A stretch of 64,000 nt of DNA from Thermodesulfovibrionia bacterium. Its GTDB lineage: Bacteria > Nitrospirota > Thermodesulfovibrionia > JACRGW01. The stretch lies in contig CAKKRL010000162.1 in NCBI GenBank assembly GCA_919902655.1, forward strand, positions 251 through 64,250. Reading direction: 5' to 3'. Below, piece by piece: positions 1 through 64,000 of this stretch. How positions within the stretch are numbered: position 1 is the first letter of the stretch; each line of letters starts with the position of its first letter. The position numbers and the translations under genes were made by a program. The notes under the pieces were generated by a model. It worked only from the letters and a program-made list of their open reading frames with translations. It was not told the origin of the DNA and searched no databases.

Positions 1-2
1 AT

Positions 3-281
3 ATCGCTGTAGCAGTATTCTTTATTGCCGGTGTTTCTAAGGTCAGGGTGCAGCTCGGAAAGGGACTCATATGGAGGATATTAATGATACTCTATACAGC
101 CTTTTCATTATTCATCTACCATTATATAGAAATACCTTTAATTGTCCTTCTACCCTTACTGGATAACCTTATCTTTTCTATTATGCCTTACAGGATAAAA
201 TTAAAGGTGATTGGCTGGATAGAAGTTTTAAAAGGAATTATCTTCTTACTGCTAATGGTATTTTATTATAAGTTTGTATAG
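3..281 (+). CDS. C-terminal fragment of a hydrophobic membrane protein; the reading frame is open to the window edge. The listed ORF 48..281 begins at an internal GTG.
   Basis: No stop codon in frame from position 3. The translation is highly hydrophobic (LIWRILMILYTAFSLFIYHYIEIPLIVLLPLL). No recognisable family. Confidence 0.3.
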   Translation: MAVAVFFIAGVSKVRVQLGKGLIWRILMILYTAFSLFIYHYIEIPLIVLLPLLDNLIFSIMPYRIKLKVIGWIEVLKGIIFLLLMVFYYKFV

Positions 282-290
282 AAATAAAAA

Positions 291-330
291 AGGAGGGGGG
301 GGGGGGGGGAACCCCCCCCCCCCCCCTCCT
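291..330. terminator. Perfect homopolymer hairpin AGGAG-G14-AA-C14-CTCCT, a bidirectional intrinsic-terminator-like structure between convergent genes.
   Basis: Read directly: a run of 15 G, then AA, then 15 C, flanked by the complementary AGGAG/CTCCT. It lies between the stop of the plus-strand ORF (281) and the stop of minus-strand htpX (348). Confidence 0.55.
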
Positions 331-347
331 CGTCTCTTAATCCCTTT

Positions 348-1196
348 TTATCCCCTAACCATCGCCTCAAGCCTTGCGATCCTCTTCTCCATCGGAGGAT
401 GGGTGCTGAAGAGTTTAAGAAGCCCTCTTCCGGAAAGTGGACTAACAATGAACATATGAGCTGTGGCAGGGTTTGCCTCAAGTGGTATCCTCTGAGATGC
501 GATATGGAGCTTCTTCAGGGCGTTTGAAAGGAAAAAGGGGCTTCCTGCAATCCTTGCCCCTGCCTCATCTGCAGAATATTCCCTTGATCTCGAAATTGCC
601 ATCTGGATAAGGAGGGCGGCAATCGGCCCTACAATCATCATCGCAAGGGCAACAAGCGGATTCCCTCCTCTATCATCGTCATCACTGCTTCTTCCTCCAA
701 AAAGCATTGCCCAGTGTGCCATCTGTGCAAGGTAGCTTATCGCACCAGCTATGGTAGCAGCAATGGTCCCTATGAGGATATCCCTGTTTTTTACATGGGC
801 AAGCTCATGGCCTATTACGCCTGCGAGTTCATCCCTGCTGAGTATCCTCATTATACCTGTCGTCACAGCTACTGCAGCATGGCTTGGGTTCCTACCAGTT
901 GCAAAGGCATTTGGAGAATCGTTCTCCATGATATATACCTTCGGCGTCGGGATAGATGCCTTCTGGGCAAGTGTCCTTACTGTACTGAAAAGCTCGGGTG
1001 CATCCGCCTCTTTAACTTCCTTTGCCCCGTACATCCTGAGTACAATCTTGTCGCTGAACCAGTATGTGACCATATTCATTACGAGAGCAAATCCCAGGGC
1101 CATGGTCATCCCGGATTTTCCTCCCAGGGCAGCCCCTCCCCATATAAGAAGAAGGGTCAGTGCTACCATTAAAACCATCGTCTTTAAACCATTCAT
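348..1196 (-). CDS. htpX: Zinc metalloprotease HtpX (M48 family)
   Basis: HEXXH motif ([11 protein letters not shown]) and N-terminal TM helices. Length and layout fit HtpX, including the C-terminal ...[16 protein letters not shown]. Confidence 0.85.
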
Positions 1197-1483
1197 ACTT
1201 TAAAACCTCCTTTTAAATGAGCATCCCTTCCACAGGATCCTTCGGAGAATCAACCTTTTAAGATCCAGAAATACGATATATATTTACACATTATTTATTA
1301 TTTTGTCAAGATGTTCATAGGGATATGATTTATATCATTTCCTCTGTCCCCCTCTTAGATTTAGATTAACCATCATAATCATCTTTTAAACTCAAAAGAA
1401 GGAGAGCGCAGGTCAATGAAGAAAGTAGTATATATTAATGGTTCTGATGTTATTATGAGAATCTATTAAGGAGGTGATTCAGT

Positions 1484-1723
1484 ATGAGCGAAAAGGTAAT
1501 GGAGCTCAAAGACAGGGTACAGGAGGTAATCGAGATGATCAGGCCATCGCTTCAGGCAGATGGAGGAGATATAGAACTTGTGGATGTTGTAGATAATATC
1601 GCACAGGTAAAACTTCAGGGCGCGTGTGGCGTCTGCCCGAGTTCAATATATACTTTAAAGCTTGGTGTTGAAAGGATACTCACGGAACGGATACCTGAGA
1701 TAAAAGAGGTAGTTGCAGTATAA
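1484..1723 (+). CDS. NifU-like (Nfu-type) Fe-S cluster assembly domain protein
   Basis: 79 aa with the GACGVCPSS CxxC motif typical of the NifU C-terminal domain. Strong SD (aaggaggtg) upstream. Confidence 0.7.
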   Translation: MSEKVMELKDRVQEVIEMIRPSLQADGGDIELVDVVDNIAQVKLQGACGVCPSSIYTLKLGVERILTERIPEIKEVVAV

Positions 1724-1769
1724 AGGTTAGTCGAAGTCATTTCAGCAACACCCATTCTTGACGGAAGGC

Positions 1770-2912
1770 TCAGAGAGATCTGAGCCTTCCGTCTTTAAGG
1801 ATTACCGCTTCCTTCTTATTATGATATACCAATCTAAGGGTAGGACGGAAGAATATGAAGTCCTGATGGAATGGAGTCCTTATCTTTCCTCCGAAGGAAC
1901 TGTTATCACCGAGGGCAATATGTATCGTACCCAGAATCTTTTCTGACTCAAGTATATTATCCGGCCTTGTTGCCTTATCGTTCGTGCCTATTCCGAGTTC
2001 CGCTATATTCCTGAAATTATCGTTCTCTGAAAGTTTCTTTTCAAGCACAGACCTATAGCTATCCCTTCCTTCTACCTCTACTACTTTCCCCTTTCTGACC
2101 GTAAGGTCTACTGTATATTTAAGCCTATGCGTCGGCGCCCATTCAACAATAAGCTTTCCCTCTGATGTCCCTTCAAGAGGTGCGAGATATACTTCTCCTG
2201 CAGGGAGATTGCCAAAAGAACCAGGTTTTCTAAGTATTCCTGTGTCAGAACCTGTCTTTCTCCCTTCTTTACTAAAAGAGAGTTCTGTCCCATTGGGTGT
2301 AGAGACTTCTATCCGCAAGGCCTTATTCACCTTCCCCGCTAAATCCTTCGTTCTCCTCTCAAGATCCCTCCAGTCCACAGTCATAGCCCCGAATAACATA
2401 TCGGGATCAAAGAGTGGCATACTCGCATAACGGGCCCCTGCAGCTCTTGTAATAAAATCCCTGAACCTTGTATGGCTTGTGGAATAGTTAGAAAGACCGA
2501 CCACAACATCTATGGTATTCTTCCTGTATTTAGAAATAATATCCTCTGCCTTTCTGATCTGCTCATCCCCTGCCTTCTTATCAATAAGCGCCTTCATTAC
2601 CTTCAGTTCTTTCAGTGCTTTTACTGTTTTTTCCCCAAAGGCCCTCCTCCAGACCTTTTCAGGAGGTTCAGCACCATGGGACATTAGGGCCTTATACTCT
2701 GTATATACAACCTCCTTACATAAACCCTTTCCTACCTCCGCCACAAGCCTTGCAAGGTCCTTAAGCCTCCCCCTCCTATTTCTGTCTTCAGGGGTTATTC
2801 TCTCCTCCGGCATTATCTCATCTGTGAAGACGAGCACCCTCTCCTCTTTCCTGACTCCGAGATTTATCCTGAACAGATCCTTTATTGCCTCAATGAACCT
2901 GTCATTCGACAT
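1770..2912 (-). CDS. Aminopeptidase, probably M29 (thermophilic metalloprotease / AmpS-like) family
   Basis: 380 aa cytoplasmic protein. Overall resemblance to aminopeptidase T-like proteins (…ELGIGTN…IHIALGDN…), judged from memory of the family. Confidence 0.45.
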   Translation of the reverse strand: MSNDRFIEAIKDLFRINLGVRKEERVLVFTDEIMPEERITPEDRNRRGRLKDLARLVAEVGKGLCKEVVYTEYKALMSHGAEPPEKVWRRAFGEKTVKALKELKVMKALIDKKAGDEQIRKAEDIISKYRKNTIDVVVGLSNYSTSHTRFRDFITRAAGARYASMPLFDPDMLFGAMTVDWRDLERRTKDLAGKVNKALRIEVSTPNGTELSFSKEGRKTGSDTGILRKPGSFGNLPAGEVYLAPLEGTSEGKLIVEWAPTHRLKYTVDLTVRKGKVVEVEGRDSYRSVLEKKLSENDNFRNIAELGIGTNDKATRPDNILESEKILGTIHIALGDNSSFGGKIRTPFHQDFIFFRPTLRLVYHNKKEAVILKDGRLRSL

Positions 2913-4032
2913 TTTTTATTCTTTTATTCCCTTCTCTTTCAAGTATCGTTACAACACCAAGGATAACAACCGCCTGAAGAATCAGTATAATAGCCATCTC
3001 GGTCGTCACCCTTCTTATCAGAAGGGCCGTAAGCCCGAGTGAAATTGCAAGGAAATAGATAAGTATCACTGCCTTCTTTTTTCCTTGAAGAAGTGCGTCC
3101 ATCCTGTGATGCAGATGGTCTTTACCTACATAGTCTATCCACTCCTTAACGCTCTTAACCTTCCCCTCTATGACCCGTGCAACTGTTATATATATGGTAT
3201 CGTATATGAAAATAGAAAAGATAAGGAGGGGTGCTGTTAAAGATACAAGGGGGTTATTCTCTGACCATTCGCCTTTTATAGCCAGTGCAGAAAGGATAAA
3301 ACCAAGGAATGTGCTTCCTGATTCTCCGAGAAAAATGGTTGCAGGGCCTTTAATCCTGAAATTATAGGGGAGAAACCCTAAGGAAGCACCCAGTATTGCA
3401 ATCGCCATCCATCCGAGGATAGGCTGAGCTCCCATGAAGGCAATTATTCCTATAAAAAACGCAGTGATGATCGAAAGCCCTGAAGCAAGGCCGTCCATGC
3501 CATCAAAGAAGTTCATTGAGTTAGTAATCCCCACAACCCAGAGGATTGTGAGGAAGATATTTACTGATGCGCCAAAGACCGATTCGCTTGGGAAGAGCGT
3601 AAGGAGGACCCCGGATTTTATTATAAAGAACGTGATTGCTATCTGGATCAAAAGTCTTATGCTCGCAGGTATCTCCCGTTTGTCATTTATAACTCCGACC
3701 AAAACGAGTATAGCACCGCTTGAAAGAATGGACAAAGATTGATCATCAACGATCTGATTGGACAGAAATGCACTAACCGTACCCAAATAAACTGCCAGTC
3801 CTCCGAGTAGCGGTGTTGGTTCTGCATGTACCTTCCTTTCTGCAGGGATATCGATCATTTTGAATCTTATGGCAATAAGCCTTACAGCCGGAACAATAAA
3901 GAATGAAAGTGAGGCAGAGAAAAGAAGAACATATAACCAGCGGAATCCTCCTCTGAAGAAGAAGTCTTTCCCGTAGGGAGTAAAGAGGATAACCGAAGCT
4001 ATCCCTGATAGAACAAATAGTGCCTTCACCAA
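2902..4032 (-). CDS. Polyprenyl-phosphate N-acetylhexosamine-1-phosphate transferase (WecA/MraY family, GT4 superfamily), the initiating transferase
   Basis: Multi-TM protein with the NSMNFFDGMDGLA motif diagnostic of the MraY/WecA family. Last gene of the long minus-strand polysaccharide operon. Confidence 0.85.
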   Translation of the reverse strand: MVKALFVLSGIASVILFTPYGKDFFFRGGFRWLYVLLFSASLSFFIVPAVRLIAIRFKMIDIPAERKVHAEPTPLLGGLAVYLGTVSAFLSNQIVDDQSLSILSSGAILVLVGVINDKREIPASIRLLIQIAITFFIIKSGVLLTLFPSESVFGASVNIFLTILWVVGITNSMNFFDGMDGLASGLSIITAFFIGIIAFMGAQPILGWMAIAILGASLGFLPYNFRIKGPATIFLGESGSTFLGFILSALAIKGEWSENNPLVSLTAPLLIFSIFIYDTIYITVARVIEGKVKSVKEWIDYVGKDHLHHRMDALLQGKKKAVILIYFLAISLGLTALLIRRVTTEMAIILILQAVVILGVVTILEREGNKRIKNVE

Positions 4033-5078
4033 GTAATCAGTTCCTTATACCTTTTAAGGGAATCAGAAATCTTACGGATTTCTTTACCGGTAAGACCCGG
4101 ATAGATCGGAATTGATATCGATCTTTTCCATGAAAGTTGTGTGTTGTGATATCCCTTTTCACCTGTATAGTAGTGGAGAGGTTTGAATACAGGCCTCCTG
4201 CAGGAGATTCCATCCTTTTCCATAAGCCTTATAAATCGTTCTAAATGACTTGTTTCTAATATATATCTGTAATAGATGCCCTTCCCTCGTCTCTCGTCCC
4301 TCTTTAAGGTGGTATCATAGATCCTTGCGATCTCTTCCCTCCTTTTAATAAAAGAAGGCAATCTCTTAAGCTGGCTAAGTCCAAGGGCTGCAGCCATGTC
4401 AGTCATCTTGTAGTTATATCGGAGTTTAAAACTCTCCTTCTCATCATACTCTCTTATATCCTTTGCCTTTTTTATAATATCAGACGAATCTGAAATAATC
4501 ATACCACCCTCACCCGTAGTAATTACCTTTGTGGCATAGAAAGAGAGTATGGAGACAAGGCCGTAGCTACCGACCATCCTGCCTTTATATGTAGCCCCAA
4601 GTGCCTGTGCAGAGTCTTCTATGACAGGGATATTGTATTTATCGGAAATATAAAGAAATGCATCTATATCCGCAGGCTGGCCAAAACTATGGACAACTAT
4701 TATAGCCCTTACCCTTGACTTTCTCCTTTTACGAAGATAATCTTCGACTATATAAGGGTCTATATTATAGGTTTCCCGCTCTATGTCAGCAAATCTCGGA
4801 ACTGCTCCTGTGGCCATTACCGAATTAAGGAGTGCAGAGCAGGTATAGCTCGGAATTATTACTTCATCTCCCTCTTTGATACCGAGGCATAGAAGTGACA
4901 GGTGCAGGGCGGAGGTGCCAGAGCTCAGTGCAACAGCGCCTTTAACCCTTATATACGACGCCAGGGTTTTCTCGAACTTTTCGACCTCAGGCCCCTGTGC
5001 TATTTGACCTGTTCTGATAACTCCTGATACAGCTTCTATATCCTTTTTGTCAACGCTTGGCCTTGAATGAGGGATCAT
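4026..5078 (-). CDS. DegT/DnrJ/EryC1/StrS-family PLP-dependent sugar aminotransferase
   Basis: Typical DegT architecture (…ALSSGTSALHLSL…, DSAQALG…, SFYATKVITTGEGGM). Overlaps its neighbours by 4-7 nt. Confidence 0.8.
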   Translation of the reverse strand: MIPHSRPSVDKKDIEAVSGVIRTGQIAQGPEVEKFEKTLASYIRVKGAVALSSGTSALHLSLLCLGIKEGDEVIIPSYTCSALLNSVMATGAVPRFADIERETYNIDPYIVEDYLRKRRKSRVRAIIVVHSFGQPADIDAFLYISDKYNIPVIEDSAQALGATYKGRMVGSYGLVSILSFYATKVITTGEGGMIISDSSDIIKKAKDIREYDEKESFKLRYNYKMTDMAAALGLSQLKRLPSFIKRREEIARIYDTTLKRDERRGKGIYYRYILETSHLERFIRLMEKDGISCRRPVFKPLHYYTGEKGYHNTQLSWKRSISIPIYPGLTGKEIRKISDSLKRYKELITW

Positions 5079-5704
5079 CGCTTTTTTTCTTTTACATTGA
5101 TGAACAATCTCAGGGGGCTAAAGCCCTCGGCGTTCTTCACCCTTCCCTGAATACCCCTGAAATGGGCTGAGGACCGGGCAATGTCTATGATAGAAAGCCC
5201 CTCAATATTTGTCTTCATTACCTGAGAGGAATGTGCCTTCAGGAGCTTGAGCTTCTTTTCCAGTTCTGCGTCAATATTTACGAATACTGTTGGGCTGAAG
5301 TTCTGGGTTGTTGGCCCTTCATAGAACATGACATTCCTCGTGTATCTTGTTGCCGTTATTGTGCAGGTTGATATATGACGGTGGTCCTGGTGAGTATCAT
5401 CGAAGTAATGCACAAAGATAAAGGCAGGTTTGATCTTTTTTACAATATTCTCTATCCTCTGGATAAGCTCCTGATTAATGGGTATTTCCGTATCCCTGTA
5501 ATTTCCCCAGAAGAGCTTATTAACACCTATTATCCTTGCCGATTTCTCCTGCTCTCTTCTCCTCATACCTTCAACTGCTCCGCTCTCTCCCTCTGTAAGG
5601 ACGAGCAGATATATATTATGCCCCTTATCTGCATATTTTATTAATGCCCCCCCACAACCAAATTCTATATCATCCGGATGTGAACCAATTGCAAGAATAT
5701 TCAT
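5075..5704 (-). CDS. PIG-L/LmbE-family N-acetylglucosaminyl deacetylase
   Basis: N-terminal HPDDIEFGCGG motif and the HQDH motif. Confidence 0.8.
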   Translation of the reverse strand: MNILAIGSHPDDIEFGCGGALIKYADKGHNIYLLVLTEGESGAVEGMRRREQEKSARIIGVNKLFWGNYRDTEIPINQELIQRIENIVKKIKPAFIFVHYFDDTHQDHRHISTCTITATRYTRNVMFYEGPTTQNFSPTVFVNIDAELEKKLKLLKAHSSQVMKTNIEGLSIIDIARSSAHFRGIQGRVKNAEGFSPLRLFINVKEKKR

Positions 5705-6390
5705 GAAGAAATCCTCCCTTTTCTTATCATCTCCATACCATTTTCTCCGCAGTTAAAAAGGATATCTATGCAGGATAGGTTTGGTTCAAACCCTTCATAG
5801 AGCTGTTGATATACAGGGTGTTTAAAATCCTGGATAACCACCTCTATCCCTGCCCTCTCGAAGGCATCCATGCCCATATATTTCGGTCCGTCCTTGCCGG
5901 AAAGATAGGTATCAGCCCCTACCGACCCGCAGAGGTCTATCAGCCGGCCATCAGGTTCATCCCTCGTTTCAAATTCTGATGCGATAAAAATCTTTTTCTT
6001 TATTCCAAAGAGGTCTGTAAGCATCTTTATCAGAGTGATATTAATATCTACAAGTCTCTCCCAGTTCTTTCTGTATATATCTTCGAAATAAGGAAAATAT
6101 TTTATGAAATATGGCGTCCTTCTGTAATTTGTCTCTATCGCAGTTAAATGTTTCCTCCTCCAGTCTACTCCGTTATTTATCCTCACCTCATTAATCTTCT
6201 CAGGAAATCTGTAAAGAACAGGGACTGTTAACCACTGCCATCCCTGGGATGTTTTTATCCTGTTACGGTTCTGCCATTCATTCTTTTTATACTGGACATT
6301 GTCAAGAAGTATAAATACATCAGACCTGTCTATCTTATCTATATATCCGATCCATGGCATATACTGGGGCTGATGTATAGAGGCCATCAT
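5701..6390 (-). CDS. WbqC-family protein of unknown function, as found in O-antigen clusters
   Basis: The N-terminus MMASIHQPQYMPWIGY is the hallmark of WbqC-like proteins. Confidence 0.65.
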   Translation of the reverse strand: MMASIHQPQYMPWIGYIDKIDRSDVFILLDNVQYKKNEWQNRNRIKTSQGWQWLTVPVLYRFPEKINEVRINNGVDWRRKHLTAIETNYRRTPYFIKYFPYFEDIYRKNWERLVDINITLIKMLTDLFGIKKKIFIASEFETRDEPDGRLIDLCGSVGADTYLSGKDGPKYMGMDAFERAGIEVVIQDFKHPVYQQLYEGFEPNLSCIDILFNCGENGMEMIRKGRISS

Positions 6391-7955
6391 CCATCGAACC
6401 TCACAAAAATCGGATTGGTAATAAGTTGTTCACCAACAGCCAGTCGATAATATATCTTCTTTCCGGGTAGAAAATAATCGTCTTTGTATTTTATCATAAA
6501 ATCTTTCCTGGCAGAAAACGTTTCTTTGACCTCTCCATTCCGTATCAGGAAAATCTTTATTTCTTCTTTGGGCGGCTTTGGAAATTTTATATTTATCGTA
6601 ACCTCTATTCCTTCTCTGCTCTGCAACTCCTCTCCCATTGTCGCCTCTCCATCAGAGCTTCTTAGAGTAAAATCCTCAAGAATCGGTTTATCTATACCCC
6701 TTACCGCATAGGCCCTCCCCTTCTTTAATGCATCTAAAACCTCTTCTTCTTTAAAAACCTTAAGAAAAAATACGGTCTGCGTCATACCCATCCAGTCACC
6801 TTCTTTGTAATCAAGCTCCCCTATAGCCCATACAGGGCTATCCCTCTTACCTTCACAGTAATCCTTCAGAATCTGATCCCACAGTCCACCGGGTTTTCCC
6901 ATGATCTTGTATCCCTCCTCAAAGACAGCAAAGCCAGTGTATCCTTTTGTCTCCATGAGATCGTTGTAATATGGCGACGTACTTACTTTTACCTTCCCGC
7001 CTTCAAAGGCACCACCGGCTTCGTATTTTCCCTCTGCCTCAGGATGTGCCCAGTAGGTCAGGGCATTCTTCTTATTTGCATAATCTATCAGAAACTGGTA
7101 CGGCCCTGTACCCTTATCCCCGTGGTACTGGTTATAGATAGGCTCGCAGAATGGGAAATTATTAATGAGGAAGATGATACCCGATGTCAGGATAATTATA
7201 CCTGTTACAGAATATATCCTCCTTTTCTTTTTAATCGTAAATCCTCTGAGACGATAGACCCTTTCTCCTTTTTTCCTTAAGAGGATAACACCGGGGATAA
7301 AGACTGCTATGGGCCAGAGATTTATTATACAGAAAGGGCCTAATCTTAAAGGAAATCCATATCCCACAGAAGGGATACCATTATAATCCTCAGGACTCTT
7401 CAGGCCCAGGATAAGTATATGCTTATGCCAGTTATTAAGGGTCAGTTCTCTTTTTATAGGATTTCCCTCCCAGTAGTAAAAAGGCACAGCCTCTGCGCCA
7501 TGGAGTATGAGCATATCCGTATATCTCTTCCTTAATTCTTCGATGGTGTCTATATATCTCCCTGAACCGTATTCTCTTATCCCTCCCTTATCAACCCTCT
7601 TTTTTATTATCTTCCTCAGAAGTGGTAGGCCGTATTCAACCCTCATATTGTCATGATCAGTAATAATTGCGATTTTGAGACCTTGATCCCTTACCTTTCT
7701 CACCATCTCCTCTGGAGAAAGCGTGCCGCCTCCTATATTGGTATCGAGATGAATTACCCCCTCAACCCTCAGATATTCCGCAGCAGAGGATTCTGAAATC
7801 GTAAAGAAAAATATGAGAAAAAGAATCCCGAACCAGCCGAATCGATTTTTCCGTTTAAATCCCCCCCTGTCCCTCTTTAACCCCTCTATCTCCCCCCTTA
7901 GTAAGGGGGGAATAAAAGGGGGGTGAGGGGGGATTTTACATCTTTTTAAGGACAT
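6387..7955 (-). CDS. PHP-like metal-dependent phosphoesterase domain protein with internal TM segments. The annotated N-terminus is encoded by a palindromic repeat, so the true start is probably downstream.
   Basis: IHLDTNIGGGTLSPEEMV…KIAIITDHDNM resembles a PHP-domain N-terminus. Hydrophobic stretches sit mid-protein. The first ~35 codons overlap repeat family B and the small ORF at 7936-8115. Confidence 0.4.
   Translation of the reverse strand: MSLKRCKIPPHPPFIPPLLRGEIEGLKRDRGGFKRKNRFGWFGILFLIFFFTISESSAAEYLRVEGVIHLDTNIGGGTLSPEEMVRKVRDQGLKIAIITDHDNMRVEYGLPLLRKIIKKRVDKGGIREYGSGRYIDTIEELRKRYTDMLILHGAEAVPFYYWEGNPIKRELTLNNWHKHILILGLKSPEDYNGIPSVGYGFPLRLGPFCIINLWPIAVFIPGVILLRKKGERVYRLRGFTIKKKRRIYSVTGIIILTSGIIFLINNFPFCEPIYNQYHGDKGTGPYQFLIDYANKKNALTYWAHPEAEGKYEAGGAFEGGKVKVSTSPYYNDLMETKGYTGFAVFEEGYKIMGKPGGLWDQILKDYCEGKRDSPVWAIGELDYKEGDWMGMTQTVFFLKVFKEEEVLDALKKGRAYAVRGIDKPILEDFTLRSSDGEATMGEELQSREGIEVTINIKFPKPPKEEIKIFLIRNGEVKETFSARKDFMIKYKDDYFLPGKKIYYRLAVGEQLITNPIFVRFDG
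7861..7935. repeat. GC-rich palindromic repeat family B, copy 1 (ccccccctgtccc…cccccctta g taagggggg aataaaagggggg tgagggggg atttt)
   Basis: Contains the perfect hairpin CCCCCCTTA/TAAGGGGGG. A related copy sits at 35726-35808. Lies within the annotated N-terminus of the PHP protein. Confidence 0.6.
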
Positions 7956-8115
7956 AAATCGTTATCGCAAAAAGGAGCAGTGTATTCGAGATCCTCATGT
8001 ATCCTCCAGGTGTAAGATGAGCAATCGAAAATGGTAGCAGAATAAATGCATCAAGAACCCCTATTCCCAGACTCACTACTGCTAAACCAAAAAATATCCA
8101 GCCCACGATTTTCAT
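7936..8115 (-). CDS. Small (59 aa) two-helix membrane protein, not in the ORF track
   Basis: Reverse complement reads ggaggtgaataagtATG then MKIVGWIFFGLAVVSLGIGVLDAFILLPFSIAHLTPGGYMRISNTLLLFAITIYVLKKM. Good SD. Confidence 0.45.
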   Translation of the reverse strand: MKIVGWIFFGLAVVSLGIGVLDAFILLPFSIAHLTPGGYMRISNTLLLFAITIYVLKKM

Positions 8116-8170
8116 ACTTATTCACCTCCTTTATAATGTTCAAGGATTCGAGGTTTGGAGTATTTATTTT

Positions 8171-9346
8171 TCACCTGGCACCTTGACTACCTGATCCCTC
8201 GAATCCTTTATAGAGAGATTCTAAATTATCTATTGCAATCTGTATATCGAAACCCTCTGACCGTATTCTTCCTTCTTCTCCCATAGCATCAGCCATTTCC
8301 GGGGCTGTAAGAATCTTCATAACGGCAGAAGCCATCTCTTCCGGATTTGATGGAGGGACAAGGATACCTGTTATACCATCTTTAACAACCTCTGGCACCC
8401 CTCCGACCTTTGTTGCGACTACCGGCTTACCCGCAGCCATAGCCTCGAGAAGGACACGTCCCAGACCTTCATTCAAGGAGGATAGAACCAGGATATCCAT
8501 CGAAGGTATTATATCACAAATATCCTTCCTTGTTCCTGTAAAAATCGCCTTAACCCCAAGTTTTTCTGCCATCTCTTCCATCTTCTTTCTCTCAGGGCCA
8601 TCACCGACAATTAAAAACTTCATATTTTTTAGCTCGGGAGACCTGCCTGTTTTATCTTTAAGCAGGAATGCGGCCTTCAGGAATGTTCCGCAATCTTTCA
8701 CTGGTACAAGCCTCCCTATCCATCCTATAACCTTATCTTCGGAAGAGAGGCCGAGGATCTGCCTGACCTCTTCTCTTGTTTTTTCCGACCCCTGAAATTT
8801 CTTAGTATCTATCCCGTAGGGAATGGTAATATATTTCTCCCTTCTTGCAAGTCTTAACCTCTGATAGTCTTCTATCTCAAGGTCTGTTAAGGTTGTAACT
8901 CTATCTGTAATCCCTGCTGTTATCCTTTCAGTCCAGAAGAAGAGTTTAGTCTTAATCCATCCAAAATATCCGTAAAAGATATGTCCATGGGTTGAATGGA
9001 TTATTACTTTCACCCCGTTTAACCATGCCGCCCATCTACCTAATATTCCGGCCTTTGATGTATGTGTGTGAACAACTTCCGGCCTTTCCTCTTTAACAAA
9101 CCTGTAAAGTTTGCAGAAGGAATAGAAGTCAAAGAGTGGACTTATCTCTCTTTTTATTTTCTGAACTACAGTTAAAGGTACGCCTGTCCTTTTAGAATAT
9201 TCCTCAAAGTCTTCCTGCGGTTCCTTTGTGAAACCTGTTATAATTCTCACATCATGGCCTTTTTTTGAAAGCCCCTCTCCTATCTGCATAACCGCCTCTG
9301 CCGAACCTCCCTGGTCAAGGCGGGTTATTATCTGGATAATTTTCAT
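8171..9346 (-). CDS. Glycosyltransferase family 4 (GT-B fold)
   Basis: EGLGRVLLEAMAAGKPVVATKVGGVPEVV, the classic GT4 E-X7-E region. Confidence 0.85.
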   Translation of the reverse strand: MKIIQIITRLDQGGSAEAVMQIGEGLSKKGHDVRIITGFTKEPQEDFEEYSKRTGVPLTVVQKIKREISPLFDFYSFCKLYRFVKEERPEVVHTHTSKAGILGRWAAWLNGVKVIIHSTHGHIFYGYFGWIKTKLFFWTERITAGITDRVTTLTDLEIEDYQRLRLARREKYITIPYGIDTKKFQGSEKTREEVRQILGLSSEDKVIGWIGRLVPVKDCGTFLKAAFLLKDKTGRSPELKNMKFLIVGDGPERKKMEEMAEKLGVKAIFTGTRKDICDIIPSMDILVLSSLNEGLGRVLLEAMAAGKPVVATKVGGVPEVVKDGITGILVPPSNPEEMASAVMKILTAPEMADAMGEEGRIRSEGFDIQIAIDNLESLYKGFEGSGSQGAR

Positions 9347-9364
9347 AGAATGACAGAAATAACT

Positions 9365-9769
9365 CTAACTCAACCAATTTTCAACTTTCAAATCTGGTAT
9401 TCTCACAAAATGTCTTTCATTGGATGTTATCAAAGTCAAATCATTCTTTACTGCTGTTGCTGCAATAAGGAGATCCTCTGGCGATATAACTTGTCCCCTG
9501 CTTGCTAATATTGCTGCTAAATCACCTGCGATAATTGCAATCTCTTCAGTAATAGGAAGGATAACTACTTTATCTAACACTTCTGTCTCAATCCTCTTCC
9601 ATAATATCTTATTGTCTGGCCGTCTCTGGCTACCATACCTGAGTTCCATCACGCATATACAAGATGTAAATTGGACTTCAGCAGAAATACTGGAAAGATG
9701 CTCCATAAGGGGTATATTGGGTTTCTTCTTCATGACCTCACTCAGGATATTTGTATCAAAAAGATACAT
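9365..9769 (-). CDS. vapC: PIN-domain toxin VapC
   Basis: MYLFDTNILSE… N-terminus, conserved acidic residues and the TSNERHF C-terminus. Immediately downstream of the antitoxin with a 1-nt gap. Confidence 0.8.
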   Translation of the reverse strand: MYLFDTNILSEVMKKKPNIPLMEHLSSISAEVQFTSCICVMELRYGSQRRPDNKILWKRIETEVLDKVVILPITEEIAIIAGDLAAILASRGQVISPEDLLIAATAVKNDLTLITSNERHFVRIPDLKVENWLS

Positions 9770-10039
9770 TTAACCCTTCCTCTCCTTAACAATCCTGAGT
9801 TTATGCTTATGTCGTTCTTTTAAAATCCTATCAATATCCTTGAAGAATGGGTCTCTAATACCAAGCCAACCTTTTATAGAGCCTAATCCCCTTTCAGATG
9901 GAGCAGATAGGACAGCCACTGGTTTCCCCCTTTTAGTTACAACAACCTCAGCATGGCCGTAAGCCACTCTATTTAAAAGTTCTGAGAAATGTTTTTTAGC
10001 ATCAGCTACGCTCACAGCGATCCTTGGCATAAATATCAC
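9770..10039 (-). CDS. Phd/YefM-type antitoxin paired with VapC
   Basis: About 85 aa with …VSVADAKKHFSELLNRVAYGHAEVVVTKRGKPVAVL…, a Phd/YefM signature. The true start is probably the Met at 10030. Confidence 0.75.
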   Translation of the reverse strand: MIFMPRIAVSVADAKKHFSELLNRVAYGHAEVVVTKRGKPVAVLSAPSERGLGSIKGWLGIRDPFFKDIDRILKERHKHKLRIVKERKG

Positions 10040-10094
10040 CCCCTTTAGGGCATTATAGTCATTTTGGGCAATTTAGTCAATATGACTATAACGG

Positions 10095-11258
10095 TCAGAA
10101 CCTGTAATACTCCGTGCATCTTGAACATACAGGAAAGGCCTTCCTCTCTTTCACCACACGCCTGAAGTTCCTGTATCTTTCTGAATTCCATATATCCCTG
10201 AAGGACGATTCTCGGAGGCTGCCTGCAGAGAAATTGAGGGACTGGCAGGGCCTCACAGACCCATCAGGGAAGATATACGCAACCATCCAGGGACTTATAC
10301 ACCGGTTTCTGTAACTTGCGGGCCAGAATTCGAAGTTACTGTAGTATCTTCTTATCTCCTCGTTCGTGTAGTTTGGATAGAATGAAACATCAATGCTTGT
10401 TTTCATCGACTTAATCTCTACCATCTTTTTTAAAAGCTTCTCTGGTTCTATCCTCGGGAGATCATCCCTCACGAACCCTGCCCAGTCAGGGGAGATACAT
10501 GAAAAACATTCCTTAAAAACCCTGTTATGCTCAGTATATGTATCTTTGCCAGTAAAGATTAGATGGTGGAAAGTGATGGATGTGGCACCCATCTCCTCTG
10601 CAATCCTTACTACCTCACCGAGTCTGTGATAGTTCATCTCAAATACTGTGCTCGATATGTTCACAATCGGCTTTTTTGCTCCGCTCCTGTCCTTTGTCTC
10701 CTTTAACCTTTGAAAACCAGAATAGGCTTTATCAAAGGTCCCCTCACTGCTCCTCATTTCGTCGTGTATGTCCTTTGGACCGTCAAGAGAAAAGATTATC
10801 TCATCAACCCCCAGCTCAACAATCTTCTCTGCATTATCACCGAGGAGGACGCCGTTAGTAATTATATTACATCTCATCTCTCTCTCTTTCACCATCCTTA
10901 TGATATCCGGCCATTCCCAGTATATGAAAGGCTCACCACCGAAGAGGGTGATATTCGGCCTGAATGCCCTTACATCGTTCAGCAGGGATTCTATCTCCTT
11001 CAATGATAATTGTTCCCTTAACATCTCCTGCGGATAGTCCTTCGATGAACCTACCATACCCCACTGCCCGCACATCTTGCACCTCAGGTTACAGCGGTAT
11101 GTGAGGAATAGGGAAATCGTTTCAGGATAGGCACTGTAGCCGTTAAAGAGCTTGTAAGTGAGGTAAGACAGAAACCTTCTCCTGAATGCCTGCCATCCAT
11201 AGGCAGGCTGGGATATCGCCTTGCCGATCGCCCGTTTTATATTTCTAAGAGGGATCAT
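10095..11258 (-). CDS. Radical SAM protein with a C-terminal SPASM/twitch-like Cys cluster, located inside the polysaccharide locus
   Basis: CNLRCKMCGQW (CxxxCxxC). C-terminal cysteines CISPW…RPCQ…CSRC. Overlaps the downstream DegT gene by 4 nt. Confidence 0.8.
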   Translation of the reverse strand: MIPLRNIKRAIGKAISQPAYGWQAFRRRFLSYLTYKLFNGYSAYPETISLFLTYRCNLRCKMCGQWGMVGSSKDYPQEMLREQLSLKEIESLLNDVRAFRPNITLFGGEPFIYWEWPDIIRMVKEREMRCNIITNGVLLGDNAEKIVELGVDEIIFSLDGPKDIHDEMRSSEGTFDKAYSGFQRLKETKDRSGAKKPIVNISSTVFEMNYHRLGEVVRIAEEMGATSITFHHLIFTGKDTYTEHNRVFKECFSCISPDWAGFVRDDLPRIEPEKLLKKMVEIKSMKTSIDVSFYPNYTNEEIRRYYSNFEFWPASYRNRCISPWMVAYIFPDGSVRPCQSLNFSAGSLRESSFRDIWNSERYRNFRRVVKERKAFPVCSRCTEYYRF

Positions 11259-12448
11259 TCCATCTCCATGAGCACATTGATCATTTTATCTATTGCTCCA
11301 TCATGAACCAGCGGATGGGTCGGAAGGAGGAGTAGTTTCTCTGCTATCACTGTAGCATTAGGGAAGGGGTCTGGATTCTCTTTATAACCAAGATCAAAAA
11401 TCCTGTGCATGGGTCTGAGGTACATCCTTGTAGCCTCTATTCCTTCTTTCCATAGCCTGCCTATCAATAATTCTATCTTATCCTTATCTTTGACAAGCAA
11501 TGGAAACTGGCTGAAGGCTATAAAGGAATTTTCAGGAGGTTGTGGCAGTATATATCCCTTTAAACCAGTTAATCCTCTGAGGAGGTTCATTCCATTTCTG
11601 TTCCTCATAATACTGAACTCTTCAAGTGAGTGTAGGAGGCTCTGTCCGAGCCCTGCCTGGAATGGAGTATATGCCTTTACCTCAAAATCATGATGTAATT
11701 CTCTTGATTTTAAAGGTTCAACGACTGGATAAAGCACACCATAAACCTCTGGTTTTACAATTATAGAAACGAGAATTGCCTTTATCATAATTATTAATTT
11801 GTTCACTTTCTGTTCTTTTACGAAACGATCTAACTCCTTTCCGATCAGATCGGCAATAGATTCAGAGTTAGTCACCAATGCCCCGCCTGTATAGGTAGAG
11901 AGGTTCTTCCCCCTCTGGAAGCTGAGGATCCCGATATCCCCGTTACCGCCTGTTAACCTTCCATCGCTCCTTGTCCCCAATGACTGGGCGTTGTCCTCAA
12001 TGATAAAAACATTTTTTTCATCGGCTATCCTTTTTATCTGTTCCATTGGCGAAGGGATTCCAAATAGGTGTACAGGTACTATGCAGAGAGTATCTCCTGT
12101 AATTACCTCCTCAAGTTTTAACGGGTCGAGGTTGAATGTCTCGAGGGACACCTCGCAGAGCACTGTCTTAAGGCCTGCCCTTTCTACAGGAAGTTTCAGG
12201 ATAGGTGCAGTATAGGCAGGGAGGATAACCTCCTTCTTATCCGATAATTTCTTGAGAACCTCAAGGGCTATATAGAAGGCCGCAGTGCCCGATCCAACAG
12301 CAAATGCCTCTTTAACTCCGAGAACATCTCTGAGGTCATTCTCAAATGCCTTTACGGAATCCATACCTCTTAATTCTCCCCTTATTCCTCTCATGAGGTC
12401 CATAAGATTTATAGGAGTCCCTGCGCAGGGAAATTTCTTCAACATCAT
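11255..12448 (-). CDS. DegT/DnrJ/EryC1/StrS-family aminotransferase, second copy
   Basis: FAVGSGTAAFYIAL…, EDNAQSLG…, GILSFQRGKNL pattern. Confidence 0.75.
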   Translation of the reverse strand: MMLKKFPCAGTPINLMDLMRGIRGELRGMDSVKAFENDLRDVLGVKEAFAVGSGTAAFYIALEVLKKLSDKKEVILPAYTAPILKLPVERAGLKTVLCEVSLETFNLDPLKLEEVITGDTLCIVPVHLFGIPSPMEQIKRIADEKNVFIIEDNAQSLGTRSDGRLTGGNGDIGILSFQRGKNLSTYTGGALVTNSESIADLIGKELDRFVKEQKVNKLIIMIKAILVSIIVKPEVYGVLYPVVEPLKSRELHHDFEVKAYTPFQAGLGQSLLHSLEEFSIMRNRNGMNLLRGLTGLKGYILPQPPENSFIAFSQFPLLVKDKDKIELLIGRLWKEGIEATRMYLRPMHRIFDLGYKENPDPFPNATVIAEKLLLLPTHPLVHDGAIDKMINVLMEME

Positions 12449-13116
12449 CAGTCCTTTTTCCCCTGGACAACAATGGCCGGAGAAAATCTTCCAAGGGGCA
12501 TTCCTATACCGATATGCTCTATCTTCTTCATACCGAGTTCTTTAAGAATCCTCTTGATATCCTTCAGACTATTCATTCTTAAGGGCACTTTTATATAGGG
12601 GTCATGAAGCGGTGCGAGCTTGTAGCCAGCATAAATAAGAGGATTCAGGATATTCCTGAAGTCGAAATAAATAAAACCTCCCTTTTTACATACCCTCACC
12701 ATTTCCGATAATGTCTCCACCATATCCTTCCTTGCAGGCAGATTAAGGAAAAGGTTTATGCATACTACATGTTCAAAACTCTCATCCCTGAATGGAATAG
12801 ACTGGGAGATCCCCTTGACAATAGCAATTCTCTTTAGCCCTTTTTCAAGAAGCCTTTTCCTTGCCTTCAGGAGTATCTCATCCCATGGCTCCAGCCCGAT
12901 CACATCCATCACGGGACATTTGATGGATATCTCTGCAAGGAAAAGTCCTTCACCGCTGCCTATTTCAAGAAGCCTCCTATCAGGCCTGGCTGCAACAAGC
13001 TCTCCCACCTTCTTTCTTACAAGGAAAGGAAGATACCCTGCAGAATATTCTCCCATCTCCTCAGGCCTTGTAAATCCTTTTCTCAATCTATTGGCTATCC
13101 TTTCAATTACACCCAT
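12448..13116 (-). CDS. Class I SAM-dependent methyltransferase
   Basis: LLEIGSGEGLF motif I. About 220 aa. Confidence 0.75.
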   Translation of the reverse strand: MGVIERIANRLRKGFTRPEEMGEYSAGYLPFLVRKKVGELVAARPDRRLLEIGSGEGLFLAEISIKCPVMDVIGLEPWDEILLKARKRLLEKGLKRIAIVKGISQSIPFRDESFEHVVCINLFLNLPARKDMVETLSEMVRVCKKGGFIYFDFRNILNPLIYAGYKLAPLHDPYIKVPLRMNSLKDIKRILKELGMKKIEHIGIGMPLGRFSPAIVVQGKKD

Positions 13117-14186
13117 TATCTCCTCTTAAGAAGTCTTTCAGCAGCATGGAGAACCTCAAAAGGATATACCTCTCTGAGGCATTTCATGGAATCGCATTCC
13201 CTCCTTGTGCAGGGGGAGCAGTCAACATCTTTTCTAACAGTTATGATATCAGGGCTCTCAGGTATAAATCTCTTGAAATACCCTGGCCCAACAACAGCAA
13301 CAACAGGCGTCTTGACAGCGATCGCTATATGCATTGGACCTGTGTCGTTGGTGATAAATAGGTCCACTCTTTTAAGGATTGCGGCAAGTGTCTTGAGCGT
13401 AGTTTTCCCTGCAAGAACGCAGGACTCTACCTTAAGAAGTCCTGCCAGCTCTTTTGCAATCCCCTCATCATTACCTCCACCGGTGATAACCACATTAATA
13501 GGCATTCCCTCTGACAGGCCATTTATAACCTCTGCAAAATTACCTGCACCCCATCTCTTTGAAGGCCAGTCAGCCCCTGGATTTACCCCGACAAGAAGTC
13601 TGACATCAGAAAAACCGCATCCCTTCAGGATTCTCCCTGCGTTGCTTTCCTCCTCTTCCCCGAGATATATCTCGAGCTCCTTTTTTGTTTTCTTTCCTCC
13701 TATCTCCTCCAGGAGACTTGCCTGCAGATTTACATCATATAATCCAGGCATGTCTTTCTCATATATCTTTATTCCGTAAATAAATCCTCTGCCATTTGTG
13801 TCCCTTCCAGCCTTCTTGTTAGAACCTATTAAAAGAAAGACTATAGCCACTTTAAGTGCGCTCAAGATATTAACCAGAGGGAGGAGATTTATAGCCAGAG
13901 AGTATTTCTTCTTCCTCTGTGATAGAAGAAAGATTAAGGCATTCCACAATCTGCCCGGTCTAAATATAAAATCAGAGAACCTCAATTCCTGCAAGTCAAA
14001 GACAAGGAGTTCATCAAAATAGTTCAGTCCCTGCACAATCTCTTTTGCCCTGTTAACAACCCATAATGTTATGAAGGAATCCGGATATGATTGTCTCAGC
14101 CCTCTGAGAAAAGGAACAGACAGGAGGAGGTCACCGATGCCACCGAGATTCATCACAAGTATCTTATCTATTTTCTCTTTTCTCAT
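13116..14186 (-). CDS. Glycosyltransferase family 9 (heptosyltransferase-like)
   Basis: N-terminal KILVMNLGGIGDLLLSVP typical of RfaC/RfaF/RfaQ-like GT9 enzymes. Confidence 0.75.
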   Translation of the reverse strand: MRKEKIDKILVMNLGGIGDLLLSVPFLRGLRQSYPDSFITLWVVNRAKEIVQGLNYFDELLVFDLQELRFSDFIFRPGRLWNALIFLLSQRKKKYSLAINLLPLVNILSALKVAIVFLLIGSNKKAGRDTNGRGFIYGIKIYEKDMPGLYDVNLQASLLEEIGGKKTKKELEIYLGEEEESNAGRILKGCGFSDVRLLVGVNPGADWPSKRWGAGNFAEVINGLSEGMPINVVITGGGNDEGIAKELAGLLKVESCVLAGKTTLKTLAAILKRVDLFITNDTGPMHIAIAVKTPVVAVVGPGYFKRFIPESPDIITVRKDVDCSPCTRRECDSMKCLREVYPFEVLHAAERLLKRR

Positions 14187-15294
14187 ACCTCAATCCTGAA
14201 CCTGCTATCTTTTTTGTGACAGCATCCATCATATCATCTGGAGTAATAAGTTCCATACATTCCTTTCCCTTACAGACATCCTTATTGCAGGGACTGCATT
14301 TTATGCCTTTCCTTAAGACAATATTATTATCCCCTGCCGGCCACCAGAGATATGGGACAGTTGGTCCCATTGTAGATACAGTAGGAACCCTAAGGGCAGT
14401 AGCTATATGGAGGGGCCCGGAGTTATTACAAAGCAGAAGATTACAATAACTAAGAAGGGCGATAAAGTCTCTCAATCCTGCTCCTTGTATGATAACAGGA
14501 TTTCCACCCATCGCCTTCCTGATAACATCCAATTGCTCCCTGTCCTCCTCTCCTACGAAGATTATAACCTTTGCCCCATATTCCAAGATTATCCTGTCCC
14601 CAACAAGGCCAAACCTCTCTGCAGGCCATCTCTGGCTCTCATAGTATCCGCCCGGATGAATCCCGATCAAGATATCCCGCTTTTCTATCCCCTTTTCCCT
14701 GAGCATCTCCCCTGCTTTAGACCTCTCGCTCTCAGAAAGGTAGATAAAAGGCAGATGGTCTTTAATCTTTATATCGAGCGACCTCGCAAGGTCAAGCGTA
14801 TGATCGAGGACCGTCCTTTCCCCTTCACCCTTCGGTCCCTTTATATTGAAGAATATCTCCCTGCCGCTTATTTCAAAACCTATTCTGTACTTCGCCCCCA
14901 TAATGAAGGATAGAAAAGCTGTCCACAGTTCGTATGTCAGAAAGGGATCTATTATAAGATCGAATTGCCTCTGTCTGATATTTCCTATAATCCTTATCGC
15001 ATCCAATAATTTCCTCTCATATACTATAACTTCATCCACAAATGGATTCCCGAGAAGTATGTCCCTGTTGAGAAGACTGGAAAGGACTATCAGTCTTGCC
15101 CCAGGAAGACCTTGCTTTAAGGCCTCAAGGGTTGGGGTAGAGAGAACCATATCGCCTATCCTGTCATGCCTTAAAAATAATATATTCCTTATACTATCCC
15201 TCTCAGGAATAACCACCTTTCTGAAAGATAAAAATGGTATCAGAATTAACTTCCTTATCTTCAGATAGACCCTCTTGAGTAGTTCCCTTATCAT
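14164..15294 (-). CDS. Glycosyltransferase family 9 (heptosyltransferase-like), second copy
   Basis: NILFLRHDRIGDMVLSTPTLEAL N-terminus and the C-terminal GT9 pattern (…NNSGPLHIA…). Confidence 0.75.
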   Translation of the reverse strand: MIRELLKRVYLKIRKLILIPFLSFRKVVIPERDSIRNILFLRHDRIGDMVLSTPTLEALKQGLPGARLIVLSSLLNRDILLGNPFVDEVIVYERKLLDAIRIIGNIRQRQFDLIIDPFLTYELWTAFLSFIMGAKYRIGFEISGREIFFNIKGPKGEGERTVLDHTLDLARSLDIKIKDHLPFIYLSESERSKAGEMLREKGIEKRDILIGIHPGGYYESQRWPAERFGLVGDRIILEYGAKVIIFVGEEDREQLDVIRKAMGGNPVIIQGAGLRDFIALLSYCNLLLCNNSGPLHIATALRVPTVSTMGPTVPYLWWPAGDNNIVLRKGIKCSPCNKDVCKGKECMELITPDDMMDAVTKKIAGSGLRYEKRENR

Positions 15295-15308
15295 CCGGTA
15301 TCACTACA

Positions 15309-16262
15309 TTATTTTTGAATAAGCCAGAGAATCTCCAGAGCAAGAAGCTCATTTAATATCGGCATATCCGCTAAGTATGGCCTTACCACATCAACAAATC
15401 TCCTTCGGTATTTAAAGCCCCTCTTCCTCAATTTCTTCTCAAAAGCAAATCTTGTAGTAAGGCCGTAATGCAACCTTGTACCTTCTCCTCCCTTAAACCA
15501 CCCGATAGCAGACCCTATCAATTCCCTGACCTTATTCGGGGTAAAGATAACCATACTTCCTTTCTCCTTTAAGATTCTTGCCGATTCGTCAAGGAACCTT
15601 TCTTTCTGGCTATCATCAATATGCTCTATAAAATCTGCCGAAACAATAGTGTCAGCCGACAGGCCTTTAAAAGGCAGATTAGCTGCATCGGCAACAACAA
15701 ATCTTATCCATGTATCATTACCGAGCCTTTCTTCTGCAATTGTCTTTGCGACCTTTATAGATTCAAAAGAGTAATCTACGCCAACCGCCTTTGCACCTTT
15801 CATGGCCGCCCTGTATGTAAATGTCCCCACGCCGCATCCGATATCAATTATAACCTCTCCCTTTTCTGCACTTATGGAATTAGATACGACCACGATTCTT
15901 CTCTTATCAATACTATCCTCCGGTTCCCAGTATACCCTGACTGCATGATCGATACCGAGTGCCTCTATCCTCTCGTTATAATCCCTCGAGGTTATCTCCT
16001 GTGAGGAAAGAAAAGATAATAATCTCTGTGCCCTCTTTTTTATTATCCCTTTAAGTCCCTCATGCTTTAGGGCGTATCTTAAGAATTTCTCGCAGACAAA
16101 ACGATTTTTTTCATGGAAATATCCTTCTTTTTCTGCCAGTTCTGAAACATTATCTAATAATTTCAGGAGATCTTCCAGTTGGGGACGGTATCTTTTCTCA
16201 AAACCCTTCTGCCACTCCCCTTCCATCTCTATAAAATATTCATCTACCAATGACCCCTTCAT
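15309..16262 (-). CDS. Class I SAM-dependent methyltransferase
   Basis: VIIDIGCGVGTF motif I. Confidence 0.75.
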   Translation of the reverse strand: MKGSLVDEYFIEMEGEWQKGFEKRYRPQLEDLLKLLDNVSELAEKEGYFHEKNRFVCEKFLRYALKHEGLKGIIKKRAQRLLSFLSSQEITSRDYNERIEALGIDHAVRVYWEPEDSIDKRRIVVVSNSISAEKGEVIIDIGCGVGTFTYRAAMKGAKAVGVDYSFESIKVAKTIAEERLGNDTWIRFVVADAANLPFKGLSADTIVSADFIEHIDDSQKERFLDESARILKEKGSMVIFTPNKVRELIGSAIGWFKGGEGTRLHYGLTTRFAFEKKLRKRGFKYRRRFVDVVRPYLADMPILNELLALEILWLIQK

Positions 16263-18528
16263 AAATTCCCTCTATCTTCTTAATCCCTTTTTTCAGAGAA
16301 AACTTCTCATTAACCGTCCTTCTGCCGTTTTCGCCGAGTTGTCTCATCAAACCCGTGTCTCCCATAAGCCTCTCTATACCAGAGCGCAGGGAATAAGAGT
16401 CTTTTGGAGGTATGAGTATTCCATTCTCCCCGTCTGTTATTATCTCCCTTAAAGGGCCCAGGTCCGAAGCAATGACCGGTTTCCCTGCTGCCATCGCCTC
16501 GATAACTGCAATGCCGAAGCTCTCATACTCTGTGGGGAATATGAAGATATCCATTGCCTTCAACAGTGCAGCTACATCCTGTCTTAGACCTGTAAGAATA
16601 AAATATTGGTCCAGACCTTTTTTCCTAATCTCCACTTTAAATTCGTCCCTCGCTTCTCCGTCTCCTACAATAAGAAACTTGCCCCCCCGAATTTCATGGG
16701 CAGCATCGATTATTGTCTTCAAACCTTTTCTCCAGTCAAGCCTTCCTAAAAAACCTATAACAAAGCTATCTTTATTAATTCCGAGTTCCCTTCTTATTTC
16801 TGCTACATCTTCTTCGGATGGTACAATACCTGTATCCACAAAGTTATGGACAATAACTACCTTTTCCGGAGAGATCCCCTGCCTTTCTATATAGGAATCC
16901 CTCGCTTCCTTAGAGACAGCTATTACAAATCTTGCCATCCTGTTCGAAAACCTATGACCCATCAGATGTAACTTTCTTTTTAGGGGGTTCCTTATCCATG
17001 AATGGTCATGGGCAACAAGATGTTCAGTAATAATCACAGGCGTCCCTGTCATGGCCCCAACTAATTTTGCATAAAACCCTGCTCTTCCCATATGTGCATG
17101 GATGATGTCAAATCTCCCCTCTCTTGCTATCCTGTAAAGTGATAAGAGGGAACGGATGCTTAAGCTGTCCCTGAGTTCAACCTTATGGGTTATGACATCA
17201 TTCTTTTTGAGTTCCCTGTAAAGCCATCCATCCGGACAGGCAACTTCCAATCGGAAGTTATTTTTATCAATAGCTTTAGCTATATCAATTATATGCCTCT
17301 GCGGGCCTGATAATTCTGATGAATGGATTACCTGCAGTACCTTCACCTGTGGGTCAAGTAGTTTCAAATAAAGTTTCTCTGTTTGCTTTGAATTGCTTTT
17401 TATAGAGAAATGATTCTCTGCCCTTTCCCTCGCCTTTTTACCCATATCAGACATTCTTTCAGGATTCCTGAAAAGGGAGATTATTGCAGCGGCCATAGCC
17501 TTATGATTACCGGGGTCAACCAATATTGCTGTTACCCCATCAACCGCTATTTCAGGTGTCCCGCCACTTTTTGTAGCAATAATTGGTTTCCCCATTGCCA
17601 TCGCTTCCAGGTGGGACCTTCCTGAAGGCTCTGCATATGAGGGAAGAACAAAAATATTCATTGCTGCGAGTATCTGTGGCAGGTCTTTCCTGAAACCTGT
17701 GAATATAACCTTATCCGAGAGGCCTGTCTCAACTGCAAGTCTCTTTATATATCCCTCCCATTCACTGAATTCAGGAGATATATGACTTCCTGCAATAAGA
17801 AATCTCGCCTCAGGAAATTCCTCTGACACAATACCTGCAGCCTTCAAAAATATATCATGTCCCTTTTCAGGGACGATACGACTTGTGACACCAATCAGAA
17901 GGGTTTCTGCTGACATACCAAATTCCTTTCTTATCAGCTCCCCTGAGATTCCGTGGTTAAATTCCTCTGAATCAACACCGTTCTGAATAACAATGGATTT
18001 CCTGTGCGGCATTGCATCTTTATGGAATCTTCCCCTGATCGCCTCTGTAAGACAGATGAGCTTATGGGTCAGAAAGATAAAAAGTCTATCAGGGTCTATC
18101 TTTTCTGTAGTGATGAGATTCCTCGCATGCCAGACAATCTTTTTCCCTGTAATCCTTCCAGCAATTCCTCCGTATAGATTCGTCCTGAAACCGTTTGAGT
18201 GTATAAGGTCTATATTCTTTGACTTTACAATGCGAATAAGTTTAGTAATGGTTTTAATTTTTTTGAAGATATTAATGCCGAGTGGTCTTGGAAAGTCTGT
18301 GAAATGTATCTCAACTCCGAGACCCTTCAGGTCTTCCATAAAAGGCCCTTCGGATGGTAGGACTGCTACAGGTAAAAACCTTTCTCTGTCGAGATTTTTT
18401 ATAAGATAAAAAATACTCCTTTCAGCGCCACCTGTCTGAACAACATCGTGGAGATAGAGGATTTTGAATCTTCTAAACCTTTTTTGCATAAAATATAATC
18501 TCTGTCTGGAGGCTGAAAATTCTCGCAA
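16240..18528 (-). CDS. Tandem two-module glycosyltransferase (GT4 + GT4 fusion)
   Basis: Two separate GT4 E-X7-E regions: EPSGRSHLEAMAMGKPIIATKSGGTPE and ESFGIAVIEAMAAGKPVIASDLGPLRE. The true start is possibly the Met at about 18489. Confidence 0.8.
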   Translation of the reverse strand: MREFSASRQRLYFMQKRFRRFKILYLHDVVQTGGAERSIFYLIKNLDRERFLPVAVLPSEGPFMEDLKGLGVEIHFTDFPRPLGINIFKKIKTITKLIRIVKSKNIDLIHSNGFRTNLYGGIAGRITGKKIVWHARNLITTEKIDPDRLFIFLTHKLICLTEAIRGRFHKDAMPHRKSIVIQNGVDSEEFNHGISGELIRKEFGMSAETLLIGVTSRIVPEKGHDIFLKAAGIVSEEFPEARFLIAGSHISPEFSEWEGYIKRLAVETGLSDKVIFTGFRKDLPQILAAMNIFVLPSYAEPSGRSHLEAMAMGKPIIATKSGGTPEIAVDGVTAILVDPGNHKAMAAAIISLFRNPERMSDMGKKARERAENHFSIKSNSKQTEKLYLKLLDPQVKVLQVIHSSELSGPQRHIIDIAKAIDKNNFRLEVACPDGWLYRELKKNDVITHKVELRDSLSIRSLLSLYRIAREGRFDIIHAHMGRAGFYAKLVGAMTGTPVIITEHLVAHDHSWIRNPLKRKLHLMGHRFSNRMARFVIAVSKEARDSYIERQGISPEKVVIVHNFVDTGIVPSEEDVAEIRRELGINKDSFVIGFLGRLDWRKGLKTIIDAAHEIRGGKFLIVGDGEARDEFKVEIRKKGLDQYFILTGLRQDVAALLKAMDIFIFPTEYESFGIAVIEAMAAGKPVIASDLGPLREIITDGENGILIPPKDSYSLRSGIERLMGDTGLMRQLGENGRRTVNEKFSLKKGIKKIEGIYEGVIGR

Positions 18529-19447
18529 TCAGATTGACAGCCCAGTTGCTGAAGAGTCTTCTTATCCCCGTTGCCCCGTAATCGTATCCACCTGCCGGAT
18601 ATGAAACGATAGAAAAATTACATCTTGAAAGCAGTCCTTTCAATGCCTTTGGGTCGAAAAAATATAGATGGTACAGGTTATGGAGGAGATAAAGCCTGTA
18701 ACCCTCCTCATCCGACCTCCTCGGGTAAAGATGACAGTAACCATTCTTAAATTTTCTAATCGCGTATGGGTCCTCAAGGGGTTTTACCGGATTACCGAGC
18801 ATTCTGTTCAGTCGGGATAGAAAAGTCGTAACCGTTCTCCGGTTAGGGGTAACGACCAGTAATAACCCCTTGTCTCTTAATATCCTGTTGATTTCCATAA
18901 GTGTAACATCCGGATATGGCATGTGTTCAATAACATGGCAGAGGGCTACCACATCAAAACTATTATCTTCAAACCCTGCCTCCTCTATCTTACCGACATT
19001 TAAGACCGGAATATCGTAATTCTCCCTGGCGAACTCGGCTGCCCTTTCTGAAACCTCAATACCCAGGACAGCAAAACCTTTGTCCTTCGCAAGTTTCAGA
19101 AAATATCCAGCACCTGTCCCGATATCCAGAATTTTTTTATACCCATAACTATTCCGCATTTTCATAATCGGTATTAATCGATTGAGATGAACCTTCTCTC
19201 TCTTGCTTTCAAGTTCAAGTGTCTTTTCTGTCCATGTATTTCTGTCTTCTATGACCGAGGTATAATATCCTTCCCGATACATCCAATCGAGAAACTCCTT
19301 ATCAGGCCTCGGACTTATATACTGAAGCCCGCAGTTTTTACATTGAACTATCCTTGCCTCTTTCTCTGCCATGAAATGGATGACGGTAACTGTATCAGCA
19401 TTATTATATCCGCAGAGACATTTAACCTCCTCAAGTCTGAATTCCAT
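18473..19447 (-). CDS. Class I SAM-dependent methyltransferase with an N-terminal zinc-ribbon
   Basis: CLCGYNNAD…CKNCGLQY zinc ribbon, then ILDIGTGAGYF motif I. Confidence 0.75.
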   Translation of the reverse strand: MEFRLEEVKCLCGYNNADTVTVIHFMAEKEARIVQCKNCGLQYISPRPDKEFLDWMYREGYYTSVIEDRNTWTEKTLELESKREKVHLNRLIPIMKMRNSYGYKKILDIGTGAGYFLKLAKDKGFAVLGIEVSERAAEFARENYDIPVLNVGKIEEAGFEDNSFDVVALCHVIEHMPYPDVTLMEINRILRDKGLLLVVTPNRRTVTTFLSRLNRMLGNPVKPLEDPYAIRKFKNGYCHLYPRRSDEEGYRLYLLHNLYHLYFFDPKALKGLLSRCNFSIVSYPAGGYDYGATGIRRLFSNWAVNLIARIFSLQTEIIFYAKKV

Positions 19448-20239
19448 CTAACCCGTAACCTTTTCCGCCAATATCTTGAACTGTGATTCTGACTTTAATA
19501 GTCTTGAATCAATCCAGTTAGATATACCGAGCCTCATTGTTGAAGAATATTTTTTAAAGGAAACCTTAAAGCCCGCTTCTTCAAGAAGTTCTTTCACTCT
19601 ATCATGATCAAATCCTTGATAAAGGTGGTAATCGGATAACCTCCAGTCAACGCCTTCTATTTCCTTATTCTTTCCTCTTGTTTTTATGAGGTAGCCGATA
19701 TGGTCTGACTGCCAGAGTATCTTCCTTAAAAGGTTATCTTTTTTTGAGAGGACATCCTTCAGTGGTTCATGGGTTATATACATGAACCCTCTATATTTTA
19801 TGATTCCTATAATCCTTTTCAGGGTCTCCTGATAATCGGGAAGATGATGAAGGACTGAAGAGATAGTCACGAGATCATATGTAGATGATGTTCTTGATAG
19901 AAATGTATCAACGTCCGATTGCACTATGTTAAGATTTTGAGCCATTTCTTCTTTTAGTTCTTTCCCCATCCCCTCAATCATCGTGGTAGAAATATCGAGG
20001 GCAGTAACCCTGAAACCTAAGGAAAGGAGTTTTAAGGCGATATTACCCATAGCGCATCCTATATCAAGGGCTTCCCTGCTAATCAGCCTCTTACTTATAT
20101 AAGCAAGGTCTTTCCTGATCTGCCCCTGTTCAAACCAGTTATATATCTCAGGGTGCAGGGATATATAACCCTCTGCCTCAAGTCTGTAGAGCTTGAGGTT
20201 TTCCTCTATTATTCTCTCTCTTTCTGTTCCAGCTCCCAT
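19448..20239 (-). CDS. Class I SAM-dependent methyltransferase
   Basis: ALDIGCAMGNIALKL motif I. Confidence 0.7.
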   Translation of the reverse strand: MGAGTERERIIEENLKLYRLEAEGYISLHPEIYNWFEQGQIRKDLAYISKRLISREALDIGCAMGNIALKLLSLGFRVTALDISTTMIEGMGKELKEEMAQNLNIVQSDVDTFLSRTSSTYDLVTISSVLHHLPDYQETLKRIIGIIKYRGFMYITHEPLKDVLSKKDNLLRKILWQSDHIGYLIKTRGKNKEIEGVDWRLSDYHLYQGFDHDRVKELLEEAGFKVSFKKYSSTMRLGISNWIDSRLLKSESQFKILAEKVTG

Positions 20240-20973
20240 AATTTTACTGAAGCGACAAATACGGTTAGTGCTGATGACAGAGAAATAAATAATCCCCTGA
20301 ATCCATCCATGAATCCCTTGTATAATATATACTTTAGGAAGAAATTATAAAGGGGTCTTAGAAATAAACTGCTTGCGGCATTTAAGGCTGTTATCCTTTT
20401 TCCAATCCTGAATTCTTCTTTCGCAAGCTGTGTCGTATATCTGTTAAACTTCTCGAAGTATTCTTCGAGAGTGTTGTATGAATAATGAATCAGGTCGCTT
20501 TTGAGATAACCGTATTCTTTTTTATGTAGAGGGACCTGATGGATCTCGTTAGGAAACAGAACTTCACCCTTTTTAAAGAGCCTTAATACAGGAGATGGGT
20601 ACCAGCCGCAGGTCTTTATCCATTTACCGAGAAAATAGTTCCTTCTTTTTACATAATAGGCTTGCCTGGGATCATTAGATTTTACAACCGAAAGGATTTC
20701 ATCCCTTAACTCAGGAGGCACCCTCTCATCAGCATCAATATAGAATATCCACTTCCCGGATGCCTTTTCTATTGCAGTGTTCCTGTCTGGTTCGCAATAT
20801 CCCTTTGGTTCGGTTATAAAGACCCTGTCGGTAAATTCTCTTGCTATTTTCTCAGTCGAATCGGCGCTTGACTGGTCCATGATTACAATCTCATCCGCCC
20901 AAGAGACAGTTTCAAGGCATTCCCTGAGCTGCCCCTCCTCGTTTCTTACAACCATAATTACTGAAACATCCAC
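20209..20973 (-). CDS. Glycosyltransferase family 2
   Basis: VSVIMVVRNEE…YIDADERV (GT2 DXD region). Confidence 0.8.
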   Translation of the reverse strand: MDVSVIMVVRNEEGQLRECLETVSWADEIVIMDQSSADSTEKIAREFTDRVFITEPKGYCEPDRNTAIEKASGKWIFYIDADERVPPELRDEILSVVKSNDPRQAYYVKRRNYFLGKWIKTCGWYPSPVLRLFKKGEVLFPNEIHQVPLHKKEYGYLKSDLIHYSYNTLEEYFEKFNRYTTQLAKEEFRIGKRITALNAASSLFLRPLYNFFLKYILYKGFMDGFRGLFISLSSALTVFVASVKLWELEQKERE

Positions 20974-21864
20974 CTACAGCGCCCTCTCTGCCTTTATAAC
21001 CACCTGACTCGCCATGGAAGGGAACGTTTCCCCTATAAGACACAGGAACATGAATATCCTTCTGTAAATTGTCTTATTCCTGGAATATAGATTGTTCAGG
21101 AAGTGATTCGATACAAGGTTCAACTCAACTGAAACAGGGCTGACAAACCCCCTCTTCGGTCTTTTCCTTTTGATTACTGCATAAAAGACCCTCGGTATAA
21201 CAGCTATTGATTTTGGTATTCTCACCCTTAATTTAAATCCTATCCCTTTTATCCCTGCCGTTTTAAAACCTGTTTTTCTCAGAAGGGATTTCAGCCTCCT
21301 CGGTGAGAATGTATGGAGGTGTTGATCCTTCAATATCTCACCTATATTATTTTCATAAAATAAGGGCGACGGCGTAGAGATGATCAGTGTACCACCTCTT
21401 TTTAGAACATGGTTGGAAGATGAGAGAAATCTCTCAGGTTCTATAAGGTGTTCTATAATCTCTGACGCTACGACATAATCAAAACACTCTCCCCTGAAAG
21501 GTAATTCCTCTGCATTTCCTACAACAAAATGTCCATTTTTATATGTTTCAGCACACCTCTTTATCCTCTCCAAGGAGATATCGAGAGCAGTCATCGCTTT
21601 TGCATCTTTCAGTAATAACCCGGCAAGTACTCCGTCGCCAGTACCGGCATCAAGAATATCCTTACCCGGAGAAATCATCAATTTTATCTCTCTCATCTGA
21701 CCTTCATACATTACCATAAATCTTGTAGGGTCTTTCACCTCATGCCCATCGGTTCCGTACTGCTCCAAGAGTATTGAGGTTGCTGCTCCATAGCGGCTAC
21801 TGTATTCGTAGAACTCTCTCAAGCGTTTTCTGATATTATCTTCTCCGAAGGATCCTGTGGACAA
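20974..21864 (-). CDS. Class I SAM-dependent methyltransferase
   Basis: ILDAGTGDGVLAGLL motif I. Confidence 0.7.
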   Translation of the reverse strand: MSTGSFGEDNIRKRLREFYEYSSRYGAATSILLEQYGTDGHEVKDPTRFMVMYEGQMREIKLMISPGKDILDAGTGDGVLAGLLLKDAKAMTALDISLERIKRCAETYKNGHFVVGNAEELPFRGECFDYVVASEIIEHLIEPERFLSSSNHVLKRGGTLIISTPSPLFYENNIGEILKDQHLHTFSPRRLKSLLRKTGFKTAGIKGIGFKLRVRIPKSIAVIPRVFYAVIKRKRPKRGFVSPVSVELNLVSNHFLNNLYSRNKTIYRRIFMFLCLIGETFPSMASQVVIKAERAL

Positions 21865-21869
21865 GATAT

Positions 21870-23456
21870 TTACCTCATATCCTTTCTGCGATTTAATTCC
21901 CTGATAATATGCCTGAGTATGGGTATCCTCTCCCGAAGGAGGTTCCTGTCATAGTCATCAAAATATCCTATGCTCAGGATGATCCCTGAATAAACAATAA
22001 GAAATATTATTCCCTTTATGCCGAGGGAGACTATTGTATCAATCCTGTTCTTCAGAATGGTTTCTGTAAAGAACCTTTCAAAAACAAAGATAAGCCCTCC
22101 TGCCAGGAACCCTGCTATTCCGGGTTTTATAAACGGTGACAACACTTCTCTGCCTGATTTTTCAAAAGAGGCCTTAAATATTTTCAGGAAATATATTGAA
22201 CCAATAATCAGAGAGATTGTTGTCCCAAAGACTGCCCCGAGGAAACCGTATCTCAGGATCAGCATCAGGCTGAGAGCCAGATTTAATGCTATTGTAAGGA
22301 GTCCCCTCTTAAGTTCGAGTTCTACCTTCCCTATACCCCAGACCACAGAAGAAGCCATACTGCATATAAAATTCATAAAAAAACCAAAGGATAGAATCCT
22401 GACTACATTTGCTGAAAGCGGATAATCATTTCCTATCCATACAAATATAATATCCCTTGCCTCGAGAGTAATGAAAAGGAAGAGAGGTATTCCTGCAATG
22501 GTAAGATATTTAGACCCCCTTATATAGAGTTCCCATACCCTCTCCCTTCCCTGCCTGACTTCCATCTCTGAAGCTGCCGGTGTTACAGCAGAGGTCATGA
22601 AGGCAGGGAGGGACCTCATCATCTGTGTAAGCCGTGAGCCCAGTTCATAATATGTCACCTGTGCTACTCCGAGAAAATGGGATATCAGCATCTTGTCGTA
22701 ATGGGAGCTCACCATCTGGGAAAGTTGACCGAGCTGGAGGGCAAAGCCGAAGCGGAACAATTTCTTAAGCATTGACCTCTTGATATATGAAAAACCGATT
22801 CCCCAGGAATCTCCAAGAATCTTATAAGCCATGATTCCCCCTGAAGTTAAAAGAACAAGGGATGCAAAGATATAGTTATACATCAGGCCTGCCAATCCAT
22901 AGCCTTTCTCGAGCACGAAGATTGTTCCAATAATAAGGGGCAGAGAAGAGAGGGCCGCAATTTTGAAAGATATGTCCAGCCTCTGTAATCCATAAAGGAC
23001 AGAGTTAAATACATTGAAGAGATTGCTGATTCCAAGACTTATCACACCCAGGATTATGGCAGTGGTAGCCTCCCCCCGCAGTGCAGGACGGAGATTAAAG
23101 AAATTCAAAAGCGGCCCTGTGAAAACAACAATTGCAACAAGGATTAAAGCCCCCATGACCGCATAAAAGAATAGACCCGAGCTTATCATTTCCCTCAGGC
23201 CTTCCCTGTCTCCCTTTGCATAATAAAGGGATGTATGCCTGACAAAGGATGTGCTTAATCCCATATCGAGAAGGCCCATATAACCTGTCAGTATCCATAC
23301 TACAGACCAGATACCAAAATACTCTACACCCAAACGGCTCAGGATATAAGGAGTGAGGAAAAAGCTCACAAGCATCCCCCATATCCTCGCAAGTGCATTG
23401 TAAAAGGTATTTCTGGCTATCCGGCTGATGTATCCCTGTTCAGGATAAGAGTTCAA
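21870..23456 (-). CDS. Wzx-type oligosaccharide flippase (polysaccharide biosynthesis protein, MOP superfamily)
   Basis: 528 aa, about 14 predicted TM helices, and a typical Wzx-family N-terminus. Confidence 0.7.
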   Translation of the reverse strand: MNSYPEQGYISRIARNTFYNALARIWGMLVSFFLTPYILSRLGVEYFGIWSVVWILTGYMGLLDMGLSTSFVRHTSLYYAKGDREGLREMISSGLFFYAVMGALILVAIVVFTGPLLNFFNLRPALRGEATTAIILGVISLGISNLFNVFNSVLYGLQRLDISFKIAALSSLPLIIGTIFVLEKGYGLAGLMYNYIFASLVLLTSGGIMAYKILGDSWGIGFSYIKRSMLKKLFRFGFALQLGQLSQMVSSHYDKMLISHFLGVAQVTYYELGSRLTQMMRSLPAFMTSAVTPAASEMEVRQGRERVWELYIRGSKYLTIAGIPLFLFITLEARDIIFVWIGNDYPLSANVVRILSFGFFMNFICSMASSVVWGIGKVELELKRGLLTIALNLALSLMLILRYGFLGAVFGTTISLIIGSIYFLKIFKASFEKSGREVLSPFIKPGIAGFLAGGLIFVFERFFTETILKNRIDTIVSLGIKGIIFLIVYSGIILSIGYFDDYDRNLLRERIPILRHIIRELNRRKDMR

Positions 23457-23465
23457 GGATAACCC

Positions 23466-24812
23466 CTATACACTAATACTCTGCTTGTATTTATTCAGAC
23501 GATAGGCAGAAAATACGAGACCGACCAAAAGCCAGTAGGGCTCCATGATTCTAACAATGATGAAACTATTTGCACCGATAGAATGCACTAAAATACCTGC
23601 TGTCCCTGCTATCAGACCGAGAGATAATCCTCTGAGGTAAGGGTCAGAAGAGGCGCTGAAGGAAAGCCATAAATTTTTTAGAATTGTATAGACTAACCAT
23701 AAAAAAACAGCCAGACCAACAAGACCCACCTCTACCAGAATCCTGAAATACTGGCCATCAATAAATCCCTTTCCTGTAACACCATATCCCAGGACAGGTT
23801 TTTTCTTCCATGCCTTTATCGCATCCTTAAAACCTGTAATCCTCTCAGAGGCCGAGGGATCGAAGGTCAGTCTTCCAATTCTGACAGTCCTTTCAAAGCC
23901 CGGAGACTCCTGAAAGGTTGAAGAATATCGTTCCGATACAACCGCCGGAGAAAGTACAACTAACAGTAGTAAGGCTATTATACCGCCGAATAGAAGGTCC
24001 CTCTTTCTTTCGCTCAGGACGAAGAGAATTCCATACATTGGTATCAATCCAAGCCATGAGGAACGGGATAATGAATAAAGAAGCGATACAGATTGAAGGA
24101 GTAACAGACCAACCAGTAGAAGCCTCTTCAATCCCTCTTTCAGGGTCAAGGCAAGGCCCAGGGTTATAGAAATCATTAAGACCAGATAACCCCCAAGGGT
24201 ATTCGGTTCTCCGCCATACCTCCCTTCAAAAGGGGCTGTCACCCTCTCTCCTGAGGGTATCTGGTAAATTGCATAAACTGATATCAGGAAAGATGTAATG
24301 AGTATAGCTGTGCCGAGCCTCTTTATCTCTTCTTCATCCTTTACATAATTAGCCACAATGAAGAAGATCATGAAATATTCTATGTATTTTAAGATGAAGA
24401 GTGAGCCGGATAATATACTGACCCTTCCCGAGATATAACCCAGACCCGTAGCAAAAATGGATAGAAATATGTAAACGATGATCGGTTTATTATAGGGCGT
24501 TTTGGAAAACAGCTGTACATCCTTATACACAGCGATTCTTGCAAACCAGCCAAGTATCAACAGCGGAAGGAGAAAATCCTCAAGCCTGAGACTAATTTCC
24601 CTTGCAGGTGTCGAGGCTACAATAATCTCTGGAGAGAGAAGCATGGAGAATATCAGGAAATAGAGTGTAATCTCGGTAGACATAAAGGAGACGATAAAGA
24701 TTATTATCCCCGCTAATAAAGCAAGTGTTGTTTTGAATGGGAAAAGGCCTGTACCGAGAATCAGGAGAAGAAGTACAAAGAGGATAAGAATAAACCTGGG
24801 GATATTACCCAC
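23466..24812 (-). CDS. O-antigen ligase / Wzy-like polymerase family membrane protein
   Basis: Polytopic membrane protein with a large periplasmic loop. Sits between wzx and wzc. Confidence 0.55.
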   Translation of the reverse strand: MGNIPRFILILFVLLLLILGTGLFPFKTTLALLAGIIIFIVSFMSTEITLYFLIFSMLLSPEIIVASTPAREISLRLEDFLLPLLILGWFARIAVYKDVQLFSKTPYNKPIIVYIFLSIFATGLGYISGRVSILSGSLFILKYIEYFMIFFIVANYVKDEEEIKRLGTAILITSFLISVYAIYQIPSGERVTAPFEGRYGGEPNTLGGYLVLMISITLGLALTLKEGLKRLLLVGLLLLQSVSLLYSLSRSSWLGLIPMYGILFVLSERKRDLLFGGIIALLLLVVLSPAVVSERYSSTFQESPGFERTVRIGRLTFDPSASERITGFKDAIKAWKKKPVLGYGVTGKGFIDGQYFRILVEVGLVGLAVFLWLVYTILKNLWLSFSASSDPYLRGLSLGLIAGTAGILVHSIGANSFIIVRIMEPYWLLVGLVFSAYRLNKYKQSISV

Positions 24813-24813
24813 A

Positions 24814-27057
24814 TTATTCCTCTTTCATCTGCTTTCTTTTAGGCGGCTTCTCAGAATATCGGTAATAATGATGGTAGTAATCAGGGCTTATCTCTGCCTT
24901 AACACCCGTAAGTACTATGCCGAGAATCTTCGCCTGTGCGTTATCGAGGAGTATCTTTGTCCTTTTAAGTGCAGACCTTGCCATCCTTCCTACCTGATAG
25001 ATGAGGATGGTTCCCTCTATCATAGGCGCCAGGATCAGGGTGTCGGTAAGGGGGAGAACCGGTGGCGCATCAACGATAACCACATCATAACTACTCTTCA
25101 CCGTTTCTATAAGCCCCTTCATTTTCACCGATGCAAGAATCTCAGAGGGATTGAAAGGGATGCTTCCTGATGTAATGATATTAAGATTGTCAAGTCCGGG
25201 AGCTGTAAGGAACTCTTCCAGCCCAAAGCCTCCGAGGACAATATCGGAGAATGTCCTCGTTGCCTCCTCAAGGGTAGTGTTCTGCACGATTATCTCAGAA
25301 AGCCCCGGTTCTTTTTTCAGTCCGAATATCTGGTGAATTGCAGGTCTTCTCATATCTGCCTCGATAATAAGTACCTTTTTGCCCATCTGTCCGAAGGCAA
25401 CAGCAAGGTTGATAACCGTCGAGGTCTTTCTTTCAGATAGGGAGGCACTTGTGATAAGAATAGTTTTAAGTTCCTTATCCGGGCTTGCAAATTGAATATT
25501 CGTCCTGAGCGACCTGTAGCTCTCTGCGAGTACGGACTTAGGTGAAAAATGTGTAATGAACCGATAATAGAAATCAAGGCTAACCTTATCCGCTATCGGC
25601 TCGTATGCCTTTTCTATCTCCTTCTTTGCCTCCCTCTCGGAAACATCGGGGATGATCCCGAGTACAGGAAGGCCAAGGAATGACTCAACATCCTCGATCG
25701 TCCCTATTGATGTATCAAACGCCTCTGTAACAAACGCAAGGATAAGACCGAAAATAAGACCGAAGAGTATCCCTATGAGTACATTAGTACCAATATCAAC
25801 TCTGTTTATGGGTTCTTTAGGAAGGGTGGCAGGCTTTATAACAGTTACTTCCTGTATCTGTTCTGCCCCTTTAATCAATACCTCCTGGTATTTGTTCTTC
25901 AGGAGATTGAAAAGGTCGCTATTAATTTTGGTCTCCCTTTCCAGTCTTGAAAGCCTTACCGCAACATCAGGAAATTCTTTAAGCTGAGACTCCAGGATTC
26001 CCAACCTCTCTCTGTAACTTCTGAGCCTTTTAGAGAGTTCCTTACCCATCTCTGTCTTGAGATTCGATATCTTTGCATCCAGCTCCTTCACGAGCGGATG
26101 GTCTTTTGTATAATTTATGAGAAGCGACTTCCTGGCTAACTCCTGCTCTATAAACTGGGTATAGAGTTTATGCATGGGAGAAGCCGGGTCTTCAGAAACA
26201 ATCATCTTCTCCGAATCAAGTATCGTCTTTCCCTTCAGGCTGTCCACCTGTTGCTGGGTCTCCTCCAGCGCCATCTTAACCTTCACATACTCGTCCATGG
26301 TATTTGCTAACGGAGACTGAATAAAACTGCTTGTCTCTGTTGGCACAGGCAGAATCCCTTCTTTTTTCCTGAAGTCCTTAAGTGCCTCTTCAGAGACTTT
26401 AAGTCTTTCCTCTATTATCTTAAGCTGGTTTTCGATAAACCTCTTTGCCTCTATAACCTGGCGGTTTCTGCTTCTAATATTATCGTCTCTGTAAACATTA
26501 GCTACGGTATTTGCCAGAAGCTGTGCCTTTTTCGGGTCCTTATCCTTCGCAGAGATCTCGATAAGGCTTGTATTTCCGATCTGCTTTGTTATTATCCTCG
26601 ATTGAATATCTGATACAATCTTAAGGTATTCTTCAGATTTCTTTGCATACTCATCACTCTTTTCTTTAATTATTGCCTCTAAATCCTTAGCTATATCCCC
26701 TCCTGCTTCCATTAATTTCTGGTAATCCTCAAAGGGGATATCCTCTCCCACATCCTTGGGAATCATCCCCATCTCTTTTGCCACACCCTCTATTACTGGA
26801 TAACTTCGTATCACCTCTGCCTGGGTAGCTATGCTGTCACCAGGGCTCCAGCTTATAACCTCCATAAACAGGCCTGTTACCGTGCTTGCCCTTTCAAATT
26901 TAACCGTCGCAGTAGCCATATAGTTCAGTACAGGTCTCCGTATTTCGGTAACGACAAACGACCCGAGTCCAAGGGCTAATACTATAAACAGGATAATACC
27001 CCTTCTCTTCCTTATTATCCTCCAGTAATCCCTTAGATTTAACTCGTACTGTGGCAT
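24814..27057 (-). CDS. Wzc-like polysaccharide co-polymerase fused to a BY-family tyrosine kinase
   Basis: N-terminal TM plus coiled-coil chain-length-determinant region. Walker A (ITSASLSERKTSTVINLAVAFGQMGKKVLIIEADMRRP). Tyr-rich C-terminal tail (DYYHHYYRY). Confidence 0.8.
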   Translation of the reverse strand: MPQYELNLRDYWRIIRKRRGIILFIVLALGLGSFVVTEIRRPVLNYMATATVKFERASTVTGLFMEVISWSPGDSIATQAEVIRSYPVIEGVAKEMGMIPKDVGEDIPFEDYQKLMEAGGDIAKDLEAIIKEKSDEYAKKSEEYLKIVSDIQSRIITKQIGNTSLIEISAKDKDPKKAQLLANTVANVYRDDNIRSRNRQVIEAKRFIENQLKIIEERLKVSEEALKDFRKKEGILPVPTETSSFIQSPLANTMDEYVKVKMALEETQQQVDSLKGKTILDSEKMIVSEDPASPMHKLYTQFIEQELARKSLLINYTKDHPLVKELDAKISNLKTEMGKELSKRLRSYRERLGILESQLKEFPDVAVRLSRLERETKINSDLFNLLKNKYQEVLIKGAEQIQEVTVIKPATLPKEPINRVDIGTNVLIGILFGLIFGLILAFVTEAFDTSIGTIEDVESFLGLPVLGIIPDVSEREAKKEIEKAYEPIADKVSLDFYYRFITHFSPKSVLAESYRSLRTNIQFASPDKELKTILITSASLSERKTSTVINLAVAFGQMGKKVLIIEADMRRPAIHQIFGLKKEPGLSEIIVQNTTLEEATRTFSDIVLGGFGLEEFLTAPGLDNLNIITSGSIPFNPSEILASVKMKGLIETVKSSYDVVIVDAPPVLPLTDTLILAPMIEGTILIYQVGRMARSALKRTKILLDNAQAKILGIVLTGVKAEISPDYYHHYYRYSEKPPKRKQMKEE

Positions 27058-27058
27058 A

Positions 27059-28180
27059 CTACTCCTTTAAAAGTTTTATTGTCCACGCAGCAGAAATTGG
27101 GATTGTAATGAGTTCGACTGTTGGTCTTATCTTTTCTATGAAAACATTCCAATTCCCAATCAGGCTCCTTGGCACATAAATAATATCATTGTTGGCAAGG
27201 GAAATGTTTTGGGAGATATCTCCTTCTTTTATAAGGCTATTGAGATCTGAAACGATAATCTCAGACTTCTTATCGGCAGTCCGGATTACGGCAGTATTTT
27301 GAAGTACTGCATATATGGTATATCCGTCCGCCATTCCGATAGCATCCATTAGTGTGGCACCCGGTTTTCTCGGATATAGCCCCGGTTTCTTTACTTCCCC
27401 GAATATCAGTATTTTATTTTCTCCAACTTCAATTGAGGGAACATAAATCTCGTCCCCTGCATCAAGAATTACATTTTCCTTAAAATCACCTTCTAAAATA
27501 ATCTTAAGCAGATTTATTGACAGTATAGTACCATCTGCCCTTCTCACATGGACCTTATCCATAGAGGCATTTGGTGTAGGCCCGCCCGCCTGGGTGACCA
27601 TTTCGGTAATCGTTATCTTCCCTTTGAGGACATATTCCCCGGGCCCCGATGCCCTTACAGGAACCATATTAATCGCACCCAGCAATGATATCTTTTTACT
27701 CCTGTATTCCTTTATCCTTACCTCTACCCTCGGCACCCTGATATACTTTGACAGTTCCTCCTTAATCTTTTCCTCTGACTGAGCCGCAGTAAGACCAGCA
27801 ATCTTGACATCAATGAAAGGAAGGAGTATAAAACCATTCGGCCTAACCTCCGGGGTATACTTTTCGACTGTTGGCACTAAGAGGATATCCACCTCCAGGA
27901 TATCGCCTATGCCAATCTTATACTGCGGCACTCCATTAATTTCGACAAAGGTATTGTTTTCTGTTACCTTCCATAACTCAGGTTTATCGGGCTTTGCCTC
28001 CTGGCTGTGCGATTCGACAGCGAATCCGATGTTTGTTAAAATAATAAATGACAGAACAGGCAATAAAAAATTCTTGAATCCTAAGTATCCATTCTTTGCC
28101 CTCATAATCTTTCTCCCCGTAGACCTTTTACCGCAGATCGCCCCCGGGTCATTGAACGGCCTCCGGCTATATAATTCCAT
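27059..28180 (-). CDS. Wza-like polysaccharide export protein
   Basis: Signal peptide and repeated SLBB-like segments (…GDEIYVPS…, …NDIIYVPRS…). Confidence 0.65.
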   Translation of the reverse strand: MELYSRRPFNDPGAICGKRSTGRKIMRAKNGYLGFKNFLLPVLSFIILTNIGFAVESHSQEAKPDKPELWKVTENNTFVEINGVPQYKIGIGDILEVDILLVPTVEKYTPEVRPNGFILLPFIDVKIAGLTAAQSEEKIKEELSKYIRVPRVEVRIKEYRSKKISLLGAINMVPVRASGPGEYVLKGKITITEMVTQAGGPTPNASMDKVHVRRADGTILSINLLKIILEGDFKENVILDAGDEIYVPSIEVGENKILIFGEVKKPGLYPRKPGATLMDAIGMADGYTIYAVLQNTAVIRTADKKSEIIVSDLNSLIKEGDISQNISLANNDIIYVPRSLIGNWNVFIEKIRPTVELITIPISAAWTIKLLKE

Positions 28181-29271
28181 AAATACCTTGCCCCTATTTT
28201 AAAAAGTTCTAAAACCCTTTTCAGATAATAGATAAAAGGATACCTTGATCCTGACATCTCATTGATCTTTTCCTGTGCAGGGAAAAGTATCCTTGAGGCA
28301 AAAAGTATTCTCCTGAAAGTCCCCTTTATCGTATAAAAATATAATATATCTCCGTATCCGTCCCTTCTCTGGTTCTTTATTATCCTGTCCATTATCTTCT
28401 TCTCTATCAGCCCTGACCTTTCGGGTCTTATTTCCAACAGTAAATCCTCAGGGATAACCCTTGAGATCTTATTTATATATGATAGTACATAATAGATAAT
28501 CTTCTCAAAACCTGATTCCCTCGCCCTGTGTCCTATCTTCTTCCAGTCGATATTCGGATTTCCTTTTATCACCTCTATTATATCAACAAGCCAGAGCAGA
28601 CGTAAGAAGGAATGTTTCACAAGATGTATTGCGAGGGTAAGCACCGTATCCTCAGGGGAAAGTATGCGCACAGAATTGAACCTCGCCCCAAAGGGAGAAC
28701 CACTATCCCAGAGGGAATTGTTATCTAATTCAGGGGTATGTGGTATGTGGCCCAGTCTTGTAAAACTGTCTATATCTGCATGAATATCAATGATGGTTCT
28801 TCCGTTATTATAAATCCTCGGACATGTTGAAGTAAGGCGGTATCCTATGGCTTCCATTATCCCGTTTACTTTATCATTATCTCTCTCATCACAGATCAGG
28901 AGGTCTATATCCATTACAGGCCTCGCCCCCATGTCTTTATAGACCCTTTCAAGCAAGGCGGAGCCTTTAAGCACTATTATCCTGACCCCCTTCTCTTCAA
29001 GGGACAGAAGTACCCTGCTCAGGTCATTTATCAAAACAATATTGTTTGTGAGGCTTAGGAGATAACTTTCTCTGAGGGACTTCTGGACAGGGGCGGGGAA
29101 TTTCTGAATCTGACCGTTTTCTTTTAGTATTTTAAATAGAATACCGGACAGGCCTTCTTCTCTGGCAAGGTCGGTAAACCTGTCGAGTTCGACCTCTTCA
29201 AGGCTAAAATTAGCCCCATCTTTTTGGTTTAAGATTGAAAGGATAAGCTTATCTTCTTCAGACCAAGCCAA
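28102..29271 (-). CDS. Uncharacterised nucleotidyltransferase family protein (NTP_transf_5-like)
   Basis: RIIVLKGSALLERVYKDMGARPVMDIDLLI matches the conserved core of this family as I recall it. First gene of the polysaccharide string after the surface-protein gene. Confidence 0.45.
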   Translation of the reverse strand: MAWSEEDKLILSILNQKDGANFSLEEVELDRFTDLAREEGLSGILFKILKENGQIQKFPAPVQKSLRESYLLSLTNNIVLINDLSRVLLSLEEKGVRIIVLKGSALLERVYKDMGARPVMDIDLLICDERDNDKVNGIMEAIGYRLTSTCPRIYNNGRTIIDIHADIDSFTRLGHIPHTPELDNNSLWDSGSPFGARFNSVRILSPEDTVLTLAIHLVKHSFLRLLWLVDIIEVIKGNPNIDWKKIGHRARESGFEKIIYYVLSYINKISRVIPEDLLLEIRPERSGLIEKKIMDRIIKNQRRDGYGDILYFYTIKGTFRRILFASRILFPAQEKINEMSGSRYPFIYYLKRVLELFKIGARYLWNYIAGGRSMTRGRSAVKGLRGERL

Positions 29272-29411
29272 TTTTTTCCTTAATAATCAAAGAGGTTAAG
29301 ATTAATCTTTTAAGTATTCTTTTACCTCTTTGAGGGAGTATAACTGATTTTAAAAAGGATTTCAAGTAAAAAATGAATGGGGCAAAAAAATAATTTTTTA
29401 CTAAAAAAGTG

Positions 29412-31343
29412 TTACTGGAGGGTGAAAGTTACAACTATAGAATTCTTTGACCTCTTTGATTCGTATGTAACATTCTCTGGAAGGATTTCGAACATTATGC
29501 TGATGGTACTTCCTTCTTCTTCTATAATCACGTCACCTACAAATGATGATTTTAGCCTCTGGATCTTCTCCATCTTTCTCACAGCAGGTGTTACCTTGAG
29601 ATTGAGCCACTTTTTCCCTTCCTTTGTGACAAGGGAAGACTTATGGTCGACAGGGCCGTTAGAGGTGACCATGAGGATCGCCCTTTTCTTGCTCTCGATA
29701 ATCCCTATATCACTTACCTCGTAAGGCCCATGAACTGCCTCCTTCTTAGCTATCTCCTTCTTGGGTTCTGCCTTTTTAGCCTCTGCCGTCTCAATCTTTT
29801 TTGCTACTTTTGTTTCAGGCTTTTTTGATTCCTTGGGCTCAGGTTTTTTTTCAACATCCTTCTTGACCTCAGTTTTAGGTTTTACTTCAGGCTTTGGTTT
29901 TTTCTTTACCTCTGGCTGTGCTGGTTTTGGCTTCTCCTCTACCTTTTTGGCAGGTGCAGGTTCAACCTTTTTCTCTGCCGGTGGTTTGGCCGCTTCAACC
30001 TTTTTTTCTTTCTTAACTTCTTCCCTCGCCCCTTCTGTTTTTGGTCCCATCTTTGCATTTATGGAAAATGACTCTGCCTTGTCATATGTGGCATTTACGA
30101 CTGCTATCCCGTTTGCGAATTCAGATGGAGATACTGTTGACGGTGTAAAAGTCCCTGTACCGGTTATACTGATATAAACTTCTCCTCCAATTAGGTTGTA
30201 ATCACGGACAACGTTTTTAAATCTGTCATACGCCTCTATCCTCAGTTTGAAACCCTGGCCTGCTGAGGCTGTTTCAGGGGTAACGACGATAAAGTGGTCA
30301 GGGGTAGCTGGCCTGATCCTGACAGTTCCGCTTTTTCCGCTTTCCTTCTTATTGCTCTCTGTCGCAACTACCTCTATATTTTCAGCAACTTCGTAGGTGA
30401 CTTTTACTACAGCATTCCCCCCCTTGAATTCTGAAGGAGAGATACGGTCGGGGTAGACTTTTCCCTTCCCTGTGGATGTGAGTTGTACCCCATCACCAGT
30501 TGTATTGTAATTGGTAACAGGATTCCCTATTTTATCATGGGCCGTTATTATAATTTCAAAGGGGTTCCCTGCTATACCGTCCTTTGGGGCCTGTACATTT
30601 AACGCACTCATGGCTCCGGGCAAGATATTTATCGATGAACTCTTCCCCCTGATTCCTGAATATGGGTCATAAACATCTATAATTACCTCTCCTGCTTTCC
30701 CTGAAAGAAACCTTGCTGTTGCAACACCTGATTTGAAATTCAGGGCCCCGCTATCGAGGTATTTGAGTCCACCTGTTCCAGTCGTATTAATCCTGAAGTC
30801 CTTCCCTATCCCTGCATCATCCTTGATCATATTTTCGAAGGAGTCTCTTGCAACTATCCTCACATCAAATGTATCTCCTGCCTTTACCTGGTTAGGTGTC
30901 TGGAGCACAAAATTATCGAGCCTGTTAGGTTTTATTATTATTTCTTTTGAAAGTATCGGAACATTCCCGCCTGTCTCTAAAACAGAAAAGGTTATAGTCT
31001 CGGCCTTCTTATCTCTGATATTTATGGCGGCGCTTCCTCCAAGGAAATTTGACGGACTCAGGACCTTTGGTTCTGCCTTGGCACTGCCTGAAACCCTTAT
31101 CTCAAACTCCCTGCCTGTTTCGTTAAAATCGGTTATAAGGTTATTATACATATCATAGGACTGCAGTCTTACAACAATATTTTCCCCGGCAATCGGGGCA
31201 GGAGGAATTTGTACGGTAAAATGACTGAACTTTCCTGGTTTTACTGTTATGGTTGCAGCCTTAAGGTCATGGTAGCCTGATAAGAATAAGCAGAATAATG
31301 ACAAGATTAATAAAAAGAGAAACCTTTTATGGGTATTTACCAT
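29412..31343 (-). CDS. Secreted/surface protein with four tandem ~90-aa beta-sandwich (Ig-like) repeats, a Lys/Pro/Glu-rich linker and a C-terminal AMIN-like domain
   Basis: Signal peptide. Four internally similar repeats (…SPSNF.GG.A…, …AG..F.V.I.A.D.F.N…). About 100 aa of low-complexity KPEVKK linker. The C-terminal domain resembles the AMIN domain of the amidase at 47242. Confidence 0.5.
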   Translation of the reverse strand: MVNTHKRFLFLLILSLFCLFLSGYHDLKAATITVKPGKFSHFTVQIPPAPIAGENIVVRLQSYDMYNNLITDFNETGREFEIRVSGSAKAEPKVLSPSNFLGGSAAINIRDKKAETITFSVLETGGNVPILSKEIIIKPNRLDNFVLQTPNQVKAGDTFDVRIVARDSFENMIKDDAGIGKDFRINTTGTGGLKYLDSGALNFKSGVATARFLSGKAGEVIIDVYDPYSGIRGKSSSINILPGAMSALNVQAPKDGIAGNPFEIIITAHDKIGNPVTNYNTTGDGVQLTSTGKGKVYPDRISPSEFKGGNAVVKVTYEVAENIEVVATESNKKESGKSGTVRIRPATPDHFIVVTPETASAGQGFKLRIEAYDRFKNVVRDYNLIGGEVYISITGTGTFTPSTVSPSEFANGIAVVNATYDKAESFSINAKMGPKTEGAREEVKKEKKVEAAKPPAEKKVEPAPAKKVEEKPKPAQPEVKKKPKPEVKPKTEVKKDVEKKPEPKESKKPETKVAKKIETAEAKKAEPKKEIAKKEAVHGPYEVSDIGIIESKKRAILMVTSNGPVDHKSSLVTKEGKKWLNLKVTPAVRKMEKIQRLKSSFVGDVIIEEEGSTISIMFEILPENVTYESKRSKNSIVVTFTLQ

Positions 31344-31421
31344 ACACCCTCCTTTAAATAGTTTAACACGACAGCTTTTTCCCTGTTATTCCTACCACTT
31401 TTCTTTTAGAGTGTCAAGAAA

Positions 31422-31449
31422 AATCTCTTTATTGAAAACCCAATATAGC
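31422..31449 (+). promoter_or_regulatory. Candidate sigma70-type promoter (TTATTG-N16-TATAAT) for the ABC/PqqD/rSAM operon
   Basis: Read directly, 17 nt upstream of the ATG at 31466. Confidence 0.35.
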
Positions 31450-31465
31450 TTATAATCAATTATTA

Positions 31466-32197
31466 ATGAACACTAATAGTGCAATTAAGACCTTAAACCT
31501 CACTAAGTTTTTTACCTCTAAGGGTAACCCAATACTTGCCGTAGACGAAGTAACCATGGACATTTCTCAGGGAGAAATATTTGGTCTTATGGGGCCAAAC
31601 GGCGCAGGGAAGACAACCCTTTTAAAAATACTTACAACCCTTTTATTGCCGAGTTCAGGGGAGGCCTATGTTTCGGGTTACAGTATAAGGGAAGAGGATA
31701 AGGTCAAGGGTTCGATCGGTGTTATATCCTCAGAGGAAAGGAGCTTTTACTGGAGGCTTACAGGGAGAGAGAATCTCAGATTCTTTGCAACACTTCACAA
31801 CCTGAAGCCGTCAGAGATAAAAAGGAGAATCGAAAGCATAACCGGGACACTCGGATTGAAAGACTTTCTAGACAGAAGGTTTGATAGCTATTCCACAGGA
31901 ATGAAACAGAAACTCTTAATTGCAAGGAGTCTTATAGGTAACCCCATGGTTCTCTTTATTGACGAACTCACGAGGGGACTTGACCCTGTCGCAGCGTCAC
32001 AGATAAGAGAGAGCCTTAAAACCCTTTCTTCTAACGGCATAACGATCTTCCTTATTACCCATAGCATTGAAGAGGCGATAGAGGTCTGTGAAAGAGTTGC
32101 AATAATGTACCAGGGGAGTATAAAGGCCACTATAAGACCTGGGGAGGTAGAATTAAAAGATTTTATGATAGAGACTATTGGAGGCAGGATTGATTAA
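31466..32197 (+). CDS. ABC transporter ATP-binding protein (ABC-2 exporter type)
   Basis: Walker A GPNGAGKTT, the ABC signature and Walker B. Confidence 0.85.
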   Translation: MNTNSAIKTLNLTKFFTSKGNPILAVDEVTMDISQGEIFGLMGPNGAGKTTLLKILTTLLLPSSGEAYVSGYSIREEDKVKGSIGVISSEERSFYWRLTGRENLRFFATLHNLKPSEIKRRIESITGTLGLKDFLDRRFDSYSTGMKQKLLIARSLIGNPMVLFIDELTRGLDPVAASQIRESLKTLSSNGITIFLITHSIEEAIEVCERVAIMYQGSIKATIRPGEVELKDFMIETIGGRID

Positions 32198-33005
32198 TCA
32201 GATCTATAAAGTCATAGCCTTTCTCCGCAGGGATTTTAAGACAGAACTGAGTTACCGTTTTTCCTTCCTTTTAAACCTTGCAGGTATCTCCTTTTCTGTA
32301 ATAATGTTCTATTATATATCCAAACTATTCGGTAAGGCCGCATCCCCTTATCTGGAGGATTATGGAGGCGATTATTTCTCTTTTGTGATCATAGGTATAG
32401 CCTTTTCAGGCTATCTTTCTGTATCCCTCCACTCCTTCTCAGGGGCAATCAGGGAAGGGCAGATGCTCGGCACACTCGAGGCAATGATGGTAACACCAAC
32501 AGGGATACCTGCTATAATACTCTTTTCGGGCCTCTGGAGTTTTATATCAACAACTGTTGAGGTCATAATTTATTTATTGGCAGGTGTAATTATCTTTGGA
32601 CTTGACCTCGGAAAGGCAAATATCCTTTCTGCCATAACAGTAATGATCCTTACTATACTCTCCTTTTCTCCTCTCGGCGTTATATCTGCAAGCTTCATAA
32701 TGGCCTTCAAGAGGGGTGACCCGATAGCATTTTTATTCGGGTCAGCCTCTTCCCTTCTTGGAGGAGTCTATTATCCTATAACGATTCTTCCATCGTGGCT
32801 GCAGGACATCTCCCATCTTCTCCCCATCACATATTCACTAAGGGCAATGCGGTATTCCCTCATTAAAGGGTCTACACTATCAGAGATTTCATCTGACCTT
32901 TTTGCACTTGGTTTTTTTTCGGCATTTATGATACCTCTCAGCCTTATGGCATTTAGTTATGCTGTAAGGAAGGCAAAAGAAAAAGGTAGCCTGGGACAGT
33001 ATTAG
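32178..33005 (+). CDS. ABC-2 family transporter permease
   Basis: About six TM helices. Overlaps the ATPase gene by 20 nt. Confidence 0.75.
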   Translation: MEAGLINQIYKVIAFLRRDFKTELSYRFSFLLNLAGISFSVIMFYYISKLFGKAASPYLEDYGGDYFSFVIIGIAFSGYLSVSLHSFSGAIREGQMLGTLEAMMVTPTGIPAIILFSGLWSFISTTVEVIIYLLAGVIIFGLDLGKANILSAITVMILTILSFSPLGVISASFIMAFKRGDPIAFLFGSASSLLGGVYYPITILPSWLQDISHLLPITYSLRAMRYSLIKGSTLSEISSDLFALGFFSAFMIPLSLMAFSYAVRKAKEKGSLGQY

Positions 33006-33034
33006 AAAAATAATTTGTCTTGACACAACTTTTG

Positions 33035-33043
33035 TGGTATAAT
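33035..33043 (+). promoter_or_regulatory. Extended -10 promoter element (TGgTATAAT) immediately upstream of the PqqD gene
   Basis: tggtataat read directly. No properly spaced -35 (TTGACA is only 12 nt upstream). Confidence 0.35.
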
Positions 33044-33048
33044 TAATC

Positions 33049-33324
33049 ATGATTTACGAAAAAGACGAATCCATGGTCTTCAGGAAGATAGAGGATGAAA
33101 CAATCCTCGTCCCGATCAGAAACAAGGCAGGAGACCTCCAGAACATATTTGTCCTTAATGAGGTAGGGGCAAGGATCTGGGAGCTTATTGATGGTGAAAG
33201 TGATATAAATAAAATAAGCAGTACCATTTGTGCGGAATATGATATAACTTCTGAAGAAGCTGAAAGGGATTTAATGGATTTCATCGAAGACCTTAAGTCA
33301 ATAGAGGCATTGAAGGAAAAATAA
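33049..33324 (+). CDS. PqqD-family peptide-binding protein (stand-alone RiPP recognition element)
   Basis: About 85-90 aa: …VFRKIEDETILVPI…LNEVGARIWELIDG…S..I…E…DLMDFIEDL, the PqqD-like pattern. Start may be the ATG at 33073. Three nt upstream of the rSAM gene. Confidence 0.75.
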   Translation: MIYEKDESMVFRKIEDETILVPIRNKAGDLQNIFVLNEVGARIWELIDGESDINKISSTICAEYDITSEEAERDLMDFIEDLKSIEALKEK

Positions 33325-33326
33325 CT

Positions 33327-34412
33327 ATGGAATGTCAGAGAATCCATGAGATAAACTACAATGACTGGAGTAACGTCTTCCACAACAGGAATCTCGACAA
33401 AAGGGTGCCTATCTCAGGAAGCCTTGAACTCACCTTCAGATGCAACAATAACTGCATACACTGCTACTGTAACATACCTGCAAATGACAGAAATGAAATG
33501 TCTAAAGAGATGTCTACCTCTATGGCCACCAGAATCCTTAGTGAGATTGCAGATGAAGGGTGTCTCTGGCTCCTGCTTACAGGAGGCGAACCTCTTCTAA
33601 GGCCTGACTTTAAGGAGATATATCTCTATGCAAAGAAAAAAGGTATGCTCATAATATTATTTACAAACGGTACGCTTATTAATGAAGAAATAGCAGATCT
33701 CCTTTCAGAATGGATGCCCTACTCTGTAGAGATAACCCTTTATGGTGCCACAGAGAATACCTATGAGGATGTTACAAGGGTTCACGGCTCATACAGACAG
33801 TGTATGAAGGGTATTGAACTGCTTCTTGAGAGAAAAATCCCCCTCGAATTAAAGACGATGGCAATAAGGCAGAATGTCCATGAACTCCCTGTCATGAAGA
33901 AATATGCAGAAGACCTTGGCCTTAAATTCAGGTTCGACCCTATAATAAATGCCCGTTTAGATATGTGCAAGAACCCTCAATCAACAAGAATTGATATAGA
34001 GGATGTGATAAGGCTTGATCTCGAGGATGAAAAGAGATTAAAAGAATGGAAGGAATTCTGTGAAAAGTATATAGGTTCTCCTGATTCAGACAGGCTCTAT
34101 ACCTGCGGGGCTGGAATAAATACATTTCATATAGACCCATACGGTAACCTCAATATATGTATCATGGCAAGGAAGGATAGATATGATCTTAAGACAGGAA
34201 ACTTCAGAGATGGTTGGAATGATTTTTTAATTAAGCTAAGGGAAATGTCTATGAGCCCTTATAATAGATGTATGGGATGCGATCTCATGTCTCTCTGCGG
34301 TCAGTGCCCTGGATGGGCGCAAATGGAGCACGGGGATGATGAGACCCCTGTTGACTATTTATGTGATATTGCACACAAGAGGGCAGAGGCATTCGGGGTG
34401 AAAGGGCATTAG
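33327..34412 (+). CDS. Radical SAM/SPASM-domain peptide-modifying enzyme
   Basis: CNNNCIHC (CxxxCxxC). C-terminal SPASM cysteines (CGAGINTFHIDPYGNLNIC…CMGCDLMSLCGQCPG). Confidence 0.85.
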   Translation: MECQRIHEINYNDWSNVFHNRNLDKRVPISGSLELTFRCNNNCIHCYCNIPANDRNEMSKEMSTSMATRILSEIADEGCLWLLLTGGEPLLRPDFKEIYLYAKKKGMLIILFTNGTLINEEIADLLSEWMPYSVEITLYGATENTYEDVTRVHGSYRQCMKGIELLLERKIPLELKTMAIRQNVHELPVMKKYAEDLGLKFRFDPIINARLDMCKNPQSTRIDIEDVIRLDLEDEKRLKEWKEFCEKYIGSPDSDRLYTCGAGINTFHIDPYGNLNICIMARKDRYDLKTGNFRDGWNDFLIKLREMSMSPYNRCMGCDLMSLCGQCPGWAQMEHGDDETPVDYLCDIAHKRAEAFGVKGH

Positions 34413-34493
34413 GGGGATAAAAGCGATTGAGAATATAAAGGGGAAAGGGAGAAAGAGCAACTATAGACTACGGACTTAAAAACAGGAGGACAA

Positions 34494-34748
34494 ATGGATA
34501 AACTTTTAAAGTTAGATAAAACAGGCGATTCAATACTTCTTAAAGAGATAAAAAAATCATTAGGCTTGAAACTTGATGATGAACTTTTCTTGTTCAGCGG
34601 AAAGGATTATCTGGTAATTAAAAAGGTTCAGAGACCTTCCCTTTCTGAGCGTTTTAAGAGCCTTTCTGAGAAGACAGAGAAACGATTTAAAAAAGAGGGG
34701 TTAAAAGAGGATGTGGTAGTTGAGGCTATTAAATGGGCACGAAGATAG
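34494..34748 (+). CDS. AbrB/MazE/SpoVT-type swapped-hairpin antitoxin-like protein
   Basis: LKLDKTGDSILLKEIKKSLGLKLDDELFLF…YLVIKK resembles an AbrB-type DNA-binding fold. Overlaps the truncated PIN ORF by 16 nt. Confidence 0.5.
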   Translation: MDKLLKLDKTGDSILLKEIKKSLGLKLDDELFLFSGKDYLVIKKVQRPSLSERFKSLSEKTEKRFKKEGLKEDVVVEAIKWARR

Positions 34749-34807
34749 TGCTCGATACCAATGTATTTGTTTCAGCAATCGGTTTGAGGCAAGGCCTCAA
34801 AGAGTAG
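34733..34807 (+). pseudogene. Truncated PIN-domain (VapC) toxin remnant, 24 codons then a stop
   Basis: MGTKIVLDTNVFVSAIGLRQGLKE* is a typical VapC N-terminus (…VLDTNV…) ended prematurely by TAG. Confidence 0.55.
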
Positions 34808-34810
34808 CGA

Positions 34811-34845
34811 GCCTGTTTCCAGAAGCTGTTCGGGAAACAGCCTTA
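34811..34845 (+). terminator. Stem-loop (cctgtttcc…ggaaacagc) just upstream of the peptide promoter; possible terminator or insulator
   Basis: 8-9 bp stem with a 12-nt loop, read directly. No U-tract. Confidence 0.3.
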
Positions 34846-34851
34846 CGATTC

Positions 34852-34880
34852 TTGACAGGAATGAAGATGGATAGTAAAAT
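34852..34880 (+). promoter_or_regulatory. Near-consensus sigma70 promoter TTGACA-N17-TAAAAT dedicated to the small peptide gene
   Basis: TTGACA at 34852-34857, a 17-nt spacer, TAAAAT at 34875-34880, then AAGGAGG and an ATG 9 nt later. Confidence 0.6.
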
Positions 34881-34903
34881 CAAAACAAAGGAGGATTAGC
34901 ACT

Positions 34904-35071
34904 ATGACAAAAAAGGCATATGAAAAACCCAAGGTAAGTAAGGTACCTTTAAAGACATCAGAGGCAGTTCTGACTGCATGTAAAGGTCCAGGTTCAAGGG
35001 GCCCCGGTTCTCTCGTAGGAAATTGTAGAGGCACCGCAGGCCGTGACTGTTCCTCTTGGAGTAGGACATAA
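34904..35071 (+). CDS. 55-aa Cys/Gly/Ser-rich small peptide, a candidate RiPP precursor; not in the ORF track
   Basis: MTKKAYEKPKVSKVPLKTSEAVLTACKGPGSRGPGSLVGNCRGTAGRDCSSWSRT. SD AGGAGG 9 nt upstream and its own promoter. The listed antisense ORF 34843..35034 is probably spurious. Confidence 0.6.
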   Translation: MTKKAYEKPKVSKVPLKTSEAVLTACKGPGSRGPGSLVGNCRGTAGRDCSSWSRT

Positions 35072-35089
35072 ACCTATATCACCGTATCC

Positions 35090-36166
35090 TTGTTACTACT
35101 CAGAATCGCAGATATAAACCTTCTCTTTAAGTCTGATCTCAAAGGGCTAAAGATCGGCTATCCTCAAAAGAATTTTATTCATTCCACATTCCCTCAATCC
35201 TCTCCCCAAAAGGGAGTGGAGGCAAAAAAGAAAGTCCCCTCTCCCCAACGGGGAGAGGGTCAGGGTGAGGGGGAAATTATTGACTGCACCATATCTATAG
35301 AACACCACCCTCTACCCTTTAATATTAAAGATAAAGAGATCTTCAGCCATGCAGGACCCTGGAAACTTTTCAGGAACAGAAAAGGTTATAAGATTGCCTT
35401 CTTTTTCCCCGCTTTAAAGCCTGATTATTACATGCTTGCAGAATTTAAAAGGGATTTCTCAAGGGTAAGACTATATATAAAAGACGCGGATCTTCGCTAC
35501 GCTCAGAATGACAAGCGAAGGGCTCAGAATGACAACAAGAAGACCTTTATTATTTCCCATCCCCTTGACCAGCTTTTAGTCATCAACCTCCTCTCCCGTG
35601 GCAGAGGAGTAATGATACACTCCTGTTGTGTCAATGATAACGGAAGGGGTTTCCTTTATGCCGGGACATCTCGCTCTGGCAAGAGTACGACTGCGAAACT
35701 CTGGTTAAAGCAGACAAAACCCTCCGAATCCCCCCACACCCCACTTTGGAAAAGGGATAATCCCCCTTCCTCCCCCTTTATTAAAGGGGGAATAGAGGGG
35801 GATTTTAAAGATATGACAGGAGTGAAGGTTTTAAGCGATGACAGGATTATAATCAGAGAGTTTGATGATAAGATCTATGCCTATGGCACACCCTGGCATG
35901 GGGAGGTAAATGTCTGTGATCCTGGAAGGGTGGAGATAGAAAGGATATTCTTCCTTCAACACTCGACGAAAAACTATGTGAAGTCACTTCCTCCTGTGGA
36001 TGCAGCAACGAGGATGTTTGTCAGATGCTTCCCCACCTTCTGGGATAAGGAAGGTATGGCATTTACACTGAAATTCATAGATGAGGTGGTCAGGAAAGTC
36101 CCCTGCTATGAATTCGGATTCGTGCCGGATAAAAGTGCGGTCAATTTCGTTAGAGGGCTTCGCTGA
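35090..36166 (+). CDS. HPr kinase/phosphorylase-like P-loop kinase (HprK-related). Its N-terminal region carries three in-frame repeat-element insertions. The start is uncertain: the track lists TTG at 35090, and the first ATG is at about 35432.
   Basis: P-loop LYAGTSRSGKST (HprK Walker A pattern G-x-S-G-x-GKS) plus downstream DDRII…GTPWHGE. Repeat families A, C and B lie in frame. Confidence 0.5.
   Translation: MLLLRIADINLLFKSDLKGLKIGYPQKNFIHSTFPQSSPQKGVEAKKKVPSPQRGEGQGEGEIIDCTISIEHHPLPFNIKDKEIFSHAGPWKLFRNRKGYKIAFFFPALKPDYYMLAEFKRDFSRVRLYIKDADLRYAQNDKRRAQNDNKKTFIISHPLDQLLVINLLSRGRGVMIHSCCVNDNGRGFLYAGTSRSGKSTTAKLWLKQTKPSESPHTPLWKRDNPPSSPFIKGGIEGDFKDMTGVKVLSDDRIIIREFDDKIYAYGTPWHGEVNVCDPGRVEIERIFFLQHSTKNYVKSLPPVDAATRMFVRCFPTFWDKEGMAFTLKFIDEVVRKVPCYEFGFVPDKSAVNFVRGLR
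35190..35281. repeat. Palindromic repeat family A, copy 1 (tccctcaatcctctcccc … cccctctcccc aac ggggagaggg … gggtgaggggg), in frame in the HprK-like ORF
   Basis: Shares the core CCTCAATCCTCTCCCC…GGGGAGAGG with copies at 36449-36500 and 50519-50562. Confidence 0.6.
35501..35540. repeat. Repeat family C, copy 1: tandem gctcagaatgacaa(gcgaag)ggctcagaatgacaa, in frame in the HprK-like ORF (encoding AQNDKRRAQNDNK)
   Basis: A near-identical arrangement at 52165-52205 (ggactcggaatgacaagcaaaggactcagaatgacaa) is intergenic. Confidence 0.55.
35726..35808. repeat. Repeat family B, copy 2, in frame in the HprK-like ORF (encoding …SPHTPLWKRDNPPSSPFIKGGIEGDFK)
   Basis: aatccccccacacccc…atcccccttcctccccctttattaaagggggaatagagggggatttt aligns with the reverse complement of 7861-7935. 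Confidence 0.55.
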
Positions 36167-36188
36167 ATAAGTGAGGACAGGCGAGACG

Positions 36189-36261
36189 CCTGTCCTACCA
36201 ATACGGATGACGAAACAAGGAAAAAGTAGGTCAGGCGTCTCGCCTGACAAAGTGGAATCGC
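36189..36261 (+). terminator. Pair of near-identical inverted hairpins (ggacaggcgagacgcctgtcc … gtcaggcgtctcgcctgac); terminator/attenuator-like
   Basis: Stems of 9 bp and 8 bp with 3-nt loops, about 40 nt apart. They are reverse complements of one another. Confidence 0.4.
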
Positions 36262-36276
36262 TCAATTTAGGTTAAT

Positions 36277-36831
36277 ATGAAACCCGACCTCCAGACTATA
36301 ACATCCATAATCCTTGATGAAGGATACTATGCTGCTTTACCCACAATAGGCCCATCTATGTACCCTGTTATTAGAGCAGGCGACAAAATCTATGTTGAAT
36401 CCCTTATGGGAAGGACGCCTGAAACTGGAGATATTGTACTCTTTAAATCCCCCTCACCTCAATCCTCTCCTCTACGAGCCATGGCCCCAAGGGGAGAGGA
36501 AGTAAGTGTAGAGTCCTCTCTCTCTAATAGAGAAGAAGTAATTATGGTATGCCACAGGCTTCTGAAGATATTCAAGAAGGATGGTACTACTTATTATCAA
36601 ACAAGAGGAGATGCCTATTTCTATAAAGACATACCTATAACATATGACCAGATTATCGGAAGGGTTGTAAAGGTTGAACGGTCTGTAGTATCTTTGCCAA
36701 GGAAGATCCTTTTGACTTTAAACCCCTTCTTAGGAAAATTTACCATACTGAATGCAGCTATAATTACTGTATTGGTATGGATTAAAAAGGCTTTAGTAAA
36801 AAATAACCATTTGTTTATCGGTTATTTTTAG
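36277..36831 (+). CDS. S24/S26 (signal peptidase I / LexA-like) serine peptidase-fold protein with a C-terminal TM helix and a repeat-encoded insertion
   Basis: PTIGPSMYPVIRAGDKIYVE (the GxSMxP nucleophile region of S26/S24). Insertion …SPSPQSSPLRAMAPRGEEVSVESS… is encoded by repeat family A. Confidence 0.45.
   Translation: MKPDLQTITSIILDEGYYAALPTIGPSMYPVIRAGDKIYVESLMGRTPETGDIVLFKSPSPQSSPLRAMAPRGEEVSVESSLSNREEVIMVCHRLLKIFKKDGTTYYQTRGDAYFYKDIPITYDQIIGRVVKVERSVVSLPRKILLTLNPFLGKFTILNAAIITVLVWIKKALVKNNHLFIGYF
36449..36500. repeat. Repeat family A, copy 2, in frame in the S26-like ORF (encoding SPSPQSSPLRAMAPRGEE)
   Basis: ccctcacctcaatcctctcc…ggggagagga. Same reading frame (PQSSP) as copy 1. 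Confidence 0.55.
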
Positions 36832-37749
36832 TTACTGGGAATGTATATCTTCTTCTGATACAAGAGAGATTATATAGAGCAGAGGGTTCTCTTTAAGATT
36901 TATTTTTCTCCTTGTCGCAGGCTTACGGCCCTGTGGATCAAACAGGATCTCTACAGCCGGTCTGAATGGGGAAATGCTATCGGTGGATACAACAATCGCA
37001 ATCTCCTTAGAATTCAGTCTAACTATAGTGCCTACAGGGAAGACAGGAAGTTTGGACATAAGTGCCTTTATAACCTTCTCGGGAAAAGAGGCCCTCTCGG
37101 CTGAAAGGATCTCTTTCATGGAATCGAAGGGAGGAAGATTCTTTCTCTGGAACCTGTGATGGGTAAGCGCCTCATAGACATCGGCTATCCCTATAATGAG
37201 GGCAAACTCATGGATCTCATTGCCCTTGAGCCCTTTCGGATAACCTCTCCCGTTAAACCTCTCATGCTCCTGAAGGATGATCTCTGAAATCCAGAGATTA
37301 TCTTCGCTGAATTTATTCAGAATCTTTACTCCCTCTTCAGGGTGTCTCTTCACGGTATCAAACTCTTCATCATTTAACTTCCCCGGCTTTTTAATGATAT
37401 TTTCAGGAACACCAGCCATACCGATGTCGTGGATGATGGCAGCAAGGCCTAACCTCTCAAGGTCATCCCTGTTATAATTAAGCGCTATACCTATCTCGGT
37501 TGCGAATATACAGACATTCAAGAGATGTGATGGGAGATCAAAACCCTTTGTCTTTGAATACAGGGCCCTTCTGACAAGGTGATCCCCTGCAAAAAGACTA
37601 TCAACAATCCCGGATATAACCTCGGAGACAGGGTTTAGAGAAAAAGATTTACCTTTCTTAACATCCTGAAAAATCTTCTCTATCTGATCTCTGCCATTCT
37701 CATAAAGAGCCGTTTCGATATTCTCCTCCTCTTGGACCTTTATTATCAC
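36832..37749 (-). CDS. HD-GYP domain phosphohydrolase (putative c-di-GMP phosphodiesterase)
   Basis: HDIGM…, H-D pair, and HHERFNGRGYPKGL (GYP motif). Confidence 0.75.
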   Translation of the reverse strand: MIIKVQEEENIETALYENGRDQIEKIFQDVKKGKSFSLNPVSEVISGIVDSLFAGDHLVRRALYSKTKGFDLPSHLLNVCIFATEIGIALNYNRDDLERLGLAAIIHDIGMAGVPENIIKKPGKLNDEEFDTVKRHPEEGVKILNKFSEDNLWISEIILQEHERFNGRGYPKGLKGNEIHEFALIIGIADVYEALTHHRFQRKNLPPFDSMKEILSAERASFPEKVIKALMSKLPVFPVGTIVRLNSKEIAIVVSTDSISPFRPAVEILFDPQGRKPATRRKINLKENPLLYIISLVSEEDIHSQ

Positions 37750-37827
37750 TTCGGTACTAATTCCCTCCTGCTAAAATTAAGTATTTGTTAATAATAAATA
37801 TCATTTTGGTCATTTTGTCAAGTTTTT

Positions 37828-38790
37828 TTAGACCCTTACGGATTTTTTATCAATATTTATCTTTTTCATAAAATAGTCCAGCGTATTGGAAAGCCCCTCT
37901 CCGAGGCTGACCTGTGGCTCCCATCCCAGCAGGGATTTTGCCTTTGAAATGTCAGGTTGCCTTACCTTCGGATCGTCTTCAGGCAGGGGTTTAAAAACTA
38001 TTCGGCTCTTGCTTCCTGTAATGCTTATTATCTCCTCAGCCATTTTAAGAACTGACATCTCTTCGGGGTTTCCGATATTCACCGGTGTATCCACATCGGA
38101 GTGTAGGAGGCGATATATACCATCAACCATATCGTCTATGTAGCAGAAACTCCTTGTCTGGGAGCCGTCTCCAAAGACAGTTATATCTTCTCCTCTTAAT
38201 GCCTGAACCATAAATGTGGGAATTGCCCTTCCGTCATTCAGTCTCATCCTCGGGCCATAGGTATTAAATATCCTGACTATCCTTGTCTCAACACCATGGT
38301 AACGGTTGTATGCCATGGTAATTGCCTCTGCAAATCTCTTTGCCTCGTCATAGACACCCCTTGGGCCTATAGGATTTACATTTCCCCAGTAATCCTCCCG
38401 CTGGGGGTGGATCAGAGGGTCTCCATAGACCTCAGATGTAGATGCCAGGAGGATCCTCGAACCTTTTGCCTTTGCAAGACCCAGCGCTTTATGTGTTCCG
38501 AGAGAACCTACCTTAAGGGTCTGTATAGGTAGCGAATGATAATCTATCGGACTTGCCGGACTTGCAAAATGGAGTATATAATCCACATTCCCTTCAACAT
38601 AGATATAGTTTGTAACATCATAGTGGATAAATGAAAACCTCTTATCCCTGATATGCGAGATATTAGCCACATCCCCGGTGATAAGATTATCCATACAGAT
38701 AACCTCATAATCTTCTAAGAGGAATCTATCAGCAAGATGGGAGCCTATAAACCCTGCCCCTCCTGTTATTAGAACCCTTCCTTTAATCAT
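37828..38790 (-). CDS. UDP-glucuronate decarboxylase / UDP-xylose synthase-like NAD-dependent SDR
   Basis: [12 protein letters not shown] Rossmann motif and the YDEAKR catalytic motif. Overall similarity to UXS/ArnA-C. Directly downstream of ugd. Confidence 0.7.
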
Positions 38791-40091
38791 TTCCCCCTCC
38801 CTACCCCTGTATATCTTATACCCATCTCCTTCATTTTCTTTGGGTCGTAAATATTCTTGAGATCTATTACCACAGGCTTCTTCAGGAGACTCTTTATCTT
38901 ATTTATTTCAAGATTTCTGAACTGATTCCACTCAGTAATGATTACGAGTGCATCAGACCCATCTGCCACCCCGTAAGGGTCATTACAGTACTCTATATCA
39001 TCGAGGAACTTCTTTGCCTCCTCCATTGCTGCGGGGTCGTATGCCCTGATCTTTGCCCCCTCCTTCTGAAGACCCTTTATTATGGAGACCGATGGTGCGT
39101 CCCTCATATCATCCGTATTCGGTTTAAATGAGAGGCCCAGGATACCTATCCTTTTATCCTTCAATTCTCCGGTTTCCTTCTTTATCTTCTCTACCATAAG
39201 TGCCCTCTGTCTCTTATTCACCTTTATAACGGCCTTTACTATCTCAAAGTCATAACCATGTTCCTTGGCTATATTCACTATGGCAGATGTGTCCTTCGGG
39301 AAGCAGGAACCTCCGAATCCAGGGCCCGGATGAAGGAATTTTGTCCCGATCCTGTTATCATGGCCCATCCCCTTCGCTACCATATGGACATCTGCCCCGA
39401 CCCTCTCGCAGATATTTGCAATCTCGTTAATAAATGACACCTTTGTTGCCAGGAAGGCATTTGATGCATACTTTATCATCTCGGCCGTCTTGATGTCTGT
39501 AACTATAAAGGGGGTCTCTATAAGGTAAAGGGGAGCGTAGAGGTCTCTCATTATAGCAATCGCATGGTCGCTCTCGGCGCCGATTACTACCCTGTTCGGC
39601 CTCATGAAATCCTCTATGGCAGATCCTTCCCTCAGGAACTCGGGGTTGGATACTATATCAAAGTCTACCTTCTCCTTCTGTTTCTCCCCTATGATCTTTC
39701 TTATCTTCTCACCTGTTCCAACAGGCACTGTACTCTTTGTGACTATCACCTTATATCCATTCATGTTCTCTGCAATACTGTGTGCAACCGCCTCCACATA
39801 GGAAAGATCAGCAGAGCCATCCTCCATTGAAGGCGTACCTACAGCTATAAAAATACCGAGCGATCTTTTTACAGAACCGGCAAGGTCTGTGGTAAAGGAA
39901 AGTCTCCCGTCTTTAATGTTCCTCTTTACAAGTTCCTCAAGGCCCGGTTCGAATATAGGTATAATCCCATTAGAAAGGTCTTTTATCTTCTTTTCATCTT
40001 TATCAACACCGACGACCTTCAGTCCGAATTCTGCAAAGCAGGCCCCTGTTACCAGACCTACATAACCCGTTCCAACAACACAGATGTTCAT
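38787..40091 (-). CDS. ugd: UDP-glucose 6-dehydrogenase
   Basis: [24 protein letters not shown]-terminus and the catalytic GGSCFPKD. The track ORF extends 14 codons upstream to 40133; the true start is probably 40091. Confidence 0.85.
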
Positions 40092-40948
40092 AGTGAAACC
40101 CTTTCTCCATAATCCCTCAGCGTCTCTTCCCATTTCCTCATCCTGTATCCAGTCAGCTTAAAATATCTGTCATTGCTCAATACAGAATATGAAGGCCTCT
40201 TCGCAGGTCTTTTCAGCTCACCGGATTTTATCGGTATAACATTCACGCCCTTTATCCCCTTTATTCTTATTATCTCTTTCGCAAAATCATACCAGGAACA
40301 TTCCCCTGAATTACTGCAATGGACAATACCCGCTGCATCTGAATCAATCAACCTCTCTATTGATTCTGAGAGGTCTACAGTATAAGTGGGTGAGCCTGTC
40401 TGGTCATCCACAACCCTTATTTCATCTTTTTCATTCGATAACCTCAGGATCGTATCAACAAAATTCCTTCCGTTTTTACCGAAGAGCCATGAGGTCCGTA
40501 TAATAAGAGTCTGGAGTCTGGAGTCTGGAGTCTGAAGTCTGGAGATTTCCTGCTCTCCTTCAAGTTTGGACTGTCCGTATATATTTATTGGCCTTGGCTC
40601 ATCATCCTCTTTATATGGTTCCTTCTTCTCTCCGTTAAAGACATAATCTGTACTGATGTGTATGAACCTTGCATTCACTTCATAACATCCTGTTGCCACA
40701 TTTCTCGCCCCACCCCTGTTCACTTTAAATGCCACTTCCCTCTCTGTCTCGCAGGCATCAACATCTGTGAATGCAGCAGTATTTATAACAAGTTCGGGAA
40801 TTATTTTTTTTATTCCCCTTATAGTCTCTGCCTCGTCCGTAATATCGAAATCTTCAACATCAACACCTTTTACATCATTCTTTATAGAAAGCCTTTTTAC
40901 AAGATCAGTTCCAAGCATCCCCTTTGCACCTGTCACAAGAATCCTCAT
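40088..40948 (-). CDS. rfbD: dTDP-4-dehydrorhamnose reductase
   Basis: MRILVTGAKGMLG…, …RTSWLFG…, and a C-terminal pattern typical of RfbD. Contains an in-frame heptamer-repeat insertion (EISRLQTPDSRLQT). Confidence 0.8.
   Translation of the reverse strand: MRILVTGAKGMLGTDLVKRLSIKNDVKGVDVEDFDITDEAETIRGIKKIIPELVINTAAFTDVDACETEREVAFKVNRGGARNVATGCYEVNARFIHISTDYVFNGEKKEPYKEDDEPRPINIYGQSKLEGEQEISRLQTPDSRLQTLIIRTSWLFGKNGRNFVDTILRLSNEKDEIRVVDDQTGSPTYTVDLSESIERLIDSDAAGIVHCSNSGECSWYDFAKEIIRIKGIKGVNVIPIKSGELKRPAKRPSYSVLSNDRYFKLTGYRMRKWEETLRDYGERVSL
40508..40550. repeat. Tandem heptamer (GAGTCTG)x5 within rfbD, in frame
   Basis: gagtctggagtctggagtctggagtctgaagtctggag read directly. Translates on the minus strand to EISRLQTPDSRLQT. 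Confidence 0.7.
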
Positions 40949-40950
40949 AA

Positions 40951-41035
40951 TTTAGTCTATCAGTCAACAGTCTATAGTCGACCAGTAGATTGAAAGACTG
41001 CTGACTGCCGACTCAAGACTGATTTGCACCAGTCC
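40951..41035. repeat. Long hairpin built from tandem heptamers (cagtcta/cagtcaa …) and their complements (agactgc/tgactgc…) at the rfbD/rfbB junction
   Basis: tagtctatcagtcaacagtctatagtcgaccagtagattgaaagactgctgactgccgactcaagactgat. Overlaps the 3' end of rfbB. Confidence 0.6.
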
Positions 41036-41970
41036 TGATTTTCCTTATACCACCCGATTGTCTTCTCCATAGCCTCATCAAAATTATTAACCGGCCTCCA
41101 CCCCAATTCCCTTTCGGCCTTTGTTGAGTCAAGGGCATAGCGCCTATCATGGCCCGGTCTATCCTGGACATAAGTTATCAGGGATTCAGGCTTATCAAGC
41201 ATCCTCAGGATCATCTTCGCAATCCCAATGTTGTTCTTCTCGTTCACGCCACCAATATTATAGACCTCACCATCCCTTCCCTTGTGGAAGACTATATCTA
41301 TAGCCCTGCAGTTATCCTCTACATATATCCAGTCCCTTACATTCATACCATCACCGTAGAGGGGCACCTTCTCATCGGCTATAGCCTTCATAATAAAGAG
41401 TGGGATTAGTTTTTCTGGATACTGGTATGGACCGAAGTTATTCGAGGAACGGGTTATTAAAACAGGTAGTCCGTATGTCTTATGATAAGCCCTTGCAAGA
41501 TGATCGCCTGCCGCCTTCGATGCGGCATACGGGCTATTAGGCATAAGAAGGCTCTCTTCTTTGAATGTCCCTGACGGACCTAAAGAACCATAGACCTCAT
41601 CAGTTGAAACCTGAAGAAAGCGGGGTATTTTTCTCCTCCTTGCAACCTCAAGCAGTATCTGCGTCCCGAGTACATTTGTTTTAACAAATATGGAAGGGTC
41701 GAGGATAGATCTGTCCACATGGGTTTCGGCAGCGAAGTTTAATATCCCGTCACAATCTCCTGCTAAATCCGTTAAAAGGTCATAATCGAGGATATCACCC
41801 TTTACAAATGTATAACTGGAATTCTTCGATATATCCTCAAGATTTTTCAGGCTACCTGCGTATGTAAGTAGATCAAGGTTGATTATCTTGTAATCAGTGC
41901 GGGTAGAAAGGAGATACCTTACAAAGTTAGAACCTATAAAACCACACCCCCCTGTTATCAGTAACTTCAT
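40972..41970 (-). CDS. rfbB: dTDP-glucose 4,6-dehydratase
   Basis: MKLLITGGCGFIGSNFVRYLL…YAASKAAGDHL (YxxxK). Confidence 0.85.
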   Translation of the reverse strand: MKLLITGGCGFIGSNFVRYLLSTRTDYKIINLDLLTYAGSLKNLEDISKNSSYTFVKGDILDYDLLTDLAGDCDGILNFAAETHVDRSILDPSIFVKTNVLGTQILLEVARRRKIPRFLQVSTDEVYGSLGPSGTFKEESLLMPNSPYAASKAAGDHLARAYHKTYGLPVLITRSSNNFGPYQYPEKLIPLFIMKAIADEKVPLYGDGMNVRDWIYVEDNCRAIDIVFHKGRDGEVYNIGGVNEKNNIGIAKMILRMLDKPESLITYVQDRPGHDRRYALDSTKAERELGWRPVNNFDEAMEKTIGWYKENQDWCKSVLSRQSAVFQSTGRL

Positions 41971-42000
41971 TTTAATTATCGAAGACCCGACCTATAGGGC

Positions 42001-42065
42001 GGATTTTGGATTTTGGATTTTGGATTTTAAATCTCCAATCCGCAATCTGAAATCCAAAATTGATA
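42001..42065. repeat. (GGATTTT)x4 tandem heptamers followed by their complementary arm (aaatctc caatccg caatctg aaatcca aaat), at the rfbB/rfbC junction
   Basis: Read directly. Confidence 0.65.
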
Positions 42066-42521
42066 TTATCCATCCTTCCTTTCCCAGTTGTATGGAATAT
42101 CTTTTGTACGGGGGTCGATCCTGAACTCATCGGGTTCTCCGTAGTTATATGGCACTGTAGGACAGTTAATTACTATTGACTCAGTCTCACCTGTTCCCTT
42201 GAACCCATGAAGTACATAAGGTGGTATCTGGATAAGAAGCGGGTTATGTTCTCCGATAAAGAATTCGTTCAGCTCACCCTTTGTCGGGGATTCCTCCCTC
42301 GGATCATAGAGGACAAGTTTTATCACACCTTTCACACAAACAAAATTATCCACTTGTTTCTTATGATAATGCCAACCTTTTACAACTAAAGGATAGACTG
42401 TAGTCATATAGATCTGTCCGAACTTAATAAACAACTCGTCATCGGCCCTCAGCATCTCCATAAGCCTCCCCCTCTCATCAGGGATGACCTTTAGCTTTTT
42501 TATTTTAACTCCGTCTATCAT
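42066..42521 (-). CDS. rfbC: dTDP-4-dehydrorhamnose 3,5-epimerase (cupin)
   Basis: …IPDERGRLMEM…GWHYHKKQ… pattern of RmlC. Confidence 0.8.
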   Translation of the reverse strand: MIDGVKIKKLKVIPDERGRLMEMLRADDELFIKFGQIYMTTVYPLVVKGWHYHKKQVDNFVCVKGVIKLVLYDPREESPTKGELNEFFIGEHNPLLIQIPPYVLHGFKGTGETESIVINCPTVPYNYGEPDEFRIDPRTKDIPYNWERKDG

Positions 42522-42525
42522 ATTA

Positions 42526-42562
42526 GTTCACTGTTCACTGTGAACGGTTCACAGTGAATTAT
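42526..42562. repeat. Perfect 12-bp palindrome (ttcactgtgaac g gttcacagtgaa) preceded by an extra tcactgt heptamer, at the rfbC/rfbA junction
   Basis: Read directly. Confidence 0.6.
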
Positions 42563-42565
42563 TTT

Positions 42566-43630
42566 CTATAGCACCCCCACCTTGCTATAATCCCCTAACA
42601 TAAATCTATATGCCTTCGGCTTAAGAGGCGATTTAGAGACTTCAACATCCCTTCCTATTAGACTATCCCCTATCCTCCCTTTGATATTCATTATAGAGCT
42701 CCCCTCAAGGACGATGCTGTGTTCCACCTCACTCTCTTTTATTGTAACCCTGTCTGCAATTGAGGTAAAGGGACCGATAAAAGAATTTATTATCTTTGAT
42801 CCCTTCCCTATTATTGCCGGCCCCCTTATAGTGCTCTTTGTAACCTCTGCATCCTTTTCGATAACCACCTTGAAGTCTACCTTTGATTCATCATCTACCA
42901 AACCATCAATTCTGGTATCAAGGGTGTCAAGGACCATCTTATTCGCCTCAAGAAGGTCATCGAGCCTTCCTGTATCCTTCCACCATCCCTTCACCATATG
43001 AGGATGAACCACATACCCTTTGTCTATCAGATACTGAATTGCATCTGTTATCTCCAGTTCATTCCTCCATGAAGGTTTTATATTCTTAACAGCCTCAAAG
43101 ATATGTGAATCAAACATGTAAACCCCTACAAGTGCGAGATCACTTCTGGGGTCCCTTGGTTTCTCAACAAGCCTCACAACCCTTCCGTTCTGAAGCTCTG
43201 CCACTCCGAACTGGTTCGGGTTCTGTACCCTTGAGAGAAGGATATGACAGTTAGGTGATACCTCCTTAAACTCCTTCACCAGTTCCTTTATGCCTCCGAG
43301 GATAAGATTATCTCCAAGATACATAACAAAGGGTTCGTCCTTAAGGTATCCCTGGGATACGAGGACAGCATGTGCAAGCCCTGCAGGTTCTGCCTGCTCA
43401 ATATAGGTTATACTTACATTCCAGTCACTGCCATCCCCTACAGCCCTCCTGACCTCTTCCTTTGTATCGCCAACGACTATACCTATATCCTTTATCCCGG
43501 CATCCCTCAGCGCCTCAATACCATAAAAGAGTACAGGTTTATTCGCAATCGGTATAAGCTGTTTCGCACTCGTAAAGGTTATGGGTCTGAGTCTTGTACC
43601 TTTACCGCCGCTAAGGATTAATCCTTTCAT
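42566..43630 (-). CDS. rfbA: Glucose-1-phosphate thymidylyltransferase (long form with a C-terminal LbH domain)
   Basis: MKGLILSGGKGTRLRPITFTSAKQLIPIANKP… N-terminus. Confidence 0.8.
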   Translation of the reverse strand: MKGLILSGGKGTRLRPITFTSAKQLIPIANKPVLFYGIEALRDAGIKDIGIVVGDTKEEVRRAVGDGSDWNVSITYIEQAEPAGLAHAVLVSQGYLKDEPFVMYLGDNLILGGIKELVKEFKEVSPNCHILLSRVQNPNQFGVAELQNGRVVRLVEKPRDPRSDLALVGVYMFDSHIFEAVKNIKPSWRNELEITDAIQYLIDKGYVVHPHMVKGWWKDTGRLDDLLEANKMVLDTLDTRIDGLVDDESKVDFKVVIEKDAEVTKSTIRGPAIIGKGSKIINSFIGPFTSIADRVTIKESEVEHSIVLEGSSIMNIKGRIGDSLIGRDVEVSKSPLKPKAYRFMLGDYSKVGVL

Positions 43631-45776
43631 ATCCCCCCATGGAAAACGATGCCAGTTTCATCGACCCGAGCCCTTTAAGGTCAACACTCAAGAGTACCTG
43701 AGTTTCTTCCGGCCTGCCAATATATAAAAGTGTAACTGCCCAGCACTGAGAGGTATAAGTCCCTCTCAGGTCGACCTCAAGGAACTTTTTCTGTGTAGCA
43801 TCATACCACACCTTTCCGGAAAGGTCTAACGATTTAAATAACCTTACGCTTCCCTCGGCAGTAAGAAATAAGGCCTCAGGTATCTTCGTATATCTTTCGT
43901 CAATAGAAAAATACCAGGGTGTATCCCCCCTTAAGGTAAGGGTCGTATTGAATGAAGTCATATAACCACTGTAGGGGTTATAGGTTGCACCTGTATTGAA
44001 TTTTAAGAACTCTGTGGTCCTGAACATGGCCTCCATTGTTATATCGGAAAGAGGCTCATCTCCCTTATCAAAATCATAGTCCTGGCTAAGTTTCAATGTA
44101 ACGAACTCATAGATTCTCTTTCTCTTTTCGTCTTCTAATTTCCCGATAAGGCGGTTCGTCAAGGAGTAAGTCACTTTATTTGTCTGTTGTATGAAATCAA
44201 TACCATCGAACTGAGGAAGATTATACTGATTGACTTCCGGGATGTATGTATAACTGATAGAAGGCTCTATAGAGTGTTTTACCTTGCTCATCCCTCCTAA
44301 ACCATCGACTTCAAAGATCCTGAACATCTTGGTACCTATAGAAGCACCCAAATCATAAATCCCCTTATCAGTAATGTCTCCGTCTACCAGATATGCCCTT
44401 TCCCTGAACCCGGCCCTTGGAGATAAAACGAATCCGCTTCCAAGATTAAGTGCTGAGGAAAGCTGGGGATAGATATTCAACCTCTGACCTGTCATCCCTT
44501 CCTTCCTCCAGAAGTTTATCGCAGTAGTTTCATGGGTAAAATAAAGCGGTAGCTTTCCGACCTTGTAATTTGTAAGGACATAGCCAGCTTCAGGAAGTTT
44601 CTGGAGGGTACCCGCATTACTCTGGGTAAGGTCCTGCCTGTACTGATTAAGGATATAGAGCCTGCTTGTTTGCCAGTTCTGGCTTAAAAGGAAATTTGAT
44701 TCGAGTGCCCTCTGGACTCTTTCCTCTGTTACTGTACTGAATCTCTGATAGTATGCAGGCTCACTCAGATAGTATATATTCGCCTTTCCCTGCAGCCGTT
44801 TTGTTATCTGGTGATCATGGTTGTACCTCAGAACCCAGTAATCCTGCCCTACCTCCTTATCCTTCATGTAATAATTATAGAGTTCGCCCCTCGCATCCTT
44901 GTTCAGGATATACCTGTATTCAATTCCGCCACCAAAACCTATCTTTCCCCTGTAATCGAGGTAATATGTGGAATCCATATTATCTGCCATGACCCAGTAA
45001 AAGGCGTTCTGCAGGATGAAACCATTCTGGTTGCTGTAACCTATCCTCGGAAGAAGAAAGCCTGTCTGCCTATCCTTCTTTATCGGCACCTTTATGTATG
45101 GCGTATAGAGACATGGCACATCCTTAATATAGAAAACCACATCCCTGCCTACGATATTATCGTTAAGCTGGACCCTTACATCCTTACCCCTGAACCTCCA
45201 TGGTGGCACAAGGGCATCACATGTTGTGAAGGAACCACTTCTGATCTCGTAGACGTCCTCACCCACCTTCTCCATTTCATCCCCTTCGATATGGTAATTA
45301 TCAGGACGTTGAAAGATCCTTCCCTTGTAGATAACACCAAGCTTTGTATTTACATTCATTTCAACTTCATCTGCTATAAGTATGCTGTCCGCCTCTTCAT
45401 ACCATACATTCCCTGTGGCCAGGGCATCACCGCTACTGTTATCCAGAATTGCATAGTCGGATTCCATATGTGTCCCATCCTGTGTTATCTTCACCGAACC
45501 CCATGCCTCGTATGTATCTGTGTCTTTATAATATTCGATATGATCTGCCTCTATTGTTACGGGGGTATCGCTGTCCGCTTTTTTGGGGTCCTTACGTTTC
45601 TTCTCCTCTTTTAGTGCAGTATCTTCAACTTTCTTCTCCTGTTTAGCCTGAGGGGTTGGACCTTTATCTTCAACCTGAACTTCCTTAACCTTCTCCTCCC
45701 CATAGAGTGAACATGGAAATCCTGCAAGAACCACAACTGCAAAGCCTATTATAATCCATTTACATTTCTCCCCCAA
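43611..45776 (-). CDS. lptD: LPS-assembly protein LptD (OstA/Imp) outer-membrane beta-barrel
   Basis: Signal peptide, an N-terminal OstA-like beta-jellyroll region and a ~500-aa aromatic-rich beta-barrel region. Confidence 0.6.
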   Translation of the reverse strand: MGEKCKWIIIGFAVVVLAGFPCSLYGEEKVKEVQVEDKGPTPQAKQEKKVEDTALKEEKKRKDPKKADSDTPVTIEADHIEYYKDTDTYEAWGSVKITQDGTHMESDYAILDNSSGDALATGNVWYEEADSILIADEVEMNVNTKLGVIYKGRIFQRPDNYHIEGDEMEKVGEDVYEIRSGSFTTCDALVPPWRFRGKDVRVQLNDNIVGRDVVFYIKDVPCLYTPYIKVPIKKDRQTGFLLPRIGYSNQNGFILQNAFYWVMADNMDSTYYLDYRGKIGFGGGIEYRYILNKDARGELYNYYMKDKEVGQDYWVLRYNHDHQITKRLQGKANIYYLSEPAYYQRFSTVTEERVQRALESNFLLSQNWQTSRLYILNQYRQDLTQSNAGTLQKLPEAGYVLTNYKVGKLPLYFTHETTAINFWRKEGMTGQRLNIYPQLSSALNLGSGFVLSPRAGFRERAYLVDGDITDKGIYDLGASIGTKMFRIFEVDGLGGMSKVKHSIEPSISYTYIPEVNQYNLPQFDGIDFIQQTNKVTYSLTNRLIGKLEDEKRKRIYEFVTLKLSQDYDFDKGDEPLSDITMEAMFRTTEFLKFNTGATYNPYSGYMTSFNTTLTLRGDTPWYFSIDERYTKIPEALFLTAEGSVRLFKSLDLSGKVWYDATQKKFLEVDLRGTYTSQCWAVTLLYIGRPEETQVLLSVDLKGLGSMKLASFSMGGYERINP

Positions 45777-45777
45777 A

Positions 45778-47148
45778 TCACACCCTCAGCCTCTCCACAT
45801 CCATACCGAATCCTTTAACCTCTCCCACAGTATATAGGGAGCCTGTAATACATATAAGATCCCGACTGCCTGCTTTACCCATTGCATACTCAATGGCCTC
45901 GTTTACTCCCTTTATAGCCATTACATTCGGATTAAACGCCTCTGCCTCAACCGCAAGAGATTCAGGTGAAGCAGCCCTCTCATAGTCCACTGTTGTCACT
46001 ATCACCTCAGATGCAATGGGTGCAAGGACCCTGAGGAATCCCCTTACATCCTTATCCTTCATCATACCTACTATCAAAAATAACCTACCGTGCCCGGGGA
46101 GAAATATCTCTTCAAGTGATTTCTTAAGAGAACGTGCGGCTCCTTCATTATGTGCACCATCGAGGATAACTGTTGGGTTTCTGGATATTATTTCGAGCCT
46201 CCCGTCCCACCTGGCCTCTTTAAGTCCCTTCCTTACCATCTTCTCTTCTATTTTAATTTCATTACCGATTACCTCTGTAGTAGCAACTGCCAGTGAGGCA
46301 TTCGTTATCTGATGTGCACCTAACAGAGGAATTTCAAGACCTTGGTATATCTTTTTTATTCCATAATAATCAAAGACTTGAGTCTGGAGTCTGGAGTCTG
46401 GCCCGCCTTGCTTCTCCGTAGGATCCTGTGGAGCGGAGCGAGGCCGGGGAGCCTGGAGTCTTGAACCCTCTGTCCTAAAATCCCTTCCTGATATATATAG
46501 TTTAGACCCCATATCTTTACATTTATCTTCTATCAACTGCCTGACCTCAGGCAGATTATCTGCCATAACAACAGGGATTCCCTCCTTTATGGTTCCTGCT
46601 TTCTCTATCGCTATCTCGGGAAGGGTTACACCGAGGAATTCCTGATGGTCATAACCGATATTTGTTATAACAGAAACCAAAGGGGTTATCACATTCGTAG
46701 CATCGAGCCTTCCACCCATACCTACCTCTATTACTGCTATGTCAACATCTTCTTCTGCAAAGTATTTAAAGGCAATTGCTGTGGTAAATTCGAAAAAAGT
46801 GGGTGTAATACATTTGATATTTGAGATTTGAGATTCGAGATTCAAAGTCATCTCTGACACCCTTTCTTCCTCAATCGGCATACCGTTTACCCTTATCCTT
46901 TCTGTAAAGCTTACAAGGTGTGGTGAGGTATAAAGGCCAACCTTCATTCCTGAACCCTTAAGTATAGATGCAATCATTACTGCGGTTGATCCTTTACCAT
47001 TTGTCCCGGCAATATGGATTGATTTAAATCGCCTATGGGGATTCCAGAGGATACCCATCAAAGAGAGTGTATTATCCAGTCCTAACTTTATCCCGTATTT
47101 CTGCAGACTGTAAAGGTAATCAACCGCCTCTTTATAACCCATACACAC
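45778..47148 (-). CDS. folC: Bifunctional folylpolyglutamate synthase / dihydrofolate synthase
   Basis: HIAGTNGKGSTAVMIASILKGSG P-loop and Mur-ligase-like layout. Carries two in-frame tandem-repeat insertions. Confidence 0.8.
   Translation of the reverse strand: MCMGYKEAVDYLYSLQKYGIKLGLDNTLSLMGILWNPHRRFKSIHIAGTNGKGSTAVMIASILKGSGMKVGLYTSPHLVSFTERIRVNGMPIEEERVSEMTLNLESQISNIKCITPTFFEFTTAIAFKYFAEEDVDIAVIEVGMGGRLDATNVITPLVSVITNIGYDHQEFLGVTLPEIAIEKAGTIKEGIPVVMADNLPEVRQLIEDKCKDMGSKLYISGRDFRTEGSRLQAPRPRSAPQDPTEKQGGPDSRLQTQVFDYYGIKKIYQGLEIPLLGAHQITNASLAVATTEVIGNEIKIEEKMVRKGLKEARWDGRLEIISRNPTVILDGAHNEGAARSLKKSLEEIFLPGHGRLFLIVGMMKDKDVRGFLRVLAPIASEVIVTTVDYERAASPESLAVEAEAFNPNVMAIKGVNEAIEYAMGKAGSRDLICITGSLYTVGEVKGFGMDVERLRV
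46374..46475. repeat. Composite element in folC: (GAGTCTG)x3, then a GC-rich palindromic core, then ctggagtct; in frame (encodes SRLQAPRPRSAPQDPTEKQGGPDSRLQT)
   Basis: Read directly. Same heptamer and the same reading frame as the rfbD copy. Confidence 0.6.
46806..46850. repeat. Tandem heptamers (atttgag/attcgag) in frame in folC (encodes LNLESQISNIK)
   Basis: tttgatatttgagatttgagattcgagattcaaagtc read directly. Confidence 0.5.
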
Positions 47149-47241
47149 CCCCGAAAAGCTGAAGTTTTTTTATCACATTCAGGTTATTATGTCAAGGATA
47201 TTGACAAAAAACCTCATTTATGGTTAACCTTCTTTTTAACG

Positions 47242-48864
47242 ATGGAGTTTCTTTCTAAAAAAACTTTAATACTGCTGGTTACTTTCTTCATAATTGTTGT
47301 CTGTACACCTGCCTCCTACGCCTCTCCGAAGGAGGAATTGAAGAAGGCAGAACAGTGTGTTTCAGCCACCAAGAAATCAAAAAAAGAAAAGAGAGATCGT
47401 GCAAGCTGGCTGAAGTGTGCAGAAGAATTCAAAAAGTTTATCAAAAATAATCCCAAAAGCAACTATGAAGCCAGAGCACTCTTCAATCTGGGAAACCTCT
47501 ATATCGACATCTATCATCTATTCAATGGCAGGGAAGATGTAGGGAATGCCCTAAGCAATTATTCATCCCTTATTGAAAAGTATCCTAAGAGCCACCATAC
47601 ACCCGAAGCCTATTACAGAAAGGGCGAAATTTACTTCATTGACCTTAAGGAAACAAACAGGGCATTGCAGGAATTCGAAAAGGTAACCACAAGATATCCG
47701 GGGACGGATTTTGCGAGAAAATCTGCTGAGAGGATTTCAGCTATAGAGACTGAAAGGAAAAAGGACAGGACGGTTACTGTCAGGGATTTAAAACATAATT
47801 CTACAAAAAAATACACAAGGATAGTTGTAGAATTTGATGGTCCCTTTGAATACGAATATAATCGTATTAAGGAGCCTGACCGCATATTTTTCGATTTCAA
47901 AAAAAGCAGGATCGGGGAAGACCTGCAGAAAAAGACTATCCCTATTGGTGATGGAATTCTGAAGTCGGTGAGGATAGGACAGTTCTCCCCTGAAGTCGTA
48001 AGGGTCGTTCTCGACCTCGACAGCATTGAGAACTTCAGGGCTTTCTCTATGGAAAATCCTGAAAGACTTGTGATCGATATATCCGGTATCTCTAAACCAG
48101 ACATACAACCACAGATAACAAAAGAAACTCCCCTTTACGGTATAAGGAGGATAGTAATAGACCCTGGGCACGGAGGTCATGACCCGGGTGCAATAGGAAA
48201 GAGGGGACTGGAGGAAAAAGAGATTGTCCTTGATATAGCAAAGAAACTAAATGGTTTAATCAAAAAGGATATGGATGTTGAAGTAATTCTCACAAGGGAT
48301 AGTGATATTTTTATCCCGCTCGATGAAAGAACTGCCATAGCGAATACAAAAGAGGCCGATTTGTTCCTCTCCATTCATGCAAATGCAAGCCCAAACCCGA
48401 ATGCAAAGGGCATTGAGACCTATTTCCTTAATTACACAACAGACGACGAGGCAAACAGGGTTGCTGCACGGGAGAACCAGATTTCATTAAAAAGACAGAA
48501 AGAGATTCAGAGGGCATTTCAGACAGACCTCGAAAAAACCTTTGGAGACCTTGAAAGGGACGTCAAGAGGGACGAATCCCTCAGATTTGCCCACATGGTT
48601 CAGAACTCTATGATAGATAATCTGCATTCAAGTTATAATGTTACAAACCACGGGGTAAAGCATGCCCTGTTCTATGTTCTTGTTGGTGCAAAAATGCCGA
48701 GCATCCTTGCCGAGATTTCATTCATAAGTAACCATGAGGAAGAAAGACGTCTTGCCAGTAGTCTCTACCGTCAGAAAATTGCTGAGTCCCTTCTTGCAGG
48801 AATAAAGAACTACCTCTCATACAAGTCTACGGCAATCACAAAATCTAAAACAGACGGAAATTAG
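47242..48864 (+). CDS. N-acetylmuramoyl-L-alanine amidase (Amidase_3, AmiC-like) with an N-terminal TPR/YbgF-like region and an AMIN domain
   Basis: IVIDPGHGGHDPGA…SIHANA… amidase_3 motifs. AMIN-like …RIGQFSPEVVRVVLDL…. Confidence 0.8.
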   Translation: MEFLSKKTLILLVTFFIIVVCTPASYASPKEELKKAEQCVSATKKSKKEKRDRASWLKCAEEFKKFIKNNPKSNYEARALFNLGNLYIDIYHLFNGREDVGNALSNYSSLIEKYPKSHHTPEAYYRKGEIYFIDLKETNRALQEFEKVTTRYPGTDFARKSAERISAIETERKKDRTVTVRDLKHNSTKKYTRIVVEFDGPFEYEYNRIKEPDRIFFDFKKSRIGEDLQKKTIPIGDGILKSVRIGQFSPEVVRVVLDLDSIENFRAFSMENPERLVIDISGISKPDIQPQITKETPLYGIRRIVIDPGHGGHDPGAIGKRGLEEKEIVLDIAKKLNGLIKKDMDVEVILTRDSDIFIPLDERTAIANTKEADLFLSIHANASPNPNAKGIETYFLNYTTDDEANRVAARENQISLKRQKEIQRAFQTDLEKTFGDLERDVKRDESLRFAHMVQNSMIDNLHSSYNVTNHGVKHALFYVLVGAKMPSILAEISFISNHEEERRLASSLYRQKIAESLLAGIKNYLSYKSTAITKSKTDGN

Positions 48865-48875
48865 GAGGCTCATAA

Positions 48876-49565
48876 TTGAACCTGAGATCCAATCTTCTTC
48901 TCGGAAACTACATTCCGGGCAACTCTATAATCCATCGTATTGATCCGAGGATAAAACTTTTATTACTTCTTTCTTTATTACTCTCCCTCTATTCTGTGAA
49001 AACACCTGAAATTGCCATGATACCTCTCGGGTTTATTCTTCTATGTCTTCTGATAGCACACCTTCCCTTTTCTTATATAATTAAATCCCTTTTTCCTTTT
49101 CTATGGCTCTTCTTTCTCACGGGGTTGATTAACATCTTCTTTACCCCCGGCGAATCGATTACAATAATCGGCCCTTTTGCAATAACCCTTGAAGGCATAA
49201 AGTCAGGCATTCTCCTTGTCCTGAGACTTACTGTCATGATATTTTCTGCCTCACTCTTTACCATCACAACATCTCAGAGTGGAATAATTAAAGCACTTGA
49301 ATGGCTCTTTAAACCTCTCAAGAAATTAGGTCTACCCGTCTCAGAATTTACACTAATGGTCTCACTTTCATTGAGATTCATACCCATCCTCCTTGAAGAA
49401 GCTGATAGAATTCTCAGGGCACAGACATTAAAAGGGGCAAATCTCGGAGGCTTCTTCAAAATGATTAGGTTCCTGCCACTTTTCCTCTCTCCTCTGTTCA
49501 TAAACACCTTCCGCAGGGCAGAAGAGCTAACAATTGCTATGATCGCAAGGGGATATAGGCCTTAA
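48876..49565 (+). CDS. ecfT: ECF transporter transmembrane T component (EcfT/CbiQ family)
   Basis: About 5 TM helices and the conserved …RFIPILLEEADRILRAQTLKGAN… coupling region. Confidence 0.65.
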   Translation: MNLRSNLLLGNYIPGNSIIHRIDPRIKLLLLLSLLLSLYSVKTPEIAMIPLGFILLCLLIAHLPFSYIIKSLFPFLWLFFLTGLINIFFTPGESITIIGPFAITLEGIKSGILLVLRLTVMIFSASLFTITTSQSGIIKALEWLFKPLKKLGLPVSEFTLMVSLSLRFIPILLEEADRILRAQTLKGANLGGFFKMIRFLPLFLSPLFINTFRRAEELTIAMIARGYRP

Positions 49566-49572
49566 CTCTAAA

Positions 49573-50373
49573 ATGCAAAATGTTAAATGTGAAATTACTA
49601 AAAATATCAAACTCATACTCGAATACGACGGTACAAATTATTCTGGATGGCAGATGCAGAAAGGCGCAGAGAGGTCGATCCAGAAGATTCTTCAGGATTG
49701 CATAAAAAAGGTTTCGAAGGAAAAAATAAAGCTCGTTTCCTCCGGGAGAACCGATGCAGGTGTCCATGCCTTAGGGCAGGTCGCTAACTTCAAAACAGAA
49801 AGCAGAATCGGCGGGGATATATGGAGAAATGCCCTTAATGCCTGTTTACCGAGAGATATAAGGATCATTGATTCAGAAGAGGTGAACATCTCTTTTCATT
49901 CACGCTATAATGCAAAGAAAAAGATATATTCGTATATAATCCTTAATCAGGAATCTCCGTCAGTCTTCCTCAGGAATTATGTCTGTCATATCCCTGTCCC
50001 TCTCGATTTAGAAAAGATGAAAAAGGCATCAAATAAACTTCTGGGAGAGCATGATTTCTCCTCTTTCCGCGCATCCTCCTGTGGTGCCAAAAGGCCTGTG
50101 AGAGAAATTATAGATATTAGTATCGATGAAAGAAGAACAGCGCTGATTCCTTGGTTACCCTTTTCACCTGAGGGGAATTTTATAACTATAACAATAGAGG
50201 CAAATGCCTTCCTTCATCACATGGTGAGGAATATTGTGGGGACACTGATAGAGATAGGCAGGGGCAGATTCAGACTTGAAAGAATGGAAGAGATTCTTAA
50301 GGCGAGGGATAGGACTAAGGCAGGCCCCACAGCCCCGCCACAGGGCCTTTTCCTTGTTAAGGTCAAATACTAA
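49573..50373 (+). CDS. truA: tRNA pseudouridine(38-40) synthase
   Basis: LEYDGTNYSGWQMQ…SGRTDAGVHALGQVANF catalytic Asp motif. Confidence 0.85.
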   Translation: MQNVKCEITKNIKLILEYDGTNYSGWQMQKGAERSIQKILQDCIKKVSKEKIKLVSSGRTDAGVHALGQVANFKTESRIGGDIWRNALNACLPRDIRIIDSEEVNISFHSRYNAKKKIYSYIILNQESPSVFLRNYVCHIPVPLDLEKMKKASNKLLGEHDFSSFRASSCGAKRPVREIIDISIDERRTALIPWLPFSPEGNFITITIEANAFLHHMVRNIVGTLIEIGRGRFRLERMEEILKARDRTKAGPTAPPQGLFLVKVKY

Positions 50374-50568
50374 CTACTCACGGCATGGCAGTTCGCCGCG
50401 AGGCCTTCCTTGTTTTATCAGACGACACAAGCACCTTAAATTACTTCCCCTCCGATTTCGAATCAATCAACCTGTTGAAATAGTCCTCTTTTGTCACCCA
50501 AATTCATTTCATGGTCTTATCCCCTCACCTTCATCCTCTCCCCTTAGGGGAGAGGGGTGGGTATGAGC

Positions 50569-50594
50569 GCCGTTAGAGGAAATCCTCTAACGGG
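50569..50594. terminator. Perfect 11-bp stem hairpin (ccgttagagga aat tcctctaacgg), a bidirectional terminator between truA and the convergent minus-strand gene
   Basis: Read directly. Immediately follows the family A palindromic repeat at 50519-50562. Confidence 0.55.
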
Positions 50595-50604
50595 GTAAAC
50601 CAAA

Positions 50605-51045
50605 CTATTTCTTACAGGCTCCAAGTCTGCGGCCGGTAAGTTTCGATGTTGAGTCTGTGGTCTGTCCTGTGCTGTCTGTGGTCTTGGTCTTCATAATTCC
50701 ATTGTAACTGATTCCGCCATAGGTGATTTCACCTTCTCCTATAGTTGTGACACCCTCTGTTACACATTTTACCTTCCAAACCACCTTGTTTCCAGTAATC
50801 TTCTGATCTAACACCTTACAATTTTTATCCTTTTTTGCAGTCTTCGGAACAAAATCTTCTTTTGTAAGGCACTGTTTGTCTTTAAAAGTCATCGGCGGCA
50901 TCTGGAATGGAGATTCAGGCATCTCCACCTTTATCTCCATAGTGGTCTCCCACTCCCCTTCCTGCATATTCACAGCAGCGTATACGAATGTCAATGAAGC
51001 AAAGGCCAGAAATAAACCTAAAAACAATTTACCTGCTCTCTTCAT
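50605..51045 (-). CDS. Secreted small protein of unknown function (possibly DUF3617-like)
   Basis: Signal peptide MKRAGKLFLGLFLAFASLTFVYA. Thr/Gly-rich. No catalytic motifs. Confidence 0.35.
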   Translation of the reverse strand: MKRAGKLFLGLFLAFASLTFVYAAVNMQEGEWETTMEIKVEMPESPFQMPPMTFKDKQCLTKEDFVPKTAKKDKNCKVLDQKITGNKVVWKVKCVTEGVTTIGEGEITYGGISYNGIMKTKTTDSTGQTTDSTSKLTGRRLGACKK

Positions 51046-51072
51046 AAGTCACCTCCTCCCTGATTCTAAATC

Positions 51073-52179
51073 TTACACCTTCTTTCCGACAATAACAGCC
51101 TCGTTTCCATTTGCAAAAAGATAAACCTCTGTCTTCATCCCTACACGATGAAACTCGGCCTCTATCTCTTCAGGCATGAGGAAATGATTTCCCTGAATAT
51201 GTTCTGCAAGGTTCTGGAATACCATCCCTTTCTTCATCGGGTCACGCAGTTCAGAACGGTCCTTTGGCCAGTTAGGTTCCCATATTACTGCTGAACCGCC
51301 AGCCTTGAGGTGTTCCTTTAAAATACGAAACACATCCTCTTTCTTATCCCATACATGGTGCAAGGCACGGTTCATAGCGATTAAATTAGCAGGTTCGCTA
51401 GCAGAAAAATGGTAGATATCACCATTCATAAATTTCAATCTATCACTCAGGCCATTGTCCTGTGCAATCTTTGTGGCCTGATTAATATTCTCTTCAAAAC
51501 CATCAAGCCCTATCCCCCTGAGATGAGGAAATCGTGTTACAATCCTTCTCAGATACCACCCGTTTCCACAACCAAGATCGATAATTAGACCTCCTTTCTC
51601 ATCTGTCTCTCTGTACACCGGCACATTCGGAAGTATCTGTTGTTCAAATACTCCACTGAACATGGCTTCAAGCATCGGTCCGAACAGGGGCAGGATACTC
51701 GTTCTCTCTGCCAGTACCATTTCACCCGGACGTTCACCGCTTCTCATTAAAGATGCCGCCCTTTCACACATATGTGCAGAAAGCACAGACTGAACTGAAA
51801 AAGGCATCGCAGTTCCGGGTGTCTCAGCAATGAAGGAACTTCCAATATCTGTAAGACTGAATTTCCCATCACTCTCGTCCAGAAGACCGAACGCATAAGC
51901 AGCATCACACCAGCGATTCAGATAATCTCTATCCAGTCCTGTTTTCCCTGCCAGTTCGTCAGGTGTAGCCTTTCTATCCCTATTTAATACAGAAAAAAGA
52001 TTATTCGATATTCCGATAAATGCTATATTAAGCATCATCGCCCCCTGCATTTGTGAAATTATCTGTTTACGCAATTCCTCTGAAACACTCATAGATTTTT
52101 CCTCCTGTTGAGATTTTTCATGCCGAGCAAAAAAAATGAGATTCCTCCTCCCCATTCCTATCTGGACTCGGAATGACAA
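51073..52179 (-). CDS. Class I SAM-dependent methyltransferase with an N-terminal winged-helix/dimerisation domain (O-methyltransferase-like). The likely true start is MSVSEEL at about 52092.
   Basis: LIIDLGCGNGWYL motif I. The N-terminal ~90 aa look like the dimerisation domain of plant/bacterial O-MTases. Confidence 0.65.
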   Translation of the reverse strand: MSFRVQIGMGRRNLIFFARHEKSQQEEKSMSVSEELRKQIISQMQGAMMLNIAFIGISNNLFSVLNRDRKATPDELAGKTGLDRDYLNRWCDAAYAFGLLDESDGKFSLTDIGSSFIAETPGTAMPFSVQSVLSAHMCERAASLMRSGERPGEMVLAERTSILPLFGPMLEAMFSGVFEQQILPNVPVYRETDEKGGLIIDLGCGNGWYLRRIVTRFPHLRGIGLDGFEENINQATKIAQDNGLSDRLKFMNGDIYHFSASEPANLIAMNRALHHVWDKKEDVFRILKEHLKAGGSAVIWEPNWPKDRSELRDPMKKGMVFQNLAEHIQGNHFLMPEEIEAEFHRVGMKTEVYLFANGNEAVIVGKKV

Positions 52180-52205
52180 GCAAAGGACTCAGAATGACAA
52201 TCAAG
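52165..52205. repeat. Repeat family C, copy 2 (intergenic)
   Basis: ggactcggaatgacaagcaaaggactcagaatgacaatcaagg. Confidence 0.5.
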
Positions 52206-52206
52206 G

Positions 52207-52650
52207 CTATTGTTCCAGTTTCTGTGCCTTGACAGAAAGATAGTATGATACCATCAGGATTATAATTAAAATACCCATCAATCCTAATTCATATAGTCTT
52301 TCAACAGACATATGCTCCATTTGAAATGTTTGCGCCTCTATTATCAGTATCTTCCTTACAGCAACTATTATGCCAATGGCAAGAAAGGGGGCAAGCAAGA
52401 ATTTCTGTTTCTTTAAAAACCTGATAACAGTCCAGAGAAGCTCAAGGATAATCAGTGCAAGGAGTACATCATTCACGAGATGTATCATCGAGTCACGGGA
52501 CGGATGCAGGATATTAAGAAGCGCATAATAGAGGACAACGCTACACGCAAAGAGCAATAGCAAGGCAGCTACGACATGGAAAATTAAATCAATCTTTATG
52601 AGACCTTTCCTGAATATCTCTATAAAATCTTCCTTTTTCTCTTCTTCCAT
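52207..52650 (-). CDS. Small four-TM membrane protein (PsiE-like?)
   Basis: 147 aa with four hydrophobic helices. Family assignment is weak. Confidence 0.35.
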   Translation of the reverse strand: MEEEKKEDFIEIFRKGLIKIDLIFHVVAALLLLFACSVVLYYALLNILHPSRDSMIHLVNDVLLALIILELLWTVIRFLKKQKFLLAPFLAIGIIVAVRKILIIEAQTFQMEHMSVERLYELGLMGILIIILMVSYYLSVKAQKLEQ

Positions 52651-52660
52651 AAAATATCCC

Positions 52661-52795
52661 TCAATCCTCTCTTGTATGTTCAGGTCTACATACAGGGCAG
52701 TACAACTCCCCTAAATCCATAAGGCATACATGCCCGCATTCAGGGCAACACATACATTCTTTTGTTGGCATTTCACAAACAGGGCAGATATTCAT
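52661..52795 (-). CDS. 44-aa zinc-ribbon mini-protein with 8 Cys, not in the ORF track
   Basis: Reverse complement reads MNICPVCEMPTKECMCCPECGHVCLMDLGELYCPVCRPEHTRED. Its stop is 11 nt before the start of the downstream membrane-protein gene. Confidence 0.4.
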   Translation of the reverse strand: MNICPVCEMPTKECMCCPECGHVCLMDLGELYCPVCRPEHTRED

Positions 52796-52866
52796 AATTT
52801 TATTATAGCACATATTGTAATAAATAGTAACACCTCATCCTTGTCGGTCATGCAACTCCGAAACCC

Positions 52867-52895
52867 TTGACAATCCTTCAGAGAATTTGTATAAT
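52867..52895 (+). promoter_or_regulatory. Perfect consensus sigma70 promoter TTGACA-N17-TATAAT upstream of yceD-rpmF-plsX-fabH
   Basis: TTGACA 52867-52872, 17-nt spacer, TATAAT 52890-52895. Read directly. Confidence 0.65.
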
Positions 52896-52924
52896 CACCA
52901 TGCTCTTAAGGAAGTTCTATTTGA

Positions 52925-53431
52925 GTGCATATAAATATCAGCGATATCCCTGAAGAGGGATTAACCTTAGACTACAATGAAGAACCCCTGACCTTATCTG
53001 AAGGAACCAGGGTTGAAGGTAAAATAGGGGTCTCCCTCAGGGTTTTGAAGGCAGAGACAATTGTCACTGTATCCGGCGATGTGAATGTAACCCTGGGTCT
53101 TGAGTGTAGCAGGTGCATCAAGGAATTTTTCTACCCTTTGAGTTCTTCCTTCAGGGTTGATTATATGCCCCTGAAGGAAATAGGAAAGGATAAGGAATAC
53201 GAACTAAAAGGTGCCGATCTCGACATAAGTTTTTACAAGGAAGACAGGATAGACCTTACCGAGCTTATTAAGGAACAGATCCTGCTTTCCTTGCCGATGC
53301 AACCTCTGTGTTCCCCTGACTGTAAGGGGTTGTGTCCTAAATGTGGCAAGGACCTCAAGGTGGGGCCCTGCAAGTGTGAGATAAAGGAGATAGATCCAAG
53401 ATTTGAAATATTAAAAAAATTGAAAGGATAA
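52925..53431 (+). CDS. yceD: YceD/DUF177 family protein (23S rRNA accumulation protein), upstream of rpmF
   Basis: C-terminal CSPDCKGLCPKCGKDLKVGPCKCE four-Cys motif. Conserved synteny with rpmF-plsX. Confidence 0.75.
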   Translation: MHINISDIPEEGLTLDYNEEPLTLSEGTRVEGKIGVSLRVLKAETIVTVSGDVNVTLGLECSRCIKEFFYPLSSSFRVDYMPLKEIGKDKEYELKGADLDISFYKEDRIDLTELIKEQILLSLPMQPLCSPDCKGLCPKCGKDLKVGPCKCEIKEIDPRFEILKKLKG

Positions 53432-53439
53432 TTTAAGAA

Positions 53440-53622
53440 ATGGGAAATCCTAAACATAAGATTTCAAAATCAAGAAGGGATAAAAGAAGAACCCATAAGA
53501 TACTCTCCGCACCATTTCTCTCGATATGCCCCCAATGCAGGGAGCACAAGTTACCGCACTATGCCTGTCCTAGCTGCGGTACATACAAGGGCCTCGAGGT
53601 ACTTACCGTAAAAGAGATTTAA
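53440..53622 (+). CDS. rpmF: 50S ribosomal protein L32
   Basis: [19 protein letters not shown]… with CPQC…CPSCG zinc ribbon. Confidence 0.9.
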
Positions 53623-53623
53623 G

Positions 53624-54646
53624 GTGAAGATTGCCATTGATGCCATGGGGGGAGACCACGCCCCTGTTGCAATCGTAGAAGGGGCTGTCGAGGCTGCAAG
53701 GGAACATGGCATAGAGATTATCCTTGTTGGAGACAAGGATAGTCTATCCCGCGAGCTTTCAAAATACAATATAACCGGCCTATCCCTGAGCCTCAGACAT
53801 GCCTCACAGATCATAGAGATGGAAGACCCCCCTTTAGCCCCCTTAAGAAAGAAAAAGGACTCTTCCATAAGGGTTGCAGCAGAAATGGTCAAAAGAAAAG
53901 AGGCTGCAGCATTTATTAGTGCGGGTCATACAGGGGCAACGATGGCAACTGCCTTCTACACCTTCGGCCCCCTCCCCGGCGTGGAAAGGCCTGCAATAGC
54001 CACGTTCCTCCCGACCCTCAAAGGTGTTTCGATAATGCTCGATGTGGGAGCAACAGTTGACTGCAAACCTGTTCACCTCCTCCAGTTTGCACTCATGGGA
54101 GATATCTACTGCAAGGAGATTCTGAACAAAGAGGAGCCAAAAGTCGGGTTACTCAGTATAGGCGAGGAAGATATTAAGGGAAACGAACTGACAAGGGAAT
54201 CCTTTAAACTTTTAAAAAGTACCGATATCAATTTTATAGGAAATGTTGACGGAAAAGATGTATTCAGTGGCAAGGCAGACGTTATTGTCTGCGATGGTTT
54301 CATAGGTAATATCGCCCTGAAAATAAGTGAAGGGCTTGCTGATGCAATAACCAAGATGCTTAAGAGAGAGATAGCAGACGCCCCCTCAGGGAGATTTGGG
54401 TATTTCTTACTCAAGTCTGCCTTTAAGAATTTCAGAAAGAGGACAGACTATTCGGAATACGGTGGGGCGCCGCTTCTTGGAGTAAACGGTATCTGTATTA
54501 TTGGACATGGAAGATCTTCTTCAAAGGCAATAACGAATGCCGTACAGGTGGCTGTGAATTTTTCTAAAAGCGGGATAAACGAAAAGATAAGTAAAAAGAT
54601 GTCCTCCCTCTTCCAGACCAGAAAAATAAGGAGGGCAACGAAATAG
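53624..54646 (+). CDS. plsX: Phosphate acyltransferase PlsX
   Basis: MKIAIDAMGGDHAP N-terminus. GTG start. Confidence 0.9.
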   Translation: MKIAIDAMGGDHAPVAIVEGAVEAAREHGIEIILVGDKDSLSRELSKYNITGLSLSLRHASQIIEMEDPPLAPLRKKKDSSIRVAAEMVKRKEAAAFISAGHTGATMATAFYTFGPLPGVERPAIATFLPTLKGVSIMLDVGATVDCKPVHLLQFALMGDIYCKEILNKEEPKVGLLSIGEEDIKGNELTRESFKLLKSTDINFIGNVDGKDVFSGKADVIVCDGFIGNIALKISEGLADAITKMLKREIADAPSGRFGYFLLKSAFKNFRKRTDYSEYGGAPLLGVNGICIIGHGRSSSKAITNAVQVAVNFSKSGINEKISKKMSSLFQTRKIRRATK

Positions 54647-55626
54647 TGAAGAGATCAAGGATAGTCGGCTCCGGTTCCTATGTCCCGAAGATGGTACTCA
54701 CGAACTTCGATCTCGAGAGTATGGTCAATACCTCTGATGAATGGATTATCGAGAGGACAGGTATAAGGGAAAGACGTATAGCCGGAAAGGATGAGGCTGC
54801 ATCTGACCTTGCCTATGAGGCATCTCAGAGGGCACTTAAGTCATCAGGCATTAAGGCAAAGGATATAGACCTCATTATACTTGCAACCACAACCCCTGAT
54901 ATGGTCTTCCCTTCCACTGCCTGTTTACTTCAGGACAGGCTTAATGCTAAAAAGGCAGTCGCCTTCGATGTCTCTGCAGCCTGTTCAGGCTTTATCTATT
55001 CTCTCTCTGTTGCAGATCAGTTCATTAAAGAGGGGATATACAAAACTGCCCTTGTGGTCGGATCAGAGGTGCTCTCGAGGATAACTGACTGGAATGACAG
55101 GGCTACGTGCATCCTCTTCGGCGATGGTGCAGGTGCGGTGGTACTTCAGGCATCGTCGGACAGAAGAGGAATCATATCAGTCCATCTCCATTCTGACGGG
55201 GCACTGAAAGACCTCCTCTATATACCAGGAGGGGGATCAAGAAACCCCGCATCAAAGAAAACAATTGAAAAAGGACTCCATTACATAAAGATGAGAGGTA
55301 ATGAGACCTTCAAGGTCGCTGTAAGGAAACTTGAGGAAGTTGCCCTCGAGGCGATCAATTCTAATAACCTCAAGCCTTCTGATATAGACCTCTTCATTCC
55401 ACATCAGGCAAATTTGAGAATCATACAGGCAATAGCAAAGAGGCTCAATCTTTCTATGGATAAGGTCCTCGTAAATATAGACAGATACGGTAACACCTCT
55501 GCTGCCTCAATCCCGATAGCCCTTGATGAGGCAGTAAGCGAAGGAAGGCTCAAAGAGGGAGATTTAATACTTATGGAGGCATTCGGAGGCGGTCTTACCT
55601 GGGCCTCAGCACTCTTGAGATGGTAA
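54646..55626 (+). CDS. fabH: 3-oxoacyl-ACP synthase III
   Basis: …AACSGFIYSL… (active-site Cys), HQAN and …N.DRYGNTSAASIP… motifs. Confidence 0.9.
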   Translation: MKRSRIVGSGSYVPKMVLTNFDLESMVNTSDEWIIERTGIRERRIAGKDEAASDLAYEASQRALKSSGIKAKDIDLIILATTTPDMVFPSTACLLQDRLNAKKAVAFDVSAACSGFIYSLSVADQFIKEGIYKTALVVGSEVLSRITDWNDRATCILFGDGAGAVVLQASSDRRGIISVHLHSDGALKDLLYIPGGGSRNPASKKTIEKGLHYIKMRGNETFKVAVRKLEEVALEAINSNNLKPSDIDLFIPHQANLRIIQAIAKRLNLSMDKVLVNIDRYGNTSAASIPIALDEAVSEGRLKEGDLILMEAFGGGLTWASALLRW

Positions 55627-55712
55627 AGAGTAAGGGATCAAGGATTCAAGGGGTCAAGGGGTTAAGTATCTCACTTGAACCCTCGATTCCTCGAACCCTT
55701 GAATTCTTTTCC
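55625..55712. repeat. Long imperfect hairpin built from four tandem octamers (GGATCAAG GATTCAAG GGGTCAAG GGGTTAAG), a loop, then the complementary octamers
   Basis: Read directly, immediately after the fabH stop. Period-8 direct repeats on each arm. Confidence 0.6.
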
Positions 55713-55751
55713 CAATCTTTGTGGAAAACAACAACTTTATAGGAGTCAATC

Positions 55752-56909
55752 ATGGATTATTTTTTAACAGATGCACAGAAGACAATTCGCGACATTGCAA
55801 GAAAGATAGCAATTGAGAAGGTAGTTCCTTCAAGGGCTGAACTTGATGAGAAAGAGGAATTCCCCCATGAAATAATGAAGGCCCTTGCCCAGGCAGATCT
55901 GTTCGGACTTTATATACCCGAGAAGTATGGTGGTTTCGGCGGAGGAAGCATCGATCTTGCCCTTGCTGTGGAAGAATTGAGCTCTGCCTGTCTCGGCGTT
56001 TCAACCACTTTTGCTGCAAATGCACTTGCTGCATATCCCGTCCTCCTCTTTGGCAGCGAAGAACAGAAAAAGAGCTTTCTTCCGGATATAGCATCAGGAA
56101 AGAAACTTGCTGCATTCGGTCTTACAGAGGCTGGTGCAGGCAGCGACGCAGCGGCCATCCAGACTACAGCAAAAAAAGAAGGCGATGAATATATCCTTAA
56201 TGGCACTAAACAATGGATTACAAATGGTGGAGAGGCAGAAATCTATACCATAATAGCAATGACAGATAAATCCAAAGGGACTCGCGGTGCCTCAGCATTT
56301 ATCGTGGAAAAAGGGACTCCAGGATTTAGTTTCGGTAAGAAGGAGAAGAAGATGGGAATAAGGGCCTCAGCAACAAGGGAATTGGTCTTTGAAAACTGCC
56401 CTGTTCCGAAGGAGAACCTCCTCTCCAAAGAGGGGATGGGTTTTATCGTAGCAATGAGAACACTCGATATCTCAAGAGTAGGTATAGGCGCACAGGGGGT
56501 TGGCCTTGCACATGGGGCCCTCGATGAAGCAGTAAAATATGCAAGAGAAAGACATCAGTTCGGCAAGCCCATTATATCTTTCCAGGCCATACAGCACATG
56601 CTTGCAGATATGGCCATATTGACAGAATCAGCAAGGGCGCTAGTCTATTCTACTGCACGTGTCATTGACAGCGGTTCTAAGGAGTATTCTAAGGAGTCCG
56701 CTATGGTTAAAGTATTTGCTTCGGATGTAGCGATGAAGGTAGCAACAGACGCAGTCCAGATCTTCGGGGGTTATGGCTATATGAGGGAATACCCTGTTGA
56801 GAAGATGATGAGAGACGCAAAGATCCTTCAGATATATGAGGGAACAAACCAAATACAGAGAAATATTATCGGTCAGGCACTGATAAAGGAAGCAGCGAGC
56901 AAAAAATAG
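55752..56909 (+). CDS. Acyl-CoA dehydrogenase family protein (FAD-dependent), inserted between fabH and fabD
   Basis: 385 aa. Typical ACAD layout: …GLTEAGAGSDAAA…, …YEGTNQIQR… C-terminus. Confidence 0.85.
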   Translation: MDYFLTDAQKTIRDIARKIAIEKVVPSRAELDEKEEFPHEIMKALAQADLFGLYIPEKYGGFGGGSIDLALAVEELSSACLGVSTTFAANALAAYPVLLFGSEEQKKSFLPDIASGKKLAAFGLTEAGAGSDAAAIQTTAKKEGDEYILNGTKQWITNGGEAEIYTIIAMTDKSKGTRGASAFIVEKGTPGFSFGKKEKKMGIRASATRELVFENCPVPKENLLSKEGMGFIVAMRTLDISRVGIGAQGVGLAHGALDEAVKYARERHQFGKPIISFQAIQHMLADMAILTESARALVYSTARVIDSGSKEYSKESAMVKVFASDVAMKVATDAVQIFGGYGYMREYPVEKMMRDAKILQIYEGTNQIQRNIIGQALIKEAASKK

Positions 56910-56960
56910 TCTTTAGTCAGCAGTCGGCAGTCAGTAGCAAAGAAAAATAAAAAATAAAAA
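56909..56960. repeat. Tandem heptamers (agtcttt agtcagc agtcggc agtcagt), then (aaaaat/aaaaaat)x3 between the ACAD and etfB genes
   Basis: Read directly. Confidence 0.45.
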
Positions 56961-57746
56961 ATGAATATAATCGTCTGCATAAAACAGGTACCTGATACCT
57001 CTGAGGTAAGGATAAACCCTGAGACAAACACCCTTATCAGGGAAGGCGTCCCCTCTATTGTTAACCCCTTTGATATGTATGCCATAGAGGAGGGATTAAG
57101 GATAAAGGAAATGATAGGTGGGAAGGTAACTGCCATTTCAATGGGCCCCCCTCAGGCATTGGAGGCACTTAAAGAGGCATTCTCCCTCGGTGTGGATGAG
57201 GTAATTCTTATCTCTGATCGTGCCTTTGCAGGTTCGGACACACTGGCAACATCCTATACACTATCAAAGGCTATAGAGAAGATCGGCCTCTTCGACATTA
57301 TCCTCTGCGGGAAACAGGCTATTGACGGCGATACAGCACAGGTAGGTCCTGAACTTGCTGAACATCTCGGAATCCCTTTTGTTACCTCTGTGAAAAAGAT
57401 AGATGAGATACGAGAGGGCTACCTCAGGGTCCACAGGATGATGGAAGATGGATATGATGTGATAGAGACCAGACCTCCGGCGCTTCTCACCGTCGTGAAA
57501 GAGATCAATGAACCAAGACCTCCTTCACTTAAAAGAAAAATACAGGCAAAAAACCTCCAGGTACCTGTCTGGAGAAAGGAAGATCTGGATGTAGATGAAA
57601 AGAGGCTCGGCCTTAAAGGGTCTCCTACACAGGTATTAAGGATCTTTCCTCCTGAGATAAAGGGTGAGAGGAAAATCCTTGAGGGTAATCTGGAAGAACA
57701 GATATATAAACTTGTATCAGAACTGAAGGGTCTGGGCATACTTTGA
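56961..57746 (+). CDS. etfB: Electron transfer flavoprotein beta subunit
   Basis: MNIIVCIKQVPDTSEVRINPETNTL N-terminus. Confidence 0.85.
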   Translation: MNIIVCIKQVPDTSEVRINPETNTLIREGVPSIVNPFDMYAIEEGLRIKEMIGGKVTAISMGPPQALEALKEAFSLGVDEVILISDRAFAGSDTLATSYTLSKAIEKIGLFDIILCGKQAIDGDTAQVGPELAEHLGIPFVTSVKKIDEIREGYLRVHRMMEDGYDVIETRPPALLTVVKEINEPRPPSLKRKIQAKNLQVPVWRKEDLDVDEKRLGLKGSPTQVLRIFPPEIKGERKILEGNLEEQIYKLVSELKGLGIL

Positions 57747-58930
57747 TCAGGATCAAAAGAGAAATCTGTACAGGCTGTGAGATATGTATCAGCAGTTGTC
57801 CTTACGGTGCCATAGAGATGGTGGAGGACAGGGCATTCATCACAGAGATGTGTAATCTCTGCAGGGCCTGCCTCTCTGCATGTCCTGTCGGCGCTATAAT
57901 TGAAACAGAGGAATCCCGACTCCCGACCACTGACTCCCGACTTATGGACTTTTCAGGTGTCTGGGTATTTGCAGAACAAAGGAGAGGAAAACTCCACGAT
58001 GTCTCATTAGAACTCCTGGGAGAAGGGAGACGGCTCGCCAATATACTCTCAACAGAACTCTCTGCTGTTCTTATAGGAAGTAATATCGAGAAAGAGGCAA
58101 AGACCCTTATAGCCTATGGTGCAGATAAGGTCTTCGTTGCTGACGACCCTTCTCTCTCTGATTTCCATGACGATTCCTACGGACATATCCTCGCCGGGCT
58201 CATCGAGAAAGAGAAACCTGAAATAATACTCTCAGGTGCCACATCCATAGGAAGGTCATTTATTCCGAAGGTAGCGGCAAGGCTGAGAACAGGTCTAACA
58301 GCCGACTGCACAAGACTTGGCCTTGACGGGAAAATACTCCATCAGATAAGGCCTGCCTTTGGAGGGAATATCATGGCAGTTGTTATCTGTCCAAATCGGA
58401 GACCCCAGATAGCTACAGTAAGACCCAGGGTCTTCAAAAAGCCGATCCCTGAAAAAGGCAGGAAAGGAAAGGTCATTAAAGTTCATGTTCCTGAAGATAT
58501 CTCTTTGAGGACAAAGACACTCGAATTTGTAAAAGACCTCACAAGCACAGTAAATATCTCTGAGGCAGATGTAATAATCGCAGGAGGAAGGGGTCTCGGG
58601 GATGCAAAGAATTTCAGATTACTCGAAGAACTTGCAGAGGCCCTGGGAGGAGCGATAGGTGCATCAAGGGCAGCAGTGGATGCAGGATGGATCTCCTATC
58701 CCCATCAGATTGGACAGACAGGCATGACTGTATCACCGAGACTCTATATTGCCTGCGGCATCTCAGGCGCTGTCCAGCATCTTGTCGGGATGCAATCCTC
58801 TGATATAATAGTTGCCATAAACAAGGACCCCGACGCACCTATATTCAAGGTAGCAACATACAGTATCGTAGGTGATGCGCTGGAGGTTATTCCGCTTCTT
58901 GTGAAAAAAATTAAGGAGGTCAGGGGTTGA
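57743..58930 (+). CDS. etfA: Electron transfer flavoprotein alpha subunit with an N-terminal 2x[4Fe-4S] ferredoxin domain
   Basis: Two CxxCxxCxxxCP motifs (CTGCEICISSCP, CNLCRACLSACP), then the EtfA FAD-binding C-terminus (…GISGAVQHLVGM…). Confidence 0.8.
   Translation: MIRIKREICTGCEICISSCPYGAIEMVEDRAFITEMCNLCRACLSACPVGAIIETEESRLPTTDSRLMDFSGVWVFAEQRRGKLHDVSLELLGEGRRLANILSTELSAVLIGSNIEKEAKTLIAYGADKVFVADDPSLSDFHDDSYGHILAGLIEKEKPEIILSGATSIGRSFIPKVAARLRTGLTADCTRLGLDGKILHQIRPAFGGNIMAVVICPNRRPQIATVRPRVFKKPIPEKGRKGKVIKVHVPEDISLRTKTLEFVKDLTSTVNISEADVIIAGGRGLGDAKNFRLLEELAEALGGAIGASRAAVDAGWISYPHQIGQTGMTVSPRLYIACGISGAVQHLVGMQSSDIIVAINKDPDAPIFKVATYSIVGDALEVIPLLVKKIKEVRG
57915..57955. repeat. Tandem heptamers (cccgact cccgacc actgact cccgact) in frame in etfA-Fd (encodes SRLPTTDSRL)
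   Basis: Read directly. Related to the GAGTCTG family by reverse complement plus one substitution. Confidence 0.5.
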
Positions 58931-59859
58931 AGATAGCCTTTATCTTTCCGGGCCAGGGTTCGCAGTATGTCGGTATGGGAAAGGACTTGTATGAGAACTT
59001 CCCTGCTGTCAGATTTATTTATGAACAGGCAGAAGAGGTCCTGGGCTATGACCTCAGAGGGCTATGTTTTAATGGCCCTCAGGATAAACTCAATCTCACA
59101 GAATATACACAGCCTGCTGTATTCACAACAGACATTGTTATCCTGAAGGCAGTTGAGGATGCCGGCATTAAATCGTCTTTTGTTGCAGGTCATAGTCTTG
59201 GCGAATATTCCGCTCTCGTTGCTGCTAAAGGTATGGATTTTTCTGATGCACTCAGGGTAGTTCTGAAGAGAGGACTTTTTATGCAGGAGGCAGTTCCTGA
59301 GGGAAAAGGCATGATGGCTGCCATCCTCGGCCTTGAACCTTCTGTTGTTGAAAATATATGTAAAAAGGCATCATCCTTTGGAACTGTTACACCTGCCAAT
59401 TACAACTGCCCCGGGCAGATCGTCATCGCAGGTGAGAAGACTGCGGTTCAGGAGGCATCAAGGCTTGCCACAGAGAACGGGGCAAAGAAGGTCATACCAC
59501 TGAAGGTCAGCGTCCCTTCCCATTCTCCTCTGATGGTCTCAGCAGGTAAAAGACTTGAGATAGAGATGAATGATCTGGTGATGAAGGATCTCAGTATCCC
59601 CCTTGTGAATAATGCTGATGCAAGATTCCTGACCTCTGCCAAGGAGATAAGGTCTTCCCTGATAAGACAGGTAAGCGAACCTGTCCTCTGGGAGAGGTCT
59701 ATAAGAGGAATCATTAAATCAGGTGGAGATACCTTTATCGAAATAGGACCAGGTAAGGTTCTCTCAGGTCTTTTAAGAAGGATAGATGATAGTGTAAAGA
59801 TATTTAATGTCGAAGACATAAAAAGCCTTGAATCCTTAAAGGAGGCATTATGGAATTAG
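58927..59859 (+). CDS. fabD: Malonyl-CoA:ACP transacylase
   Basis: FPGQGSQYVGMG and GHSLGEYSAL active-site motifs. Confidence 0.9.
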   Translation: MKIAFIFPGQGSQYVGMGKDLYENFPAVRFIYEQAEEVLGYDLRGLCFNGPQDKLNLTEYTQPAVFTTDIVILKAVEDAGIKSSFVAGHSLGEYSALVAAKGMDFSDALRVVLKRGLFMQEAVPEGKGMMAAILGLEPSVVENICKKASSFGTVTPANYNCPGQIVIAGEKTAVQEASRLATENGAKKVIPLKVSVPSHSPLMVSAGKRLEIEMNDLVMKDLSIPLVNNADARFLTSAKEIRSSLIRQVSEPVLWERSIRGIIKSGGDTFIEIGPGKVLSGLLRRIDDSVKIFNVEDIKSLESLKEALWN

Positions 59860-60590
59860 ATGGTCAGGTAGCCCTTGTAACAGGCGGGGGGCAGGGTATC
59901 GGAAAGGCAATATCTTTAGCCCTTGCAAAAGACGGGGCAGATATGATAATCTTTGAACTTAATTTAGATAAGGCAGAGGAGGTTTCAAAAAAGATCGGGG
60001 ATATGGGAAGAAAATGTATCACTGTAAAGGTCAATGTGGCTAATCCCGAGGATGTTGAGAATGGTTTTCACAAGGCAATCGAGACCTTCGGCAAAATAGA
60101 CATCCTTGTCAATAATGCAGGTATAACTAAGGATGCCCTGATCGTCAGGATGAAGGATGAGGACTGGGATAATGTCCTCAACGTAAATCTTAAAGGTGCC
60201 TTCTTATGCACAAGGGCCGCTGTTAAGACAATGTCCAAACAGAGATACGGGAGGATAATAAGCATATCCTCTGTGGTAGCCTTTATGGGAAATTCAGGAC
60301 AGGCAAATTATGTTGCATCCAAGGCAGGCATAGTTGGCTTTACAAAAACTGTGGCAAGGGAATATGCATCGAGAGGCATCACTGTCAATGCAATAGCGCC
60401 TGGTTTTATACAGACTTCAATGACCGACGCCCTTCCTGAACAGGTTAAGGAGGCGATGCTCAAGGAAATACCTCTCGGGGAATTCGGCGACCCGGAAGAT
60501 ATCGCAAATGCAGTAAGATTTCTTGCATCAAAGGATTCAGGATATATAACAGGACAGGTCATTCATGTAAATGGTGGGATGTATATGTAA
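59850..60590 (+). CDS. fabG: 3-oxoacyl-ACP reductase
   Basis: TGGGQGIGKAI Rossmann motif, NNAG, and the YVASKAG catalytic motif. Confidence 0.9.
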   Translation: MELDGQVALVTGGGQGIGKAISLALAKDGADMIIFELNLDKAEEVSKKIGDMGRKCITVKVNVANPEDVENGFHKAIETFGKIDILVNNAGITKDALIVRMKDEDWDNVLNVNLKGAFLCTRAAVKTMSKQRYGRIISISSVVAFMGNSGQANYVASKAGIVGFTKTVAREYASRGITVNAIAPGFIQTSMTDALPEQVKEAMLKEIPLGEFGDPEDIANAVRFLASKDSGYITGQVIHVNGGMYM

Positions 60591-60665
60591 TATAAGTTTA
60601 AGGTTTAGAGTTTAGAGTTAGTAGTTTGATTTTTTAACTTTCGACTTTGAACTTTTAACTTTTAC
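60590..60665. repeat. Two blocks of tandem heptamers (gtttaga gtttaga gttagta gtttgat / aactttc gactttg aactttt aactttt) in the fabG-acpP intergenic region
   Basis: Read directly. Confidence 0.5.
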
Positions 60666-60685
60666 CATGGGAGGTGATTGAAGAT

Positions 60686-60931
60686 ATGGCAGCAGAAGAA
60701 AAATCGATTGAGGAAAAGGTAAGGAAGATAATTTCAGATCAGTTAGGAGTTGACGCTGAAGAGGTCACTCCGGATGCCTCATTTGTAGATGATTTGGGGG
60801 CTGACTCTCTGGACACGGTTGAACTCGTCATGGCCTTCGAGGAAGAGTTTCATATCGAGATCCCTGACGAAGATGCAGAGAAGATAGCTAAGGTTCAGGA
60901 CGCTATCAATTATATTAAGGATAAAATGTGA
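60686..60931 (+). CDS. acpP: Acyl carrier protein
   Basis: [20 protein letters not shown] (phosphopantetheine Ser). SD gggaggtg upstream. The track ORF starts 12 nt earlier, at 60674. Confidence 0.9.
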
Positions 60932-60954
60932 CTTAGGATTTAAATCTTATTTAT

Positions 60955-61040
60955 CGAACAACTAATAAAATCCCCCTCAATTCCCCTTCCTGCCTGTCGG
61001 CAGACAGGTTTCAAAGGGGGGTGGAGGGGTTTTTTTAAAA
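60955..61040 (+). terminator. Nested GC-rich palindrome after acpP (cccctcaattcccc…cctgcctgtcggcagacagg…aaggggggtggagggg TTTTTTT), intrinsic-terminator-like
   Basis: Inner 8-bp stem cctgcctg/cagacagg, outer C-rich/G-rich arms, then a T7 tract. Read directly. Confidence 0.55.
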
Positions 61041-61042
61041 GA

Positions 61043-62296
61043 ATGGAGAGAGGTATTCTAAAAAAAAGGGTGGTCGTTACAGGCATCGGCCTTATTACAC
61101 CTCTTGGTTTAGACTTTGAAAAAAGCTGGCAGGCCCTGTGTAAAGGTTACTCCGGCGTTGATAAAATAACCCTTTTCGACCCTAAAGACCTGACAACACA
61201 GATAGCGGCTGAGGTAAAGGATTTTAATCCCTCAGACTGGATCGAGCAGAAAGAGATAAAAAAAATGGACCGTTTCATCCATTTTGCCGTCTCCGCGAGT
61301 CAGATGGCAATGGATGATTCAGGGTTAAAGATCAACGGCGGAAATGCAGACAGCACTGGAGTAATTGTCGGCTCAGGTATGGGGGGAATGGCTGCCGTGG
61401 AGCATTACCATTCCGTTCTCATGGAAAAAGGTCCAAAAAGGATCTCTCCATTTTTCATTCCGATGACCATTATAAACCTTGCCTCTGGTCAGATATCCAT
61501 AAGATTTGGTGCAAAGGGGCCAAACTCTGCGCCTGTTACTGCCTGCGCAGCAGGAACCCACGCAATAGGTGAGGCCTTCAGGTTAATACAGAGAGGCGAT
61601 GCCGATGCCATGATAACAGGAGGGACAGAAGCTGTTATTACACCACTCGCTATCGGAGGTTTCTGTTCGATGAAGGCACTTTCAACTCGAAATCATGAAC
61701 CACATAAAGCAAGCCGTCCATTTGAGAGGGACAGGGACGGATTTGTGATGGGAGAAGGTGCAGGGATCCTTATCCTCGAATCCCTCGAATCCGCACTCAT
61801 CAGAGATGCAAGGATATACGCAGAGATTATCGGATTCGGCATGAGCGGAGATGCTTACCATATATCATCCCCTTCCCCTGATGGTGAAGGTGCTGCAAGG
61901 TGTATGGCCATGGCATTGAGGGACAGCGGCATAGGCCCTTCAGATGTTGATTATATAAATGCCCACGGCACATCAACTAAATACGGAGATGAACTTGAGA
62001 CAAAGGCGATAAAGACCGTCTTCGGAGGTCATGCCTATAGATTGAAGGTCAGTTCTACCAAATCAATGACAGGTCATCTCCTTGGTGCTGCTGGCGGTGT
62101 TGAGGCAGTTATTTCCATACTTGCAATCCATAGGGGTATCATCCCTCCAACAATCAATCTTGAGAACCCTGACCCCGAATGTGATCTCGATTATGTACCG
62201 AATAAGGCTATTGAGGCCAGGATAGATACCGCTATGTCCAATTCCTTCGGCTTCGGCGGAACAAATGCCTGTGTTATCTTCAAACGTTATGAATAA
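61043..62296 (+). CDS. fabF: 3-oxoacyl-ACP synthase II
   Basis: Active-site …ACAAGTHAIG…, HGTST and GHLLGAAG motifs. Confidence 0.9.
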   Translation: MERGILKKRVVVTGIGLITPLGLDFEKSWQALCKGYSGVDKITLFDPKDLTTQIAAEVKDFNPSDWIEQKEIKKMDRFIHFAVSASQMAMDDSGLKINGGNADSTGVIVGSGMGGMAAVEHYHSVLMEKGPKRISPFFIPMTIINLASGQISIRFGAKGPNSAPVTACAAGTHAIGEAFRLIQRGDADAMITGGTEAVITPLAIGGFCSMKALSTRNHEPHKASRPFERDRDGFVMGEGAGILILESLESALIRDARIYAEIIGFGMSGDAYHISSPSPDGEGAARCMAMALRDSGIGPSDVDYINAHGTSTKYGDELETKAIKTVFGGHAYRLKVSSTKSMTGHLLGAAGGVEAVISILAIHRGIIPPTINLENPDPECDLDYVPNKAIEARIDTAMSNSFGFGGTNACVIFKRYE

Positions 62297-63005
62297 AATA
62301 TCCAGCGCTGAAGTGACTAACATCGAAGAAAAGATTAATTATACCTTCCGAAATAAAGATGTCCTCCGTGAGTCCCTGACTCATAAGTCCTATTCAAACG
62401 AGAACAGACTCCTCTATAATAACGAGCGTCTGGAATTTCTCGGCGATGCAGTCCTGAACCTGATCATCAGCGACTACCTGCTCAGGAGACTTCCTGATTC
62501 TCCCGAGGGAGACCTTAGCAAGCTCAGGGCAATGGTAGTCAATGAAAATACACTATCAAAGGTTGCAGAAAGGATAGAGCTCGGAAATGAACTCTTTCTG
62601 GGAAAAGGAGAGGACATGACAGGCGGAAGAGAGAAACCTTCTCTCCTCTCAGACGCCCTCGAGGCATTAATCGCTGCCATTTATCTCGATGGTGGTATTG
62701 ATGAGGTATCTTCTTTTGTAAATAGATTCTTTGACGAAGAAATAAGGATCGCCGTCTCGAAAGGAATCTCTTACGATTTCAAGACAGACCTCCAGGAATG
62801 CTGTCAGGGCAGGTTCGGCATATTGCCAAGATACCATGTCTCGAGGGAATCAGGCCCTGACCACAAAAAGGTCTTTGAGGTGAGTCTATTCATAAAGGAT
62901 GAGCACTATGGAACAGGAATAGGTAAAACAAAGAAAGAGGCTGAGCAGAGAGCAGCACGGGAGGCCCTCGAAAAGCTCAAATTCGAAATTTTAAATTCTA
63001 AATAA
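62289..63005 (+). CDS. rnc: Ribonuclease III (the track ORF starts at 62265; ATGAATAA overlaps the fabF stop)
   Basis: ERLEFLGDAVL catalytic signature and a C-terminal dsRBD. Confidence 0.85.
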   Translation: MNKISSAEVTNIEEKINYTFRNKDVLRESLTHKSYSNENRLLYNNERLEFLGDAVLNLIISDYLLRRLPDSPEGDLSKLRAMVVNENTLSKVAERIELGNELFLGKGEDMTGGREKPSLLSDALEALIAAIYLDGGIDEVSSFVNRFFDEEIRIAVSKGISYDFKTDLQECCQGRFGILPRYHVSRESGPDHKKVFEVSLFIKDEHYGTGIGKTKKEAEQRAAREALEKLKFEILNSK

Positions 63006-63007
63006 AC

Positions 63008-64000
63008 ATGAAAAGCATAACTTATAAAGAGGCAGGAGTCGATATTTCATGGGGAAATGAATTTGTTAGAAAGATAAAACCCCTGATAAAGAAAACTTTT
63101 AGGCCTGGAGTGATTGGAGGCATCGGTGGGTTTAGCGGTCTTTTCAGAATAGAACCTAAAAATTATAAAGATCCGGTCCTTGTATCAAGCACTGATGGTG
63201 TCGGTACAAAACTGAAGATCGCCTTTATGATGAATAGACATGATACTGTAGGCATTGACCTTGTTGCCATGGGTGTGAACGATATCCTTGTCCATGGTGC
63301 AGAGCCACTCTTCTTCCTTGATTACATGGCGACTGGAAAACTCAGGACAGATCAGGCCATAGATATCGTAAAGGGTATTATAAAGGGATGCAGAGAGGCT
63401 GAATGCGCCCTCTTGGGAGGCGAGACCGCTGAAATGCCTTCCCTGTATAAAGAAGGCGAATATGACCTTGCAGGATTTGTAGTAGGGATCGTTGAAAAGA
63501 AAAGAATCCTTGATGGATCGAAGATAAAGCCCGGAGATGTTTTAATTGGCCTTGCATCAAGCGGACTCCATAGCAATGGCTTTTCTCTTGCAAGAAAATT
63601 ATTCTTTGAGAAGATGAGGTATAAGGTTAACGGCCTGATAAAGGGTTTGAAGAGACCATTAGGAAAGGAACTCCTTTGCCCCACAAGTATCTATGTAAAG
63701 CCGGTTCTCAAACTTTTGAAAGAATACAATATCAAAGGTATGTCCCATATAACAGGTGGAGGAATAACAGAGAACCTTCCGAGGATACTGCCAGATGGTG
63801 CATCAGCAGTAATAAAAAAAGGGTCATGGAAGATCTATCCTATATTTAAAATAATTCAAGAAATGGGAAATGTCTCTGAAAAAGAGATGTACAGGACATT
63901 CAATATGGGAATAGGGTTTATACTTGTAGTATCGAAAAAAGATGCAGATTCTATCCTTCGAAGACTCAAAAGACTCGGCGAAAAAGCTTATGTTATAGGA
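63008..64000 (+). CDS. purM: Phosphoribosylformylglycinamidine cyclo-ligase (AIR synthetase), 3'-truncated by the window edge
   Basis: MKSITYKEAGVDI…GGFSGLF…DGVGTKL… PurM N-domain motifs. Runs off the end of the window. Confidence 0.85.
   Translation, partial: MKSITYKEAGVDISWGNEFVRKIKPLIKKTFRPGVIGGIGGFSGLFRIEPKNYKDPVLVSSTDGVGTKLKIAFMMNRHDTVGIDLVAMGVNDILVHGAEPLFFLDYMATGKLRTDQAIDIVKGIIKGCREAECALLGGETAEMPSLYKEGEYDLAGFVVGIVEKKRILDGSKIKPGDVLIGLASSGLHSNGFSLARKLFFEKMRYKVNGLIKGLKRPLGKELLCPTSIYVKPVLKLLKEYNIKGMSHITGGGITENLPRILPDGASAVIKKGSWKIYPIFKIIQEMGNVSEKEMYRTFNMGIGFILVVSKKDADSILRRLKRLGEKAYVIG

Follow-up and report, generated by a model that had tools for sequence, protein, structure and literature searches.

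We consider the hairpin at positions 291 to 330 of the window (the whole stretch of 64,000 nucleotides that was analysed), together with the U-tract that follows it on the minus strand, to be very probably the Rho-independent (intrinsic) terminator of the gene htpX; the anatomy is seen directly, and termination is what this anatomy would predict. The terminator is an element of a known kind. For the G15/C15 core within it, we see an even chance of a sequencing or assembly artefact, which is slightly likelier than a true allele and which we infer rather than demonstrate. Whether artefact or allele, the run lengths printed in the contig are not to be relied on.

The features of the region are the following.
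1..281, plus strand: 3′ end, 93 codons long, of a membrane-protein gene that converges on htpX and matches YwiC weakly, from the open reading frame and a domain search
281..290, minus strand: putative terminator U-tract TTTTTATTTC, directly 3′ of the stem (complement of 290-281)
291..330, minus strand: probable terminator stem-loop, AGGA-G15-UU-C15-UCCU, from folding; the top terminator-like site in two scans
301..320: hairpin core, the sole part that differs among assemblies, G9-AA-C9 in the window and CGGG-CTGT-CCCCCCG (htpX sense) as its equivalent in assembly L087, from alignments
348..1196, minus strand: htpX, zinc metalloprotease, Peptidase_M48 (PF01435), 282 aa, from the open reading frame and Pfam; NCBI MEK6693327.1, "zinc metalloprotease HtpX [Nitrospirota bacterium]"

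The hairpin lies inside a 66-nt spacer that separates the stop codons of the plus-strand YwiC-like gene and the minus-strand htpX, and its placement between convergent genes in the first-pass annotation is therefore borne out. The stem begins 17 nt from the htpX stop codon and 10 nt from the stop codon of the YwiC-like gene, which ends at 281, and the U-tract at 281-290 overlaps the final base of the TAG stop of this convergent gene. Judged from how NCBI numbers the proteins and from a partial YwiC-like gene that this MAG has on a different contig, the hairpin is probably within approximately 300-720 nt of the end of its 64,433-bp contig.

On the plus strand, the hairpin consists of AGGA (291-294), G15 (295-309), AA (310-311), C15 (312-326) and TCCT (327-330). 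The arms are complementary at 19 positions, which comprise 17 G:C and two A:T pairs. An earlier description of this element as a 20-bp stem made up entirely of G:C pairs was thus right about the long G-run, the AA and the C-run and wrong about the length and the composition. In the predicted fold, 18-19 pairs close a loop of 4 nt, as the 2-nt spacer causes the innermost pair to open. Folding gave -48.9 kcal/mol for the plus-strand RNA and -50.6 to -54.1 kcal/mol for the minus-strand RNA; these energies beat all, or almost all, dinucleotide shuffles, and the minus-strand fold was unmatched among 200 of them. Based on the base composition, the expected count of G15-NN-C15 in 64 kb is approximately 5e-16, and the arrangement is far beyond chance. 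Elsewhere in the 64-kb window, G runs do not exceed 6 and C runs do not exceed 7, and G15 and C15 are the sole exceptions. A search of Rfam 15 with the hairpin returned only sub-threshold matches to generic miRNA precursors (19-38 bits against thresholds of 44-105).

The case for a terminator is made by the order of elements on the minus strand. The htpX stop codon is followed by 17 nt, the GC stem-loop and, at once, TTTTTATTTC, and it is because of this spacing and the immediate U-tract that we assign the element, with a high degree of confidence, to the Rho-independent terminators and to htpX. RNA polymerase would transcribe the G-rich arm, the short loop and the C-rich arm; the GC stem would then form in the exit channel, and the weak rU:dA hybrid of the U5AU3 tract would release the transcript. 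The possibility of a terminator had been raised before, with the reservation that the hairpin was very unusual for a native one because it had no U-tract. The first part of this proposal holds. The second is wrong for the minus strand, where TTTTTATTTC stands directly after the stem, and because this tract is on the htpX strand, the element fits the pattern of native intrinsic terminators. A bidirectional role had also been suggested. However, a bidirectional terminator has a U-tract on both strands, and the tract is present here on the htpX strand only: the plus-strand tail CGTCTCTTAATCCC (also given as CGTCTCTT and CGTCTCTTAATC) contains none. The same asymmetry is found in the sister species, in which the U-tract is solely on the htpX side. 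Because CGTCTCTTAATC lacks a U-tract and the sister species is asymmetric too, we consider the bidirectional terminator to be unsupported.

The dimensions usual for intrinsic terminators are a stem of about 5-14 bp, a loop of 3-8 nt and a U-rich tract of about 6-9 nt. The stem and loop measure 18-19 bp and 4 nt in the window, 15 bp and 7 nt in L087 and 10-11 bp and 5-7 nt in the sister species. The element has in common with known intrinsic terminators a GC-rich stem-loop that lies a few nucleotides past the stop codon, a U-rich tract directly after it on the strand of the terminated gene, a position that is kept in orthologous loci, and stem pairs that are kept via compensatory or wobble changes. 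It differs from them in that the window stem has 19 bp, of which 15 are one homopolymer pair, with a loop of 2-4 nt and an energy of approximately -50 kcal/mol, which makes it far longer and stronger, whereas the L087 version (15 bp, 7-nt loop, stem of approximately -30 kcal/mol) is at the upper edge of normal terminators. For biology the element is of little consequence, as htpX would end in an intrinsic terminator as in many relatives. Hairpin-plus-T-tract terminators are rare in the 64 kb; a strict scan gave four sites, all of them on the minus strand (331-290, 7499-7483, 35259-35237 and 36248-36230), and the first is by far the strongest. The stem of the 35.2-kb terminator is CCCTCTCCCC/GGGGAGAGGG, a motif that recurs at the start of the related locus L083.

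HtpX relatives at 91-94% identity led to approximately 15 additional loci, which come from JGI, ENA, NCBI and a large number of Logan run assemblies. In the sense of htpX, the sequences past its stop codon are as follows.
Window: GAGACG AGGA G15 TT C15 TCCT TTTTTATTTC
L087 (R3, same species): GAGACG AGGA GGGGGGCGGG CTGT CCCCCCGCCCCCC TCCT TTTTTATTTC
L086 (R2, same species): GAGACG AGGA G16 N10 C14 TCCT TTTTTATTTC
L083 (JGI; HtpX 94% identical): GGGGGGCGGG CCGAAGA CCCGCTCCCC ATTTCTTATTTT
L128-L140 (HtpX 91-92% identical, approximately 13 independent runs): GGGGGGTGGGC TGGAG GCTTGTCCCCC TTTTTTAC

At the position of the window hairpin, L087, L083 and L128-L140 likewise have a hairpin with a U-rich tail. 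The 5′ arm G6-(C/T)-G3 is common to three lineages, and the interrupted arm is therefore taken as ancestral. In the consensus fold, a 10-bp core is kept in all seven aligned sequences from four lineages; one pair of this core is U-G in four sequences, C-G in two and G-C in one, which is the window. Judged from these alignments, the native stem in the lineage is an interrupted G/C hairpin of about 10-15 bp with the 5′ arm G6-(C/U)-G3. The first G run of the terminator in L128-L140, approximately 25 nt past the htpX stop, is mostly G6, with G7 in L133, G5 in L139 and GGGAGG in L135. The more distant htpX loci L003, L009, L012 and L039 likewise end in ordinary terminators. Thus, related genomes do not bear out the homopolymers reported for this site: orthologous hairpins occupy it, but without long G runs. 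Furthermore, no long G/C run was found among 80 htpX loci from species-representative genomes (best HtpX match 71% identical), and 500 kb of other htpX loci contained no G run of 10 or more. Two locus-specific pattern scans of JGI metagenome contigs gave no match and missed even the known JGI relative L083; therefore, the scanned collection was without these samples. A search of run-level contigs for partial HtpX fragments that cross the hairpin returned full-length relatives only.

Further evidence on the core comes from the same population, that of the Hainich groundwater well H51, as represented by the assemblies L086, L087 and L092. Some reads may be common to the ENA, Logan and window assemblies; these are separate assemblies, but perhaps not separate data. 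ENA assembly ERZ1292639 (L001/L087) matches the window at 99.6% identity across 10 kb and has AGGAGGGGGGCGGG-CTGT-CCCCCCGCCCCCCTCCT at the site; its flanks are base-identical up to AGGA and TCCT, and approximately nine differences fall inside the 20-nt core. In ENA assembly ERZ1292634 (L086), which is otherwise nearly identical to the window, the site is G16-N10-C14, that is, a scaffold gap flanked by runs whose lengths differ from 15/15. The Logan contig L092 (run ERR3858132) stops at ...AAAAAAGGAGGGGGG, which is AGGAG6 and corresponds to window position 300. This is the last base common to the interrupted and the homopolymer versions, and such an end is what a branch in the k-mer graph of that run would produce. 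The homopolymers are thus irreproducible across assemblies, being interrupted in L087, gapped in L086 and cut off at AGGAG6 in L092, and the disagreement of these three assemblies of one population justifies the early warning of an assembly or sequencing artefact. In addition, L086 carries SNPs of the L087 type at 2575-2644 and yet has poly-G arms; therefore, the state of the hairpin is independent of the haplotype.

The same comparison provides several observations on the population itself. Differences between the window and L086, L087 and L090 form tight clusters at 1390-1394, 2575-2644 and 5773-5923, in mosaic combinations, and the last of these consists of 22 SNPs in 150 nt of a WbqC-family gene. 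The clusters suggest short recombination tracts, or consensus switching between coexisting strains. The population is clearly a mixture of strains. A second scaffold gap in L086 (N100 at its positions 1750-1849, equivalent to window 9347-10102) stands in place of approximately 750 bp that both the window and L087 have; genes for a PhdYeFM antitoxin and a PIN toxin are called in this segment.

An artefact of short-read sequencing would arise at a stable hairpin that begins with G6 from either side; two-colour Illumina chemistry would call the lost signal G, which would be seen as C on the other strand. On such instruments (NextSeq/NovaSeq), G is the call for a cluster that gives no signal (fastp paper, PMC6129281). 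The kit behind the Hainich H51 libraries was NEBNext Ultra FS and the instrument a NextSeq 500; BBDuk served for trimming and metaSPAdes for scaffolding (PMC8672522; bioRxiv 10.1101/2021.10.13.464073). Later Hainich libraries were sequenced on NovaSeq 6000; the evidence on chemistry refers to these runs of the population. Read inward from either side, the hairpin begins AGGAGGGGGG, and real G and dark-cycle G are therefore inseparable until the first non-G base; in both arms, this base is where the versions diverge. The link between the hairpin and the dark-cycle G calls is one that we infer ourselves, as our search of the literature on hairpin-induced poly-G artefacts returned nothing specific beyond the general poly-G description (PMC6129281). 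The distance from the ancestral core points in the same direction: to reach G15-TT-C15, approximately four substitutions or deletions and the expansions must fall in 15 nt, while the genomes elsewhere differ by 0.03-0.4%.

The resemblance to two-colour poly-G artefacts extends to several details. G runs that enter from both strands appear as a G-run followed by a C-run on one strand; the run lengths vary by assembly; there is a scaffold gap in one assembly; the site is near a contig end; the public reads of the population come from NextSeq 500; and similar blocks occur within real inverted repeats in IMG/VR. A scan of IMG/VR for at least 14 G, 0-8 nt and at least 14 C found 34 loci (L093-L126), with runs up to C50. 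The block is no more than 200 nt from the end of the retrieved sequence in 25 of the 34, and this is a true contig end in at least a dozen. Four blocks (L095, L097, L111 and L123) are inside a further inverted repeat of 4-7 bp, with implausible runs up to G31/C38, and look like real hairpins whose core has been replaced. Equal arm lengths such as those of the window are uncommon among the blocks (three of the 34), which is a point against the artefact. L107 and L110 are one 4,461-bp contig from two samples, and the run lengths differ at the same site. These G-run/C-run blocks, some of them within real inverted repeats, are scattered in public contig collections, and they need checking at the level of reads before they are read as roadblocks, quadruplexes or phase-variable tracts. 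The lesson for data quality is that a striking homopolymer hairpin in a MAG conflicted with what replicate assemblies of its population show.

The artefact has difficulties of its own. Classic poly-G tails terminate the reads, and trimming or tip clipping normally removes them. In the window, however, the contig is continuous and reads through a symmetric G15-AA-C15, the arms are equal, and the two central bases are neither G nor C; a simple artefact model explains none of these properties. A de Bruijn assembler prints such a core only if the reads hold the G-run/TT/C-run k-mers. We looked for a way in which dark-cycle G tails, with no other cause, could give rise to the TT/AA in the centre or connect the G-run to the C-run, and found none. 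Moreover, the G/C-run hairpin at 7860-7935 is identical in three assemblies (the window, L086 and L087); therefore, hairpins are not generally collapsed in these data. The interrupted hairpin of L087 was itself sequenced at 5x coverage. Simple miscalling of the interrupted version was rejected, as the central T/A positions and the 5-nt difference in length do not fit. Furthermore, several strains are mixed in this population and their differences cluster tightly, so that a real second allele could exist in it.

The reading that survives best after the artefact is that the element is the same htpX terminator and that G15-UU-C15 is a genuine allele of one aquifer strain, to which we give a substantial probability that nevertheless falls short of even. 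A change of C to G in the 5′ arm, with the matching change of G to C in the 3′ arm, would fuse G6 with G3 and C6 with C6 into runs of 10 and 13; these runs would readily slip and expand, while the arms would stay symmetric through intrastrand template switching within the palindrome. Such a stem would make an unusually strong terminator whose length varies. In its more specific form, a very recent real allele that is derived from the ancestral G6-C-G3/C3-G-C6 and segregates alongside it in one population, this account is perhaps a shade less probable. It agrees with the continuous and symmetric passage of the contig through the hairpin and with the arms of a second assembly, L086, where the G run is 16 or more and the C run 14 or more. 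At the conserved pair, C-G has become G-C, a compensatory change. Both versions appear to coexist in one run, as L092 breaks at the point of divergence, and the G6 run of the sister species is 5, 6 or 7 across runs, which is variation of the slippage type at this very arm. The other local clusters of differences in the population are also in keeping with an allele, and poor sequencing of a 19-bp GC stem of dark G runs would explain both the gap and the G16 of L086.

Several points weigh against a genuine allele. It requires many mutational steps in 15 nt of genomes that are otherwise more than 99.6% identical and with unchanged immediate flanks, and runs of intermediate length (7-14) are absent from the window and from 14 orthologous terminators. 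The poly-G state is unlinked to neighbouring haplotype markers, and the supporting data all appear to be two-colour short reads. In addition, homopolymer runs of this length would be highly unstable in vivo because of slippage. A diverged relative as the source of the allele, through recombination, was rejected, since the flanks show no difference as far as the edge of the stem. If the allele is true, the two arms of the terminator would have evolved in concert and very fast, the stem being "homopolymerised" via a compensatory change, runaway slippage and palindrome-templated correction into an extreme, length-unstable terminator of approximately -50 kcal/mol.

It is improbable that the hairpin is a dedicated bidirectional roadblock, a G-quadruplex or a phase-variable element instead of a simple terminator. 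Because the hairpin is palindromic, it would form on the transcripts of both convergent genes, and G15 can in principle form an intramolecular quadruplex. However, the U-tract is on the htpX side only, with CGTCTCTT as the tail on the plus strand and an equal asymmetry in the sister species; the complementary C15, 2 nt away, would out-compete quadruplex folding with a duplex of -49 kcal/mol; and the orthologues are without long G runs. The tract shares with the poly-G tracts of contingency loci in Campylobacter, Neisseria and Haemophilus a long G/C homopolymer whose length seems to depend on the sample. Contingency loci, however, sit in coding regions or promoters and switch expression, whereas the tract in the window is 3′ of both genes and pairs with its own complement. 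The phase variation proposed on first inspection therefore has no target, since the runs are 3′ of both genes and outside coding regions and promoters, where a change in length cannot switch a reading frame or the spacing of a promoter. A chimeric mis-join of contigs that end in poly-G and poly-C, which many IMG/VR blocks at contig ends or between seemingly unrelated flanks would recall, or a cloning remnant of dG/dC tailing is very improbable and was rejected: the order YwiC-like gene, htpX, nifU and M29 peptidase recurs unaltered in L086 and L087 and is kept in the sister species, not one base of the flanks differs as far as AGGA and TCCT, and shotgun metagenomes involve no cloning step.

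Two further hairpins of the window are built from G and C runs. The composite hairpins at 7860-7935 (-46/-50 kcal/mol) and 35735-35805 (-37/-43 kcal/mol) consist of runs of C5-7 and then G5-6 with AT-rich bulges between the runs, and both end in GGGGG(G)ATTTTA. Both appear to be copies of the same type of intergenic element, and the copy at 7860-7935 overlaps the 5′ end of a called 522-aa open reading frame.

Follow-up and report, generated by a model that had tools for sequence, protein, structure and literature searches.

A composite surface-sugar locus in an uncultured groundwater Nitrospirota bacterium pairs a variable export block with a conserved radical SAM cassette

Within the 64,000-nucleotide stretch of DNA that was analysed (the window), 25 co-directional minus-strand genes run from 29271 to 2902 (Table 1). 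According to the ORF list and our re-examination of its gaps, the largest space between them is 55 nt. This 26-kb row is a genuine surface-sugar locus of an uncultured groundwater Nitrospirota bacterium; its proteins match those of a metagenome-assembled genome of that phylum from groundwater. An earlier, sequence-only reading had described a tight one-strand row of 24 genes; strand and packing held, but the count is now 25, two of them a toxin-antitoxin pair. The antitoxin gene and a 59-aa membrane ORF occupy what had seemed to be two gaps in the gene list. Past the WecA gene the row extends in the same direction into an M29/NicX-like gene (1770-2912), with an overlap of 11 nt, and a promoter-like site at 29365..29337 stands ahead of the first gene. 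The LptD gene lies in the same window, 14 kb off. Pfam scores for the row genes were above gathering thresholds except for the PHP match.

Table 1. Genes of the row in order of transcription, and linked precursor genes
Feature	Coordinates	Strand	Evidence
NTP_transf_5 (PF14907) uncharacterised nucleotidyltransferase, first gene of row	28102..29271	-	Pfam 155.9 bits
Wza-type outer-membrane polysaccharide export protein (OPX)	27059..28180	-	Poly_export + 2x SLBB
Wzc-type polysaccharide co-polymerase and tyrosine autokinase	24814..27057	-	Wzz, GNVR, AAA_31 (P-loop) domains
Wzy_C-domain membrane protein	23466..24812	-	PF04932 49.9 bits; ~12 hydrophobic segments
Wzx-type flippase (MOP superfamily)	21870..23456	-	Polysacc_synt, Polysacc_synt_3, MatE; at least 10 hydrophobic segments
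MT5, class I SAM methyltransferase	20974..21864	-	Methyltransf_11 68.6 bits; motif ILDAGTGDG
GT2 glycosyltransferase	20209..20973	-	PF00535 62.2 bits
MT4, class I SAM methyltransferase	19448..20239	-	Methyltransf_23/25/11; SAM motif I variant GCAMG
MT3, class I SAM methyltransferase, N-terminal Cys-pair segment	18473..19447	-	Methyltransf_23 76.4 bits; motif ILDIGTGAG
762-aa protein, two tandem GT4 modules	16240..18528	-	two stretches each of Glycos_transf_1 + Glyco_transf_4
MT2, class I SAM methyltransferase	15309..16262	-	Methyltransf_11/25/31; motif IIDIGCGVG
GT9b, first cassette gene	14164..15294	-	PF01075 (Glyco_transf_9) 95.1 bits
GT9a	13116..14186	-	PF01075 (Glyco_transf_9) 119.3 bits
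MT1, 222-aa class I methyltransferase of cassette	12448..13116	-	Methyltransf_11 59.5 bits
DegT2, PLP sugar or inosose aminotransferase	11255..12448	-	PF01041 200.7 bits; catalytic Lys in SFQRGK
rSAM, radical SAM enzyme, C-terminal auxiliary-cluster (SPASM/twitch) domain	10095..11258	-	Radical_SAM 79.7 bits, SPASM 58.4 bits
Phd/YefM antitoxin, vapB position	9770..10039	-	PF02604 46.7 bits
PIN-domain VapC toxin	9365..9769	-	PF01850 59.3 bits
GT4a, retaining GT-B glycosyltransferase	8171..9346	-	Glycos_transf_1 143 bits
59-aa hydrophobic ORF	7936..8115	-	AGGAGG ribosome-binding site; 79% identical in L002
PHP-family phosphoesterase, 522 aa, membrane-anchored, C-terminal beta-sandwich domain	6387..7955	-	untyped in the sequence-only reading
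WbqC-family protein, 229 aa	5701..6390	-	Pfam WbqC; putative ligase
PIG-L/LmbE-family de-N-acetylase	5075..5704	-	PF02585 94 bits
DegT1, PseC/LegC-like nucleotide-sugar aminotransferase	4026..5078	-	PF01041 305 bits; catalytic Lys in SFYATK
WecA/WbpL-type polyprenyl-phosphate HexNAc-1-phosphate transferase, last cassette gene	2902..4032	-	PF00953 111.4 bits; nine hydrophobic segments
Probable precursor genes (outside row): sugar-1-P nucleotidyltransferase, RmlC-like, RmlB-like, RmlD, UDP-glucose dehydrogenase, NAD epimerase/dehydratase	37828..43630	-	Pfam

Terminator-like hairpins were about as frequent as in shuffled sequence (23 against 16.1 ± 4.0 and 22 against 13.6 ± 3.7), and our hairpin scan found no intergenic terminator splitting the row. 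The sole such site touching an intergenic gap, at 10052-10037 on the minus strand, is weak and reaches 3 nt into the vapB start. The row is thus not visibly broken by terminators, a possibility raised with the original description. In its diderm host, one transcript or a few probably cover this packed envelope glycan locus.

The locus is composite, consisting of a variable block at 15309-29271 (Module A) and a conserved 11-gene cassette at 2902-15294 (Module B). The protein encoded by the first gene of Module A found no match in an NCBIfam profile search. Weak homologues of it adjoin the same rSAM family at five loci (L030, L031, L035, L071 and L078), and in function it may go with the divergent RiPP-like neighbour. 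The Wza protein scored under cut-off against both pepcterm_export (123 bits) and EpsE (115 bits); an internal methionine is followed by a signal-peptide-like segment, and the true start is probably near 28105. In Wzc, the tyrosine autokinase domain exceeded the TIGR01007 cut-off of 108 with 177.8 bits, the C-terminal tyrosine cluster reads YYHHYYRY and the Walker A motif is atypical. All four members of the proposed Wza-Wzc-Wzy-Wzx set were typed by Pfam, but PF04932 does not fix the role of the Wzy_C protein, which may act as polymerase, as WaaL-type ligase or as O-oligosaccharyltransferase.

SAM-binding motif I is present in all five methyltransferases (MT1-MT5), which share at most 36% pairwise identity and are all intact as ORFs in a second genome. 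Judged from these sequences, the five are apparently functional, and a non-catalytic character, which could have undone the earlier proposal, did not emerge. For the Module A methyltransferases, O- or N-methylation of the glycan is the most likely role. A heavily methylated repeat unit had been proposed; the five methyltransferases and the rSAM/SPASM protein are present, but the methylation is read from gene content.

HMM typing above Pfam thresholds agreed with the earlier assignments of five class I methyltransferases, an rSAM/SPASM protein, two GT9, two DegT, PIG-L and a WecA-like protein, and the two DegT and the PIG-L proteins bear out the prediction of amino-sugar enzymes. In the NCBIfam search, no cassette protein reached an equivalog cut-off, DegT1 scoring 266 bits against PseC (cut-off 423.5) and WecA 128.6 bits against TIGR02380 (cut-off 326). 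In the PDB, DegT2 is best matched by Gln:scyllo-inositol transaminase, QdtB and BtrR. Its gene ends in a 4-nt overlap with the rSAM start, and rSAM is translationally coupled to it. The PHP protein scored 23.1 against a Pfam gathering score of 26.4 and carries HxD in place of HxH as its first metal motif. From hydrophobicity and the positive-inside rule, its catalytic domain is predicted to be periplasmic. GT4a-PHP fusion proteins occur in P0294, P0301 and P0326.

Between the rSAM gene and GT4a, the vapBC pair is a lineage-specific insertion in the cassette; among 84 loci compared, the antitoxin is common to L002 only. VapC of the tRNA-fMet endonuclease type was matched at 97.5 bits (NCBIfam cut-off 140). 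By Pfam, then, 9365-9769 encodes a PIN/VapC toxin and does not count as a sugar gene. The 59-aa ORF had no Pfam match.

To place the locus among other genomes, an rSAM profile was scanned against 185,579 species genomes, at least 563 of which encode relatives. The best 80 rSAM loci all come from metagenome bins. Every window protein was then compared by tblastn with 84 rSAM-homologue loci, revealing the shared order GT9b-GT9a-MT1-DegT2-rSAM-GT4a-PHP-WbqC-PIG-L-DegT1-WecA. This order is kept in at least 12 bacterial lineages, mostly uncultured, including Planctomycetota/anammox, Nitrospirota, Thermodesulfobacteriota, Latescibacterota, Zhuqueibacterota, Glassbacteria, Gemmatimonadota, Omnitrophota and Firestonebacteria. 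Among the 51 loci with sufficient flank upstream of rSAM, 36 have the adjoining DegT2, 31 have MT1 (immediately upstream of DegT2-rSAM) and 17 the GT9 pair. Downstream, where 45 loci have sufficient flank, WbqC was found in 33, GT4a in 31, PHP in 27, and PIG-L and WecA in 22 each; PIG-L stands directly 3' of WbqC in 25 loci. Only the surroundings of rSAM homologues entered these counts, so the frequencies are conditional on rSAM. Unsupervised clustering of all ORFs at the 84 loci returned only the nine cassette families as widely shared, and no flippase family conserved with the cassette was found among them. A Scalinduaceae genome carries a lone six-gene core between glycolysis genes and topA, without WecA, PIG-L or GT9, so that assembly on a lipid carrier need not apply to the core.

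Module A is distributed differently. It is kept only in a near relative, at 95-98% nucleotide identity. MT5 is 95% identical in L087, where MT3 and MT4 fall in a divergence island (66% and 80% amino-acid identity, respectively) between flanks at 95-98%. Among the 84 rSAM-homologue loci, Wzx was found at none, Wzy_C at 2, Wza at 3 and each of MT2-MT5 at 1 to 4. These distributions bear on the sequence-only reading, which saw one Wzy-dependent operon for a single EPS or O-antigen with amino sugars and a heavily methylated repeat unit, tailored or built by the rSAM and GT9 enzymes. Every required part is present in one closely spaced, terminator-free direction, the methyltransferases keep their SAM motifs and their ORFs in a second genome, and rml and ugd precursor genes lie within the window. 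However, the half with rSAM, GT9, DegT, PIG-L and WecA does not share the distribution of the half with Wzx, Wzy, Wza and four methyltransferases, the cassette also occurs in genomes with no Wzy, Wzc or Wza in the surrounding 10 kb, a toxin-antitoxin pair sits among the row's genes, and the proposed glycan methylation is read from gene content. The row is not a single evolutionary unit, and because the locus is composite that interpretation needs correction; we consider it rather unlikely as it stands.

The GT9 pair had been presented as a paradox, normally heptosyltransferases but with no heptose-synthesis genes in view. The absence was confirmed, as ORFs scanned across the 64 kb contain no SIS, PfkB/cytidylyltransferase or HAD domain. 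The paradox itself carries little weight, since genes for heptose synthesis often lie apart from those for the transferases, as gmhA, hldE and gmhB do in E. coli. Additionally, both proteins fall below every NCBIfam heptosyltransferase cut-off (against heptosyltransferase II, 102.8 bits for GT9b, cut-off 134.6, and 95.5 bits for GT9a). Heptosyltransferase II is nonetheless the top match of both, which would suit a waa-like LPS core-oligosaccharide region in which the pair are inner-core heptosyltransferases, PIG-L and WbqC yield an N-aminoacylated core hexosamine and Wzy_C is a WaaL ligase attaching the Module A polymer. A parallel for this hexosamine would be the Pseudomonas aeruginosa core, in which GalN is alanylated and whose gene cluster includes a de-N-acetylase and a carbamoyltransferase; Scalindua loci carry an additional carbamoyltransferase and deacetylase. 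Conservation across diderm phyla while O-antigen/EPS genes vary, the nearby LptD gene and the common unlinking of heptose genes also fit. Yet the cassette includes a WecA-type initiator (22/45 loci), whereas the core is assembled on lipid A and not on undecaprenyl phosphate. Moreover, Kdo transferase and lipid A genes were not among the conserved neighbours in the ORF clustering, the GT9 pair occurs in only about one third of loci with sub-equivalog scores, and one locus (L080) was binned as 'Clostridia'. We regard an LPS-core role as distinctly unlikely.

The rSAM protein has a CX3CX2C motif (C56/C60/C63), and of the cysteines in its C-terminal part only four are conserved. Its family profile finds BlsE as the best PDB match (7e-17), and residues 317-382 match BtrN (7e-9); by profile comparison, the enzyme appears nearest to these sugar-acting proteins. 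SkfB and CteB, both peptide maturases, are also among the top PDB matches and score nearly as well as BlsE, and the top NCBIfam matches are cofactor or metalloenzyme maturases, among them a tungsten-cofactor oxidoreductase maturase (122 bits). In Planctomycetota the rSAM gene adjoins the PHP gene, so that rSAM might instead mature the PHP metalloenzyme or a small peptide. Against this, no conserved small ORF was found beside rSAM, whose start overlaps DegT2; the genes that accompany it most regularly are DegT2, MT1 and GT4a; and in a second branch of the family rSAM adjoins Wzc and Wza, and a PHP gene is absent. A maturase function is in our judgement improbable.

GT4a, PIG-L and WbqC could alternatively make a soluble low-molecular-weight thiol or aminoacyl-glucosamine metabolite analogous to bacillithiol or mycothiol, with MT1 as an N-methylase (compare NmbA). 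PIG-L is best matched in NCBIfam by BshB1 (107.8 bits, cut-off 182.5), and GT4a matches BshA (123 bits) and MshA (116 bits), although its best match is stp2, a PEP-CTERM-associated GT (210 bits); none of these reaches cut-off. Structure comparison of WbqC gave BshC as the top match (Foldseek E 0.03, TM 0.44) and also MshC, while its profile found no match among PDB sequences; the likeness to BshC is at fold level only, WbqC having 229 aa against 540 and no counterpart of the C-terminal half. The lone Scalinduaceae core would suit a soluble product, but every score is under cut-off, and the cassette is located within polysaccharide loci, usually with the membrane protein WecA, GT9s and a membrane-anchored PHP fused to GT4a. 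The probability of a thiol pathway is very slight.

At one Nitrospirae locus the cassette is accompanied by Wzx, and neither Wzy nor Wzc nor Wza lies within 10 kb of it. It would fit a short methylated oligosaccharide for O-glycosylation of S-layer protein, with Wzy_C as a PglL-like oligosaccharyltransferase. The product would resemble the S-layer O-glycan of the anammox bacterium Kuenenia, which contains five HexNAc plus a putative dimethyl-deoxyhexose and is methylated to an unusual degree (PMC5088730). Anammox Planctomycetota commonly carry the cassette, and the window holds rml genes and five methyltransferases. Wzc and Wza, on the other hand, suggest polymer export, no S-layer gene was identified at the locus, the loci compared did not include Kuenenia and PMC5088730 does not name the gene cluster for its glycan. 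We give this proposal little credence.

We consider it reasonably probable that this is a two-module envelope glycan locus, with Module B steps assigned from family or fold. The WecA-like enzyme would place HexNAc-1-phosphate on undecaprenyl phosphate, and GT4a would add one more HexNAc. PIG-L would remove an N-acetyl group, after which WbqC, a putative adenylate-forming ligase with a BshC/class I aminoacyl-tRNA synthetase fold, would re-acylate the exposed amine in an ATP-dependent step, adding an amino acid or another carboxylate. Glycosylation, deacetylation and aminoacylation would thus follow one another as they do when bacillithiol and mycothiol are made, the parallel for WbqC being one of fold only. 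Like BtrN and BlsE, rSAM may generate a keto intermediate by oxidising or dehydrating a hydroxyl group of a sugar; the coupled DegT2 would transaminate this intermediate, and MT1 would methylate the product. DegT1 would supply a second amino sugar, and the two GT9 enzymes would extend the oligosaccharide. After flipping, the membrane-anchored PHP could remove or transfer phosphate on the exported intermediate in the periplasm, and in this organism Module A would polymerise or ligate the cassette product and export it. Because the cassette is conserved and Module A genes rarely adjoin it elsewhere, rSAM and the GT9 pair do not serve to decorate a repeat unit peculiar to this lineage.

All open reading frames of at least 100 amino acids in a consistent tiling of 2902-29271 lie on the minus strand, as the sequence-only reading of this row had it. 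Its count of 24 co-directional, tightly packed genes became 25 once two apparent gaps were filled, one by a Phd/YefM antitoxin gene upstream of a PIN/VapC toxin gene and the other by a hydrophobic ORF of 59 amino acids; no gap exceeds 55 nt. Pfam typing at gathering scores found the five class I methyltransferases (MT1 to MT5) and the Radical_SAM+SPASM protein (rSAM) where they had been placed, together with the two Glyco_transf_9 proteins (GT9a and GT9b) and the two DegT proteins. No gene of the row received an equivalog-level name from NCBIfam, the sole curated cut-off passed being that of TIGR01007 (Wzc kinase domain).

Features of the gene row and of its neighbours in the window
Feature	Position (nt)	Strand	Basis
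M29/NicX-like gene	1770-2912	minus	
WecA/MraY-type Glycos_transf_4 (WecA)	2902-4032	minus	Pfam
DegT1	4026	minus	Pfam
PIG-L	5075	minus	Pfam
WbqC	5701	minus	Pfam
PHP protein, 522 aa	6387-7955	minus	
Hydrophobic 59-aa ORF	7936-8115	minus	AGGAGG ribosome-binding site
GT4 (GT4a)	8171	minus	Pfam
PIN (VapC) toxin	9365-9769	minus	59.3 bits
Phd/YefM antitoxin	9770-10039	minus	46.7 bits
Promoter-like site of the vapBC pair	10080..10052		TTGACT-17-TATAAT
Radical_SAM+SPASM (rSAM)	10095-11258	minus	Pfam
DegT2	11255	minus	Pfam
MT1	12448	minus	Pfam
GT9a	13116	minus	Pfam
GT9b	14164	minus	Pfam
MT2	15309	minus	Pfam
Tandem double GT4	16240	minus	Pfam
MT3	18473	minus	Pfam
MT4	19448	minus	Pfam
GT2	20209	minus	Pfam
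MT5	20974	minus	Pfam
Wzx	21870-23456	minus	Pfam
Wzy_C	23466-24812	minus	Pfam
Wzc	24814-27057	minus	Pfam
Wza	27059	minus	Pfam
NTP_transf_5	28102	minus	Pfam
643-aa protein	29412-31343	minus	weak Big_1 (Ig-like)
ABC ATPase + ABC-2 permease	within 31466-36831	plus	
PqqD-like recognition protein, 91 aa	33049-33324	plus	
rSAM/SPASM peptide-maturase-like gene	33327-34412	plus	ScmE 92 bits, below cut-off
P-loop protein	35090-36166	plus	
Signal-peptidase-I-like protein	36277-36831	plus	
Nucleotidyltransferase, RmlC-like, RmlB-like, RmlD, UDP-glucose dehydrogenase, epimerase/dehydratase	within 37828-45776	minus	

The five methyltransferases are at most 36% identical pairwise. SAM motif I is present in each and all are intact in a second genome, so that a set of non-catalytic genes is not supported. 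Neither is a row split by terminators: terminator-like hairpins occur at roughly the frequency seen in shuffled sequence, and the single weak minus-strand site that touches an intergenic gap extends a few bases into the vapB start. This unbroken packing is compatible with a single repeat-unit operon, which would make the whole row one Wzy-dependent, heavily methylated polysaccharide locus. That alternative was weighed against the distribution of the two halves of the row in other genomes.

We scanned one genome per species (185,579 species) with the rSAM profile and found relatives in at least 563 genomes. The best 80 loci all come from metagenome bins, and their carriers are Scalindua, Brocadiaceae, Nitrospirota, Thermodesulfobacteriota, Latescibacterota, Neomarinimicrobiota, Zhuqueibacterota, Glassbacteria, Gemmatimonadota, Omnitrophota, Firestonebacteria and others. 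Every window protein was then compared by tblastn with 84 loci, one of them on the window's own contig and another a duplicate. The collinear order GT9b-GT9a-MT1-DegT2-rSAM-GT4a-PHP-WbqC-PIG-L-DegT1-WecA recurs among them and corresponds to the window from 15294 down to 2902 (the cassette, or Module B). Among loci with enough flank, the partners on the upstream side of rSAM are DegT2 (36/51), MT1 (31/51) and the GT9 pair (17/51), and those on the downstream side are WbqC (33/45), GT4a (31/45), PHP (27/45), PIG-L (22/45), WecA (22/45) and DegT1 (12/45). The promoter-proximal half of the row (Module A, 15309-29271) is scarce in the 84 loci: Wzx is found in none, Wzy_C in 2, Wza in 3, Wzc in 11 and MT2 to MT5 in 1 to 4. 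Additionally, unsupervised all-against-all clustering of the ORFs of these loci returned only nine cassette families as widely shared, with no flippase or other extra conserved neighbour of the cassette in more than 10 loci.

Elsewhere the cassette is joined to other glycosyltransferase and methyltransferase sets. One Nitrospirae locus has the cassette and Wzx without Wzy, Wzc or Wza within 10 kb, another locus stops at unrelated FtsX/MacB genes, and a 2.9-Mb Scalinduaceae contig carries the six-gene core MT1-DegT2-rSAM-PHP-GT4a-WbqC alone. The variable half is kept only in the near relative GCA_040960175.1 (locus L087), at 95-98% nucleotide identity. What the sequence-only reading observed is confirmed and its interpretation is partly supported: the row is a polysaccharide locus, as it proposed, but a composite one, arranged around a cassette that is conserved and uncharacterised, rather than one evolutionary unit.

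Several loci depart from the common arrangement. In Scalindua loci (L003, L006, L008, L009, L015 and others) DegT2 and rSAM are separated by genes for a Polysacc_deac_1 deacetylase and for a carbamoyltransferase of NodU/CmcH type, and the two GT9 genes by that for a DUF362 protein. A second branch of the rSAM family, mostly from Neomarinimicrobiota (L040, L043, L044, L046, L047, L051, L053, L054, L056, L058), has the rSAM gene adjoining Wzc and Wza homologues, and DegT2, PHP and WbqC are absent.

On its own, the methyltransferase-rich Wzx/Wzy/Wzc/Wza part stressed at the outset is an ordinary strain-variable surface-polysaccharide block with Wzx/Wzy-type export. Similar to group 1 capsule and EPS loci (E. 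coli K30 cps, colanic acid, PEP-CTERM-associated EPS loci), the row combines a WecA-type initiator (PF00953, 111.4 bits, above the gathering score; nine hydrophobic segments), a MOP flippase Wzx (Polysacc_synt, 63.2 bits, and MatE), a Wzy_C protein, Wzc with a C-terminal tyrosine cluster, the OPX protein Wza (Poly_export and SLBB) and several GT2 and GT4 enzymes. The Wzc kinase domain scores 177.8 bits with TIGR01007 against a cut-off of 108, and Wzz and GNVR domains are present. Unlike those loci, half of the row is a separately conserved cassette, five methyltransferases and rSAM are included, and Wzc has an atypical Walker A motif, SASLSERKT in place of GxxGxGKS/T, alongside Walker A' and Walker B.

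The Wzy_C domain (49.9 bits) is common to polymerases, WaaL ligases and PglL oligosaccharyltransferases, and we considered protein O-glycosylation as an alternative at this point; no second Wzy candidate was found in the locus. Several best NCBIfam matches in the row are to PEP-CTERM/XrtA-associated families. Membership in a PEP-CTERM/exosortase system was rejected, as stp2, pepcterm_export, pepcterm_ChnLen and PEP_O_lig_1 all stay below cut-off and the window ORFs that were scanned gave no exosortase domain. Comparison with L087 also revealed a 2-kb divergence island at 18500-20500, spanning MT3, MT4 and the 5' end of the GT2 gene, where nucleotide identity is 70-80% as against 95-98% in the rest of the locus (amino acid identity 66% for MT3 and 80% for MT4). 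This suggests allelic replacement or diversifying selection on the two methyltransferases.

Within the cassette, the rSAM family has a strikingly constant length of 387 amino acids at 42-64% identity. The radical SAM domain (PF04055, 79.7 bits) has its CX3CX2C motif, with C56, C60 and C63 invariant in 20 homologues. PF13186 scores 58.4 bits, yet only four C-terminal cysteines are conserved (C320, C338, C378, C381) as against the seven of the SPASM motif, which suggests one auxiliary cluster in a twitch-like domain as in BtrN. The radical SAM enzyme BlsE has a glucuronic-acid nucleoside as its substrate, and BtrN is a radical SAM aminocyclitol dehydrogenase. When the family profile was compared with the PDB, BlsE was the best match (7e-17) and the C-terminal domain matched the BtrN twitch domain (7e-9). 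Two peptide maturases, SkfB and CteB, follow BlsE closely in score, and a peptide-maturase role was therefore considered for rSAM; its gene neighbourhood is composed entirely of sugar enzymes. A carbohydrate substrate, suggested by that neighbourhood and by proximity to BlsE and BtrN, is the reading we prefer for rSAM.

The DegT2 stop overlaps the rSAM start, DegT2 keeps its catalytic lysine, and the PDB proteins nearest to it are inosose and 3-keto-sugar aminotransferases. As with BtrN and BtrR/S of butirosin, an auxiliary-cluster radical SAM gene thus adjoins, and is translationally coupled with, a gene for a DegT-family PLP enzyme; other radical SAM/PLP partner pairs are BlsE-BlsH (blasticidin S) and DesII-DesI (desosamine). 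In contrast to the BtrN, BlsE and DesII systems, which lie in antibiotic clusters, the cassette rSAM sits in envelope-glycan loci of uncultured anaerobes. Similarity to them is low (E 1e-17 to 1e-9, partial coverage), and the 387-residue family has a conserved N-terminal extension. Literature searches on radical SAM, SPASM and aminotransferase genes in polysaccharide loci, and on BlsE/BlsH, returned nothing useful.

GT4a, PIG-L and WbqC appear to follow a logic of glycosylation, de-N-acetylation and aminoacylation. We draw this parallel with bacillithiol and mycothiol synthesis because the best NCBIfam match of PIG-L is BshB1, GT4a matches BshA and MshA (its top match being a PEP-CTERM-associated glycosyltransferase), and the PIG-L de-N-acetylase gene lies directly downstream of WbqC in 25 loci by tblastn. 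Like BshA/BshB/BshC and MshA/MshB/MshC, the trio comprises a GT4 HexNAc transferase, a PIG-L/LmbE de-N-acetylase and a putative ligase with a class I aminoacyl-tRNA synthetase-like fold, in the same logical order. A soluble thiol pathway was weighed on these grounds. The cut-offs of the corresponding equivalogs (BshA/MshA, BshB/MshB, BshC/MshC) are not reached, and the trio stands in a membrane and polysaccharide context rather than one of cytoplasmic metabolite synthesis; it probably does not belong to either thiol pathway.

WbqC does not reach half the length of BshC, and no sequence similarity between the two is detectable. Against the PDB it gave no match either as a single sequence or with a family profile. 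Its predicted structure alone was informative: BshC is the closest structural match, and a Foldseek search returned BshC as top match too. Because the Foldseek statistics are weak, we take the WbqC-BshC link as fold-level only. The WbqC family owes its name to one of the genes in the E. coli O121 cluster, from which the wbq names come. The O121 antigen carries amide-linked N-acetylglycine, a lead that fits the aminoacylation reading of the trio. The literature offered nothing useful on WbqC function or on a BshC-WbqC link.

The PHP protein gave no PDB match as a single sequence, and its predicted structure was informative instead. We compared it with the PHP phosphoesterases TM0559 and Bacteroides 3e38, the CehA/McbA metallohydrolases and the capsule phosphatases CpsB/YwqE. 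Unlike these known enzymes, it carries a membrane anchor at the N-terminus, a two-helix membrane hairpin within the domain and a C-terminal beta-sandwich resembling the Wzt carbohydrate-binding domain, and it is predicted to be periplasmic. Its family is discrete (416 clusters at E<=1e-30 among 1.84 billion representatives) and annotated as hypothetical in every source. Also unlike the known enzymes, it is fused to GT4 in some genomes: at least three natural fusions of 853-875 amino acids (P0294, P0301 and P0326; L005 contig JACRNI010000111.1) have a GT4a ortholog at the N-terminus, a transmembrane segment and then a PHP-like protein. In P0326, residues 1-389 share 44% identity with GT4a, and residues 408-874 share 45% with the PHP protein. 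Their joining in a single protein links the two activities and favours an N-in topology.

Both GT9 proteins have a full-length PF01075 domain (119.3 bits for GT9a, 95.1 bits for GT9b), as do WaaC, WaaF and WaaQ of the same CAZy family. Their best NCBIfam matches are heptosyltransferases II and III, with best scores of 95.5 and 102.8 bits against a cut-off of 134.6 (TIGR02195). Such matches invite an LPS core region as an alternative. Unlike the genes of the Waa enzymes, those of the cassette lie beside rSAM, DegT, methyltransferase and WecA genes and not beside Kdo or lipid A genes. The ORFs scanned in the 64 kb contain no heptose-pathway domain and none of the ADP-heptose supply genes gmhA, hldE, gmhB and hldD, just as the sequence-only reading had it; we attach no weight to this absence. 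The paradox drawn from it is weak, because the GT9 pair is optional in the cassette and because heptose genes usually lie apart from those of their transferases.

The vapBC pair lies between the rSAM gene and GT4a and has its own strong promoter-like site. Its antitoxin gene abuts the PIN gene in the type II VapBC layout, and the toxin scores 97.5, below the VapC equivalog cut-off of 140. The 59-amino-acid ORF, which has no Pfam match, overlaps the PHP gene start by 20 nt; the version in the closest relative (L002) is 79% identical, and the ORF is absent in more distant loci. The pair and the ORF are shared only with L002 and entered the cassette by a recent insertion.

The proteins of the window have exact matches in a Nitrospirota MAG (PlsX, for example, in MEK6693380.1), and one of them also matches a Hainich groundwater assembly; an anammox origin, suggested at first by the named rSAM homologues (Scalindua), was rejected on account of the exact matches. 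Other genes of the window are those for LptD, rml-like proteins, UDP-glucose dehydrogenase and fatty-acid synthesis; given LptD and these envelope genes, the organism is a diderm with an LPS export machine. The nucleotide-sugar block lies directly downstream of LptD and probably supplies precursors to the locus. At the lower boundary, an 11-nt overlap joins the WecA stop to the M29/NicX-like gene, and therefore the co-directional row extends beyond 2902; the same gene follows WecA in L002. At the other end, the co-directional 643-amino-acid protein, which has a signal or anchor segment and a weak Big_1 match as its sole family match, lies 141 nt upstream of the row. Divergent from the row, 31466-36831 has the appearance of a RiPP or SynChlorMet-type cassette, and the NTP_transf_5 gene heading the row may belong with it. 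Weak NTP_transf_5 homologues (21-25% identity) adjoin the polysaccharide-type rSAM gene in L030, L031, L035, L071 and L078, in the last at the MT1-DegT2 position.

Gene content, packing, conservation and folds are what we observed; every chemical step of the pathway is one that we infer. WecA would begin a lipid-linked glycan, to which GT4a would add a HexNAc. PIG-L would expose the amine of that HexNAc and WbqC, using ATP, would re-acylate it. The keto sugar made by rSAM would be aminated by DegT2 and methylated by MT1, DegT1 would provide another amino sugar, and the GT9 pair would extend the chain. After flipping, the periplasmic PHP enzyme would act on a phosphate ester. In this Nitrospirota lineage, the product would enter the Wzx/Wzy_C/Wzc/Wza block, which brings four more methyltransferases.

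Module B is similar to known systems only in parts, failing every curated membership cut-off tested, and no description of it was found in the searchable literature. A possible, if rather doubtful, reading is that the cassette is an undescribed envelope-glycan pathway, common among diderm phyla that are uncultured and mostly anaerobic, anammox bacteria among them, in which a radical SAM/aminotransferase/methyltransferase route to a new amino sugar is combined with a BshC-like ligase of tRNA-synthetase fold that N-aminoacylates a de-acetylated hexosamine on a lipid-linked glycan and with a periplasmic PHP phosphoesterase by which the glycan is completed or transferred. The idea is testable, since the cassette is present in anammox enrichments, which can be kept in culture. 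The part worth following is this cross-phylum cassette, with its BshC-fold ligase, sugar-type rSAM and predicted periplasmic PHP enzyme. If the reading is true, three families now without a role would gain one (WbqC, PF08889; the discrete PHP-like family; the 387-residue rSAM family), the short list of sugar-acting radical SAM enzymes would gain an example from a polysaccharide pathway, and the BshC/MshC-type ligase fold would have a non-thiol use. These phyla would then share a conserved glycoconjugate as a base for lineage-specific polymers, an envelope feature common to many candidate phyla such as Omnitrophota, Latescibacterota, anammox Planctomycetota and groundwater Nitrospirota.

Follow-up and report, generated by a model that had tools for sequence, protein, structure and literature searches.

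The DNA analysed here, 64,000 nucleotides in length and called the window throughout, has a GC content of 43% and comes from a groundwater metagenome (Hainich H51); its relatives are Nitrospirota MAGs. It contains two palindromes made of nested C-runs and G-runs with A/T-rich spacers, that we call copies A and B of family B. Copy A (7857-7935, minus strand, AAAATCCCCCCTCACCCCCCTTTTATTCCCCCCTTACTAAGGGGGGAGATAGAGGGGTTAAAGAGGGACAGGGGGGGATTT) is a full-length element that measures about 79 nt, contains three C6/G6 stems nested in one another and has a folding energy of -49.8 kcal/mol (z = -3.2). It is located at the start of a 522 aa ORF coding for a PHP / CehA-McbA-like metallohydrolase (6387-7955, minus strand, with its ATG at 7955). 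Just upstream, a conserved membrane ORF of 59 aa (7936-8115, minus strand) with a strong Shine-Dalgarno overlaps this ATG by its last 20 nt, and its stop codon (TAA, 7936-7938) abuts the outer arm of copy A. The original prediction had the repeat overlapping the small ORF; the coding part is actually free of it, as the element begins right at the stop. Gene calling placed a 59-aa gene at this position in the related loci L130 to L134 as well. Copy B (35714-35812) is a degenerate version of the element found within a 358 aa ORF (35090-36166, plus strand) that codes for a ScmC-like / HprK-like P-loop protein (PF27840, with a weak match to TIGR04249) and is surrounded by a PqqD / radical-SAM-SPASM / S26-peptidase cassette. 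The palindrome of copy B extends approximately over 35727-35808, of which nhmmer matches 35727-35802. A third and more diverged sequence, copy C (60959-61043), lies in the spacer between acpP and fabF.

The regions 7861-7935 and 35726-35808 had been described as reverse complements of each other. The relatedness is real, but the reverse complement is one of two valid descriptions: local alignments of A and B in the two relative orientations scored 43 and 45, about equally because both sequences are palindromes, and a covariance model matched copy B on both strands, the minus strand scoring 37 bits and the plus strand 28. When the minus strand of A is set against the plus strand of B their reading frames correspond (..PFI..IEG..), which bears out the earlier statement that the two copies are read in the same relative frame. 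The covariance model, R1, was built from 11 seed copies that included copy A and left copy B out. It recovered copy B with an E value of 6e-9, while the 101.9 bits of copy A is not an independent score, A being one of the 11 seeds; nhmmer gave copy A 85 bits. Against copies located in unrelated genes of other genomes, copy A showed 80% mean column identity. Copy C was matched by R1 with 23.8 bits (E ~1e-4) and is probably a third relative. Besides, the core pattern ATTCCCCCCTTNNTAAGGGGG was matched four times in the window at three mismatches or fewer, for an expectation of 0.05, a count far above that of window shuffles. In total the window would have two to three copies of family B, mutually diverged and hence no sign of recent activity in this genome. 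Another group of repeats, family A (PSPQRGEGQGEGE), was marginal with the family B model (E = 0.03-0.05) and has been treated as a separate family.

The elements are modular, with runs of six C and six G split by A/T-rich spacers. In the short form, of some 45 nt, there are two stems, one nested in the other (ACCCCCCTTTAATTCCCCCCTTnnTAAGGGGGGAnAnAGGGGGGT); the full form, of about 80 nt, has an extra outer stem, AATCCCCCC...GGGGGGATT, so that full-length copies carry terminal inverted repeats. Eleven full-length copies, coming from unrelated genes and different MAGs, could be aligned without gaps with 80% mean column identity over some 80 nt, and the consensus structure has 20 base pairs. Within Nitrospirota the spacers that are not homopolymers are conserved too, and the conservation follows the DNA palindrome and not the reading frame. 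The expectation that the repeat was a family with further copies was amply borne out in other Nitrospirota genomes: nhmmer detected 53 distinct copies among 457 kb of DNA from Nitrospirota, a sample enriched by the way in which it was collected. We have also scanned one genome per species, 185,579 species in all, for the core hairpin with its 19 specified bases. It was found in at least 120 stretches, compared with about four expected by chance (a 4^19 estimate with uniform composition). Among the matches listed, Cyanobacteria accounted for about 75 loci, Nitrospirota for 28 and Poribacteria for nine, each phylum with its own flanks. The copies come from independent NCBI, JGI, ENA and Logan assemblies. 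Only three matches were found in viral contigs, giving no support to a phage as vector of the element. Searches of the literature for the peptide motifs, for the DNA strings and for repeats in Nitrospirota gave no description of family B.

Many of these copies are found inside genes. Specifically, counting as inside an ORF those copies flanked on each side by 50 or more of its codons, 16 of the 27 Nitrospirota copies picked by DNA pattern alone were within ORFs, against 62% of random positions at the same loci; by the same rule the figures were 12 of 66 for Cyanobacteria and 0 of 8 for Poribacteria (all three among the matches listed). Of 51 copies in the larger set obtained with nhmmer, 30 were in ORFs; a further three are N-terminal and do not reach the 50 codons required. 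Overall the coding share is about 59-65%, with around 40% of the copies intergenic. The host genes code for TopA (in two genomes, at different sites), MutS, a PPDK-like enzyme (two copies), a NtrC-type regulator, a CofH/MqnC-like radical SAM protein, CobT, a FAD oxidoreductase (two copies), a GT9 heptosyltransferase and a periplasmic binding protein. A single Pfam domain match spans the insert in TopA, CobT, the FAD oxidoreductase and GT9; in MutS and the PPDK-like, NtrC-like, radical SAM and periplasmic binding proteins, Pfam matches flank or adjoin it. The first site in TopA is filled only in L125 among the 11 metagenome orthologues that retain the loop, and a second variable loop of TopA has elements in different orientations in different lineages. 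Both strands and different frames are used in different host genes, giving peptides such as NPPSPPFNSPLTKGGYRGVKGGQGG, IPPHPPLIPPLVRGDxEG, TPLxPPLxRGELKGG and SPLxKGGIKGG. On either strand the C-runs are read as Pro codons and the G-runs as Gly codons. Direct reading of the element shows a single fixed stop codon, the TAA in the loop; as nothing else closes a frame, four of the six are open.

Stable palindromes of this kind could be functional for the host as DNA or RNA structures (a terminator or attenuator, a REP/BIME-like hairpin that stabilises the mRNA or binds a protein, a G-quadruplex or i-motif), kept by selection and translated only incidentally. The hairpins are indeed very stable, their stems are conserved across genomes and a large fraction of the copies is intergenic. 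Copy C, besides, forms a long hairpin with arms AAAATCCCCCTCA...TGGAGGGG followed by T7 (z = -5.1) and looks like an intrinsic terminator or attenuator. It is the only one of the three in which a GC hairpin at the end of a gene has a U-run behind it. Copies A and B lie within ORFs and lack a U-run on the sense strand. The coding share of the copies equals that of random positions, which means that they have no preference for gene ends; copies are found in the middle of topA, mutS and cobT, genes in which termination would do harm; and no Rfam family reached its threshold for the element, the search giving generic miRNA-hairpin noise only. With these data we regard a function of this type as an unlikely explanation of the family.

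For copy A, the original prediction was that the true start of the PHP gene would be downstream and that the repeat would be intergenic or part of a 5' leader. There are arguments for such an untranslated position. ATG 7955 has no Shine-Dalgarno before it, copy A adjoins the stop codon of the upstream ORF, and in L130, where the site is empty, the PHP gene has a separate spacer of 37 nt with its own RBS and ATG. Furthermore, two of the three frames on the PHP strand are open through the repeat, so that an open frame alone is weak evidence. However, inspection of the window found no in-frame ATG, GTG or TTG between copy A and the core of the signal peptide (KRKNRFGWFGILFLIFFFTISESSAAE), and neither do L133 and L134, in which the site is filled as in the window, have a start codon after the repeat. 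The next Met of the ORF comes only after GVIHLDTNIGGG, the first block of conservation in the mature protein, which all the orthologues keep. Alignment of the orthologues, one of the checks proposed with the prediction, did not support a downstream start either. Five of them (P0121, P0123, P0124, P0125 and P0126) maintain an open frame through diverged copies of the repeat that vary in length by up to about 20 codons. P0121, at 94% identity, is close to the window protein, and 94% was also the best match in the protein collection, where no protein identical to the window ORF was found; the typical length of the orthologues is 487-495 aa. The site is empty in L132 as in L130, and the repeat-free gene of L132 starts at the same overlapping ATG (..LYVLKKM* / MFSKRCSLIFFTLLF..) and runs directly into the signal peptide (MFSKRCSLIFFTLLFLF..). 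An untranslated copy A is thus very unlikely.

From the absence of a later start, the orthologues that keep the frame and the empty site of L132 with the same ATG we conclude, as far as the comparison of sequences goes, that copy A probably entered the coding sequence itself, at the n-region of the signal peptide and just after the stop codon of the upstream gene, and that ATG 7955 would be the ancestral start of PHP. Copy A is read in frame as residues 8-33 of the ORF (IPPHPPFIPPLLRGEIEGLKRDRGGF), between the n-region (MSLKRCK) and the h-region. It is followed by what appears as a classical signal peptide, with KRKNR, then the hydrophobic core GWFGILFLIFFFTIS of a signal peptide or anchor (7794-7838, minus strand, delimited from the sequence and the N-termini of the orthologues) and then SESSAAE. 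Copy A encodes a segment with a net basic charge, in keeping with a cytoplasmic n-region. Cleavage of the signal peptide, should it occur, would take the repeat-encoded peptide off the mature enzyme. A precursor that starts at ATG 7955 would be expected to contain IPPHPPFIPPLLR.

As had been predicted, copy B is in frame inside the HprK-like gene, here identified as ScmC-like, where it forms an insert of 99 nt or 33 codons, TKPSESPHTPLWKRDNPPSSPFIKGGIEGDFKDM. It is placed directly after the Walker A helix (GKSTTAKLWL, the insert, GVKVLSDDR) and the alignment shows that most homologues do not have it; they are typically 285-300 aa long, against the 358 aa found in the window. The syntenic orthologue of L003 reads LWLNEAGVKV at this site, and the window is longer by exactly the 99 nt of the insert. 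Inserts rich in Pro and Gly appear at the same site in three other lineages (L006/L007, L008 and L009), that of L006 being a full-length family B element close to the consensus and read in a different frame from that of copy A. L002 was discarded as independent support for copy B, its 3' half being 100% identical to the window. The inserts of the four lineages share flanking residues, so that the site could be the result of one old insertion with later precise losses instead of repeated gains. Besides copy B, the ScmC-like protein hosts two other repeat inserts. In its AlphaFold model (pTM 0.75), residues 35-60, 135-151 and 211-242 are coil with pLDDT values below 50; these three segments coincide with the three repeat inserts and the remainder is confidently folded, in what is a single protein and with low pLDDT values that would be expected anyway where alignment depth is lacking. 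If translated, the ScmC-like or the PHP protein should give junction peptides such as DNPPSSPFIK.

A peptide as the selected unit, for instance a Pro/Gly-rich linker or binding module spread by recombination, might come to mind from the fact that NPPSPPFNSPL(T/S)KGGYRGVKGGQGG is repeated in 7 of the 11 elements with the highest scores (8 full-length and 3 slightly truncated). However, different genes read one and the same DNA in no fewer than three or four frames and orientations, with unrelated peptides as the outcome, many of the elements lie between genes, the inserts come out as disordered in the model and what is conserved is the palindrome of the DNA rather than a reading frame, all of which makes this option extremely unlikely. 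Finally, that the resemblance were a matter of convergent low-complexity sequence or assembly artefacts, with no common descent, is suggested by the homopolymer runs of which the elements consist and by the core hairpin of Cyanobacteria and Poribacteria, whose different flanks could reflect convergence, but has a practically negligible probability given the conservation of about 80 nt, non-homopolymer spacers included, within Nitrospirota, the presence of copies in independent assemblies and the numbers far above chance both in the genome collection and in the window.

Our analysis indicates that copies A and B are very probably members of a dispersed, non-autonomous family of palindromic elements of Nitrospirota, in which copies that are in frame and at tolerant places would be kept and translated. 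Under this explanation those insertions with a length divisible by three at tolerant positions would survive and be translated. Their Pro/Gly composition would let in-frame copies encode flexible, loop-forming peptides, and tolerant places would be represented here by a loop at the protein surface and by the n-region, on the cytoplasmic side, of a signal peptide. In the PHP/CehA-like protein, copy A would lengthen the basic n-region of the signal peptide; in the ScmC-like protein, copy B would be a disordered loop that follows the P-loop helix. The elements would be neutral to the host genes and would have spread by transposition. We searched for target-site duplications in 34 elements, and the longest flanking direct repeats (mean 4.65 nt) were no longer than those of controls with shuffled flank pairings (4.55 nt). 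The filled and empty sites of TopA (L125) had been considered as a possible case of a 9-bp duplication; these are probably heptamer tandem repeats, which also flank other copies, and there was no excess over the 34 elements. Transposition without duplication would be compatible with a single-strand mechanism of the REP/RAYT or IS200/IS605 type.

A more general proposal can be made, although we consider it doubtful and offer it tentatively. The hairpins of Nitrospirota, Cyanobacteria and Poribacteria might form a single C6/G6 superfamily with a design compatible with proteins, namely homopolymer runs coding for Pro and Gly and one frame with a stop per strand, that in Nitrospirota has colonised coding as freely as non-coding DNA, that moved without duplicating its target and that in general, and still today, would provide essential proteins with new surface loops and extended signal peptides.

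The large-scale colonisation of housekeeping genes by palindromic selfish DNA inserted in frame is best documented in Rickettsia. A second and unrelated case in a free-living and environmentally important phylum would make the phenomenon independent of the reductive genomes of intracellular bacteria, and would suggest a simple sequence rule for 'protein-compatible' repeats. There is also a practical side. The elements lengthen ORFs, and the low-complexity inserts rich in Pro and Gly confuse the annotation of domains and start codons in Nitrospirota MAGs. They are, besides, likely points of breakage or chimera formation in metagenome assemblies.

There are similarities with several systems of bacterial repeats. 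Among them, the REP/REPIN sequences mobilised by RAYTs are extragenic by definition and have a conserved GTAG head (Bertels and Rainey, 2011, PMC3116915). Family B has in common with them the short, GC-rich and imperfect palindromes in many copies, the nested or doublet hairpins and the absence of target-site duplications. However, it has no GTAG head and more than half of its copies are inside ORFs; not being extragenic, it falls outside the REP definition. In the same way, bacterial MITEs such as Correia, ERIC and Nezha are small and non-autonomous, with terminal inverted repeats and occasional in-frame fusions, all of which applies here. Unlike them, family B is far shorter than most MITEs and no duplication of the target was detected in the 34 elements; the fixed-length duplication typical of MITEs is thus missing, as flanking direct repeats were no longer than in the shuffled pairings. 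The C6/G6 repeats of Cyanobacteria and Poribacteria have exactly the inner hairpin of family B, ATTCCCCCCTTnnTAAGGGGGG, with a second G-run after it. They differ in flanks and architecture (GATCCCCC..GGGGGGATC, some within GGACTTACGCA...TGCGTAAGTCC inverted repeats) and, among the matches listed, are mostly intergenic. Their likeness to family B can be due either to common descent or to convergence.

The closest parallel is that of the Rickettsia palindromic elements (RPE), for which we know of no mobilising enzyme. Family B differs from them in being modular, with a short and a full form, in its GC-rich C6/G6 runs within a host of 43% GC that belongs to a free-living phylum, in coding for Pro/Gly loops in four of six frames and in a coding share equal to that of random positions. 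According to the account of Ogata et al. (2000) given in PMC10969869, RPE insert in frame in many metabolic genes and at an unusually high frequency. As far as they are described there, they are also dispersed, form stable hairpins and are found in frame in unrelated housekeeping genes with the ORF kept, as family B is, and their extra peptide sits where the fold tolerates it, to be compared with inserts modelled as coil in one protein here. The same description sets the two apart in size, about 100-150 nt in RPE against some 45-80 nt in family B. By analogy, family B can be classed as working like RPE and as being outside the described RPE families, set apart from them by these descriptions, and we read it as a new RPE-like family of in-frame palindromic elements.

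The ScmC-like gene (35090-36166, plus strand) lies in a SynChlorMet-like peptide-maturation cassette that spans 33327-36831, with further upstream genes visible in the comparison contig L001. The members are an ABC transporter, PqqD, a radical SAM/SPASM protein (33327-34412), small ORFs (34494-34748 and 34904-35071), the ScmC-like protein and an S26-type peptidase. The ORF at 34904-35071 is a possible precursor. Synteny of the cassette is retained in L003, L006 and L008.

Besides copy B, the family B element inserted in frame after the Walker A helix, the ScmC-like gene carries in-frame copies of two other repeats. Family A is a second GC-rich palindrome family (CCCCTCTCCCCAACGGGGAGAGGG..., encoding the peptide PSPQRGEGQGEGE), found in the gene at 35236-35273 and, as an intergenic partner copy, at 50521-50557. 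A 12-aa insert related to it is present in the adjoining S26-like peptidase ORF (36443-36500). The syntenic orthologue L003 has neither the family A insert in its ScmC-like gene nor the 12-aa insert in the peptidase. The third kind of repeat, CTCAGAATGACAAGCGAAGGGCTCAGAATGACAA, which encodes AQNDKRRAQNDNKK, is located at 35502-35535 and is missing in both L003 and L002, the latter a contig that shares its Hainich well of origin with the window; a second copy, 91% identical, was found at 52167-52200, apparently not within a long ORF.

Across the ScmC-like gene, L002 (positions 165-1208) matches window positions 35090-36166 with 100% identity in the 3' half and about 75% in the 5' half. Two of the three inserts are missing in L002, both within this divergent half, and the point where identity switches is located upstream of copy B. 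L002 represents a co-occurring strain that has recombined, or else an assembly chimera.

The Nitrospirota-type short form of family B, with identical flanks, was also detected in genome contigs of MAGs labelled Latescibacterota, Methanobacteriota and Nitrospinota (L010, L054 and L060), a distribution that suggests either lateral transfer or contigs binned with the wrong genome. One terminal inverted repeat, GGACTTACGCA...TGCGTAAGTCC, often encloses both the cyanobacterial (L015, L027, L080, L095, L108, L120) and the poribacterial (L034-L117) versions of the hairpin, suggesting a classical MITE common to both phyla in which the C6/G6 hairpins would be internal cargo.

Elsewhere in the window, a perfect G15-AA-C15 hairpin stands in apparently non-coding surroundings (295-326); it may be genuine or may have arisen from faulty assembly of homopolymers. 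There are also tandem arrays of two heptamers, (GGAGTCT)n and (AGTCRGC)n, at 40500-40548, 46366-46470 and 56900-56934, two of these arrays being contained in long minus-strand ORFs of 287 and 463 aa. At other Nitrospirota loci (L039, L066, L125), similar arrays border short-form copies of family B. The heptamer arrays of the window and of these Nitrospirota are reminiscent of the STRR repeats of cyanobacteria.
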